DNA of 64,000 nt from Mycobacteriales bacterium. Its GTDB lineage: Bacteria > Actinomycetota > Actinomycetes > Mycobacteriales > JBJMIH01. The position numbers and the translations under genes are program-made. This document shows, one piece after another, positions 1-64,000 of this stretch. The notes below the pieces were generated by a model, which saw only the letters and a list, made by a program, of their open reading frames with translations, did no database searches and was not told the DNA's origin. The DNA is taken from assembly GCA_045806985.1 (NCBI GenBank), contig JBJMIH010000031.1, forward strand, positions 10,038 to 74,037, read 5' to 3'. Within the stretch, counting starts at the first letter, position 1, and the number at the start of each line of letters is the position of its first letter.

Positions 1-566
1 TACGCCTCATCCTCGCCGTCGGCGACCAGGTGCGCGACGCCGGAGCACCGGCTGTGCACCCGGCCGCCGCCCAGGCCCTCCATGTCGATCTGCTCGCCGG
101 TGACGCTGCGCACCACGTCCGGGCCGGTCACGAACATCCGGCCGCCGCCGGACATGATGACCAGGTCGGTGAGGGCGGGCCCGTACGCGGCGGCGCCGGC
201 CGCCGGCCCGAGCACCACCGACAGTTGCGGCACCTTGCCGGAGGCCCTCGTCATCGCGGCGAACATCCGCCCGACCGCGTCCATCGACTCGATGCCGTCG
301 GCGAGGGCCGCGCCGCCCGAGTGCCACATGCCGATGACCGGGCATCCCTCCCGGACGGCGGTCTCGATGGCGGCGACGATGGTCCGGCCGTCGGCCGCGC
401 CCAGCGCGCCGCCCATCCGGGTGGCGTCGGTGCAGTACCCGATCGCGGGCGCGCCGCCGACCCGGCCGCGGGCGGCCAGCGTGCCGCCGCCGTTCGGCCC
501 GAACGGTCGCATCGTGTCGCGGTCCATGAGCCTGCGGAGCCTGACCGCGGGGTCGCGTGGTTCCAT
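1..566 (-). CDS. Acyl-CoA carboxylase carboxyltransferase (beta) subunit, N-terminal ~188 codons; the 3' end runs off the window
   Basis: Missing from the ORF track because it is open at position 1. I hand-translated the minus strand codon by codon from the ATG at 566-564: [188 protein letters not shown]. The HSGGA, GPaaGaaaY, FVTGPdVV..VTGE and LGG pattern is typical of AccD/PccB-type carboxyltransferases. Confidence 0.85.
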   Translation of the reverse strand, partial: MEPRDPAVRLRRLMDRDTMRPFGPNGGGTLAARGRVGGAPAIGYCTDATRMGGALGAADGRTIVAAIETAVREGCPVIGMWHSGGAALADGIESMDAVGRMFAAMTRASGKVPQLSVVLGPAAGAAAYGPALTDLVIMSGGGRMFVTGPDVVRSVTGEQIDMEGLGGGRVHSRCSGVAHLVADGEDEA

Positions 567-687
567 TACGACCATTCTTCGGTGCCTTCCTTGGGTACCG
601 CCAAAGTGACGCTTGAGTAACTGGAATAGGGGTGGAACCGTGGGCTTAGGGGTAGGCCGTCGGGCGACCGGGAAATAGCGTTGAGGT
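567..687. promoter_or_regulatory. Divergent intergenic region between the carboxyltransferase gene and the small DUF5988-like ORF; candidate promoters/operator
   Basis: 121 bp with locally lower GC. It contains the direct repeat TAGGGGT(G/A)G at 627-635 and 647-655, spaced 20 bp apart. No promoter hexamers could be assigned confidently. Confidence 0.3.
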
Positions 688-900
688 ATGGACGAAAAGA
701 CGACGATAATTCTTTGTGGCGGCCCGGAGTGCCTGGACGAGTGCGAGCGGGTGCGCCATTGTTCCGAGCTTCCCGACAAGGTCGTCGTCGACCTCAACGG
801 CGGGCACGAGAGGTTCGAGCCCGCCGGTGAGTACCGCGACCTGGACGGGGAGAAGGCCGCCGTCTTCGAGTGGTGCTACCGCACCGCCGTCGCGGAGTGA
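688..900 (+). CDS. Small hypothetical protein (70 aa), resembles the actinobacterial DUF5988 family
   Basis: ATG preceded by GAGG. The composition is balanced, not the Arg/Pro/Gly-rich kind. The layout (IILCGGPECLD...VVVDLNGGHERFEP...VFEWCYRTAVAE) matches my recollection of DUF5988 proteins (..LEGGP..LP...K...GGYEHFE....W..RT.IAE). Family assignment is from memory, not from a search. Confidence 0.55.
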   Translation: MDEKTTIILCGGPECLDECERVRHCSELPDKVVVDLNGGHERFEPAGEYRDLDGEKAAVFEWCYRTAVAE

Positions 901-919
901 TGGCTGCGGTGATGGCGGC

Positions 920-1510
920 CTAGTGCTTGCGGCACAGCGTGATCTCGTCCTCGACCGGGTAGGTCGGGTCGGTCTTGCTGATGACCCGCCACCGCCAGGT
1001 CCCGGACATGCCGGCGTACCGGCCGCTGGTGCCCCTGATCGCCATGCTCACCCAGTCCTGGGCGATGACCGAGGTGCGGTCCTGCGTCCCGGTGCCGACG
1101 AGCGTGCCGTCCGAAAAGTGCATCTGCTCGGCGATGTACTGCACGACGTGGCCGTCCGGCCGCGCGTAGAGCAGGTCCAGGTCGCCGGCGGCGGTCGCCA
1201 CGTGCTGGTTGCCCGTGAAGTCGTACAGCTCGTCGAGGTAGGCGGACATGTAGCCGGGGTTGACCGGGATGCCGGTCCCCACCGGTTGGTTGGTCATGAA
1301 CTTGACGGTGTGCTCCACCAGGTGCTTGCGCGCGCAGCCGGCCTTCGCCCTCGCCGCGTCGGCGGCGCTGGCGTGGTGCCCGCCGGTCGCCGCCGGCACG
1401 GCGAAGGCCGCGGTCGCGGCGGCCGCGACCGCGGCGGCCGCGACCGCGGCGGCCAGCACTGCCAGCCGCCGCGGTGAGTATCGCCGCCCGATCAGCTCGA
1501 ACGGTCGCAT
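920..1510 (-). CDS. Secreted small protein, paralog 1 of 3 (dirigent / allene-oxide-cyclase-barrel-like, function unknown)
   Basis: 196 aa. ATG at 1510 preceded by GAAAGGGGA. N-terminal twin-Arg/Ala-rich signal-like segment (IGRRYSPRRLAVLAAAVAAAAVAAAATAAFA/VPA). The mature part begins near a Cys (AGCARKH) and ends ITLCRKH, giving a conserved Cys pair. The GTSGRYAGMSGTWRWRV motif resembles the GGTG.y.Ga.G strand of dirigent/AOC-like beta-barrels. Confidence 0.8.
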   Translation of the reverse strand: MRPFELIGRRYSPRRLAVLAAAVAAAAVAAAATAAFAVPAATGGHHASAADAARAKAGCARKHLVEHTVKFMTNQPVGTGIPVNPGYMSAYLDELYDFTGNQHVATAAGDLDLLYARPDGHVVQYIAEQMHFSDGTLVGTGTQDRTSVIAQDWVSMAIRGTSGRYAGMSGTWRWRVISKTDPTYPVEDEITLCRKH

Positions 1511-1531
1511 CGTCTCGTCCCCTTTCGCTCG

Positions 1532-2095
1532 TCAGGAGTGGTGCCGGCACAGCGTGATGGTGTCCTCGATCGGATGGTTCGGCTGTGTCACCAGTACCCG
1601 CCACCGCCAGGTCCCGGACATGCCGGCGTACCGGCCGCCGGTGCCCTTGACCGGCATGCCCACCCACTTCTGGGCGAGCTCGTCGGCCTGGTCCTGGGCC
1701 CCCGTCCCGACGAACGTGCCGTCCGGGAACTGGACCTGCTCGGCCGCGTACTGCACGAGGTGGCCGTTGGACTTCCGGGAGATGATGTCGAGGCCGCCGG
1801 TGCCGGACGCGACGTGCTGGTCGGTGCCGAAGTTGTCCAGGTCGGTGAGGTAACCGGCCATCCAGCCGACCTTGTCCGGCGCCCCGGACGGCCCCACCGG
1901 CTCGTTGGGCAGGTACTTGAGGGTGTGCTCCGTCAGGTGCAGCCGCACGCACCCGGACGCCGGCTTGCTGGCGGCGGCGTGCGCGTGCCCGCCGGTCAGG
2001 GCCGGCGCCGCGACGGCGGCGGCCCCGGCGGCGAGCAGCGCGCCGGCCGGCAGCGCCAGCCGCCGCGGCGGAAGGTTCCTTCCGGGGATGCCCAT
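1532..2095 (-). CDS. Secreted small protein, paralog 2 of 3 (dirigent / AOC-barrel-like, function unknown)
   Basis: 187 aa. ATG at 2095 preceded by GAGGAAGGAG. Signal-like N-terminus (PPRRLALPAGALLAAGAAAVAAPALTGG). Cys near the mature N-terminus (SGCVRLH) and the C-terminal ITLCRHHS. GTGGRYAGMSGTWRWRV is identical in pattern to paralog 1. A conserved DNA tract (acccgccaccgccaggtcccggacatgccggcgtaccggccgc) is shared with paralog 1 at 983-1026 and 1588-1631. Confidence 0.8.
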   Translation of the reverse strand: MGIPGRNLPPRRLALPAGALLAAGAAAVAAPALTGGHAHAAASKPASGCVRLHLTEHTLKYLPNEPVGPSGAPDKVGWMAGYLTDLDNFGTDQHVASGTGGLDIISRKSNGHLVQYAAEQVQFPDGTFVGTGAQDQADELAQKWVGMPVKGTGGRYAGMSGTWRWRVLVTQPNHPIEDTITLCRHHS

Positions 2096-2108
2096 CTGGA
2101 CTCCTTCC

Positions 2109-2642
2109 TCAGTGGCAGAGGTTGATCTTCAGGGCGAACGTGTTCTCGGTGGGCACCTGCGACGGCCCGCTCAGCCGCTGGAACGCGACCGTGCCGACCG
2201 TGCCCTGGTACTTCCCGCCGGTGCCGACCGCCGGCAGCGTCACCCAGACGCCGGGCGTCTCGGCCTTGACGGCGTCGAAGAACGCGTCCTGCCGGACGGT
2301 GCCGCCGGGCAGCCGGTACTCGTACGAGGCGAGCGTGAGCACGGTGGGCTGCACGCTGCCGATCGTCGTGGAACCCACCGCGGTGCCGGACCTGCCGTCA
2401 CTGGAGGTGATCTTGTCGACGAACGCGATGCTGTCGCCCGGGGTCGGCGGGATCACCTTCCCCTGCACCGACATCTTCTGCACCTGCTCGCGGCCGGTGA
2501 ACGTGAGGCAGTTCGCCGCCGTCGTGTGTCCGGAGGCGGACGACCCCGGCGACACCACCGCGAGGCCGGCGGTCACGCCGCCGGCCACGACCGCGGAGGC
2601 GGCGAGCACCATCCACCGCTTCGAGAGTGACATGCGTGGCAT
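2109..2642 (-). CDS. Secreted small protein, paralog 3 of 3 (more divergent; dirigent / AOC-barrel-like, function unknown)
   Basis: 177 aa. RBS GGAAAGAGGA upstream of the start at 2642. Sec-type signal-like N-terminus (SKRWMVLAASAVVAGGVTAGLAVV). Cys pair (AANCLTF ... KINLCH). GTGGKYQGTVGTVAFQRL aligns with the G.G.Y.G..GT motif of paralogs 1 and 2. Confidence 0.75.
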   Translation of the reverse strand: MPRMSLSKRWMVLAASAVVAGGVTAGLAVVSPGSSASGHTTAANCLTFTGREQVQKMSVQGKVIPPTPGDSIAFVDKITSSDGRSGTAVGSTTIGSVQPTVLTLASYEYRLPGGTVRQDAFFDAVKAETPGVWVTLPAVGTGGKYQGTVGTVAFQRLSGPSQVPTENTFALKINLCH

Positions 2643-2705
2643 ACACGGTCCTCTTTCCTTGAGGCTGAACCAGCTTCAATGGTGAAGACCGCGGGTTAAG
2701 CCACG

Positions 2706-4262
2706 CTAATGCCGCCCTTGAGCCATCTCGGATTGGCGGCTCGGATCGGCCAGCTCCTTTTCCCGCTGGCTCGGCCCGCGCGGCACGAACAGCAGTGCGA
2801 GGACCATTCCGGCGACCGCGATGAGCCCGCAGGCGACCAGCATGACGTCCATTCCGTGAATGAACGCCGACCGCACCGAGTGCAGCAGCGCGGGCGAGTG
2901 CAGCTTGCGGGCGACGGCCGTGCCGCTGAGCACGGACCGGCGTGCCGCGTCGGCGGCGGGGGCGGGCAGGCCGGTCAGGTTCAGCCGACCCCGGTACCCG
3001 GAGTTGATCACCGAGCCGAGCAGCGCCACCCCGAACGTGCCGCCCACCGTCCGGATCGCGGTGATCAGCGCCGAGCCGACCCCGCTGCCCTCGGCGCTGA
3101 GGACCGCCAGCGCGGCGTTCATCGAGCCGGGCAGGGCCAGTCCGAGGCCCGCCCCGAGGAGCGCCACCCAGCCGGCGGTGAAGCCCTCGCCGCTGTGGAA
3201 GCCGGTCGTCGCGCCGGCGAACAGCCCGGCCGCCATCAGCGCGAATCCGGCCGCGATCGTCATCTTGGCGCCCACCCCGGCGGTGAGCCGGTCCGCGACC
3301 GCGCCACCGACCACCAGGCCGGCGATCATCGGCAGCAGCCGGATGCCGGCGCCCATCGCGTCGGTGCCGCGCACGCCCTGGAAGTACTGGGGCACCGCGA
3401 ACAGCAGCCCGAACATCGCGAACGACACCAGCGTCGCCAGCAGCGTCCCCCAGGAGAACGTGCGGGACCTGAACAGCCGCAGGTCGACCAGGGGCTGGCC
3501 GTCCGGCCGCCGGCCCAGCCGGCGCTCCCACTCCACGAACCCGGCCAGCACCACCGCGCCGAACAGCATCGGCAACACTGACCCCAGGTTGCTCCAGCCC
3601 TTCTGGCCAGCCTCGATCGCGCCGTACGTGAGCGCGGCCAGGGCGACGCTGGAGCCCAGGATGCCGGTCATGTCCAGGTCCGGCCGCCGCTCGCTGCGCG
3701 ACTCCGGCAGCAGTACCGCCACCGCCACCACCGCCAGCGCGGACACCGGCACGTTGATGAGGAACACCGAGCCCCACCAGTAGTGGGTGAGCAGCCAGCC
3801 GCCCAGCAGCGGGCCCAGCGGGTAGGCCACCACGGTCATGCCGACCAGCACGATCACCGCCCGGCCGCGCTCCTCCTCGCTGAACAGCACCGGCAGCACC
3901 GACAGCGACAGCGGCAGCACGAACGCCGCACCGAGCCCGAGCACCACCCTGGCGGCGATGAGCTGGCCCGGCGAGGTGGTGTACGCGCACCACAGCGACG
4001 AGGCCCCCAGCACCACCAGGGAGATCACCAGGAAGATCCGGCGGCCGTACCGGTCGCCGAGCAGGCCGCCCGGCAGCAGCATCGCGGCCATCGCGAGCGT
4101 GTAGGCGTCGACGATCCACTGGAGATCGGTGGTGGACGCGTGCAGGTCGGTGGACAGGGTCGGCAGGGCGAGGTTGAGCACGGTGGCGTCCAATCCCACC
4201 ACCAGCAGGGCGAGGGCGAGCGCGCCCACCGCCCACCACCGACGGTCACCTACCTTGGCCAT
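2706..4262 (-). CDS. MFS transporter, DHA2 (EmrB/QacA-like, 14-TMS type) drug:H+ antiporter; probable product exporter / self-resistance
   Basis: 518 aa. N-terminus WWAVGALALALLVVGLDATVLNLALPTLSTDLHASTTDLQWIVDAYTLAMAAMLLPGGLLGDRYGRR is the classic DHA2 signature. Hydrophobic segments run throughout. The start lies 24 nt after the PKS4 stop, with GAAGGG upstream. Confidence 0.9.
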   Translation of the reverse strand: MAKVGDRRWWAVGALALALLVVGLDATVLNLALPTLSTDLHASTTDLQWIVDAYTLAMAAMLLPGGLLGDRYGRRIFLVISLVVLGASSLWCAYTTSPGQLIAARVVLGLGAAFVLPLSLSVLPVLFSEEERGRAVIVLVGMTVVAYPLGPLLGGWLLTHYWWGSVFLINVPVSALAVVAVAVLLPESRSERRPDLDMTGILGSSVALAALTYGAIEAGQKGWSNLGSVLPMLFGAVVLAGFVEWERRLGRRPDGQPLVDLRLFRSRTFSWGTLLATLVSFAMFGLLFAVPQYFQGVRGTDAMGAGIRLLPMIAGLVVGGAVADRLTAGVGAKMTIAAGFALMAAGLFAGATTGFHSGEGFTAGWVALLGAGLGLALPGSMNAALAVLSAEGSGVGSALITAIRTVGGTFGVALLGSVINSGYRGRLNLTGLPAPAADAARRSVLSGTAVARKLHSPALLHSVRSAFIHGMDVMLVACGLIAVAGMVLALLFVPRGPSQREKELADPSRQSEMAQGRH

Positions 4263-4286
4263 GACATCCGCCCTTCTCGCGTCGGG

Positions 4287-8522
<4,236 letters not shown>

Positions 8523-8528
8523 GTGGCA

Positions 8529-34774
<26,246 letters not shown>

Positions 34775-34777
34775 TCG

Positions 34778-53732
<18,955 letters not shown>

Positions 53733-53743
<11 letters not shown>

Positions 53744-54818
53744 CGCTGAGCCCCTCCCGCACCCGGCCGCGCGCCTTCGCCAGCCACCAGGCCAGGTCGA
53801 GCACCGCCCGCCGCGGGCCGCGCACGCCCCGCATCCGCAGCACGGACTGGGCCGTGAACAGCTTCGACTCGGTCACGTGCCCAGGCGAGGCGTGCACGTC
53901 GTCGATCTCGGCGGTCCGCACGTTCGGCGCGTGCGCGGCGAGCCGGCGCGGGTCGGCCGGCGGGATGATCTCGTCCCGCCTGCTGGCCAGGTACGCCACC
54001 GGCACCGGCAGCGCGGCCAGCATGTCGTCGGTGAGCGCCCAGTCCGGCAGCAGGCCGGGCAGGCCCTCGGCCTTGCCGCCGGTGAGGTGCGCGAGCGTGT
54101 CGACGGTCACCTTCGGCAGCCGCTGCTGCCAGGCCGGGTCGGTGAAGAACGCGCTGACCGGCGCGCCGGCCGTCACCACCCCCCGGATGCGGCGGTCGGT
54201 GAGCGCGCAGCGCAGCGCCAGGTGCCCGCTGAAGCTGAGGGCGACCGCGTACGTCCGCGCCACGTCGGCCCGGTCGGCGACCGCGTCCAGCACCGCGGAC
54301 AGGTACCGCCAGCTGTCCGGGCCGTAGCTCGCCGGGTTCTCGCCGACGCCGGGCAGCTCGGCCACCACGCCGGCCATGCCGGTCCGGCCCAGGTCGGCCA
54401 GCAGCGGCGCCCACTGCTCCTTCACGCTGACGATGCCGCCGCAGACCAGCAGCAGCGGGCGGCGCTTCGATCCGGACAGGCCGGACGCCCAGCAGCGCAC
54501 GTCGCCGGCGTCCACCCGCTCGATGCCGCGCCGGCCCCGCCGCCAGGTGTCGAACGCGGCGACGCAGGCGTCCTGCGCCCGCTGCCGGGCCGGGCCGTCC
54601 ACGTACGGGAAGCGCGCCATCGCGTACCGCCGGCTGCCGCCCAGCGGGTCGCCGGCCGCCACCCGCCGGTCACCGGCCGCCGTCCACTGCACCACCCAGG
54701 AGGTCGGGCTGTCCTCGGCGTCATCGGTGATCCGGTCCAGCACCTCCCGGTGGTCCCTGATGTCCTGGGCGCGGGCGTGCACGGTCGCGAACCGCTTCAG
54801 CTCCTCGACGTCGTTCAT
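53733..54818 (-). CDS. Alpha/beta-fold hydrolase of the tetronate cassette (AbyA5/ChlD4/Agg5/QmnD4-position; candidate acetate-eliminating, exocyclic-methylene-forming enzyme)
   Basis: 361 aa. FrsA-like alpha/beta hydrolase look. The candidate nucleophile elbow is AVALSFSGH, a variant of GxSxGG. It sits immediately after the E2-like gene (ATGA overlap at 54815-54818), and its stop overlaps the PKS1 start by 11 nt. The functional call rests on gene context and family analogy. Confidence 0.75.
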
Positions 54819-55579
54819 GCCGGCTCTCCCTTGAAGTTCTCCAGCGCCTCCTTGATCTCGCCCAGCACGTCGGCGGCTTCCGCGCCGTCGATCACCCGGT
54901 GGTCGAAGGCCAGGCTGAGCCGCATCGCCGGTACCACGACCACCTCGCCGCGCCGCGCGACCGGACGGTCGGCGACCTGGCCCATGCCGAGCGTGATCGT
55001 GGTGCCGCCGACCGAGTGGAAGGCGTCGACCGGCCGGTGCCCCAGCGAGCTGACCGCGAACGTGCCGACCAGCTCGGGCCGGCGGCGCAGCGAGCGCATC
55101 CCGGCGCGGTACAGCAGCCGGCCCAGCGGCACGGGCAGCTTCTGCAGCATCCGGGGGCCGGCGAACTCCGGCATGTTGGCGGCGTCGCCGTCGCGGTAGT
55201 GGTCCACCTGGGCCTGGATGTCGGCCAGGCCGGCACTGTCCAGGTCCGGCAGGACGGCGGTGAGCACCACCCGGTGGCCGTTGACGGTCTTGTCCAGCGC
55301 GAGCTTGCCGCTGGCCGTCCCGTACCTGGCCACCCGCGGCCGGGACCAGCCGGTGATGGCCCCGTTCGCCTCCGGGTGCCCGACCAGCACGCGGGCGGCC
55401 GCGTACAGCACGTAGCTGACCGTCGAGTACCGCTCGCCGCGGGCGCGGGCCTCCTCCCGGTGCGCGGTCACCGCGCTCATGTCCACCTCGGTGTCCAGGA
55501 AGACCGGCGCGAACTCACGGGCCTGGCCGAGGAACTGGTAGGTGTGCCGCCGCTCCCTGGGCAGCTGGTTGATGGTCAT
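54815..55579 (-). CDS. 2-oxoacid dehydrogenase E2-type acyltransferase, catalytic domain only (AbyA4/ChlD3/Agg4/QmnD3-position)
   Basis: 254 aa. The C-terminal segment LSLAFDHRVIDGAEAADVLGEIKEALE contains the DHRxxDG catalytic motif of E2 acyltransferases. No lipoyl or E3-binding domain is present. ATGA overlap with the ACP stop at 55576-55579. Confidence 0.85.
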   Translation of the reverse strand: MTINQLPRERRHTYQFLGQAREFAPVFLDTEVDMSAVTAHREEARARGERYSTVSYVLYAAARVLVGHPEANGAITGWSRPRVARYGTASGKLALDKTVNGHRVVLTAVLPDLDSAGLADIQAQVDHYRDGDAANMPEFAGPRMLQKLPVPLGRLLYRAGMRSLRRRPELVGTFAVSSLGHRPVDAFHSVGGTTITLGMGQVADRPVARRGEVVVVPAMRLSLAFDHRVIDGAEAADVLGEIKEALENFKGEPA

Positions 55580-55803
55580 GTCCCCACCGCCACTGTGTAG
55601 ATCTGTTCGAGGCTCCTGGCATGCAGCAGGTCGGGCAGCGACAGCTGCCGCCCGGTGTCCCGCTCGAGGAGGGTGAGCAGCCAGAGCAGGTGCATCGAGT
55701 CCCAGCCGGGCAGCTCGTCCAGGTCGCGGCCGGCGTCGGCGTCGGATACCTCGATGCCGAGCTCGTCGCGCACCACGGTCAGCAGGTCGTCCATGCTGTT
55801 CAC
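55576..55803 (-). CDS. Discrete acyl carrier protein (glyceryl-ACP carrier; AbyA3/ChlD2-position)
   Basis: Only the last ~75 codons of track ORF 55576..57321 make sense: (VNS)MDDLLTVVRDELGIEVSDADAGRDLDELPGWDSMHLLWLLTLLERDTGRQLSLPDLLHARSLEQIYTVAVGT. The phosphopantetheine Ser sits in GWDSMH (codon 55696-55698). The start is either the GTG at 55803 (GTGA overlap with the FkbH-like stop) or the ATG at 55794. Confidence 0.8.
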   Translation of the reverse strand: MNSMDDLLTVVRDELGIEVSDADAGRDLDELPGWDSMHLLWLLTLLERDTGRQLSLPDLLHARSLEQIYTVAVGT

Positions 55804-57677
55804 GTCGGTTCCCGTTCGAGTTCGTCGGTGAGGCGCACGCAGTCCGGCGGCGCCACGATGTCGGTCAGGTCGTGGCGGAACAGCGCGGTGCCGCCGTCGT
55901 CGCCGACCTTGGTGAAGCCGTGCCGCGGGTAGAACTCGCGCATCGCGCGGTTCTTCGCGGTCGGCCGGTACGCCCCGTACACCGCCGCCGCGCCGGCGTC
56001 CCGCGCGTGCCGCAGCAGCGCCGCCAGGCAGGCCCGCTCGATGCCCCGGACGAACACCCGGCAGCTGAGCAGGAAGTTCTCCACGGTCATGCCGTCGCCG
56101 CCGCGCCGGGCGAAGATCGCGCCAACCATCCCGTTGTCGCCGAACCGGTCGCTGGCCCGGATCGTCAGCACCAGCGCGTCCGGGTCGTCCAGCAGGGCGC
56201 TGACGTCGGCGGGGGACAGCCGGCGGGTGGTCAGGTTGAACTGGTTGGTCCGTAGCGTGAGCTGGGACAGCCGGGGCACGTCCGGCTCGCCGGCCCTGGC
56301 CAGCCGGACCCGGATGTCCAGCTCGCGGCGGTACTCGTCGAGGGACTCGAAGTGCTGGAGGAAGTCGGTGCGGTCCAGCTCCTCGCGGTAGCGGGCGACC
56401 CTGGCGCGGTCCTCCTCGGTCAACTCCCGGGTGTCGAACCAGCCGTCGGCCAGCAGCCGGTCCACGTGCAGCGCCGGCTCGCCGTCGACCTCCACCACGG
56501 CCACGTCCGGCAGCTCGCGGCGGACCAGCCCGCGCTCGGCGGGGCTGTCGTCCACGAACACGACGCTGTCGGCGCCCAGGTTGAGGGCGGCGACCAGCTC
56601 GGCGAGGCTCTCGTGCTTCGGCCCCCAGCCGGCGGCGACCCGCACGAAATCCTCCTCGCGCAGCGTCATCTCCGGGTGCTCGCGCAGCGCCTGGCGCACC
56701 GGCTCGGGGTCGTTCTTGCTGACCGCCGCCAGCAACACCCCCTGCGCGCCGAGCTGCCTGGCGACCCGCTGGAAGGCGCGGAACGCCTCGCCGCGGTCGC
56801 CGCCGGCCACCTCCAGGCCCTCCACCCCGTCGTCGCCGAGCGTGCCGCCCCACACCGTCTCGTCCAGGTCGAGGGCCAGGCACTTGCGGGTACGGCCGGT
56901 GAGGTGGCGGGCCAGGTGGCCGACCTCGCGGGCGTAGCGGGCCAGCAGCTCCAGGGACAGGTGGCAGCCGGCGTAGGTGTCCAGCCGCGGCTCCACGGCC
57001 GGCACGCCACCCTCGGCCAGCAGCGGGTCCAGATCCACCACGACGGTCGCGGGGTGGTCTTCCGGCAGCCGCAGCAGGCGCGCGTTCGCCTCCCGCCAGG
57101 CGGCGCCGAGCGCGGCCCGGGACCGGTGGTCGACCAGCTGCCCGGTGACCGCGCGGGGGAGCGGCAGGGTGTTCAGCACCAGCGTGCCGGCGCCCGTGCC
57201 CTCGTACCGGCCGGCCAGCCGCTCCACCAGCTCGACCTTCGCGGCCAGCACCCGCCCGGCGTCCGCCGGCCGCCACGGCAGCGGCAGCTCGTCGGTCACC
57301 ATCCGGGGGTCCAGCACGCACAGCACCAGGTCGCAGTCGCCGGCGTAGACCAGGCTGTCCGGATCGGACAGTTCGCGGGCGTAGCCGCCGTACTCGCCCA
57401 CCTCGGCGCGCAGCAGCAGCCCGTGCCGGGCCAGCTCGGCGGCGAGCGGCGGCAGCAGGCCGGCGAGCGTGCCGTGGCCGGTGAGCGCGACCCGCACGGC
57501 GGGCACGTCCGGGTGCCGGCCGGCCACCTCGTCCGGGTCCAGCCGGGCGAGCAGCCGCCCGGCCTGGGCCAGCCCGTCGCCGTCCAGGTCCGCGAGCAGC
57601 TGCCTGACCCGCGGGTACCCGGCCGCCAACCGGCCGGTGCGGTACAGGTCGAGGAGCTCGGCGAGCGGCGTCGACAT
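55800..57677 (-). CDS. FkbH-like glyceryl-S-ACP synthase (HAD phosphatase + acyltransferase; AbyA2/ChlD1-position)
   Basis: 625 aa from the ATG at 57677 (MSTPLAELLDLYRTGRL...). The HAD motif is LALDLDETVWGG (DxDxT). VFVDDSPAE and FLLSCRVFVRGIE (Cys motif) are typical of FkbH-like domains. The ATG overlaps the FabH-like stop. The longer track ORF (to 58076) overlaps the FabH-like gene and is Arg/Gly-rich. Confidence 0.9.
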   Translation of the reverse strand: MSTPLAELLDLYRTGRLAAGYPRVRQLLADLDGDGLAQAGRLLARLDPDEVAGRHPDVPAVRVALTGHGTLAGLLPPLAAELARHGLLLRAEVGEYGGYARELSDPDSLVYAGDCDLVLCVLDPRMVTDELPLPWRPADAGRVLAAKVELVERLAGRYEGTGAGTLVLNTLPLPRAVTGQLVDHRSRAALGAAWREANARLLRLPEDHPATVVVDLDPLLAEGGVPAVEPRLDTYAGCHLSLELLARYAREVGHLARHLTGRTRKCLALDLDETVWGGTLGDDGVEGLEVAGGDRGEAFRAFQRVARQLGAQGVLLAAVSKNDPEPVRQALREHPEMTLREEDFVRVAAGWGPKHESLAELVAALNLGADSVVFVDDSPAERGLVRRELPDVAVVEVDGEPALHVDRLLADGWFDTRELTEEDRARVARYREELDRTDFLQHFESLDEYRRELDIRVRLARAGEPDVPRLSQLTLRTNQFNLTTRRLSPADVSALLDDPDALVLTIRASDRFGDNGMVGAIFARRGGDGMTVENFLLSCRVFVRGIERACLAALLRHARDAGAAAVYGAYRPTAKNRAMREFYPRHGFTKVGDDGGTALFRHDLTDIVAPPDCVRLTDELEREPT

Positions 57678-58771
57678 CAGGCCCCCGCCACCTTCTCCAG
57701 CTTCTCCAGGGCGAAGCCGGCCTCGATCCACTTGCTGGACTCGATCGCGACGCCGGCGGCCCTGTCGCCGGCGGCCATCCGCGGCAGCAGCTGCTCCAGC
57801 TGGAAGAAGGGCAGCGCGTTGCCGTTGTTTCCGGTGCGGGCCACGCAGCTCACCTCGGCCGCGTCCCGCACCGCCAACCGCTCCACGATCCGGCCGGTCA
57901 TCGCGCCGGACAGCTGCGGCGGCAGCAGGTGGTCCAGGTCGTCCGGCTTCCAGTCCAGCCGGTCCAGCAGCTCGGTGAGGGTGTCGGCGGCCAGCTCGGG
58001 CACGGATTCCTCGATGGCCTTGTAGTCCTCGCCGCCGGCCGGCCGGTCCGCGTCGCGGTCGGCCAGCCCGAACCACTCCACGGTCTGGCCCGGCGGCCGT
58101 CCCCTGCCGACCAGGCGCACGAACGCGTCCCGCAGCACCACGTCACCGGCGCCGGCGGCCCCGGTGGCGGCGGCGGTGGCGGTGGTGGCGGCGGTGGGCT
58201 CGGTGGTCAGCACCGCCGCGCCGGCGCCGTCGCCGAAGAGCACCACGTTGACCAGCTGCTCCGGCGCCAGCGTGTGCAGGTCGAGGGTCAGGTCCAGGTG
58301 CTTGGCGCACACGTCGCCGCCGAGCACCAGCGCGGTACGGCACCGGCCCGCGCGCAGCATCGTCGCGGCCACGTCCAGCGCCTGGACGGCGCCCGAACAC
58401 CCCGACTGGAGCTGGTAGCTGGGTATCCCGTCGATCCCGATCCGGTCGGCGACCACGTTCACGGTGGCCGGCATGAGCGCGTCCGGCGTCGCGGTCCCCA
58501 TCACGATCAGCCCGACCTCCGCGGGCTCGACCTCCGCCTGCTCCAGCGCGGCCCGCCCCGCGGCGGTCGCCAGGTCCGCCAGCCCGCACCGCACCTCGCC
58601 CGACTCCAGGTCGACGGCGAGGTGCCGGCTCGCGGTCCCGACGAACGAGTCGATCCACTGCTCCCAGACCGAGTTCATCCCGAACCGCCTGGCCAGCATC
58701 GCGTTGCTGACCGGAGGACCCGGCAACTCCGTACCGACCCCGACCACTCGCACTTCCGGAACGCTCATCAC
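57677..58771 (-). CDS. FabH-like ketoacyl-ACP synthase III homologue (tetronate ring-forming; AbyA1/ChlM/Tmn15/RkD-position)
   Basis: 364 aa. The GTG at 58771 is followed immediately by an ATG at 58768, with GGTGGGGA upstream. Motifs seen: VRVVGVGTELPG, active-site Cys in QLQSGCSGAVQAL, VLFGDGAGAAVL, and GNNGNA at the FabH Asn position. The FabH HQAN position reads PPQLS by hand alignment. Confidence 0.9.
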   Translation of the reverse strand: MMSVPEVRVVGVGTELPGPPVSNAMLARRFGMNSVWEQWIDSFVGTASRHLAVDLESGEVRCGLADLATAAGRAALEQAEVEPAEVGLIVMGTATPDALMPATVNVVADRIGIDGIPSYQLQSGCSGAVQALDVAATMLRAGRCRTALVLGGDVCAKHLDLTLDLHTLAPEQLVNVVLFGDGAGAAVLTTEPTAATTATAAATGAAGAGDVVLRDAFVRLVGRGRPPGQTVEWFGLADRDADRPAGGEDYKAIEESVPELAADTLTELLDRLDWKPDDLDHLLPPQLSGAMTGRIVERLAVRDAAEVSCVARTGNNGNALPFFQLEQLLPRMAAGDRAAGVAIESSKWIEAGFALEKLEKVAGA

Positions 58772-58839
58772 GTCCCCACCGTGCGACCCGCACCTAAAGT
58801 CGCCCTAACGCCCCCCTTGTCCCGCGGCCCGCCGGCGGC
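58772..58839 (-). promoter_or_regulatory. Short intergenic region between the TetR stop and the first tetronate gene; possible operon promoter/operator or read-through junction
   Basis: This 68-bp stretch is the largest non-coding gap upstream of the 58-kb gene string. It holds a GC-rich imperfect palindrome right after the TetR stop, then ...gcgttagggcgactttaggtgcgggtcgcacGGTGGGGAcgtgATG. No convincing -35/-10 pair was seen. Confidence 0.25.
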
Positions 58840-59484
58840 CTACCGGGGATCGGTGGTGAGGTAGGCGACGACCATGTCGCCGACCATGCGGCGTTGCTTT
58901 CGGCGGTATCCGGGGTCGGTCAGGTCACGGCCGAACAGGGCGCCGAAGGTGTGCTGGTTGGCGACGCGGAAGAAGCAGAACGCGCTGATCATCAGGTGCA
59001 GGTCGAGCGCGTCGGCCGGGGCGACGAAGTCGCCGCTGGCGCGGCCGGCCGCGAGGATCCTGGAGATCAGGTCGAGCACGGGCGCGCCCAGGTTGACCAG
59101 CAGGTCGGACTTGCGCAGGTGCTCGGCGCGGTGGATGTTCTCGATGCTGACCAGCCGGATGAAGTCGGGATGCGCGTCATGGTGGTCGAAGGTCAGCTCG
59201 GCCAGCGTGCGGATCGCCTCGACCGGGGCCAGGTGGGCCACGTCGATGCTGGCCTCGGCGGCGCGGATCTCGCTGTACGCCCGCTCCAGCACGGCGATGT
59301 AGAGCTGCTCCTTGCCGCCGAAGTAGTAGTAGATCATCCGCTTGGTGGTGCGGGTCAGCGCCGCGATCTCGTCCACCCGCGCGCCGTCGTACCCCTGCCG
59401 AGAGAACTCGCGCATGGCGACGTTCAGGATCTCTGCCCGGGTGCGTTCCGCGTCGCGCTGGCGCATCGCCGCCAGTCTAGACAC
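58840..59484 (-). CDS. TetR-family transcriptional regulator
   Basis: 214 aa. The N-terminal HTH region ERTRAEILNVAMREFSRQGYDGARVDEIAALTRTTKRMIYYYFGGKEQLY is the TetR signature. GTG start at 59484; an alternative ATG lies at 59466. It sits 68 bp upstream of the FabH-like gene and 1 nt downstream of the preceding stop. Confidence 0.9.
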   Translation of the reverse strand: MSRLAAMRQRDAERTRAEILNVAMREFSRQGYDGARVDEIAALTRTTKRMIYYYFGGKEQLYIAVLERAYSEIRAAEASIDVAHLAPVEAIRTLAELTFDHHDAHPDFIRLVSIENIHRAEHLRKSDLLVNLGAPVLDLISRILAAGRASGDFVAPADALDLHLMISAFCFFRVANQHTFGALFGRDLTDPGYRRKQRRMVGDMVVAYLTTDPR

Positions 59485-59485
59485 G

Positions 59486-60286
59486 TCAGCCGAGGTAGGC
59501 GGGCAGTACCGAGGGCGGTACGGGTCCCTTGTTCCGCCGGCCCTGGCCCGCCTCCTCCCACGCGTGCGCGAGGATGCCGACGCTCCTGCTCAGCACGAAA
59601 AGGCCGCGGGCCAGCGGCGCCGGGAAGCCCAGCTCGGCGAAGATGATCGCGGTGGCGCCGTCGATGTTCATCGGCACCGGCCGGCGCCGGACCGTGGTGA
59701 GGCGCGCCTCCAGCGCCAGGCCGGCGCGCAGGTGGTCCCCGGCGACCAGCCCGTCCCGCACGGCGCCGTCCACCAGCGACAGCAGCGGGTCGCGGCGCGG
59801 GTCGACGGGATGGAACCGGTGCCCGAACCCGGGCAGGTAGCGCGGCCCCTCGGCGATCACCCGGTCCGCGGCCGCGGCCAGGTCGAGGCCGGTCGCGGCC
59901 AGCTCCCGTACCCGGTCCAGCAGCTCGACGCACTGCTCGCCGGCCCCGCCGTGCACGTCGCCGAGCACGTTGACGCCGCTGGCCACCGCGTTGTTGAGGC
60001 CGACACCGCAGGTGACCGCCATCCGGGCGATCGCCACCGACGGCGCCTGCGGGCCGTGGTCGACGGCGGCGACCAGCGCCGCCTCCAGCAGCCGGGCCCG
60101 GCCGGGGTCGGGCAGCTCGCCGCGCAGCATCAGCCAGATGACGCCGGCCAGGCCGGTCCGGCCGATGAGGTCCTGCACCGGCCGCCCGCGCAGCTCCAGC
60201 ACGCCGGGTTCCATCCGGGACACCGCCGTACCCCACCAGCCGGCCACCTGGCCGGTCGGGTCGACGTCGTTGACCGGGCCGGTCAT
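59486..60286 (-). CDS. Short citrate-synthase-family protein (citryl-CoA lyase-like)
   Basis: 266 aa from the ATG at 60286 (MTGPVNDVDPTGQVAGWWGT...). GDVHGGAGE and PGFGHRFH resemble citrate synthase catalytic His motifs. It is far shorter than a full citrate synthase. ATGA overlap with the CoA-transferase stop. The upstream part of the track ORF (to 60889) is Arg/Pro-rich and was rejected. Confidence 0.75.
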   Translation of the reverse strand: MTGPVNDVDPTGQVAGWWGTAVSRMEPGVLELRGRPVQDLIGRTGLAGVIWLMLRGELPDPGRARLLEAALVAAVDHGPQAPSVAIARMAVTCGVGLNNAVASGVNVLGDVHGGAGEQCVELLDRVRELAATGLDLAAAADRVIAEGPRYLPGFGHRFHPVDPRRDPLLSLVDGAVRDGLVAGDHLRAGLALEARLTTVRRRPVPMNIDGATAIIFAELGFPAPLARGLFVLSRSVGILAHAWEEAGQGRRNKGPVPPSVLPAYLG

Positions 60287-61479
60287 GACGCCGTCGCCTC
60301 CCCGGCCCAGTCGCGCCAGCGGGCCACCAGCCCGTCCCGCTCGGCGTTGTGCTCGCCGAGCAGCGGCGGCGGCGCGGTGGCCGCGAGGGGCTCGCCGTCG
60401 TGCAGCACGCCGCTGCCGCTGACCCGCACCGTCCGTCCCGACCCGTCCGGGAACGGCAGGTCGGTGAAGAAGCCGCGGTGGGCGAGCTGGTCCAGCCCGA
60501 CCGCCTCCGGGACGGTGACGACGCGGGCGGCCGGCACGCCGGCGGCGGTGAGCAGCCGTTCCCACTCGGTGGCCGGCCGGGTCCGCAGCGCGCCGGTCAG
60601 CTCCCGGTTGAGCGCGTCGCGGTGGGTGCGGCGGTCCTCCCGGTCGGCGAACCGCCGGTCGGTGGCCAGGTCGGCCCTGCCCACCACCGCGCACAGCGTC
60701 TCGAACTGCCGCTGCTGGTTGGCGGCGATGTTCAGGGCGCCGTCGGCGGTGGCGAAGGTGCCGGACGGCGCCGCGGTCGCGTTCTGGTCGCCCATCGGCT
60801 CCGGCGCGACCCCGCTGACCAGGTAGTGGGTGACGGTCCATGCCATCGCCGAGAGCGCGACCTCCAGCATGGACAGGTCGAGGTGGCAACCCCGGCCGGT
60901 GCGCTCGCGGCCGGCCAGCGCGGCGCAGATGTGCAGCGCCGCGGCCAGCCCGCCGAGCGTGTCGCAGACCGGGAAGCCGACCCGCAGCGGCACGGTGTCC
61001 GGCGTGCCGGTGACGCTCATCATCCCGGACAGTCCCTGGATGATCTGGTCGTACGCGGGCGCCTGGCTCATCGGCCCGTCCTGGCCGAAGCCGGAGATCG
61101 CGCAGTACACCAGGCGCGGGTTGAGCTCGCCGAGCCGGGGCCAGCCGTACCCGAGCCGGGCCAGCACCCCGGCGCGGAAGTTCTCCAGCAGCACGTCGGC
61201 GCCGCGCACCAGGTCGGTGAACACCGCCCTGTCCGCGGTGTCCTTGAGGTCGAGCTCGACGGACTTCTTGCCGGCATTCTGGGCGAGGAAGGAGGCGCCC
61301 AGGCCGGCCCGGTTCAGCGCCGGCTCCGGCCCGAGGTGCCTGGCCAGGTCGCCCTGCCCGGGCACCTCGACCTTGACGACTTCCGCGCCGAGCAGCGCGA
61401 GCTGGTAGGCGCAGTACGGACCGGCCAGCACGTTGGTGAGGTCGACCACGCGTACGCCGTCGAGCGGTCGCTGCTGCAT
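60283..61479 (-). CDS. CaiB/BaiF-family (class III) CoA-transferase
   Basis: 398 aa from the ATG at 61479. MQQRPLDGVRVVDLTNVLAGPYCAYQLALLGAEVVKVE is the canonical family N-terminus. ENFRAGVLARLG and GFPVCDTLGG (catalytic Asp region) are also present. Confidence 0.88.
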   Translation of the reverse strand: MQQRPLDGVRVVDLTNVLAGPYCAYQLALLGAEVVKVEVPGQGDLARHLGPEPALNRAGLGASFLAQNAGKKSVELDLKDTADRAVFTDLVRGADVLLENFRAGVLARLGYGWPRLGELNPRLVYCAISGFGQDGPMSQAPAYDQIIQGLSGMMSVTGTPDTVPLRVGFPVCDTLGGLAAALHICAALAGRERTGRGCHLDLSMLEVALSAMAWTVTHYLVSGVAPEPMGDQNATAAPSGTFATADGALNIAANQQRQFETLCAVVGRADLATDRRFADREDRRTHRDALNRELTGALRTRPATEWERLLTAAGVPAARVVTVPEAVGLDQLAHRGFFTDLPFPDGSGRTVRVSGSGVLHDGEPLAATAPPPLLGEHNAERDGLVARWRDWAGEATAS

Positions 61480-61514
61480 CCGGCTGCTCCTCGGTCGGCT
61501 CGGGTCAGGGTCGC

Positions 61515-62354
61515 TCAGGTCGAGGGGCTGAGCGGGTGCTCGAAACCGCGCTCCGACATCCGGGCGGCGACCTCGCGCAGGTCCCCGGCGAACTCCTCGA
61601 CACGGTCGTCGGTGAAGCGGACGGTGGGCCCGCTGAGCGAGAGCGCGGCGACCACGGCGCCGGACCGGCCGGTGACCGGCGCGGCCACCGCCGACAGCCC
61701 GTCCTCGCGCTCGCCGTGGCTCACCGCCCAGCCGCGGTACGCCACCTCGTCGATCCACTCGCGCAGCCGCCGCACGTGCTCCGGCCCGTACGGGGAGGCG
61801 GCCGCGACCCTGGCCAGCAGCGTGTCGGGCGCGTCGCGGAGCAGCACCTTCGCGGACGCGCCCGCCCACAACGGAAGCTCGTCGCCGACGTGCACCACGT
61901 GCCGCAGCGGTTGCGGGCTCTCCTGCTGGGCGACGCAGACGCGCCAGGTGTCGCGCCGCAGGTACAGGTTGACGGTCTCGCGCTGCCGCGCGCCCAGGTC
62001 GCGGATGAGCTTGCGGGTCTCCGGGGGCAGCTCCCAGCCGCTGCGGACCAGGTGCGCCCACCGCCAGAGGCCGGGGCCGGCGCGGTACCCGCCCGGCGTC
62101 GCCCACAGCAGGCCGTTGCGCTCCAGCGTCTGGGCCAGCCGGATCGCGGTGGTCTTGGCCAGGCCGGTGGCCGTCACGATGTCCCTGATCGAGATCGACG
62201 GGCGCTCCTCGGTCAGCAGCGCCAGGATGTCGAGGGCCCGCTGGACGCTCCGGACGCCCGACTGTTCGGTGTCCTCGTTCTCCGCGATCACATCCGGGAG
62301 CCTACTCCACGGTCCGTGTACCGGTCCAGGCGCGCCGTCAAGTGGCACCGGCAC
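61515..62354 (-). CDS. IclR-family transcriptional regulator
   Basis: 279 aa with a GTG start. The wHTH region is VRSVQRALDILALLTEERPSISIRDIVTATGLAKTTAIRLAQTLERNGLL. The C-terminal effector domain contains GWAVSHGEREDGLSAVAAPV. The true start may be a little further downstream. Confidence 0.88.
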   Translation of the reverse strand: MPVPLDGAPGPVHGPWSRLPDVIAENEDTEQSGVRSVQRALDILALLTEERPSISIRDIVTATGLAKTTAIRLAQTLERNGLLWATPGGYRAGPGLWRWAHLVRSGWELPPETRKLIRDLGARQRETVNLYLRRDTWRVCVAQQESPQPLRHVVHVGDELPLWAGASAKVLLRDAPDTLLARVAAASPYGPEHVRRLREWIDEVAYRGWAVSHGEREDGLSAVAAPVTGRSGAVVAALSLSGPTVRFTDDRVEEFAGDLREVAARMSERGFEHPLSPST

Positions 62355-62469
62355 GGATCTGTTTTGACCTCTTCCCTTCTTTGAACAGCGTCACTATAAA
62401 TAACTCACCAGTTCGTACATTAGGCACCGATCCGCTGGTTGGTACGGACAGACCGTCCTGGGAGGGCCG
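62355..62469. promoter_or_regulatory. AT-richest intergenic region of the window, between divergent IclR and aldehyde dehydrogenase genes; candidate divergent promoters / IclR operator
   Basis: The sequence is ggatctgttttgacctcttcccttctttgaacagcgtcactataaataactcaccagttcgtacattaggcaccgatcc. TTGACC/TTGAAC-like and TATAAA/TATAGT-like hexamers occur on both strands, but their spacings do not fit a canonical sigma-70 promoter as I counted them. Confidence 0.35.
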
Positions 62470-63951
62470 ATGCTGGACACCCTGGTCACGGCCGCCGCCG
62501 GAACCGGTCCGGTGACCGTCCCGGCGCGGATCGGCGGCGCCTGGACGGACGCCGGTACCAGGCACGACCGGCTCGGACCGTACACCCGCACCGCGGTCAG
62601 CACGGCCCCGTGGGCGAGCCGGACCGACATCGCCGCCGCCCTCGACTACGCGGCGGCCGCCGCGCCGGTGCTGGCCGCGACCGCGCCGGCCGCCCGTGCC
62701 GACGTCCTCGAGCGCGCCTCGGCGGCGGCGGCCCTGCACCGCGACGACCTCGCCAGGCTGCTCGCCGTCGAACTCGGCAAGCCGGTCAAGGACGGGCGCG
62801 GCGAGATCGACAGGGTCGGCGAGACCTTCGCGGTCTGCGCGGCCGAGGCCCGCCGGATCGGCGGTGAGGTGCTGCCGTCGGCCGGCTGGGCGCGCGGCGT
62901 CGGCACCACCGCGCTGACCCACCGGGCGCCGGCCGGCGTGGCGCTGGCCATCACGCCGTTCAACGCGCCAGCCAACCTGCTCGCGCACAAGCTCGGCGCG
63001 TCCTTCGCGGCCGGCAACACCACGATCGTCAAGGCGCCGCCGCAGGCACCGGCCAGCTCCGCCGCGGTGGTGGCGCTGCTGCTGGCCGCCGGCGCTCCCG
63101 CCGAGGCGGTGCAGCTGCTGCACGGCGGCGGCGAGGTGGGCGCGGCGTTGTGCGCGGCGCCCGAGGTCGACGTCATCAGCTTCACCGGGAGCCCGGCCAC
63201 GGGCGCGGCCGTGGCGCGGGCGGCCGGCGCCAAGCGGCTGGTGCTGGAGCTGGGCGGCAACGCGGCCACCATCGTCTGCGAGGACGCCGACGTCGCGGCC
63301 GCCGCCCGGACCTGCGCCGCCACCGGGTACTCCAACTCCGGCCAGAGCTGCGTCTCGGTGCAGCGGGTGTACGTGCACCGGTCCCGGTACGCGGAGTTCC
63401 TCGACCTGTTCACCGCGGCGGTCGGCGCGCTGGTGGTGGGCGACCCGCTCGACTCGGCGACCGACGTCGGGTCGATGGTGGACGACGAGGCGGCCGAGCG
63501 GGTGGTGCGGTGGGCCGCCGAGGCCGCCGCCGGCGGCGGCCAGGTGCTGCTCGGGGGTACCCGGAAGGACGCGACGGCCGCCCCGACGGTGGTGGCCGAC
63601 CCGTCGCCGGACGCCTCCGTCGTCACCCGGGAGGTGTTCGGGGCGCTGGTGGCGGTGCTCCCGTACGACGACTTCGCCGCCGTGGTCGCCACTCTCAACG
63701 CGAGCCGGTACGGCCTGCAGGCCGGCCTGTTCACCGGCGACCTCGGCCGGGTCGTCGCCGCCTGGCGCGACCTGCGGGTCGGCGGGCTGGTCGTCAACGG
63801 CTCCTCCAACTTCCGGCTCGACCACGTGCCGTTCGGCGGCGTGAAGGACTCCGGCTTCGGCCGGGAGTCGCCGCGCTGGCTGATCGAGGACTTCACGGTG
63901 GTCAGGACCCTGCTGCTGCGCGGCATGTCGCTGTGGGGCGAGCGGCGGTGA
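62470..63951 (+). CDS. NAD(P)-dependent aldehyde dehydrogenase
   Basis: 493 aa. ATG preceded by GGGAGGG. ALDH motifs seen: ITPFNAP, FTGSPATG, LELGGNA (Glu active site), and GQSCVSVQRVYV (Cys active site). Confidence 0.9.
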   Translation: MLDTLVTAAAGTGPVTVPARIGGAWTDAGTRHDRLGPYTRTAVSTAPWASRTDIAAALDYAAAAAPVLAATAPAARADVLERASAAAALHRDDLARLLAVELGKPVKDGRGEIDRVGETFAVCAAEARRIGGEVLPSAGWARGVGTTALTHRAPAGVALAITPFNAPANLLAHKLGASFAAGNTTIVKAPPQAPASSAAVVALLLAAGAPAEAVQLLHGGGEVGAALCAAPEVDVISFTGSPATGAAVARAAGAKRLVLELGGNAATIVCEDADVAAAARTCAATGYSNSGQSCVSVQRVYVHRSRYAEFLDLFTAAVGALVVGDPLDSATDVGSMVDDEAAERVVRWAAEAAAGGGQVLLGGTRKDATAAPTVVADPSPDASVVTREVFGALVAVLPYDDFAAVVATLNASRYGLQAGLFTGDLGRVVAAWRDLRVGGLVVNGSSNFRLDHVPFGGVKDSGFGRESPRWLIEDFTVVRTLLLRGMSLWGERR

Positions 63952-64000
63952 GGGCGGTCGCGCTGGTCGCGCCCGGCGAGGTGGCCGTCATGGACGACTG
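63948..64000 (+). CDS. Probable zinc-type (MDR) alcohol dehydrogenase, first ~17 codons only
   Basis: The GTG at 63948 overlaps the ALDH stop (GTGA). VRAVALVAPGEVAVMDD resembles MDR N-termini (M.A.vl..pg.v.....). Too short to be sure. Confidence 0.35.
   Translation, partial: MRAVALVAPGEVAVMDD

Follow-up and report, generated by a model that had tools for sequence, protein, structure and literature searches.

The window, a stretch of 64,000 nucleotides from a Mycobacteriales bacterium, encodes enzymes that, by their domain content, are predicted to make a conjugated diene as well as a 5-exomethylene tetronate. The question raised by this locus is what joins the two by cycloaddition. A sequence-only reading had recognised no [4+2] cyclase here and left four explanations: an acyclic methylene-tetronate product, spontaneous cyclisation, an enzyme to the left of position 1, or an unrecognised protein such as the secreted paralogs near the left end.

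Gene content and predicted polyketide

GC3 frame analysis of the window gave 21 genes, which cover essentially all of its coding capacity; the gaps between genes are too small for a further enzyme gene. Every non-PKS product (n = 17) and all four PKS proteins were covered by Pfam and NCBIfam scans. The features identified (Table 1) make up a complete-looking tetronate polyketide cluster.

Table 1. Features of the cluster, in window coordinates, with supporting profile matches
Feature	Coordinates	Strand	Profile match
Carboxyl transferase (acyl-CoA carboxylase beta subunit), N-terminal 191 aa	3..575	-	PF01039, E 8.5e-41
Small DUF5988 protein, about 70 aa	688..900	+	PF19450, 74.1 bits
Paralog P1, 196 aa, AbyU/PyrI4 family	920..1510	-	PF18678, 68.2 bits
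Paralog P2, 187 aa, AbyU/PyrI4 family	1532..2095	-	PF18678, 48.6 bits
Paralog P3, 177 aa, divergent AbyU/PyrI4-family member	2109..2642	-	PF18678, 45.3 bits
DHA2/EmrB-type MFS efflux transporter	2706..4262	-	PF07690, 1.2e-53; TIGR00711, 239.5 bits, above cut-off
PKS module 9: KS-AT(malonyl)-dimerisation element-KR0-ACP	4287..8522	-	
PKS modules 7 (DH-ER-KR, methylmalonyl) and 8 (DH-KR, malonyl)	8529..19667	-	
PKS modules 4 (KS-AT-DH-ACP, without KR), 5 (DH-KR) and 6 (DH-ER-KR)	19664..34774	-	
PKS loading module (KSQ-AT-ACP), modules 1 and 2 (each DH-KR, methylmalonyl) and module 3 (DH-ER-KR)	34778..53743	-	
FrsA-like alpha/beta hydrolase	53733..54818	-	PF06500 + PF00561
2-oxoacid dehydrogenase-type acyltransferase	54815..55579	-	PF00198, 8.9e-23
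Stand-alone ACP, glyceryl loading	55576..55806	-	PF00550
FkbH-like glyceryl-S-ACP synthase	55800..57680	-	TIGR01686 FkbH domain, 300.9 bits (cut-off 146.65)
FabH-like KAS III, tetronate ring-forming condensing enzyme	57677..58771	-	PF08545 + PF08541; NF006829
TetR-family regulator	58840..59484	-	PF17938 + PF00440

In the PKS, a KSQ loading module is followed by nine extension modules, distributed over four proteins. The DH and KR domains of modules 1 and 2 are intact, and these modules are predicted to give a terminal conjugated diene, the sole one made by the PKS. Module 9 has no KR Pfam match, NADPH motif or catalytic Tyr motif, and the beta-keto group is kept at this module for tetronate formation. 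The predicted chain is C20 and bears six methyl branches, the terminal diene and a retained 3-keto group.

All five genes of a tetronate cassette of the RK-682, abyssomicin or chlorothricin type are present; they are contiguous and translationally coupled (53733-58771). The FkbH-like protein, the ACP and KAS III would form the tetronate by joining a glyceryl unit to the polyketide chain. Of the two enzymes behind the exocyclic methylene, the acyltransferase acetylates the 5-hydroxymethyl tetronate and the FrsA-like hydrolase is the eliminase; acetylation followed by elimination would yield the 5-exomethylene dienophile. The pairing of these two genes recurs in four other loci (L004, L006, L007 and L009).

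At the left edge, the window cuts the carboxyl transferase gene, whose product is probably a supplier of extender units; a full-length 466-aa homologue is found at the equivalent position in L001, a related contig with 85% identity. The DUF5988 gene sits between the carboxyl transferase gene and the cyclase paralogs, and in L001, L005 and L006 a gene of its family lies close to signal-bearing AOC_like genes. The MFS transporter may export the tetronate, as intermediate or as product. The TetR-family regulator is the probable marker of the right edge of the cluster.

The sequence-only reading had also reported that no FAD-dependent cyclase, P450 or glycosyltransferase is encoded in the window, and this holds. 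Pfam finds no FAD_binding_3 or aromatic-ring hydroxylase-like domain in the 21 gene products, and the sole FAD Rossmann-like match of a six-frame regex scan lies in a non-coding antisense frame within a PKS gene. There is no PF00067 match, and the FxxGxRxCxG haem-binding loop of P450s is absent from all six frames. Glycosyltransferase and sugar-pathway domains are likewise absent by Pfam, as is the GT1 C-terminal motif in six frames. The expectation that an FAD-dependent decalin synthase should be present was misplaced: since the PKS is predicted to make a single conjugated diene, neither a decalin nor an FAD cyclase is expected.

Three members of a Diels-Alderase family

P1, P2 and P3 are members of the AbyU/PyrI4 family. 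All three match PF18678 (AOC_like) in a Pfam scan (E 6.8e-19, 7.9e-13 and 8.8e-12), above the gathering cut-off of 25.9 bits. The NCBI product name of P1 and P3 is 'allene oxide cyclase barrel-like domain-containing protein'. In phmmer searches against solved Diels-Alderases, P1 matches Cyc15 (8e-28), AbyU (2.6e-12), AbmU (5.6e-9), PloI4 (3e-9) and PyrI4 (3e-8); P2 matches Cyc15 (2.3e-20), AbmU (1.8e-10) and AbyU (5e-8); and P3 matches PloI4 (7.8e-6) and AbyU (6e-4). P2 and P3 are respectively 56% and 28% identical to P1. The claim that the window holds no recognisable cyclase is thus overturned, and of the four explanations the one that pointed to the secreted paralogs fits: profile searches place these open reading frames in a known cyclase family.

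Structure models cover P1 and P3; P2 is placed by its 56% identity to P1. Both AF2 models are eight-stranded beta-barrels with barrel pLDDT above 90, and their best 41 PDB fold matches by Foldseek are all Diels-Alderases of this family. The P1 model has a TM score of 0.86-0.94 to Cyc15 and 0.89 to AbyU; the P3 model matches AbyU with TM 0.85 and rmsd 2.0. The equivalent of Glu19 is kept in the alignment (E66 in P1, E56 in P2, E52 in P3). In the columns of the AbyU cavity aromatic pair, Phe41/Trp124, stand Tyr91/Trp174 in P1, Tyr82/Trp165 in P2 and Phe74/Phe154 in P3. The Glu-Arg salt bridge of AbyU and Cyc15 lacks its Arg here: P1 and P2 have Trp in the aligned position, and P3 has Val. Trp occupies this column in 18 of 68 aligned family members, and a Glu-Arg (or Glu-His) salt bridge closes the barrel head in most, not all, members of the family (PMC10946715).

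The nearest solved relatives of P1 and P2 are Cyc15 (PDB 8OF7) and Cyc15b (9QP8), of the Streptomyces sp. NL15-2K type. Cyc15 is an eight-stranded beta-barrel with 39% identity to P1 over the barrel, and in vitro it forms a spirotetronate from a methylene-tetronate triene (PMC10946715). In contrast to P1-P3, its gene has about 145 codons and encodes no signal peptide, and it retains the salt bridge in which P1 and P2 have Trp for Arg. AbyU (5DYV) and AbmU (6LE0), the abyssomicin and neoabyssomicin cyclases, share family and fold with P1-P3; they are cytoplasmic and single-copy, whereas three signal-bearing copies are found here. The abyssomicin logic is also shared: a terminal diene from early modules and a 5-exomethylene tetronate give a decalin-free spirotetronate without an FAD decalin synthase. 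The abyssomicin pathway has a PKS of about seven modules and a P450 tailoring step, against nine extension modules and no P450 here.

PyrI4 is itself a PF18678 member and matches P1-P3. The PyrI4 and ChlL pathways add the FAD decalin synthases PyrE3 and ChlE3, which they need for a second diene/dienophile pair in their chains; this cluster has neither the FAD domain nor the second diene. More than one barrel for a single pathway is known from quartromicin, where QmnH contains two fused AbyU-type cyclase domains (PMC10946715). QmnH is, however, one cytoplasmic two-domain protein that carries out intermolecular cycloadditions, in contrast to three genes that each encode a signal peptide.

Export signals and cysteine pair

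The leader on P1-P3 is the main departure from the characterised enzymes of the family, which are all cytoplasmic and leaderless. All three paralogs have signal-peptide-like N-termini, of twin-arginine type in P1 and P2 and of Sec type in P3, called by heuristics rather than by SignalP or TatP. Each has a positively charged n-region, an Ala/Val/Leu h-region of 15-23 residues and AxA-like sites; the P1 signal peptide spans about residues 1-48. The annotated starts are backed by Shine-Dalgarno sequences and by GC3 of 0.92-0.96 over the first 50 codons. P1 has a Shine-Dalgarno sequence and GC3 of 0.92 across codons 1-50, and P2 has a strong Shine-Dalgarno sequence (GGAAGGAG).

All three paralogs also have a cysteine pair, one at the start of strand 1 and one at the end of strand 8 (Cys59/Cys193 in P1, Cys45/Cys176 in P3). 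Judged from sequence, the pair is a probable barrel-closing disulfide and may replace the lost salt bridge. Cyc15b does not have Cys at the Cys59 position of P1, and the Cyc15 alignment begins downstream of it. Among 125 family representatives, 87 look signal-bearing, a share that may be inflated since the query that seeded the survey was itself signal-bearing. The cysteine pair is found in 75 of these 87 and in 13 of the 38 signal-less representatives (Fisher p = 1.4e-8). Signal-bearing homologues recur within tetronate or PKS clusters in L002 and in L004 to L009.

Proposed catalyst and site of the cycloaddition

It is likely that at least one of P1-P3 catalyses the intramolecular Diels-Alder reaction of the diene with the exomethylene tetronate, giving a decalin-free spirotetronate, and that it does so outside the cytoplasm. 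With an AbyU/PyrI4-type cyclase and a decalin-free product, an FAD-dependent decalin synthase would be unneeded. From the signal peptides, the probable disulfide and the adjoining DHA2 pump, we infer that cyclisation takes place after or during export. Against this stands that the PKS and cassette enzymes are cytoplasmic, as are all characterised family members; export would open a topological gap that needs the MFS pump as a bridge.

The other readings are less probable. P1-P3 could have the family fold without being spiro-cyclases; they would then be exported lipocalin-like barrels which sequester the product for self-protection, or enzymes of Tsn15- or PodA-like extracellular chemistry, with the Diels-Alder reaction spontaneous or encoded elsewhere. 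The points on the side of this reading largely weigh against the preferred one as well: the export signals and cysteine pair put the proteins outside the cell, away from the PKS; there are three copies for one predicted cycloaddition; the salt-bridge Arg is lost in all three; and the family includes non-Diels-Alder enzymes. Tsn15 and Tmn8 (tetronasin and tetronomycin) and, more remotely, the pyocyanin demethylase PodA (5K21) share the barrel superfold but not the spiro-Diels-Alder chemistry. Tsn15 is, however, a weak match to P1 (sequence E 0.85, 15-17% identity), PodA is a weak fold match to the paralogs (Foldseek E 1e-4 to 5e-7), and neither is the top match of any paralog. Seven other loci have the signal-bearing AOC_like gene as their sole visible family member, beside the dienophile genes or between PKS genes. 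The nearest solved relative of P1 and P2 is moreover an active spirotetronate cyclase, and the 64 kb hold no other cyclase candidate; a non-cyclase role is hence unlikely.

Even less probable is that the hydrophobic N-termini are uncleaved membrane anchors or lid-like extensions, which would keep the cyclases at the cytoplasmic membrane face near PKS and pump. An N-terminal helix does serve as a lid in PyrI4-type enzymes (PMC10946715), and segment 13-33 of P1 is helical in the AF2 model. The segment is, however, modelled at low pLDDT and makes no packing contact with the barrel. It is purely Ala/Val/Leu, preceded by Arg/Lys (RR) and followed by AxA-like sites, and the positive-inside rule would put the barrel on the outer side. 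Cysteine pair and hydrophobic N-terminus co-vary, as expected of extracytoplasmic disulfides, and some relatives carry lipobox-like motifs. That the cluster has no dedicated cyclase is very improbable. An acyclic product and spontaneous cyclisation have lost their basis with three family members above curated thresholds inside the window, and profile, sequence and fold matches contradict them. A cyclase beyond the left edge is unnecessary; the flank past P1 in L001 holds only the DUF5988, carboxyltransferase and LuxR-type regulator genes.

A wider and more tentative proposal, possible but somewhat short of an even chance, extends to many other tetronate clusters of actinomycetes besides this one: the methylene-tetronate, still acyclic but reactive, would leave through the neighbouring efflux transporter and then be cyclised outside the membrane by Sec- or Tat-exported, disulfide-stapled AbyU-type barrels. 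In this proposal the three paralogs may act as heteromers or control different cyclisation outcomes. If cyclisation is extracytoplasmic, the mature, bioactive spirotetronate would never be present inside the producer, which would amount to self-protection.

Gene content of the window and the AOC_like proteins

The G+C content of the window is 70-79%, which makes raw ORF lists uninformative; genes were called from third-position GC (GC3) and identified from Pfam and NCBIfam matches. GC3 calling gives 21 genes and leaves hardly any unassigned space.

Genes assigned in the window, with coordinates and strand
Gene product	Position	Strand	Remark
Carboxyl transferase fragment	3-575	-	
DUF5988	688-900	+	
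P1, small protein	920-1510	-	
P2, small protein	1532-2095	-	
P3, small protein	2109-2642	-	
DHA2 MFS pump	2706-4262	-	
PKS	4287-8522	-	Terminal module
PKS	8529-19667	-	
PKS	19664-34774	-	
PKS	34778-53743	-	
FrsA-like hydrolase	53733-54818	-	
2-oxoacid_dh acyltransferase	54815-55579	-	
ACP	55576-55806	-	
FkbH-like enzyme	55800-57680	-	
KAS III	57677-58771	-	
TetR regulator	58840-59484	-	
Citryl-CoA lyase	59486-60259	-	NF004864, 394 bits
CoA-transferase III	60283-61494	-	
IclR regulator	61515-62354	-	
Aldehyde dehydrogenase	62470-63951	+	

The sequence-only reading held that the window encodes no P450, FAD-dependent cyclase or glycosyltransferase, and this is borne out. Pfam searches of all products (PKS scanned in pieces) found no P450, FAD_binding_3 or other flavin monooxygenase, glycosyltransferase or sugar-pathway domains. 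A regex scan of all six frames agrees, with no P450 haem loop or GT1 motif in the window; its single Rossmann-like match lies in an antisense frame within a PKS gene. An unoxidised aglycone is predicted because P450 and glycosyltransferase are absent.

The same reading saw no recognisable [4+2] cyclase, and here it was mistaken. The tandem proteins P1, P2 and P3 belong to AOC_like (PF18678), the family of AbyU/PyrI4-type beta-barrel cyclases, with scores of 68.2, 48.6 and 45.3 bits (curated cut-off 25.9 bits). In phmmer searches of PDB sequences, P1 matches Cyc15 (8OF7; 8.2e-28), Cyc15b (1e-24), AbyU (2.6e-12), AbnU (1.4e-10), PloI4 (3e-9), AbmU (5.6e-9) and PyrI4 (3.3e-8). P2 matches Cyc15 (2.3e-20), AbmU (1.8e-10) and AbyU (5e-8), while P3 matches PloI4 (7.8e-6) and AbyU (6e-4). 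Cyc15 has been shown by experiment to form spirotetronates (PMC10946715). NCBI names P1 (MFL6072389.1) and P3 (MFL6072391.1) of this Mycobacteriales bacterium MAG 'allene oxide cyclase barrel-like domain-containing protein'; no NCBIfam model matches P1, P2, P3 or DUF5988.

AlphaFold models of P1 (from a 68-sequence alignment) and P3 (83 sequences) each have eight strands and a mean pLDDT of 86, with the barrel above 90. The first 41 Foldseek PDB matches of both models are all AOC_like-family Diels-Alderases. P1 superimposes on Cyc15 with a TM score of 0.86-0.94 and on AbyU with 0.89 (rmsd 1.8 Å); P3 superimposes on AbyU with 0.85 (rmsd 2.0 Å). Ranked after these come the Mycobacterium pyocyanin demethylase PodA (5K21), plant allene oxide cyclases and dirigent proteins, a reminder that the barrel of P1 and P3 supports other small-molecule chemistry.

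In the family alignment, the equivalent of AbyU Glu19 is kept in all three proteins (P1 E66, P2 E56, P3 E52). The AbyU cavity pair Phe41/Trp124 corresponds to Y91/W174 in P1, Y82/W165 in P2 and F74/F154 in P3. [quoted passage not shown] Trp occupies this column in 18 of 68 aligned relatives. P1 and P2, both Cyc15-like, are 56% identical, while P3 is divergent (28%) and closer to PloI4 and AbyU. P1/P2 and P3 may act as heteromers, determine the stereochemistry or take on separate catalytic steps.

Signal-peptide-like leaders and terminal cysteines

To our knowledge, every characterised spirotetronate Diels-Alderase is leaderless and cytoplasmic. P1, P2 and P3 each begin with a signal-peptide-like leader: MRPFELIGRRYSPRR-LAVLAAAVAAAAVAAAATAAFAV-PAATGGHHASA in P1, MGIPGRNLPPRR-LALPAGALLAAGAAAVAAP-ALTGGHAHA in P2 and MPRMSLSKR-WMVLAASAVVAGGVTAGLAVV-SPGSSAS in P3, with a twin-arginine in the first two. 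A Shine-Dalgarno sequence (AAGGGGA, GGAAGGAG and AAGGAAAGAGGA) lies upstream of the ATG of each paralog, and codons 1-50 have a GC3 of 0.92-0.96; on these sequence signals, the leaders are taken to be truly translated. Over-extended annotated starts were considered and rejected on the same signals and because no downstream start would leave the barrel intact. Export of P1-P3 is thus suggested by their N-termini.

Each mature domain starts with a cysteine (P1 C59, P3 C45, and a P2 cysteine in the same alignment column), and a conserved 'LC' motif places another at its end (P1 C193, P3 C176). In the models, strand 1 opens with the first of these cysteines and strand 8 ends with the second. Since strands 1 and 8 are adjacent in the closed barrel, a disulfide between the terminal cysteines is plausible, and the pair may close the barrel in place of the Glu-Arg salt bridge.

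Searched exhaustively with HMMER, 1.84 billion cluster representatives yielded 128 relatives. Of the 125 that could be scored, 87 have the same kind of leader under a simple rule on charge and hydrophobicity, a proportion to be read with the fact that the query included its own leader and may favour leader-bearing matches. The cysteine pair occurs in 75 of 87 leader-bearing and 13 of 38 leaderless relatives (Fisher p = 1.4e-8). Lipobox-like motifs are found in several family representatives. Among the papers covered by full-text searching, none describes signal peptides or secretion in bacterial spirotetronate cyclases; in the paper on the 45-enzyme Cyc library, leaders were trimmed solely for one plant and one gammaproteobacterial protein.

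Polyketide chain and cluster borders

PKS architecture was derived from motif and Pfam analysis. The loading module is KSQ (DAAQSS)-AT-ACP with a malonyl AT motif. Modules 1, 2 and 5 (methylmalonyl) and 8 (malonyl) are KS-AT-DH-KR-ACP; modules 3 and 7 (methylmalonyl) and 6 (malonyl) are KS-AT-DH-ER-KR-ACP. Module 4 (PKS_B, about 30900-34774, - strand; methylmalonyl) reads KS-AT-DH-ACP. The HxxxGxxxxP motif of its DH is intact, yet there is no KR and hence no beta-hydroxy substrate, and this DH may be vestigial or non-canonical in role.

Module 9 (malonyl) is KS-AT-dimerisation element-ACP, with about 366 aa after the dimerisation element. This stretch of the terminal module has no KR Pfam match, NADPH motif or catalytic Tyr motif and is explained as a silent KR, which is consistent with retention of the 3-keto group required for tetronate ring formation. 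No thioesterase domain is found in the terminal module.

One conjugated diene, at C16-C19, opens the predicted chain, which has no second diene; C10=C11 and C4=C5 are isolated double bonds, and C13 and C3 carry ketones. A second, decalin-forming cycloaddition was considered and rejected, as only isolated double bonds (modules 5 and 8) remain besides the module 1-2 diene. From domain order, the product is predicted to be a spirotetronate without decalin, and an FAD-dependent decalin synthase is not expected. The predicted product is a C29 aglycone that lacks decalin, sugar and P450 oxidation. The cluster shares abyssomicin-type logic: a terminal diene plus 5-exomethylene tetronate, and a five-gene tetronate cassette. 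Neighbouring genes overlap by 4-11 bases throughout the five-gene cassette (53733-58771) and into the start of the first PKS gene; cassette and PKS appear to be translationally coupled in one operon.

The left flank was judged from one 85%-identical relative contig (L001), on which the order is P2-homologue, P1-homologue, DUF5988, a 466-aa carboxyl transferase and a TPR/LuxR regulator. No cyclase- or oxidase-like gene is present in this flank beyond the P1-homologue. On this gene order, the left border of the cluster is probably just outside the window. The genes to the right of TetR (59486-63951) are probably an unrelated organic-acid/CoA operon marking the other edge; a role in precursor supply is possible.

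Related loci and proposed pathway

Leader-bearing AOC_like genes are part of tetronate pathways in all contexts with interpretable neighbours (locus L003 was too short). In Dactylosporangium salmoneum, DUF5988, 2-oxoacid_dh, FrsA-like, PPTase and ADH genes precede AOC_like and a 7361-aa PKS. Streptomyces sp. NRRL F-525 has MMPL, MFS, AOC_like, LuxR, DUF5988, SARP, TE, FAD_binding_3 and PKS; Streptomyces sp. 6N223 has FrsA-like, 2-oxoacid_dh, PALP, AOC_like, TE and SARP. In two metagenomic loci, AOC_like is followed by an FkbH-size gene, ACP, 2-oxoacid_dh, FrsA-like and PKS (L004) or by KAS III (L008), and a public sequencing-run assembly has a PKS AT-ACP end, AOC_like, 2-oxoacid_dh, FrsA-like and TE. 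The Amycolatopsis sp. CA-126428 locus (27% identical) was the only one returned by the genome-contig scan; a scan of metagenome contigs gave no match, and exact-protein look-ups of P1 and P3 gave no indexed contig. No leaderless family member is visible in these seven loci.

In Amycolatopsis, an MFS pump lies between two AOC_like genes (5075-7681), with PKS genes outside. The first AOC_like product has a lipobox-like 'AASGC', which suggests a lipoprotein-anchored cyclase. Four independent tetronate/PKS loci have DUF5988 (PF19450; 70 aa, with several cysteines including a CGGPEC motif) next to AOC_like genes that carry a signal: the window, L001 (777-989), NRRL F-525 (11595-11813) and D. salmoneum (5251-5487).

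In the proposed pathway, PKS and cassette would build an acyclic 3-acyl-5-methylene tetronate in the cytoplasm, the DHA2 pump would export it, and on the outer side of the membrane at least one exported barrel would act as a template for the intramolecular Diels-Alder reaction. The analyses establish family, fold, cluster logic and recurrence; export, the disulfide, the substrate and the separate roles of P1, P2 and P3 are inferred, with only one cycloaddition predicted for the three proteins. The main alternative casts P1-P3 as exported proteins for binding, immunity or other chemistry, with a spontaneous cycloaddition, and is rather unlikely. Scenarios in which the cluster has no cyclase at all are now highly improbable.

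With P1-P3 read as cyclases, an apparently cyclase-less puzzle becomes an ordinary, interpretable decalin-free spirotetronate pathway in an uncultured Mycobacteriales MAG. As a correction this is ordinary; as a lead to an extracytoplasmic Diels-Alderase it is moderately interesting. The proteins represent a large subfamily that combines export signals with a conserved pair of cysteines and is found repeatedly within tetronate clusters, including those of the four named actinomycete strains. If export is true, this would be the first bacterial Diels-Alderase to work outside the cell, with consequences for self-resistance and biocatalyst mining, and heterologous expression constructs would need leader trimming and conditions allowing disulfides.

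What the first reader, a model, noticed from the sequence alone, without database searches (positions are those of the whole stretch)
920..58771. One co-directional, translationally coupled tetronate + modular PKS gene string (~58 kb, 13 genes)
From the FabH-like start (58771/58768) to the stop of the last secreted paralog (920), every gene is on the minus strand. Junctions read directly from the sequence:
- ATG/TGA overlap at 57677-57679.
- GTGA overlap at 55800-55803.
- ATGA overlaps at 55576-55579 and 54815-54818.
- An 11-nt overlap of the hydrolase stop with the PKS1 start (53733-53743).
- A 3-nt gap between PKS1 and PKS2.
- ATGA overlap between PKS2 and PKS3 (19664-19667).
- A 6-nt gap between PKS3 and PKS4.
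- 24 nt to the MFS gene, then gaps of 63, 13 and 21 nt.

The string holds the full tetronate toolkit, a KSQ loader, 9 extension modules, an exporter and 3 secreted paralogs. For a tetronate cluster it is unusually compact and free of tailoring genes. I cannot tell from sequence alone whether it matches a described cluster.
Basis: partly seen in the sequence, partly recalled or inferred. Interest (0 to 1): 0.8.

Follow-up and report, generated by a model that had tools for sequence, protein, structure and literature searches.

The report
Orphan spirotetronate-type polyketide gene cluster
This is a real, intact gene cluster from an uncultured actinomycete. It should build a new abyssomicin-like tetronate antibiotic, and its three "secreted paralogs" are ring-forming Diels-Alder-type cyclases that appear to be exported from the cell.

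Summary
All 13 minus-strand genes and every junction between 920 and 58771 are as described. The only correction is that the FabH/FkbH overlap is 1 nt (TGATG).

The string encodes:
- the five-gene glycerate/tetronate cassette;
- a KSQ loader plus nine cis-AT extension modules, with no thioesterase;
- a DHA2-family MFS exporter;
- three PF18678 beta-barrels.

The barrels are AbyU/Cyc15-family [4+2] cyclases, not anonymous secreted proteins. This rests on PDB sequence hits down to E = 8e-28 and on AlphaFold models with TM 0.83-0.90 to Cyc15b and AbyU. So the cluster is not free of post-PKS enzymes.

Module 4 is KS-AT-DH-ACP with no KR. This mirrors the keto-retaining module of the neoabyssomicin PKS. 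Module 9 carries a dead KR. The predicted product is a C29H40O5 3-acyl-5-methylene tetronate that cyclises to an abyssomicin-like (class I) spirotetronate.

The source is an NCBI MAG labelled Mycobacteriales bacterium. The closest FkbH relative in 185,579 species genomes is 67% identical, and no matching described cluster was found.

Two caveats apply:
- The co-directional run continues upstream through a TetR gene.
- A stable stem-loop (2636-2704) sits between the exporter and the first cyclase, so a single transcript is unproven.

Verdict: a new member of a known kind, of moderate interest.

Novelty: no close relative was found, but antiSMASH/MIBiG could not be run.

The parts
57677..58771 (-). 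FabH-like ketosynthase III (RkD/AbyA1-type). Inferred role: joins glyceryl-ACP to the beta-ketoacyl chain and releases it as a tetronate. ATG 58768 is the likelier start.
   Evidence: PF08545 and PF08541 hits. It scores below every housekeeping FabH cut-off in NCBIfam (132.9 bits against 249). Orthologues 57-62% identical sit next to FkbH genes in more than 25 other loci.
55800..57677 (-). FkbH-like glyceryl-S-ACP synthase
   Evidence: TIGR01686 FkbH domain scores 300.9 bits against a cut-off of 146.65. The DLDETVWGG and SCRV motifs are read directly from the sequence.
55576..55803 (-). Discrete acyl carrier protein for the glyceryl unit
   Evidence: PF00550 scores 25.9 bits against a cut-off of 20.8. 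The WDSM serine motif is visible in the sequence.
54815..55579 (-). 2-oxoacid-dehydrogenase-type acyltransferase (Agg4/AbmA4-like). Inferred role: acetylates the 5-hydroxymethyl group.
   Evidence: PF00198, E = 9e-23. The DHRVIDG motif is present. The role is taken from PMC5819245.
53733..54818 (-). Alpha/beta hydrolase (Agg5/AbmA5-like). Inferred role: elimination that yields the exocyclic methylene.
   Evidence: PF06500 and PF00561 hits. The role is taken from PMC5819245. The identical protein is found in three other assemblies.
34778..53743 (-). PKS1 (6321 aa). Loader KSQ-AT(malonyl)-ACP. M1 and M2: KS-AT(methylmalonyl)-DH-KR-ACP. M3: KS-AT(methylmalonyl)-DH-ER-KR-ACP.
19664..34774 (-). PKS2 (5036 aa). 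M4: KS-AT(methylmalonyl)-DH-ACP with no KR. M5: KS-AT(methylmalonyl)-DH-KR-ACP. M6: KS-AT(malonyl)-DH-ER-KR-ACP.
   Evidence: The M4 DH keeps the HxxxGxxxxP, YGP, LPFxW and DxxxQ motifs.
8529..19667 (-). PKS3 (3712 aa). M7: KS-AT(methylmalonyl)-DH-ER-KR-ACP. M8: KS-AT(malonyl)-DH-KR-ACP.
4287..8522 (-). PKS4 (1411 aa). M9: docking domain-KS-AT(malonyl)-dimerisation element-degenerate KR-ACP. There is no thioesterase.
   Evidence: The KR remnant lacks the GxGxxG motif and the Lys-Ser-Tyr-Asn catalytic residues.
2706..4262 (-). DHA2-family (EmrB/QacA-type) MFS efflux pump
   Evidence: PF07690, E = 1e-53. TIGR00711 scores 239.5 bits against a cut-off of 230.2. It is 56% identical to an MFS gene that also precedes an AOC-like gene in L043.
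2636..2704 (-). Stem-loop in the MFS-aoc1 gap. It pairs the aoc1 Shine-Dalgarno sequence and AUG. It is a candidate attenuator, terminator or RNA-processing site.
   Evidence: Minimum free energy -35.7 kcal/mol, z = -4.36, 0 of 200 shuffles fold as well. A perfect 20-bp hairpin sits at the same place in L043.
2109..2642 (-). aoc1: an AbyU-family beta-barrel cyclase of a separate lineage, with a signal-like N-terminus
   Evidence: PF18678 scores 45.3 bits against 25.9. The AF2 model has pLDDT 94.6 and TM 0.83 to AbyU. Its best relatives are only 33-36% identical.
1532..2095 (-). aoc2: a Cyc15-like AbyU-family cyclase with an RR-containing signal-like N-terminus
   Evidence: PF18678 hit. PDB 8of7 hit at E = 2e-20. 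It is 52-56% identical to aoc3.
920..1510 (-). aoc3: a Cyc15-like AbyU-family cyclase with an RR-containing signal-like N-terminus
   Evidence: PF18678 scores 68.2 bits. PDB 8of7 hit at E = 8e-28. The AF2 model has pLDDT 96.9 and TM 0.90 to Cyc15b.
58840..59484 (-). TetR-family regulator, 68 nt upstream of fabH on the same strand. Its membership of the cluster is uncertain.
   Evidence: PF00440 and PF17938 hits. It is not orthologous to the TetR genes of L041 or L043.
688..900 (+). DUF5988 small protein, convergent with aoc3. It recurs in tetronate clusters.
   Evidence: PF19450, E = 8e-21. Homologues are present in L001, L011 and L043.
1..641 (-). Acyl-CoA carboxyltransferase (beta subunit), running off the left end of the window. 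Likely role: supply of malonyl- or methylmalonyl-CoA.
   Evidence: PF01039, E = 1e-40. The same gene order is seen in L001.

Best explanation
The string is a biosynthetic gene cluster for an abyssomicin-like (class I) spirotetronate polyketide from an uncultured actinomycete.

Shown by domain analysis:
- A KSQ loader makes an acetate starter.
- Nine cis-AT modules add methylmalonyl x5, malonyl, methylmalonyl, malonyl, malonyl.
- The reduction pattern along the chain is ene, ene, saturated, keto, ene, saturated, saturated, ene, keto.
- No thioesterase is present.

Inferred from characterised homologues:
- FkbH and the discrete ACP make glyceryl-ACP.
- The FabH-like enzyme condenses glyceryl-ACP with the ACP-bound beta-ketoacyl chain and releases a 3-acyl-5-hydroxymethyl tetronate.
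- The E2-type acyltransferase and the alpha/beta hydrolase acetylate the hydroxymethyl group and then eliminate it, giving a 5-methylene dienophile.
- The linear product would be C29H40O5 (468.29 Da). It carries a terminal dimethyl-diene (C16-C19), a C13 ketone, a C10=C11 alkene and a C4=C5 enone.
- At least one of the three AbyU-family barrels catalyses the intramolecular [4+2] cycloaddition of the terminal diene onto the exomethylene, forming the spirotetronate.
- aoc2 and aoc3 are recent duplicates. aoc1 is a separate lineage and probably has a different job.
- The cyclases carry Sec/Tat-like signals and follow the exporter gene, so cyclisation may occur after export.
For: Tetronate cassette: with roles taken from PMC5819245.

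Module map and specificities:
-.
- YASH/GHSQG marks methylmalonyl and HAFH/GHS[IV]G marks malonyl, the same codes used for the abm cluster.
- All seven active KRs carry the LDD motif.

Keto-retaining modules:
- M9 has a degenerate KR.
- M4 is KS-AT(methylmalonyl)-DH-ACP. It parallels abm module 5, which is KS-ATp-DH-inactive KR-ACP.

Cyclases:
- PF18678 scores above the gathering cut-off for all three.
- PDB sequence hits to Cyc15, Cyc15b, AbyU, AbmU, PloI4 and PyrI4.
- Cyc15 converts an AbyU substrate analogue into a spirotetronate in vitro (PMC10946715).
- AF2 models have pLDDT 96.9 and 94.6. The top roughly 40 PDB fold matches are all tetronate or tetramate pericyclases.

Class I reading: no FAD-dependent (PyrE3/ChlE3-type) cyclase gene lies in the window.

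Signal peptides:
- RR or KR n-region, a hydrophobic run of about 20 aa, and small-residue (AxA/SxS-type) stretches after it in all three.
- Two conserved Cys.
- GC3 of 0.91-0.96 across the N-terminal codons, so they are translated.

The cluster is real: identical or near-identical DNA occurs in four other assemblies.
Against: - No product, transcript or enzyme assay exists.
- Three cyclases are more than a single spirocyclisation needs, and the roles of the extra ones are unexplained.
- The M4 DH keeps all its catalytic motifs although it has no KR partner. A trans or neighbouring KR could therefore reduce C13, which would give a diene and a decalin-type (class II) product instead.
- Only 920 bases lie beyond the left end of the string and about 5 kb beyond the right end. 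Tailoring genes could lie outside the window, since the contig is 190 kb.
- Signal peptides were judged with my own heuristics, not with SignalP or TatP.
- The biochemically characterised family members looked at here (AbyU, Cyc15) are short forms of the kind that lack such signals.
Confidence: 0.7

Rival explanations
1. Class II-type product. C13 is reduced by a KR acting from another module or in trans and is dehydrated by the intact M4 DH. This gives a C10-C13 diene that reacts with the C4=C5 enone to form a decalin. The three barrels share decalin formation and spirocyclisation, replacing the usual FAD-dependent decalin cyclase.
For: - The M4 DH has all its catalytic motifs.
- The spacing of the C4=C5 enone, the four-carbon tether and C10-C13 matches the decalin logic of chlorothricin- and kijanimicin-type aglycones (my own knowledge).
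- There are three cyclases from two lineages.
- No FAD_binding_3 cyclase gene is in the window.
Against: - M4 has no KR at all.
- The homologous abm module retains the ketone with a dead KR and a DH of unclear activity.
- With a decalin, the spiro-macrocycle would shrink to about 9 atoms by my count, which is very strained.
- Related class II-like loci (L041, L043) do carry a FAD_binding_3 gene.
Confidence: 0.12
2. The three barrels are not the pathway's catalysts. They are exported binding or immunity proteins, or they act on other substrates. The product is then an uncyclised 5-methylene tetronate, or one that cyclises spontaneously.
For: - They belong to a signal-bearing, two-cysteine clade (71 of 85 long homologues). 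None of the characterised enzymes looked at here shows these features.
- The fold also includes the non-cyclase PodA and plant dirigent and AOC proteins.
- dN/dS between aoc3 and its 90%-identical orthologue is fairly relaxed, at about 0.5.
Against: - They are co-operonic with the PKS.
- Signal-bearing homologues sit directly beside tetronate cassettes elsewhere (L037, L043).
- The closest solved relative, Cyc15, is catalytically active.
- The cluster makes both a diene and a dienophile.
Confidence: 0.1
3. The string is not one transcript. It has at least two units, fabH-MFS and aoc1-aoc3, or it is read through from the upstream TetR operon.
For: - The stem-loop at 2636-2704 begins 2 nt after the MFS stop codon (dG -35.7 kcal/mol, z = -4.36).
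- L043 has a perfect 20-bp hairpin at the same junction.
- The TetR gene is co-directional, 68 nt upstream, and abuts the gene before it.
Against: - Eleven of the twelve junctions are 24 nt or less, or overlap.
- No sigma-70-like promoter or T-tailed terminator lies on the minus strand.
- The hairpin has no U-tract and overlaps the aoc1 ribosome-binding site, which fits translational control as well as termination.
Confidence: 0.4
4. The cluster, or its module order, is already described. Alternatively, the module order is an artefact of MAG assembly.
For: - MIBiG and antiSMASH could not be run.
- A 4.5-kb block is duplicated at 83% identity, and exact repeats reach 203 bp.
- There seem to be only three NCBI protein accessions for the four PKS ORFs.
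Against: - The best FkbH relative among 185,579 species genomes is 67% identical.
- aoc3 has a single relative above 50% identity among 1.84 billion representative proteins.
- No paper in the searched library (7.70 million PubMed Central papers and 0.34 million bioRxiv preprints) pairs a tetronate with C29H40O5.
- All four PKS ORFs are intact, with matching docking and linker logic.
- The cassette-PKS1 junction is reproduced in independent assemblies.
Confidence: 0.06

Closest known systems
Abyssomicin and neoabyssomicin clusters (aby in Micromonospora/Verrucosispora maris; abm in Streptomyces koyangensis)
   Same: - Five-gene tetronate cassette, including the Agg4/Agg5-type pair that forms the exomethylene.
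- KSQ loader.
- Leading DH-KR modules that build a terminal diene.
- A mid-chain methylmalonyl module that retains the ketone but still carries a DH.
- A final module that leaves a beta-keto group, with no thioesterase.
- An AbyU/AbmU-type barrel cyclase and a LuxR-type regulator nearby.
   Different: - Ten modules rather than seven.
- Six propionate units rather than two.
- The KR of the keto module is deleted rather than inactivated.
- Three cyclases rather than one, all with signal-like N-termini.
- No P450, luciferase-like monooxygenase, type II thioesterase, SARP regulator or ABC transporter in the window.
- FkbH identity to any genome-derived relative is 67% or less.
Cyc15 / Cyc15b of Streptomyces sp. 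NL15-2K (PDB 8OF7, 9QP8)
   Same: These are the closest solved relatives of aoc3 and aoc2 (E = 8e-28 and 1e-24; TM 0.87 and 0.90). Cyc15 makes a spirotetronate from an abyssomicin-type substrate analogue in vitro. The strain carries Diels-Alderase paralogues.
   Different: Foldseek identity is only 33-39%. Cyc15 is 153 aa, with its barrel starting near residue 9, so it has no signal peptide. The natural product of its cluster is unknown.
Class II spirotetronate clusters (chlorothricin, kijanimicin, tetrocarcin, pyrroindomycin type)
   Same: Tetronate cassette, a modular PKS and a beta-barrel spiro-cyclase. The enone, tether and alkene spacing resembles the decalin precursor.
   Different: Those clusters use a FAD-dependent decalin cyclase (PyrE3/ChlE3 type), have 12 or more modules, and carry glycosylation or other tailoring genes. 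None of these is in the window.
Agglomerin / RK-682 / tetronomycin-type non-spiro tetronates
   Same: Formation of glyceryl-ACP by an FkbH-like enzyme, and tetronate formation by a FabH-like enzyme. Agglomerin and tetronomycin also have the exomethylene.
   Different: They have no diene partner or no AbyU-type spirocyclase function. The chain origin also differs (fatty-acyl or polyether).

Membership tests
Glycerate-derived tetronate cassette (RkD/FkbH/ACP/Agg4/Agg5 type) | FkbH-domain glyceryl-ACP synthase | tested here: met
   TIGR01686 scores 300.9 bits against a cut-off of 146.65.
Glycerate-derived tetronate cassette (RkD/FkbH/ACP/Agg4/Agg5 type) | A discrete ACP and a FabH-like KS III that is not a housekeeping FabH, adjacent to FkbH | tested here: met
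   PF00550 and PF08545 hits. The KS III falls below all FabH equivalog cut-offs. The gene order is conserved in many loci.
Glycerate-derived tetronate cassette (RkD/FkbH/ACP/Agg4/Agg5 type) | An E2-type acyltransferase and an alpha/beta hydrolase pair for acetylation and elimination | tested here: met
   PF00198 at E = 9e-23 with the DHRxxDG motif. PF06500 and PF00561 hits.
Glycerate-derived tetronate cassette (RkD/FkbH/ACP/Agg4/Agg5 type) | The last PKS module leaves a beta-keto thioester and has no thioesterase | tested here: met
   M9 is KS-AT-DE-degenerate KR-ACP.
Glycerate-derived tetronate cassette (RkD/FkbH/ACP/Agg4/Agg5 type) | A tetronate product is actually made | not testable with these tools
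   This needs expression and LC-MS/NMR.
AbyU/PyrI4-family [4+2] cyclases (PF18678) | A Pfam AOC_like domain above the gathering score | tested here: met
   Scores are 45.3, 48.6 and 68.2 bits against 25.9 for aoc1, aoc2 and aoc3.
AbyU/PyrI4-family [4+2] cyclases (PF18678) | [quoted passage not shown] | tested here: met
   The aoc3 and aoc1 models have pLDDT 96.9 and 94.6, eight strands each, and TM 0.83-0.90 to Cyc15b and AbyU. aoc2 was not modelled, but it is 52-56% identical to aoc3.
AbyU/PyrI4-family [4+2] cyclases (PF18678) | Genomic association with a pathway that makes both a diene and an exomethylene dienophile | tested here: met
   M1 and M2 are DH-KR modules, and the Agg4/Agg5-like pair lies in the same string.
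AbyU/PyrI4-family [4+2] cyclases (PF18678) | The Glu-Arg salt bridge that seals the barrel (Glu17/Arg122 in Cyc15) | tested here: inconclusive
   The Glu aligns (LVEH / LTEH / GREQ). The Arg122 column is Trp in aoc3, with Arg one position later (alignment). No coordinates were available to check.
AbyU/PyrI4-family [4+2] cyclases (PF18678) | Catalysis of the cycloaddition | not testable with these tools
   This needs an enzyme assay with the linear tetronate.
Abyssomicin-type (class I) spirotetronate cluster | The same module number and order as aby/abm (loader plus six modules) | tested here: not met
   The window has a loader plus nine modules, against seven modules in total in abm. It works like these clusters but is not an abyssomicin cluster.
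Abyssomicin-type (class I) spirotetronate cluster | No FAD-dependent decalin cyclase | tested here: met
   None was found among the ORFs of the 64-kb window. The rest of the 190-kb contig was not seen.
Sec/Tat-exported proteins | A tripartite signal: a basic n-region, a hydrophobic h-region and an AxA-type c-region | tested here: inconclusive
   All three features are seen by eye and by Kyte-Doolittle heuristics. aoc2 and aoc3 carry an RR. SignalP and TatP were not available.
Single polycistronic operon | Co-directional genes with short or overlapping junctions and no internal terminator | tested here: inconclusive
   The junctions meet the criterion and the consensus scans are negative. However, there is a stable stem-loop at 2636-2704.

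The most novel reading that the evidence does not exclude
The final ring-forming chemistry happens outside the cytoplasm. The MFS pump exports the reactive linear 5-methylene tetronate. Three Sec/Tat-exported, disulfide-clamped AbyU-family barrels from two lineages then fold it into a new polycyclic C29 scaffold, perhaps by more than one pericyclic step. This would explain why no cytoplasmic tailoring genes follow.

It would also assign a function to a whole uncharacterised signal-bearing clade of 'Diels-Alderases': 71 of the 85 long homologues found.
Probability: 0.3. Interest if true: 0.7.

Novelty: new member of a known kind. Interest (0 to 1): 0.42.

Why it matters
Spirotetronates such as abyssomicin C and tetrocarcin are valued antibiotic and antitumour leads. 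Their beta-barrel Diels-Alderases are sought-after biocatalysts.

This cluster offers three things:
- a ten-module, propionate-rich assembly line from an uncultured actinomycete whose product (predicted C29H40O5) matches nothing I could find;
- three new cyclases from two lineages;
- a clear example of the signal-peptide-bearing, two-cysteine clade of this enzyme family, whose members sit beside exporter genes.

If these enzymes really act after export, cyclisation would become an extracellular, possibly self-protective, last step. That idea is directly testable.

If not, this is simply one more orphan tetronate cluster.

Tried and rejected
1. Pattern scans with the aoc2/aoc3 alignment returned no confirmed relative, either in genome contigs or in metagenome contigs. 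The motifs VQY[IA]AEQ and Y[AN]GMSGTW are too specific, and the JGI samples that hold relatives are apparently not in that collection.

2. Word-indexed protein searches with aoc3, full length and mature, found only the protein itself and one JGI relative. The exhaustive HMMER search was needed.

3. The third word-indexed search, with PKS4, was swamped by generic multi-module PKSs at 44-63% identity. It gave no useful neighbour.

4. The exact look-up of aoc3 in the contig index failed, so the rest of the 190-kb MAG contig could not be read.

5. Consensus promoter and terminator scans found nothing on the minus strand. I treat this as weak evidence only, because the consensus is E. coli-like.

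6. Inverted-repeat searches in the TetR-fabH gap found no operator-like palindrome. That gap also folds no better than shuffled sequence.

7. Literature searches for PDB 9QP8, Cyc15b, 'signal peptide' with Diels-Alderase and tetronate, and C29H40O5 with tetronate returned nothing relevant.

8. I considered whether the M4 DH-only module marks a non-canonical function such as an isomerase or pyran synthase. I set this aside once the abm module 5 precedent (DH plus a dead KR, ketone retained) was found.

9. I considered MAG mis-assembly. The longest exact repeat is 203 bp, and interleaved repeats could at most swap homologous KS-AT segments.

Full report
OBSERVATION

The window has about 75% G+C. 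From 58771 down to 920, thirteen intact ORFs lie on the minus strand, with GC3 of 0.92-0.98 and no internal stops.

- GTGA at 55800-55803
- ATGA at 55576-55579, 54815-54818 and 19664-19667
- an 11-nt overlap at 53733-53743
- gaps of 3, 6, 24, 63, 13 and 21 nt

The one correction is that the FabH stop and the FkbH start share a single base (TGATG, 57679-57675). Each start codon is preceded by a purine-rich Shine-Dalgarno-like stretch.

The sequence is not an assembly artefact:
- The hydrolase region occurs at 100% identity in two independent Logan assemblies (SRR17459183, SRR17459185).
- It occurs at 98.4% identity in JGI metagenome 3300078555.
- The left end of the window occurs at 90% identity in JGI metagenome 3300061856.

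The source record is an NCBI MAG labelled 'Mycobacteriales bacterium', contig 190,486 bp. The protein accessions run from MFL6072389 (aoc3) to MFL6072399 (FkbH).

WHAT THE GENES ARE

The first five genes form the tetronate cassette:
- a FabH-like KS III. It has PF08545 and PF08541 hits but scores far below every housekeeping FabH cut-off.
- an FkbH-domain protein. TIGR01686 scores 300.9 bits against a cut-off of 146.65.
- a discrete ACP.
- a 2-oxoacid-dehydrogenase-type acyltransferase with the DHRVIDG motif.
- an alpha/beta hydrolase.

The order FabH-FkbH-ACP-acyltransferase-hydrolase followed by a KSQ-loader PKS recurs in Streptomyces, Umezawaea, Actinocrispum and Micromonospora genomes. The roles of these five proteins are taken from the neoabyssomicin study (PMC5819245). 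They are glyceryl-ACP formation, condensation and release as a hydroxymethyl tetronate, then acetylation and elimination to an exomethylene.

THE PKS

BLAST with the PKS4 domains and Pfam scans of the loader and each AT-to-ACP stretch give the following map:

| Module | Extender | Domains |
|---|---|---|
| Loader | malonyl | KSQ (DAAQSSS)-AT-ACP |
| M1 | methylmalonyl | KS-AT-DH-KR-ACP |
| M2 | methylmalonyl | KS-AT-DH-KR-ACP |
| M3 | methylmalonyl | KS-AT-DH-ER-KR-ACP |
| M4 | methylmalonyl | KS-AT-DH-ACP |
| M5 | methylmalonyl | KS-AT-DH-KR-ACP |
| M6 | malonyl | KS-AT-DH-ER-KR-ACP |
| M7 | methylmalonyl | KS-AT-DH-ER-KR-ACP |
| M8 | malonyl | KS-AT-DH-KR-ACP |
| M9 | malonyl | KS-AT-dimerisation element-degenerate KR-ACP |

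- There is no thioesterase.
- AT calls rest on the YASH/GHSQG and HAFH/GHS[IV]G codes, the same codes used for the abm cluster.
- All seven active KRs carry the LDD motif (B type), which predicts E double bonds. That rule comes from established KR typing, not from a test here.
- The M9 KR remnant lacks the GxGxxG motif and the Lys-Ser-Tyr-Asn residues. The beta-keto group needed for tetronate formation is therefore kept.
- M4 has a DH with every catalytic motif but no KR. The neoabyssomicin PKS has the same logic: its keto-retaining methylmalonyl module is KS-AT-DH-KR(inactive)-ACP, and the activity of its DH is unclear.
- I therefore read M4 as a keto-retaining module whose KR has been deleted.

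PREDICTED PRODUCT (INFERENCE)

The chain would be:

CH3-CH=C(Me)-CH=C(Me)-CH2-CH(Me)-C(=O)-CH(Me)-CH=C(Me)-(CH2)3-CH(Me)-CH=CH-C(=O)-[4-hydroxy-5-methylene-tetronate]

Its formula is C29H40O5, 468.29 Da. It carries a terminal diene and an exomethylene dienophile, as the AbyU and AbmU substrates do.

THE 'SECRETED PARALOGS'

All three are PF18678 (AOC_like) proteins.

Sequence evidence:
- aoc3 and aoc2 hit the solved Diels-Alderases Cyc15 (8OF7; E = 8e-28 and 2e-20) and Cyc15b (9QP8). Weaker hits follow to AbyU, AbmU, AbnU, PloI4 and PyrI4.
- aoc1 hits PloI4 and AbyU weakly.

Structural evidence:
- The AlphaFold models of aoc3 and aoc1 are confident (pLDDT 96.9 and 94.6) and form eight-stranded barrels.
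- Their top roughly 40 PDB fold matches are all tetronate or tetramate pericyclases, with TM 0.90 to Cyc15b and 0.83-0.85 to AbyU.
- Cyc15 converts an abyssomicin-type substrate analogue into a spirotetronate in vitro (PMC10946715).

Relationships:
- aoc2 and aoc3 are each other's closest relatives (52-56% identity).
- aoc1 is a separate lineage, at most 36% identical to anything found.

So the cluster is not free of post-PKS enzymes. It carries three candidates for the key cyclisation step.

SECRETION

Within the window:
- Each paralog starts with basic residues (RR in aoc2 and aoc3, KR in aoc1). A hydrophobic run of about 20 residues follows, then a stretch of small residues.
- Each has two conserved cysteines. 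One lies just before strand 1 and one in the last strand.
- The N-terminal codons have coding-like GC3 of 0.91-0.96.
- The JGI orthologue differs from aoc3 there only by substitutions and in-frame indels.

Across the family:
- An exhaustive HMMER search of 1.84 billion representative proteins found only 107 relatives.
- Of the 85 relatives of at least 160 aa, 71 have such signal-like N-termini and 74 have at least two Cys.
- None of the 23 shorter, AbyU-like relatives has a signal-like N-terminus.
- Signal-bearing members sit next to tetronate cassettes elsewhere (L037).
- In a Streptomyces genome contig (L043), an MFS gene 56% identical to this one is again followed by a signal-bearing AOC-like gene. 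A LAL regulator and a DUF5988 gene are nearby.

The papers I could read on AbyU, AbmU and Cyc15 do not mention signal peptides. This is heuristic evidence, because SignalP and TatP were not available.

BOUNDARIES AND TRANSCRIPTION

Upstream, still on the minus strand:
- a TetR gene (58840-59484), 68 nt from fabH
- a citrate-synthase-like gene, whose stop is 1 nt before the TetR start
- a family III CoA-transferase gene
- an IclR gene

An aldehyde dehydrogenase gene lies on the plus strand.

Downstream:
- a convergent DUF5988 gene (688-900)
- a carboxyltransferase gene that runs off the window
- in the JGI relative, a LuxR/TPR regulator after that

Consensus scans find no sigma-70-like promoter or T-tailed terminator on the minus strand inside the string. 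That scan is weak for actinomycetes.

The one notable feature is the 63-nt MFS-aoc1 gap:
- It folds into a stem-loop at 2636-2704 (dG -35.7 kcal/mol, z = -4.36, 0 of 200 shuffles as stable).
- The stem-loop begins 2 nt after the MFS stop codon and pairs the aoc1 Shine-Dalgarno sequence and AUG.
- In L043, the same junction carries a perfect 20-bp hairpin.

A single 58-kb transcript is therefore plausible but unproven. The cyclase genes may be separately controlled.

COMPARISON WITH KNOWN CLUSTERS

The cluster works like the abyssomicin and neoabyssomicin clusters. It shares the cassette, the KSQ loader, the diene-building modules, the keto module with an orphan DH, the beta-keto end and the barrel cyclase.

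It is not an abyssomicin cluster:
- It has ten modules rather than seven and six propionate units rather than two.
- It has three cyclases rather than one.
- It has no P450, monooxygenase or ABC transporter genes in the window.
- No PyrE3/ChlE3-type FAD cyclase is in the window, unlike the class II-like loci L041 and L043.

Distance from sequenced relatives:
- The best FkbH relative among 185,579 species genomes is 67% identical (Actinomadura sp. DC4).
- aoc3 has one relative above 50% identity in the representative library.

I found no described cluster or compound that matches, but MIBiG and antiSMASH were not available.

CAVEATS

- The modules share a 4.5-kb block at 83% identity and exact repeats of up to 203 bp. 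At worst, short-read assembly could have swapped homologous segments.
- Only three NCBI accession numbers separate the MFS and hydrolase proteins, although there are four PKS ORFs.

VERDICT

This is a genuine, intact orphan spirotetronate-type cluster from an uncultured actinomycete, and a new member of a known kind. Its most interesting aspect is the exporter followed by three signal-bearing cyclases. That arrangement makes extracellular cyclisation a testable hypothesis.

Noticed in passing
window 920-2642; homologues P0002-P0108: The AbyU/PF18678 family splits in two. Of the 85 homologues of at least 160 aa, 71 carry a signal-peptide-like N-terminus and 74 have at least two Cys (one before strand 1, one in the last strand). 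None of the 23 short AbyU-like homologues has a signal. The papers read here do not discuss this.
   Followed up: partly
window 2636-2704 (minus strand): A stable stem-loop (-35.7 kcal/mol, z = -4.36) lies immediately after the MFS stop codon and sequesters the aoc1 ribosome-binding site and AUG. L043:7376-7419 has a perfect 20-bp hairpin at the equivalent MFS-AOC junction.
   Followed up: partly
window 688-900 (+ strand); L001 780-989; L011 about 3798-3980; L043 11595-11813: A 70-aa cysteine-rich DUF5988 protein recurs beside tetronate or spirotetronate clusters, here convergent with aoc3. Its function is unknown.
   Followed up: partly
window 1-641 (minus strand): An acyl-CoA carboxyltransferase beta subunit runs off the left end of the window. 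It probably supplies precursors for the six methylmalonyl units. In the relative contig L001, a LuxR/TPR (LAL-like) regulator follows it.
   Followed up: partly
window 59486-62354 (minus strand) and 62470-63951 (+ strand): A short citrate-synthase-like (citryl-CoA-lyase-like) gene, a family III CoA-transferase gene and an IclR regulator gene lie upstream on the same strand as the cluster. They abut the TetR gene. An aldehyde dehydrogenase gene is divergent. This looks like an acyl-CoA catabolic operon, and its relation to the cluster is unknown.
   Followed up: no
window 10290-14698 and 22438-26898: A 4.5-kb block (end of KR-ACP of M7 or M5, plus KS-AT of M8 or M6) is duplicated at 83% identity, with exact repeats of up to 203 bp. 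This indicates module duplication or gene conversion. It also gives a small risk of segment swaps in a short-read MAG assembly.
   Followed up: partly
L034 7160-8324 (Streptomyces sp. NRRL S-31); L041 531-3329: Other loci carry two AOC-like genes. In L034 they are in tandem upstream of fabH. In L041 they flank a FAD_binding_3 (PyrE3-like) gene. Multiple barrel cyclases in one cluster are therefore not unique to this window, although three in a row was not seen elsewhere.
   Followed up: partly
NCBI accessions MFL6072392-MFL6072396: Only three accession numbers lie between the MFS and hydrolase proteins, although the window has four intact PKS ORFs. My translations of FabH, aoc1 and PKS4 are not found by exact look-up. 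The deposited annotation probably uses different starts or lacks one PKS protein.
   Followed up: no
window about 58160-58230 (FabH-like residues about 180-205): The FabH-like protein carries a low-complexity Thr/Ala-rich insertion (TTEPTAATTATAAATGAAGAG) between its N- and C-terminal thiolase-fold halves.
   Followed up: no

What the first reader, a model, noticed from the sequence alone, without database searches (positions are those of the whole stretch)
920..2642. Three tandem secreted Cys-pair beta-barrel-like paralogs as the last genes of the PKS/exporter string
Three paralogous ORFs of 196, 187 and 177 aa follow the MFS gene on the same strand, with gaps of 63, 13 and 21 nt and strong RBSs. 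Each has:
- A signal-peptide-like N-terminus. Two carry an RR motif (PRRLAVLAAA, PRRLALPAG).
- A Cys near the mature N-terminus and a Cys 2-4 residues from the C-terminus (ITLCRKH, ITLCRHHS, KINLCH).
- A G.(S/G)G.Y.G..GT motif that recalls dirigent / allene-oxide-cyclase-barrel-like proteins.

That fold family templates cyclisations or couplings. No AbyU/VstJ/PyrI4-type cyclase is recognisable in the cluster. One speculative reading is that these proteins bind, chaperone or cyclise the exported tetronate extracellularly. Alternatives are product sequestration for self-protection, or no connection to the cluster at all.
Basis: inference. Interest (0 to 1): 0.65.

Follow-up and report, generated by a model that had tools for sequence, protein, structure and literature searches.

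The report
Three exported Diels-Alderase-type barrel paralogs
The three small genes at the end of this tetronate polyketide cluster are relatives of the known AbyU/Cyc15 ring-closing "Diels-Alderase" barrels, but all three carry export signals and an end-to-end cysteine pair, so ring closure probably happens outside the cytoplasm after the linear precursor is pumped out.

Summary
Three real co-directional genes (920-1510, 1532-2095 and 2109-2642, minus strand) follow the MFS gene with gaps of 63, 13 and 21 nt and have good ribosome-binding sites. Each has a signal-peptide-like N-terminus, two of them with RR, and a Cys at each end of the mature domain.

All three pass Pfam AOC_like (PF18678). 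However, that family is the AbyU/AbmU/PyrI4/Cyc15 spirotetronate [4+2] cyclase family: ORF1 matches Cyc15 (8OF7) at E=8e-28, and the AlphaFold models match only natural Diels-Alderase barrels at TM about 0.8. These three genes are the only such cyclases in the window.

The unusual feature is location. In an exhaustive HMMER search the family is small (176 representatives). About two thirds carry signal peptides, some with lipoboxes, and this correlates strongly with the terminal Cys pair. All 12 signal-bearing homologue genes examined, at 11 loci, lie beside tetronate-cassette or PKS genes, and three loci besides the window have an adjacent MFS pump.

Best explanation: these are exported, disulfide-stapled pericyclases that cyclise the exported linear tetronate. 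This is a new variant of a known enzyme kind. Export and activity are inferred, not shown.

The parts
920..1510 (-). AOC1: 196-aa AbyU/Cyc15-family beta-barrel. Predicted Tat-type signal peptide is residues 1-49 (nt 1364-1510) and the mature domain is nt 923-1363. Cys59 is at nt 1334-1336 and Cys193 at nt 932-934.
   Evidence: ORF and RBS. PF18678, E=6.8e-19. Cyc15 8OF7, E=8.2e-28. AF2 pLDDT 90.2 with 8 strands. Foldseek TM 0.81-0.83 to Cyc15/Cyc15b.
1532..2095 (-). AOC2: 187-aa paralog, 55-57% identical to AOC1. Predicted Tat-type signal peptide is residues 1-40 (nt 1976-2095). Cys49 and Cys183.
   Evidence: PF18678, E=7.9e-13. Cyc15, E=2.3e-20, and AbmU, 1.8e-10.
2109..2642 (-). AOC3: 177-aa divergent paralog, 23-28% identical to AOC1 and AOC2. 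Predicted Sec-type signal peptide is residues 1-37 (nt 2532-2642). Cys45 and Cys176.
   Evidence: PF18678, E=8.8e-12. Best PDB sequence hits are PloI4 at 7.8e-06 and AbyU at 6e-04. AF2 pLDDT 89.6. Foldseek TM about 0.8 to AbyU. No closer relative than 36% identity among the 1.84 billion representatives.
2706..4262 (-). DHA2-family MFS efflux pump (518 aa) immediately upstream in the same gene string. Proposed exporter of the uncyclised tetronate.
   Evidence: PF07690, E=1.2e-53. TIGR00711 efflux_EmrB, 239.5 bits against a cut-off of 230.2. No promoter-like or terminator-like site between it and the AOC genes.
4287..8522 (-). PKS4: the last module, KS-AT-ACP. The beta-keto group is kept for tetronate formation.
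8529..19667 (-). PKS3: modules 7-8, KS-AT-DH-ER-KR-ACP and KS-AT-DH-KR-ACP.
19664..34774 (-). PKS2: modules 4-6. Module 4 is KS-AT-DH-ACP without a KR.
34778..53743 (-). PKS1: KSQ-AT-ACP loading module plus modules 1-3. Modules 1 and 2 are DH-KR, which predicts a terminal conjugated diene.
53733..54818 (-). Alpha/beta-hydrolase of the tetronate cassette (AbyA5-like, eliminating enzyme).
   Evidence: PF06500 and PF00561. 51% identical to the cassette gene of L003.
54815..55579 (-). 2-oxoacid-dehydrogenase-type acyltransferase of the tetronate cassette (AbyA4-like).
   Evidence: PF00198, E=8.9e-23.
55576..55803 (-). Free-standing ACP of the tetronate cassette. The start codon is uncertain, either GTG at 55803 or ATG at 55794.
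   Evidence: PP-binding match in this frame. Coordinates.
55800..57677 (-). FkbH-like glyceryl-ACP loading enzyme (625 aa).
   Evidence: TIGR01686 FkbH, 300.9 bits against a cut-off of 146.65.
57677..58771 (-). KASIII-like tetronate-forming ketosynthase (AbyA1-like).
   Evidence: PF08545 and PF08541. 63% identical to the L003 cassette gene.
58840..59484 (-). TetR-family regulator at the head of the gene string.
   Evidence: PF00440 and PF17938.

Best explanation
The three genes encode exported, eight-stranded beta-barrel pericyclases of the AbyU/AbmU/Cyc15/PyrI4 spirotetronate [4+2] cyclase family.

**Proposed steps.**
1. The PKS (loading module plus 9 extension modules) and the five-gene tetronate cassette build a linear polyketide in the cytoplasm. 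It carries a terminal conjugated diene and an exo-methylene tetronate.
2. The co-transcribed DHA2 MFS pump exports this precursor.
3. The three barrels are translocated. AOC1 and AOC2 probably use Tat (RR motif) and AOC3 probably uses Sec. They are then cleaved and stapled by a disulfide between the first and last strands.
4. Outside the membrane, at least one barrel binds the flexible chain in its hydrophobic lumen and pre-organises diene and dienophile for the cycloaddition. The finished polycycle therefore forms outside the cytoplasm.
5. AOC1 and AOC2 are a recent duplicate pair and AOC3 is an old, distinct lineage. They probably differ in the step or stereochemical outcome they control.

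**Shown versus inferred.**
- Shown here: family membership, fold, gene order, the signal-like and Cys-pair features, and their family-wide pattern.
- Inferred: export, disulfide formation, catalysis, substrate identity and the division of labour among the three.
For: **Family membership and fold.**
- All three pass PF18678.
- ORF1 and ORF2 match the experimentally active cyclase Cyc15 (8OF7) at E=8e-28 and 2e-20, and also AbyU, AbnU, AbmU, PloI4 and PyrI4. Cyc15's activity is reported in PMC10946715. ORF3 matches PloI4 and AbyU.
- The AF2 models (pLDDT about 90) are 8-stranded barrels. Their first 41 Foldseek PDB hits are all natural Diels-Alderase-type or related tetronate-pathway barrels at TM about 0.8.
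- The conserved barrel-head Glu is present in all three. The pocket aromatic equivalent to AbyU/Cyc15 Trp124 is Trp in AOC1 and AOC2 and Phe in AOC3, as in PloI4 F124.

**Cluster context.**
- They are the only AOC_like genes in the window. No FAD-type cyclase or other tailoring gene is visible.
- The window holds a complete tetronate cassette and a PKS predicted to give a terminal diene.
- One co-directional gene string runs from KASIII to AOC1 with very small gaps and no terminator-like site.

**Evidence for export.**
- A ribosome-binding site sits before the upstream ATG in each gene.
- The n-region is identical in the 85%-identical orthologue P0002.
- By a crude heuristic, 102 of 156 family representatives have a signal-like N-terminus. 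Of these, 89 also have the terminal Cys pair, against 15 of 54 without a signal (Fisher p about 1e-13).
- Some members have classical lipoboxes, such as LTGC|A and LAGC|G.

**Pathway linkage of signal-bearing homologues.** Twelve genes at 11 loci, L001, L002, L006-L014, all lie next to tetronate-cassette or PKS genes. The gene lies directly beside an MFS gene in the window and in L002, L008 and L010.
Against: - Export, cleavage and the disulfide are predicted from sequence only. No SignalP/TatP run was possible, and the model coordinates could not be read to measure the Cys-Cys distance.
- All characterised family members (AbyU, AbmU, PyrI4, Cyc15) are described as soluble enzymes made in E. 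coli, with no secretion reported.
- The barrel-head Arg of the Glu-Arg salt bridge (Cyc15 R122, AbmU R150) is replaced by Trp, Trp and Val in AOC1, AOC2 and AOC3.
- The predicted chain has only one clear conjugated diene, so one cycloaddition is expected and three enzymes are more than needed.
- The 65% figure refers to the neighbourhood of a profile built from these three signal-bearing proteins. The sequences are not phylogenetically independent.
- The producer is an uncultured MAG, and the product is unknown.
Confidence: 0.55

Rival explanations
1. The proteins are exported binding or carrier proteins rather than catalysts. The barrels would capture the exported, already cyclised (or spontaneously cyclising) tetronate outside the cell. 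This would stabilise, solubilise or sequester it, either for self-protection or for delivery. Secreted apoproteins of chromoprotein antibiotics do something similar (from general knowledge, not tested here).
For: - The barrel has a hydrophobic lumen of lipocalin-like or AOC-like type.
- The export signals and disulfide suit a stable extracellular binder.
- The salt-bridge Arg seen in most active cyclases is missing.
- Three copies exceed the single cycloaddition expected from the PKS.
Against: - Sequence similarity is to proven catalysts at E down to 8e-28, and the pocket Trp/Phe and barrel-head Glu are kept.
- No other cyclase exists in the window to perform the [4+2] step.
- In several other loci the signal-bearing gene is the only AOC_like gene in sight and is embedded in the tetronate cassette.
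- Catalysis in this family is itself binding-driven pre-organisation, so binding and catalysis are hard to separate.
Confidence: 0.15
2. The proteins are cytoplasmic or membrane-tethered cyclases. On this view the hydrophobic N-termini are not cleaved export signals. They would be uncleaved anchors or mis-called starts, and cyclisation would occur inside the cell as assumed for AbyU.
For: - All characterised relatives are treated as cytoplasmic.
- The Ala-rich N-termini are what a 72-78% GC genome readily encodes.
- No predictor could be run.
Against: - Good ribosome-binding sites precede the upstream ATGs, and no convincing internal start lies before the N-terminal Cys.
- With a positive n-region, an uncleaved anchor would still place the barrel outside the membrane.
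- The terminal Cys pair tracks the signal across the family.
- Some members carry lipoboxes.
- The n-region is perfectly conserved in the orthologue, while the h and c regions vary with an indel, as is typical of signal peptides.
Confidence: 0.1
3. The proteins are exported barrel enzymes with a chemistry other than [4+2] cycloaddition. Candidates are a Tsn15/Tmn8-type pericyclic rearrangement, a PloI4-type [2+2] reaction, or PodA-like modification of a foreign small molecule. Their link to this cluster's product would then be partial or absent.
For: - Tsn15, PloI4 and the pyocyanin demethylase PodA all appear among the fold matches.
- AOC3's best sequence match is PloI4.
- The salt-bridge Arg is absent, as reported for Tsn15 and Tmn8.
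Against: - PodA, plant AOC and dirigent proteins match only at fold level, with 11-20% identity and E from 5e-7 to 6e-3.
- Tsn15 matches at E=0.85 by sequence.
- The tight operon-like linkage, and the cassette context of every homologue examined, argue for an on-pathway role.
Confidence: 0.1

Closest known systems
Cyc15 (PDB 8OF7) and Cyc15b (9QP8), genome-mined spirotetronate [4+2] cyclases from Streptomyces
   Same: - These are the closest solved relatives of AOC1 and AOC2 (E=8e-28 and 2e-20; 34-39% identity in the Foldseek structural alignment; Foldseek TM 0.81-0.83).
- They share the 8-stranded barrel, the barrel-head Glu and the pocket Trp.
- Cyc15 cyclises a synthetic tetronate in vitro (PMC10946715).
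   Different: - The crystallised Cyc15 chain is 153 residues and its homology with AOC1 begins at about residue 15, leaving no room for a signal peptide of the length seen here. The alignments do not extend to the two positions where AOC1 has its terminal Cys residues.
- Cyc15 has Arg122 where AOC1 and AOC2 have Trp.
- It comes from a fragmented cluster of unknown product.
AbyU (5DYV), AbnU (7DVI) and AbmU (6YMN), abyssomicin-type Diels-Alderases
   Same: - Same Pfam family and fold (E=2.6e-12 to 5.6e-09 for AOC1, TM about 0.8).
- Same pathway logic: tetronate cassette, PKS-made terminal diene and exo-methylene dienophile (PMC11318650).
   Different: - They are described as soluble enzymes produced in E. 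coli, with no export reported in the papers read.
- They keep the Glu-Arg salt bridge (AbmU E47/R150, AbnU E10/R112).
- They are single-copy genes. Here there are three copies, all with signal peptides, and a longer chain (9 extension modules).
PyrI4 and PloI4 (spirotetramate [4+2] and [2+2]/[4+2] cyclases) and Tsn15 (tetronasin)
   Same: - Same barrel fold (TM 0.70-0.83).
- AOC3's best sequence match is PloI4, and the two share Phe at the PloI4 F124 position.
   Different: - PyrI4 has an N-terminal lid helix rather than a signal peptide.
- Tsn15 matches only weakly by sequence (E=0.85).
Plant allene oxide cyclase, dirigent proteins and pyocyanin demethylase PodA
   Same: Same barrel superfold. 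Foldseek E is 5e-7 to 6e-3 and TM 0.6-0.7.
   Different: Only 11-20% identity. They rank below every Diels-Alderase barrel and are not sequence relatives of these ORFs.

Membership tests
AbyU/PyrI4-type spirotetronate [4+2] cyclases (Pfam PF18678 AOC_like) | Sequence match to the family model above its curated threshold | tested here: met
   Scores are 68.2, 48.6 and 45.3 bits against a cut-off of 25.9. phmmer against the PDB gives Cyc15 at 8e-28, AbyU at 2.6e-12, and AbmU, PloI4 and PyrI4 at 1e-8 to 1e-9.
AbyU/PyrI4-type spirotetronate [4+2] cyclases (Pfam PF18678 AOC_like) | Eight-stranded antiparallel beta-barrel | tested here: met
   The AF2 models of AOC1 and AOC3 have pLDDT of 90.2 and 89.6 and 8 strands each. 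Foldseek TM is about 0.8 to Cyc15, AbyU, AbnU, AbmU, PyrI4 and Tsn15. AOC2 was not modelled; it is 55-57% identical to AOC1.
AbyU/PyrI4-type spirotetronate [4+2] cyclases (Pfam PF18678 AOC_like) | Glu-Arg salt bridge closing the barrel head. It is present in most members, is His in PyrI4 and ChlL, and is absent in Tsn15 and Tmn8 (PMC10946715). | tested here: not met
   The Glu is conserved in all three (E66 in AOC1; invariant column). The Arg position (Cyc15 R122) is Trp, Trp and Val. This feature is not universal in the family.
AbyU/PyrI4-type spirotetronate [4+2] cyclases (Pfam PF18678 AOC_like) | Aromatic pocket residue on the strand after the GxGxYxG block (AbyU/Cyc15 Trp124, PloI4 Phe124) | tested here: met
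   The residue is W174 in AOC1, the equivalent Trp in AOC2, and Phe in AOC3 (alignments).
AbyU/PyrI4-type spirotetronate [4+2] cyclases (Pfam PF18678 AOC_like) | Encoded in a cluster with the five-gene tetronate cassette and a modular PKS that supplies a conjugated diene | tested here: met
   KASIII, FkbH (TIGR01686), ACP, acyltransferase and hydrolase are all present. There are four PKS genes, and modules 1-2 are DH-KR.
AbyU/PyrI4-type spirotetronate [4+2] cyclases (Pfam PF18678 AOC_like) | Acceleration and stereocontrol of an intramolecular [4+2] cycloaddition | not testable with these tools
   This needs purified mature proteins and the linear substrate.
Sec/Tat-exported proteins with a cleavable signal peptide | Positive n-region, hydrophobic h-region and a small-x-small cleavage motif, plus twin arginine for Tat | tested here: inconclusive
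   All of these elements can be read in the sequences: RR in AOC1 and AOC2, KR in AOC3, and ASA, AHA and SAS sites. Family-wide, the heuristic signal co-occurs with the Cys pair and with lipobox members. No trained predictor or experiment was available.
Sec/Tat-exported proteins with a cleavable signal peptide | Structural disulfide typical of extracytoplasmic proteins | tested here: inconclusive
   The Cys pair lies at the start of strand 1 and the end of strand 8, which are neighbours in a closed barrel. The pair has a median spacing of 132 residues and occurs in 89 of 102 signal-bearing members against 15 of 54 others. The distance in the model could not be measured.
Plant allene oxide cyclase / dirigent proteins | Sequence membership in PF06351 or PF03018 | tested here: not met
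   The Pfam scan at E<=1 reported neither PF06351 nor PF03018 for any of the three. Only distant fold matches were found, with 11-16% identity.

The most novel reading that the evidence does not exclude
Cyclisation may be a post-export maturation step. In this cluster, and in many of the tetronate pathways whose cyclase is a signal-bearing member of this family, the Diels-Alder-type ring closure that creates the bioactive scaffold would take place outside the cytoplasmic membrane.

- It would be carried out by Tat/Sec-exported or lipid-anchored, disulfide-stapled barrels working with a dedicated efflux pump.
- The producer would therefore never hold the finished compound in its cytoplasm, a prodrug-like form of self-protection.
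- The three paralogs here would direct different ring closures or stereochemical outcomes of one exported precursor.
Probability: 0.4. Interest if true: 0.75.

Novelty: new variant of a known kind. Interest (0 to 1): 0.55.

Why it matters
- **Location of the chemistry.** Natural Diels-Alderases of the AbyU type are studied as soluble cytoplasmic catalysts. If many of them act outside the cell, that changes where the key scaffold-forming step of spirotetronate antibiotics is thought to happen.
- **Self-resistance.** It suggests a simple route to self-protection: export the harmless linear chain and close the rings outside.
- **Practical consequences.** It may explain why some family members fail to express in E. 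coli. Full-length constructs of about 180 aa, such as Cyc16 and Cyc17, gave no protein in PMC10946715, although I could not check whether those carry signals. It also tells genome miners and enzyme engineers to trim the signal and allow the disulfide to form.
- **This locus.** It is a compact cluster with no other tailoring genes, which makes it a clean test case for the idea.

Tried and rejected
- **Exact-sequence contig look-up.** Looking up AOC1 and its identical database entry P0001 found nothing. The source is known only as a Mycobacteriales MAG.
- **Word-indexed homologue searches.** The search with full-length AOC1 was swamped by low-complexity signal-peptide words and gave 2 hits. The mature domain gave 3 hits and a 55-sequence profile gave 16. 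The exhaustive HMMER search was needed to see the family.
- **Metagenome scans.** The scan with AOC2 alone found nothing. The profile scan found two short loci.
- **Lipoprotein reading for the three ORFs.** Considered and rejected. The N-terminal Cys lies about 20 residues beyond the h-region, and the -1 to -3 residues do not fit a lipobox. Other family members do have lipoboxes.
- **Internal start codons.** I looked for starts that would remove the signal peptides. None has a ribosome-binding site at proper spacing before the N-terminal Cys.
- **MelC1 similarity.** AOC1 residues 14-51 align weakly with the N-terminus of MelC1 (E about 2). This is not significant and was not used as evidence.
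- **NCBIfam.** No meaningful model matched the three proteins.
- **Literature.** Searches for secreted or signal-peptide-bearing spirotetronate cyclases found no discussion of the topic. The only trace is a methods note that some library sequences were trimmed with SignalP.
- **False positive.** P0093 in the HMMER list is a PLAT-domain protein, not a family member.
- **Product prediction.** Beyond the domain order I did not pursue this. The chain could give either a macrocyclic spirotetronate or a decalin-tetronate, and the data cannot decide.
Full report
**1. What is there**

The left end of the window carries three co-directional minus-strand ORFs of 196, 187 and 177 aa at 920-1510, 1532-2095 and 2109-2642. 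I call them AOC1, AOC2 and AOC3.
- They follow a 518-aa MFS gene (2706-4262). The intergenic gaps are 63, 13 and 21 nt.
- Third-position GC is 0.93-0.96 in each frame and 0.92-0.95 inside the N-terminal 37-49 codons.
- Each ATG is preceded at 5-9 nt by a Shine-Dalgarno-like sequence: AAAGGGGA, GGAAGGAG or GGAAAGAGGA.
- No promoter-like or terminator-like site lies between the MFS gene and the last ORF.
- AOC1 and AOC2 are 55-57% identical. AOC3 is 23-28% identical to either.

**2. What the proteins are**

All three pass Pfam PF18678 (AOC_like) well above the curated cut-off. That family is the spirotetronate and spirotetramate [4+2] cyclase family.

Sequence evidence against the PDB:
- AOC1 matches Cyc15 (8OF7) at E=8.2e-28 and Cyc15b (9QP8) at 1e-24.
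- It matches AbyU at 2.6e-12, AbnU (7DVI) at 1.4e-10, PloI4 at 3e-09, AbmU at 5.6e-09 and PyrI4 at 3.3e-08.
- AOC2 behaves the same way. AOC3 matches PloI4 and AbyU more weakly.
- Cyc15 is a hypothetical protein from Streptomyces sp. NL15-2K that was shown to cyclise a synthetic tetronate (PMC10946715).

Structural evidence:
- AlphaFold2 models of mature AOC1 and AOC3 are confident (pLDDT 90.2 and 89.6) and show eight strands.
- In Foldseek against the PDB, the first 41 hits are all natural Diels-Alderase-type or related tetronate-pathway barrels at TM about 0.8 (Cyc15, Cyc15b, AbyU, AbnU, AbmU, PyrI4, PloI4, Tsn15, LucK).
- Pyocyanin demethylase, plant allene oxide cyclase and dirigent proteins come only after these, at 11-20% identity.

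The statement that no AbyU/VstJ/PyrI4-type cyclase is recognisable was wrong. A six-frame scan with a family HMM finds exactly these three genes and no other in the 64 kb.

**3. The cluster**

From 58771 down to 920 there is one co-directional string with overlaps or gaps of a few bases.
- Tetronate cassette: KASIII-like ketosynthase; FkbH (TIGR01686, 300.9 bits against a cut-off of 146.65); a free-standing ACP; a 2-oxoacid-dehydrogenase-type acyltransferase; and an alpha/beta-hydrolase.
- Four PKS genes, then the DHA2 MFS pump (TIGR00711 above its cut-off), then the three barrels.
- A TetR gene sits at the head of the string.

Domain mapping of the PKS:
- The loading module is KSQ-AT-ACP, followed by nine extension modules.
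- Modules 1 and 2 are DH-KR, so a terminal conjugated diene is expected.
- Module 4 is KS-AT-DH-ACP without a KR.
- Module 9 is KS-AT-ACP, which leaves the beta-keto group used for tetronate formation.

No P450, FAD-dependent decalin cyclase or glycosyltransferase is visible. The barrels are the only tailoring candidates in the window. The database names the source as a Mycobacteriales MAG.

**4. The unusual part: export signals and a terminal cysteine pair**

Read directly from the sequence:
- AOC1 has a +4 n-region ending in RR, a 23-residue Ala/Val h-region and ASA|A at residue 49.
- AOC2 has PPRR, a 21-residue h-region and AHA|A at residue 40.
- AOC3 has SKR, a 21-residue h-region and SAS|G at residue 37.
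- In each protein one Cys follows 8-10 residues after the predicted cleavage site and another lies 1-4 residues from the C-terminus.
- In the AOC1 model these fall at the start of strand 1 and the end of strand 8. These strands are neighbours in a closed barrel. I could not read the coordinates to measure the distance.
- The 85%-identical metagenomic orthologue P0002 keeps the first 26 residues unchanged, while its h and c regions vary with an indel. That pattern is typical of signal peptides.

To see whether this is peculiar to the locus, I ran an exhaustive HMMER search with the three mature domains against 1.84 billion representative proteins.
- The family is small: 176 representatives at E<=1e-3.
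- With a crude heuristic, 102 of 156 complete sequences have a signal-like N-terminus.
- Of those 102, 89 have a Cys pair at a median spacing of 132 residues, against 15 of 54 sequences without a signal. Several of those 15 look like mis-called starts inside a signal (Fisher p about 1e-13).
- A few members have classical lipoboxes, such as VVLTGC|AEE, ALAGC|GTS and IGLTGC|ASS.
- Signal-bearing and signal-less members interleave among nearest neighbours. The AbyU-like P0047 is closest to the signal-bearing P0074 at 48% identity, and the Cyc15-like P0039 is closest to the signal-bearing P0018 at 50%. Location therefore seems evolutionarily labile.

Caveats: the profile was built from signal-bearing proteins, the sequences are not independent, and the heuristic is not a trained predictor.

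**5. Are signal-bearing members on-pathway?**

I examined 12 signal-bearing homologue genes at 11 loci, and every one is embedded in tetronate or PKS genes.

| Locus | Source | Neighbouring genes |
|---|---|---|
| L001 | metagenome, orthologous contig | ORF2-like fragment, AOC_like, DUF5988, carboxyltransferase |
| L002 | Actinomadura sp. DC4 | TetR, MFS, AOC_like, PKS |
| L006 | Streptomyces sp. ACT015 | next to KASIII, hydrolase, PKS, P450, MFS |
| L007, L012, L014 | metagenomes | KASIII gene immediately downstream |
| L008 | NCBI assembly GCA_049997995.1 | one signal-less and one signal-bearing copy, the latter followed by MFS |
| L009 | metagenome | FkbH, ACP, acyltransferase, hydrolase, PKS |
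| L010 | NCBI assembly GCA_040682735.1 | lipoprotein-type copy followed by MFS, between PKS genes |
| L011 | metagenome | two tandem copies, one of lipoprotein type, then KASIII |
| L013 | Logan assembly (SRR32638363) | inside the cassette |

Tandem multi-copy arrangements and AOC-MFS adjacency therefore recur. The 'unrelated to the cluster' alternative is unlikely.

**6. Mechanism proposed**

- Shown: family, fold, context, and the signal and Cys features.
- Inferred: the linear exo-methylene tetronate made in the cytoplasm is pumped out by the MFS transporter. The barrels are exported (AOC1 and AOC2 probably by Tat, AOC3 by Sec), cleaved and disulfide-stapled. At least one of them then pre-organises diene and dienophile in its lumen for the cycloaddition outside the membrane.
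- Conserved pocket features support catalysis. The barrel-head Glu is present in all three. The pocket aromatic is Trp in AOC1 and AOC2 and Phe in AOC3, at the position of AbyU/Cyc15 W124 and PloI4 F124.
- One feature is not met. The Arg of the Glu-Arg salt bridge is replaced by Trp, Trp and Val. That feature is already variable in the family: it is His in PyrI4 and ChlL and absent in Tsn15 and Tmn8.

Why there are three copies is not explained. Only one conjugated diene is predicted. Possibilities are different ring closures or stereochemical outcomes, hetero-dimers of the AOC1/AOC2 pair, or one catalyst plus binders.

**7. Rivals**

- Exported binders or carriers: 0.15.
- Non-exported or anchored cytoplasmic cyclases: 0.10.
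- Exported barrels with other chemistry or another target: 0.10.

**8. Comparison with what is known, and novelty**

- AbyU-type cyclases in tetronate clusters are well known, so the gene family and its presence here are ordinary.
- I could not find any discussion of export in the searchable literature. The only trace is a methods note that some library sequences were trimmed to the mature form with SignalP. The two flagged that way were a plant protein and a gammaproteobacterial protein.
- I rate the finding a new variant of a known kind, with moderate interest. It is a testable claim about where a much-studied pericyclic step takes place, and it rests on sequence inference only.

Noticed in passing
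window 688-900 (+); L001 777-989; L003 10905-11129: A 70-aa DUF5988 (PF19450) gene is convergent with AOC1. The same small gene lies next to the AOC_like gene in the orthologous metagenome contig, where it is followed by a carboxyltransferase. In Dactylosporangium vinaceum it lies just downstream of the AOC_like gene and overlaps the start of a crotonyl-CoA-reductase-like ORF. It may be linked to extender-unit supply in tetronate clusters.
   Followed up: partly
window 30863-34774 (-), PKS2 residues 37-1304: PKS module 4 is KS-AT-DH-ACP with no ketoreductase. Either the DH is inactive and a ketone is retained, or a KR acts from elsewhere. This decides whether the chain has one conjugated diene or two.
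   Followed up: partly
window 52592-53663 (-), PKS1 residues 27-384: The first KS has Gln in place of the active-site Cys (AAQSSS) and is followed by an AT with the HAFH motif. This indicates a KSQ-type decarboxylating loading module.
   Followed up: no
L003 9746-10318; L004 3145-3780; L005 (same gene): A second kind of N-terminal extension occurs in some family members. It has an acidic start followed by a short AVAAA-type hydrophobic stretch and no positive n-region. It occurs with the Cys pair in L003 and without it in L004 and L005. It is not a classical signal peptide, and its role is unknown.
   Followed up: no
proteins P0043 (374 aa) and P0120 (440 aa): These are multi-barrel family members with a signal peptide. 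P0043 has two AOC_like domains, each with its own Cys pair (39/175 and 223/355). P0120 has three domains. P0043 resembles the two-domain layout reported for QmnH, but its identity was not established.
   Followed up: partly
L011 3481-4648: Two tandem signal-bearing AOC_like genes, one with a lipobox (ALAGC|G), lie directly upstream of a KASIII-like tetronate gene and next to a divergent TetR gene and an ABC transporter. This is another multi-copy exported set.
   Followed up: partly
window 59486-63951: Beyond the TetR gene lie matches to a citrate-synthase C-terminal domain, a family III CoA-transferase, an IclR regulator and an aldehyde dehydrogenase. The first two ORF calls overlap, so their true boundaries are unclear. 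These genes are probably primary metabolism and mark the cluster edge.
   Followed up: no
window 2642 versus database entry P0004: The database annotation of AOC3 (P0004, 174 aa) starts at the second Met (MSLSKRW...). The ATG at 2642 has the better-placed ribosome-binding site. Either start keeps the signal peptide.
   Followed up: partly

Follow-up and report, generated by a model that had tools for sequence, protein, structure and literature searches.

A tetronate cassette heading a polyketide gene cluster

Five overlapping genes that stand directly ahead of a large modular PKS raise the question of what they do to the polyketide chain, and of how far the final product can be predicted from them. 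The genes lie in a contig of an NCBI MAG labelled Mycobacteriales bacterium, of which a stretch of 64,000 nucleotides was analysed as a whole (hereafter the window). A first-pass annotation had proposed a complete tetronate cassette in AbyA1-A5 order, and its five open reading frames are indeed present between 53733 and 58771, each on the minus strand and so read from 58771 down to 53733, an orientation that the annotation had not given. The motifs quoted for the five proteins (SGCSGAV, DLDETVWGG, SCRV, GWDSMH and DHRVIDGA) were each located, and the residues conserved family-wide are all kept. Gene order, gene sizes and the place just ahead of the first PKS gene are those of abyA1-A5, whose products of 341, 622, 78, 251 and 355 aa are followed by abyB1 (PMC3625739); the proteins of the window are nearly equal in size, with 364, 625, 72-75, 254 and 361 aa.

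Each cassette gene shares a few bases with the next (1, 4, 4 and 4 bp in turn) and the hydrolase gene runs 11 bp into the first PKS gene, so that the five are translationally coupled in one operon. Third-position GC is 0.92-0.98 in every cassette gene of this window of ~75% GC, a level consistent with real genes, and the many open reading frames on the opposite strand are shadow ORFs. Very probably the five genes form a working, co-translated 'glycerate-utilisation' operon heading a type I PKS cluster of ~58 kb, with a mechanism and a product predicted from homology. The cassette itself is ordinary: the familiar set of five genes for tetronate and exocyclic methylene formation, in intact form. 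The new part is the surrounding polyketide gene cluster of this uncultured actinobacterium, which is previously undescribed, is not that of abyssomicin and probably makes a product of the spirotetronate class.

The five cassette proteins

The first gene (57677..58771, minus strand, GTG start) encodes a FabH-like KSIII of the AbyA1/RkD type (364 aa; PF08545 and PF08541), whose predicted role is to link glyceryl-ACP with the beta-ketoacyl chain bound to the PKS, so forming the tetronate and freeing the chain. It matches PDB 5BY7 with 60% identity (E=7e-126), a structure labelled merely '3-oxoacyl-ACP synthase III' that appears, from its length and similarity, to be AbyA1. SGCSGAV is found at residue 123 and includes Cys125, and PPQLSG replaces the FabH His motif, as in 67 of 71 cassette-linked homologues. 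The stop codon of this gene shares one base with the start codon of the next (55800..57677, minus), which encodes an FkbH-like glyceryl-S-ACP synthase of the AbyA2 type (625 aa; TIGR01686, 300.9 bits, cut-off 146.65, E=1e-89; HAD-IIIC) with DLDETVWGG at residue 270 and, at residue 538, an SCRV motif that does not vary among the 48 homologues aligned. The discrete ACP of the AbyA3 type, also on the minus strand, can be read from an ATG (55576..55794, 72 aa) or from a GTG (55576..55803, 75 aa); the shorter form is exactly MFL6072398.1 at NCBI, and the longer one also occurs in records. The protein is recognised by PF00550 (26 bits, cut-off 20.8) and carries GWDSMH at residue 30, with Ser33 inside GWDSM and a WDS core that is conserved among its homologues.

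The fourth gene (54815..55579, minus) encodes a stand-alone E2-like acyltransferase of the AbyA4/Agg4/QmnD3 type (254 aa; PF00198, E=9e-23), for which O-acetylation of the 5-hydroxymethyl group is predicted. The protein consists of the catalytic domain alone, no lipoyl or subunit-binding domain being found with Pfam and NCBIfam profiles, and has DHRVIDGA at residue 226, DHRxxDG being present in 74 of 74 aligned homologues. It has 937 relatives at E<=1e-10, of which the best 120 listed are ~250-355 aa long. Among the matches listed, the best non-self one is 69-70% identical and stand-alone cassette-type proteins of ~250-300 aa are 60-70% identical; a 'putative acyltransferase' of the versipelostatin producer Streptomyces versipellis shares 63%. 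In contrast, true E2 structures align only with residues 195-248, the last ~55 of the protein, and the score of 59.9 bits with the sucB equivalog is far below the cut-off (378). The fifth gene (53733..54818, minus) encodes an alpha/beta hydrolase-fold lyase of the AbyA5/Agg5/QmnD4 type (361 aa; PF06500/PF00561), with acetate elimination to an exocyclic methylene as its predicted role. Here the AbyA5 structures 4YWF and 5NO5 match at 357 bits (E=1e-105, 53% identity over 344 aa), whereas FrsA reaches 39.7 bits (E=3.5e-9) and the NCBIfam FrsA equivalog 47.8 bits, the cut-off being 477. Ser197 (SFSGH) is conserved in 71-74 of 80 homologues and His309 (DDVH) in all 80; AbyA5 itself reportedly has a Ser-His dyad, described by Lees et al. 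in 2019.

The E values against AbyA5, PDB 5BY7 and the FkbH model exclude a chance match, and the scores bear out the first-pass placing of the last two proteins in tetronate rather than primary-metabolism groups; comparison of the sequences supports the same grouping, with the tetronate-cassette clade, for all five. In the 80 genome loci that hold the nearest hydrolase relatives, the E2-like gene immediately precedes the hydrolase gene in 73, and the full KS-FkbH-ACP-E2-hydrolase order occurs in 42. No species genome contained a hydrolase more than 59% identical to that of the window, and the cassette proteins share only 51-70% identity with any relative found, so that any transfer of substrate details from these relatives is uncertain.

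The PKS, its chain and the proposed pathway

Downstream of the cassette, a motif map of PKS1 (34778..53743, minus) gives a loading KSQ-AT(malonyl)-ACP and three modules, the first two being KS-AT(methylmalonyl)-DH-KR-ACP, with an LDD motif in both KRs, and the third KS-AT(methylmalonyl)-DH-ER-KR-ACP. PKS2 (19664..34774, minus), identical to MFL6072394.1, holds module 4, KS-AT(methylmalonyl)-DH-ACP without a KR (Pfam finds only DH and ACP in the module 4 piece), module 5, KS-AT(methylmalonyl)-DH-KR-ACP, and module 6, KS-AT(malonyl)-DH-ER-KR-ACP. PKS3 (8529..19667, minus) adds module 7, KS-AT(methylmalonyl)-DH-ER-KR-ACP, and module 8, KS-AT(malonyl)-DH-KR-ACP, and PKS4 (4287..8522, minus) the terminal module 9, in which KS and AT(malonyl) are followed by a dimerisation element, a degenerate KR and an ACP. 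Together these make ten modules, one loading and nine for extension, and every AT domain has either a malonyl (HAFH) or a methylmalonyl (YASH) signature. A single in-frame TGA separates PKS3 and PKS4, for which the NCBI accession numbering has room for one accession, and docking-domain-like termini match at each PKS junction. After the AT domain of PKS4, Pfam finds PKS_DE and PP-binding only and no thioesterase; with the KR degenerate as well, a beta-ketoacyl-ACP is left, as tetronate formation needs. The PKS genes are followed by a gene for an MFS transporter of 518 aa (2706..4262, minus; PF07690, E=1e-53; MFL6072392.1), probably the exporter. At the other end, a TetR-family regulator gene (58840..59484, minus; PF00440, PF17938), immediately upstream of the cassette and in the same orientation, probably marks the cluster edge, and beyond it lie citrate-synthase-like, CoA-transferase III, IclR and aldehyde dehydrogenase genes.

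In the pathway that we propose, the FkbH-like enzyme would use its HAD motif (D270/D272) and Cys539 to transfer a glyceryl unit from 1,3-bisphosphoglycerate to Ser33 of the small ACP, and the KSIII (Cys125) would use glyceryl-ACP in a condensation with the beta-ketoacyl chain still attached to the terminal PKS module, C-C and C-O bond formation releasing a 3-acyl-5-hydroxymethyl tetronate. The E2-like acyltransferase (His227 in DHRVIDG) would then acetylate the 5-hydroxymethyl group and the AbyA5-type lyase (Ser197/His309) would eliminate acetate to give the 5-exo-methylene tetronate. The chain predicted from the modules is CH3-CH=C(Me)-CH=C(Me)-CH2-CH(Me)-CO-CH(Me)-CH=C(Me)-(CH2)3-CH(Me)-CH=CH-CO-CH2-CO-S-ACP. 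The terminal E,E-diene of this chain, from the first PKS modules, may undergo [4+2] addition to the exo-methylene. One or more of three AbyU/Cyc15-family proteins, whose genes follow that of the exporter, would catalyse this step, and the outcome would be a spirotetronate other than abyssomicin, with a predicted ring of 17 members, unlike that of abyssomicin. A caution attaches to the spiro step, as in the predicted chain the internal diene carbon due to bond with the spiro centre is methyl-substituted, so that two quaternary centres would come to lie side by side.

Candidate cyclases

The three proteins belong to the PF18678 beta-barrel family, as do Cyc15 (8OF7), AbyU (5DYV) and AbmU (6LE0), which are all encoded within tetronate clusters, and Cyc15 has cyclised an abyssomicin substrate in vitro (PMC10946715). 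The nearest structural relatives of the three are Cyc15, AbyU, AbmU, PyrI4 and PloI4. AOC_like 1 (AbyU/PyrI4/PloI4 family, 174-177 aa; 2109..2642, minus; E=9e-12) has a Sec-like N-terminus, PloI4 as its best PDB match (E=8e-6) and 26% identity to AOC_like 3. AOC_like 2 (187 aa; 1532..2095, minus; E=8e-13) has a twin-arginine-like N-terminus (PRRLAL), is 57% identical to AOC_like 3 and matches Cyc15 (E=2e-20) and AbmU (E=2e-10). AOC_like 3 (196 aa; 920..1510, minus; E=7e-19), with a similar N-terminus (SPRRLAV), has Cyc15 (E=8e-28) and AbyU (E=3e-12) among its structural matches and is the candidate spirotetronate [4+2] cyclase.

The oddest feature of the window lies in these proteins, outside the cassette: all three begin with what resembles a signal peptide and share a conserved pair of cysteines. 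Cyc15 and AbyU, of ~140-150 aa, align with them over the barrel only, from residue 64 or 85, and the proteins of the window differ from these two by ~45-57 extra N-terminal residues (Tat/Sec-like) and the Cys pair. AbmU, when aligned, lacks a Cys where AOC_like 2 has the N-side one; no C-side Cys is seen within the Cyc15 and AbmU alignments, which end before that position. All three cyclase candidates look exported, a poor fit with a simple cytoplasmic pathway.

Comparison with known clusters

The same five genes in the same order are found in the abyssomicin (abyA1-A5, Micromonospora/Verrucosispora maris) and neoabyssomicin (abmA1-A5, Streptomyces koyangensis) clusters, and in aby the first PKS gene also follows the cassette immediately. 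Like the window, aby and abm have a PKS with KSQ loading and DH-KR modules at its start, the KRs being of the LDD type, and a TE-less, keto-retaining end. Cyclases of the AbyU family, a regulator of the TetR type and an MFS-type exporter are likewise common to these clusters and the window. The window differs from them in its ten modules rather than seven, its mostly methylmalonyl extenders, the ER in module 3 and three cyclase genes rather than one, each with a signal-peptide-like N-terminus; P450 (AbyV/AbyX), luciferase-like monooxygenase and ABC transporter genes are all missing within it. Given these differences in module count, extenders and gene content, the product cannot be an abyssomicin. 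A homologous five-gene set occurs in class II spirotetronate clusters such as those for chlorothricin (chlM/chlD1-D4), kijanimicin, tetrocarcin and versipelostatin, whose at least 12 modules, FAD-dependent decalin-forming cyclase and glycosylation genes are all absent from the window. Owing to the missing KR of module 4, the chain predicted here does not include a second PKS-made diene from which a decalin could form. The acetylation-elimination pair proposed here is likened by its described function to Agg4/Agg5 (agglomerin) and QmnD3/QmnD4 (quartromicin), for which this chemistry was shown in vitro (PMC4979870, PMC5819245). An abmA4 knockout accumulates the hydroxy-tetronate and an abmA5 knockout the acetyl-tetronate (PMC5819245), and AbyA5 eliminates acetate (PMC10107801). 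Agglomerin, unlike the proposed spirotetronate, is made without a modular PKS and keeps its methylene. The same five functions are present in tetromadurin (Mad7/8/16/17/18) and tetronomycin biosynthesis, where, unlike in the window, the genes are dispersed and the end product is a polyether that keeps its exo-methylene (PMC7489565).

Alternative readings

The first-pass annotation had taken the acetylation-elimination pair to yield an exocyclic methylene that serves in spirotetronate formation. The functions of the homologues uphold the methylene, but a spirotetronate as such is not predicted by the pair, as agglomerin, tetronomycin and tetromadurin all keep the methylene (PMC7489565); the case for it comes from outside 53733-58771, from the three AbyU-family genes and the predicted terminal diene. 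A working cassette whose product keeps the methylene is unlikely, though of the alternatives it survives best. The AOC-like proteins might then serve another pericyclic or cyclisation step at a different place in the chain, as with Tsn15 of tetronasin, or bind the compound outside the cell. Non-spiro tetronates with an Agg4/Agg5-type pair exist (PMC7489565, PMC4979870), Tsn15 shares the fold without being a spirotetronate cyclase (PMC10946715), and both the exported look of the AOC-like proteins and the two adjacent quaternary carbons point the same way. Against this, the PKS begins as spirotetronate PKSs do, with KSQ loading followed by a pair of DH-KR modules from which a terminal conjugated diene would result, AOC_like 2 and 3 are closest to the spirotetronate-making Cyc15, AbyU and AbmU, Tsn15 matching only marginally (E=0.85), and the epoxidase and epoxide hydrolase genes of polyether tetronates were not found within the window. 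A spirotetronate remains the preferred reading.

An assembly chimera, or a decayed and silent cluster in which the cassette makes nothing, is very unlikely. Its source is a MAG, PKS3 and PKS4 share one accession slot across a TGA, and module 4 has a DH without a KR; however, ~57 kb of coding sequence contains no frameshifts or internal stops and has a uniform third-position GC of 0.92-0.98, the docking-domain-like termini match at all PKS junctions, and the window has no near-identical repeats liable to misdirect assembly, its sole repeat being 1.3 kb at 86% identity. An independent metagenome contig, moreover, repeats the AOC2-AOC3-DUF5988-carboxyltransferase arrangement with 85-91% protein identity.

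It is scarcely credible that the FkbH-like protein and ACP instead feed the PKS with a methoxymalonyl- or hydroxymalonyl-ACP extender, a pathway that for methoxymalonyl-ACP also begins with FkbH homologues (PMC7489565): FkbG-type O-methyltransferase and FkbI-/FkbK-type dehydrogenase genes were not found within the window, the FkbH-like gene is translationally coupled to the tetronate-type KSIII and the E2/hydrolase pair, the AT signatures call for malonyl and methylmalonyl only, and the thioesterase-less PKS needs the KSIII for release. Finally, the chance that the E2-like and hydrolase genes belong to primary metabolism, as a 2-oxoacid dehydrogenase E2 and an FrsA esterase placed beside the PKS by accident, is negligible, because the automatic NCBI/JGI names ('2-oxo acid dehydrogenase subunit E2', 'esterase FrsA') and Pfam families PF00198 and PF06500 that favour it are refuted by the equivalog, structure-match and context tests described above, including the overlap of the two genes with each other and their neighbours.

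Organization of the Tetronate Cassette

The five open reading frames that the first-pass annotation had placed at 53733-58771 exist as claimed, every motif quoted for them was found at a definite residue of its protein, and it can be added that all five lie on the minus strand. They encode a FabH-like KSIII (57677-58771, 364 aa), an FkbH-like protein (55800-57677, 625 aa), a small ACP (55576-55794 or 55576-55803, 72 or 75 aa), an E2-like acyltransferase (54815-55579, 254 aa) and an alpha/beta hydrolase (53733-54818, 361 aa). Neighboring genes share 1, 4, 4, and 4 bp in turn, the ACP gene overlapping both of its neighbors by 4 bp with a GTG start at 55803, and a further 11 bp are shared by the hydrolase gene and the gene that follows it, which encodes the polyketide synthase PKS1 (6321 aa); given these overlaps, the cassette is a single translationally coupled operon. 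The G+C content is about 75% across the window, and GC3 is 0.92-0.98 in each of the five cassette ORFs. By exact sequence match, the proteins of the locus are MFL6072389-MFL6072399 on one NCBI contig of 190,486 bp, part of a metagenome-assembled genome that carries the label 'Mycobacteriales bacterium', the organism being uncultured.

The KSIII matches PDB entry 5BY7 with 60% identity (E=7e-126); this structure is labeled '3-oxoacyl-ACP synthase III', and from its length and similarity we infer that it is AbyA1. Against the NCBIfam models, the KSIII scores far below the cut-offs of the ordinary FabH equivalogs. Its active-site Cys125 is present and kept across cassette-linked loci. Cassette-linked homologues also have its GNxGN and PPQLSG signatures; the latter (residues 284-289), which we take to occupy the place of the FabH catalytic-His motif, occurs in 67 of 71 of them. 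Compared with 5BY7, the protein has a Thr/Ala-rich stretch of 14 extra residues (TTEPTAATTATAAATGAAGAGD) between positions 190 and 212. The FkbH-like protein reaches about twice the cut-off of TIGR01686 (300.9 vs. 146.65 bits) and carries the HAD motif DLDET at residue 270 and SCRV at 538, its D270, D272, and Cys539 being conserved across loci and present here. A methoxymalonyl-ACP pathway can be dismissed, as the gene inventory of the window holds no FkbG O-methyltransferase and no FkbI/FkbK dehydrogenases. The ACP, whose gene adjoins the FkbH gene, matches PF00550 with 26 bits (cut-off 20.8), and its phosphopantetheine Ser33, within GWDSM, is conserved across loci.

The Acyltransferase and Hydrolase Pair

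The E2-like protein matches PF00198, with a DHRxxDG motif at residue 226 whose His227 is conserved across loci and present here. It consists of the catalytic domain only, and the lipoyl and subunit-binding domains of E2 subunits were not found in it; true E2 structures in the PDB match it significantly over residues 195-248 only, and it obtains 59.9 bits against the sucB equivalog cut-off of 378. Identity as an E2 subunit of a primary-metabolism 2-oxoacid dehydrogenase is therefore rejected, on the catalytic domain standing alone, the short PDB match and the sucB score. Relatives at E<=1e-10 number 937. The best 120 of these all stand alone, with lengths of about 250-355 aa and 60-70% identity, and they include the 'putative acyltransferase' of Streptomyces versipellis, which makes versipelostatin.

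The hydrolase aligns with the AbyA5 structures 4YWF and 5NO5 over 344 residues at 53% identity (E=1e-105), a far stronger match than that to FrsA structures (E=3.5e-9), and it scores 47.8 bits against the FrsA NCBIfam equivalog cut-off of 477, which excludes identity as an FrsA esterase. AbyA5, the subject of structural and mechanistic work, reportedly uses a catalytic Ser-His dyad; Ser197 and His309 of the hydrolase are conserved across loci and present here. The placement of both proteins away from primary metabolism, on which the first-pass annotation depended, thus holds, neither of them grouping with primary-metabolism E2 or FrsA proteins when compared with AbyA5, 5BY7, the S. versipellis protein and 80 genome loci.

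These 80 loci, from which gene order was counted and residue conservation was read, were taken from the 207 loci at which hydrolase relatives were found in a scan of one genome per species (185,579 species). The complete KS-FkbH-ACP-E2-hydrolase order is present in 42 of the 80 and a KS-ACP-E2-hydrolase order in 22, and the E2-like gene lies immediately 5' of the hydrolase gene in 73. Identity to known proteins has a ceiling of about 60-70%, whether the hydrolase is compared with the 185,579 species genomes (top identity just 59%) or the E2-like protein with 5.8 billion protein clusters. The closest E2-like relatives (67-69% identity) stand in differently arranged cassettes, one on an ENA contig (ERZ27254220) with the order AOC-KS-FkbH-E2-ACP and an FrsA-like gene elsewhere, beside an FAD monooxygenase gene, and the other in another Mycobacteriales MAG (GCA_039648995.1) with KS-FkbH-E2-hydrolase and the PKS on the opposite strand, which shows that gene order in the cassette family is not fixed.

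The functions of such pairs have been characterized in several pathways: Agg4 adds an acetyl group to the 5-hydroxymethyl, which Agg5 then removes as acetate, QmnD3/QmnD4 performing the same two steps (PMC4979870), an abmA4 mutant accumulates the hydroxy-tetronate and an abmA5 mutant the acetyl-tetronate (PMC5819245), and stereospecific acetate elimination is the activity of AbyA5 (PMC10107801). In the abyssomicin cluster abyA1-A5 are followed by abyB1 (PMC3625739), and the cassette studied here has the same gene order and matching gene sizes and is likewise followed by a PKS gene. This likeness, the functions of the characterized homologues and the matches to AbyA5 and 5BY7 support, by analogy, the earlier interpretation of the genes as a tetronate cassette. 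By homology, the E2-like protein would acetylate the 5-hydroxymethyl group and the hydrolase would eliminate acetate to leave an exo-methylene. The annotation had named the methylene as the dienophile used for spirotetronates; the predicted exo-methylene stands, and the spiro linkage is not implied by the pair, since some tetronates retain the methylene (PMC7489565).

As a member of its well-characterized system, which standard cluster-mining tools would flag, the cassette is ordinary, and as textbook tetronate biosynthesis it adds no new mechanism. What it does flag is a polyketide-tetronate cluster from an uncultured high-GC actinobacterium that is compact and seems to be complete, and the novelty lies in this host cluster, with its uncultured lineage, unmatched module pattern and three apparently exported cyclases.

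The Polyketide Assembly Line and Its Predicted Product

Four PKS genes, with docking-domain-like termini at their junctions, lie 3' of the cassette and together encode a loading module and nine extension modules, giving six methyl branches. PKS1 (34778-53743) comprises a KSQ-AT(malonyl)-ACP loading module, two KS-AT(methylmalonyl)-DH-KR-ACP modules and a DH-ER-KR module; PKS2 (19664-34774) a KS-AT-DH-ACP module without KR, as confirmed with Pfam, followed by a DH-KR and a DH-ER-KR module; PKS3 (8529-19667) a DH-ER-KR and a DH-KR module; and PKS4 (4287-8522), which has no thioesterase, a KS-AT-dimerization element-KR-ACP module in which the KR is degenerate to the point of being undetectable. 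A thioesterase-less, keto-retaining end of this kind is what KSIII-mediated tetronate release requires, and the FabH-like KSIII would carry out this release here.

PKS3 and PKS4 are in the same frame with a single TGA between them (8522-8531), and, MFL6072392 being the MFS protein and MFL6072394 being PKS2, one accession remains for the two together; since docking-domain-like termini flank the stop on either side, these are more probably two genuine subunits than the result of a sequencing error or read-through. In module 4 of the assembly line (~30880-32140, minus strand) the DH looks intact (HxxxGxxxxP, DAALQ) and the KR is wholly absent, so that the ketone should be retained. A KR in this module would give a C10-C13 diene at the correct distance from the C4=C5 enone to form a decalin by a [4+2] reaction.

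Collinearity predicts CH3-CH=C(Me)-CH=C(Me)-CH2-CH(Me)-CO-CH(Me)-CH=C(Me)-(CH2)3-CH(Me)-CH=CH-CO-CH2-CO-S-ACP as the chain. Because both the module 1 and the module 2 KR contain an LDD motif, the terminal diene should be E,E, as it is in abyssomicin-type substrates. This predicted diene, which follows from modules 1 and 2 by collinearity only, would be doubly methylated, and the ring closed with it would have 17 members. No described tetronate was identified that fits the assembly line.

Borders, Integrity and Identity of the Cluster

Upstream of the cassette lies a TetR gene, and the genes beyond it (citrate-synthase-like, CoA-transferase, IclR and aldehyde dehydrogenase) are taken as outside the cluster. 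At the other end, an MFS exporter gene separates the PKS genes from three PF18678 (AOC_like) genes, past which lie a DUF5988 gene of 70 aa (PF19450, E=8e-21; 688-900, plus strand) and, running off the window, a gene for the carboxyltransferase subunit of an acyl-CoA carboxylase (PF01039, E=9e-41; 3-575, minus strand), which may supply methylmalonyl-CoA to the six methylmalonyl-specific modules. Misassembly through collapsed repeats was checked for and none was found; the sole internal repeat measures 1.3 kb at 86% identity, and about 57 kb of coding sequence contain no frameshifts. The arrangement of the second and third PF18678 genes, DUF5988 and carboxyltransferase recurs on a separate JGI metagenome contig at 85-91% protein identity.

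No P450, glycosyltransferase, FAD-dependent decalin cyclase or luciferase-like gene is present in the 64-kb window, and because the first three are absent we regard this as a compact tetronate cluster, probably of class I spirotetronate type. For a class II (decalin) spirotetronate, a dienophile (C4=C5) and an alkene (C10=C11) are available at the right spacing, yet the C12=C13 bond of the diene would need the absent module 4 KR, and an implausible 9-membered ring would result, so that this route is no more than speculation. Abyssomicin itself is excluded by ten modules in place of seven, another extender pattern and missing tailoring genes, the aby cluster comprising a seven-module PKS, the AbyV/AbyX P450s and the AbyE monooxygenase (PMC3625739). 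The small size of the probable class I cluster and its lack of glycosylation and P450 genes make it a target that can readily be synthesized and expressed in a heterologous host. Spirotetronate antibiotics such as abyssomicin, tetrocarcin, and kijanimicin are clinically interesting, which adds to its appeal as a target.

AOC-Like Proteins and the Possible Site of Cyclization

The three PF18678 genes, here called AOC1 (2109-2642), AOC2 (1532-2095) and AOC3 (920-1510), all on the minus strand, encode proteins of the AbyU/Cyc15 family. AOC2 and AOC3 are 57% identical and AOC1 is divergent (26%). The best structural relative of AOC2 (E=2e-20) and AOC3 (E=8e-28) is Cyc15 (8OF7), which turns an abyssomicin substrate into a spirotetronate (PMC10946715), followed by AbyU, AbmU and PyrI4, while the top structural match of AOC1 is PloI4.

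In all three proteins the first 45-57 residues or so resemble a signal peptide, with AxA-like sites and a hydrophobic core, and in two a PRRLA-type twin-arginine motif is present as well; good ribosome-binding sites lie upstream of these N-termini, and GC3 is 0.93-0.96. A Cys marks the start of the barrel in each protein, and a second one stands about 1-5 residues before the C-terminus (Cys58 and Cys194 in AOC3). The Cys that follows the signal region is not taken as a sign of a lipoprotein, since a lipobox is lacking and this Cys comes only after 45-58 residues. Where AOC2 has its N-side Cys, the aligned AbmU has none; alignments with Cyc15 begin past the N-side position, stop before the C-side one and are uninformative on its cysteines.

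When 1.84 billion representatives were searched exhaustively with HMMER, just 108 relatives of mature AOC3 emerged, of which 107 enter the counts that follow. The Cys pair is present in 59 and absent from 7 of those with a signal-like N-terminus, against 10 and 31 of those lacking one, a co-occurrence with a Fisher p of 7e-12, uncorrected for phylogeny. A word-indexed search with the mature domain gave 15 candidates and 2 hits and thus no close relatives; with full-length AOC3 this search was swamped by the Ala-rich N-terminus (8000 candidates, the same 2 hits). In Actinocrinis puniceicyclus and in Micromonospora sp. CPCC 206061, signal-bearing relatives lie beside tetronate cassettes. Each of the 80 loci showed at most one AOC copy in the 10 kb around its hydrolase gene.

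Read from sequence, these features suggest an exported, disulfide-stapled subfamily of Diels-Alderase-like proteins, and the AOC-like proteins may possibly act in an extracytoplasmic cyclization; a literature search found no paper on export of AbyU-family or spirotetronate cyclases. The full scenario, which we consider unlikely though worth stating, is that AOC1-AOC3 are exported and disulfide-stapled and that the linear exo-methylene tetronate is pumped out and undergoes [4+2] or other pericyclic cyclization outside the cytoplasm, giving an undescribed C29 spirotetronate with a 17-membered macrocycle or a further cyclized product. Alternatively, the AOC-like proteins could have a binding or resistance role instead of cyclization. 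If real, three exported AbyU-like cyclases would raise the question of where in the cell enzymatic Diels-Alder chemistry occurs.

Many Streptomyces cassettes have a signal-less AOC copy of 134 aa immediately 5' of the KSIII gene. At about 25 Streptomyces loci (L010, L012, L014, L017, L022, and some 20 others in our comparison set) a signal-less AOC-like gene of 134-145 aa is followed by KS-FkbH-ACP-E2-hydrolase, with an MFS gene about 1.4 kb downstream.
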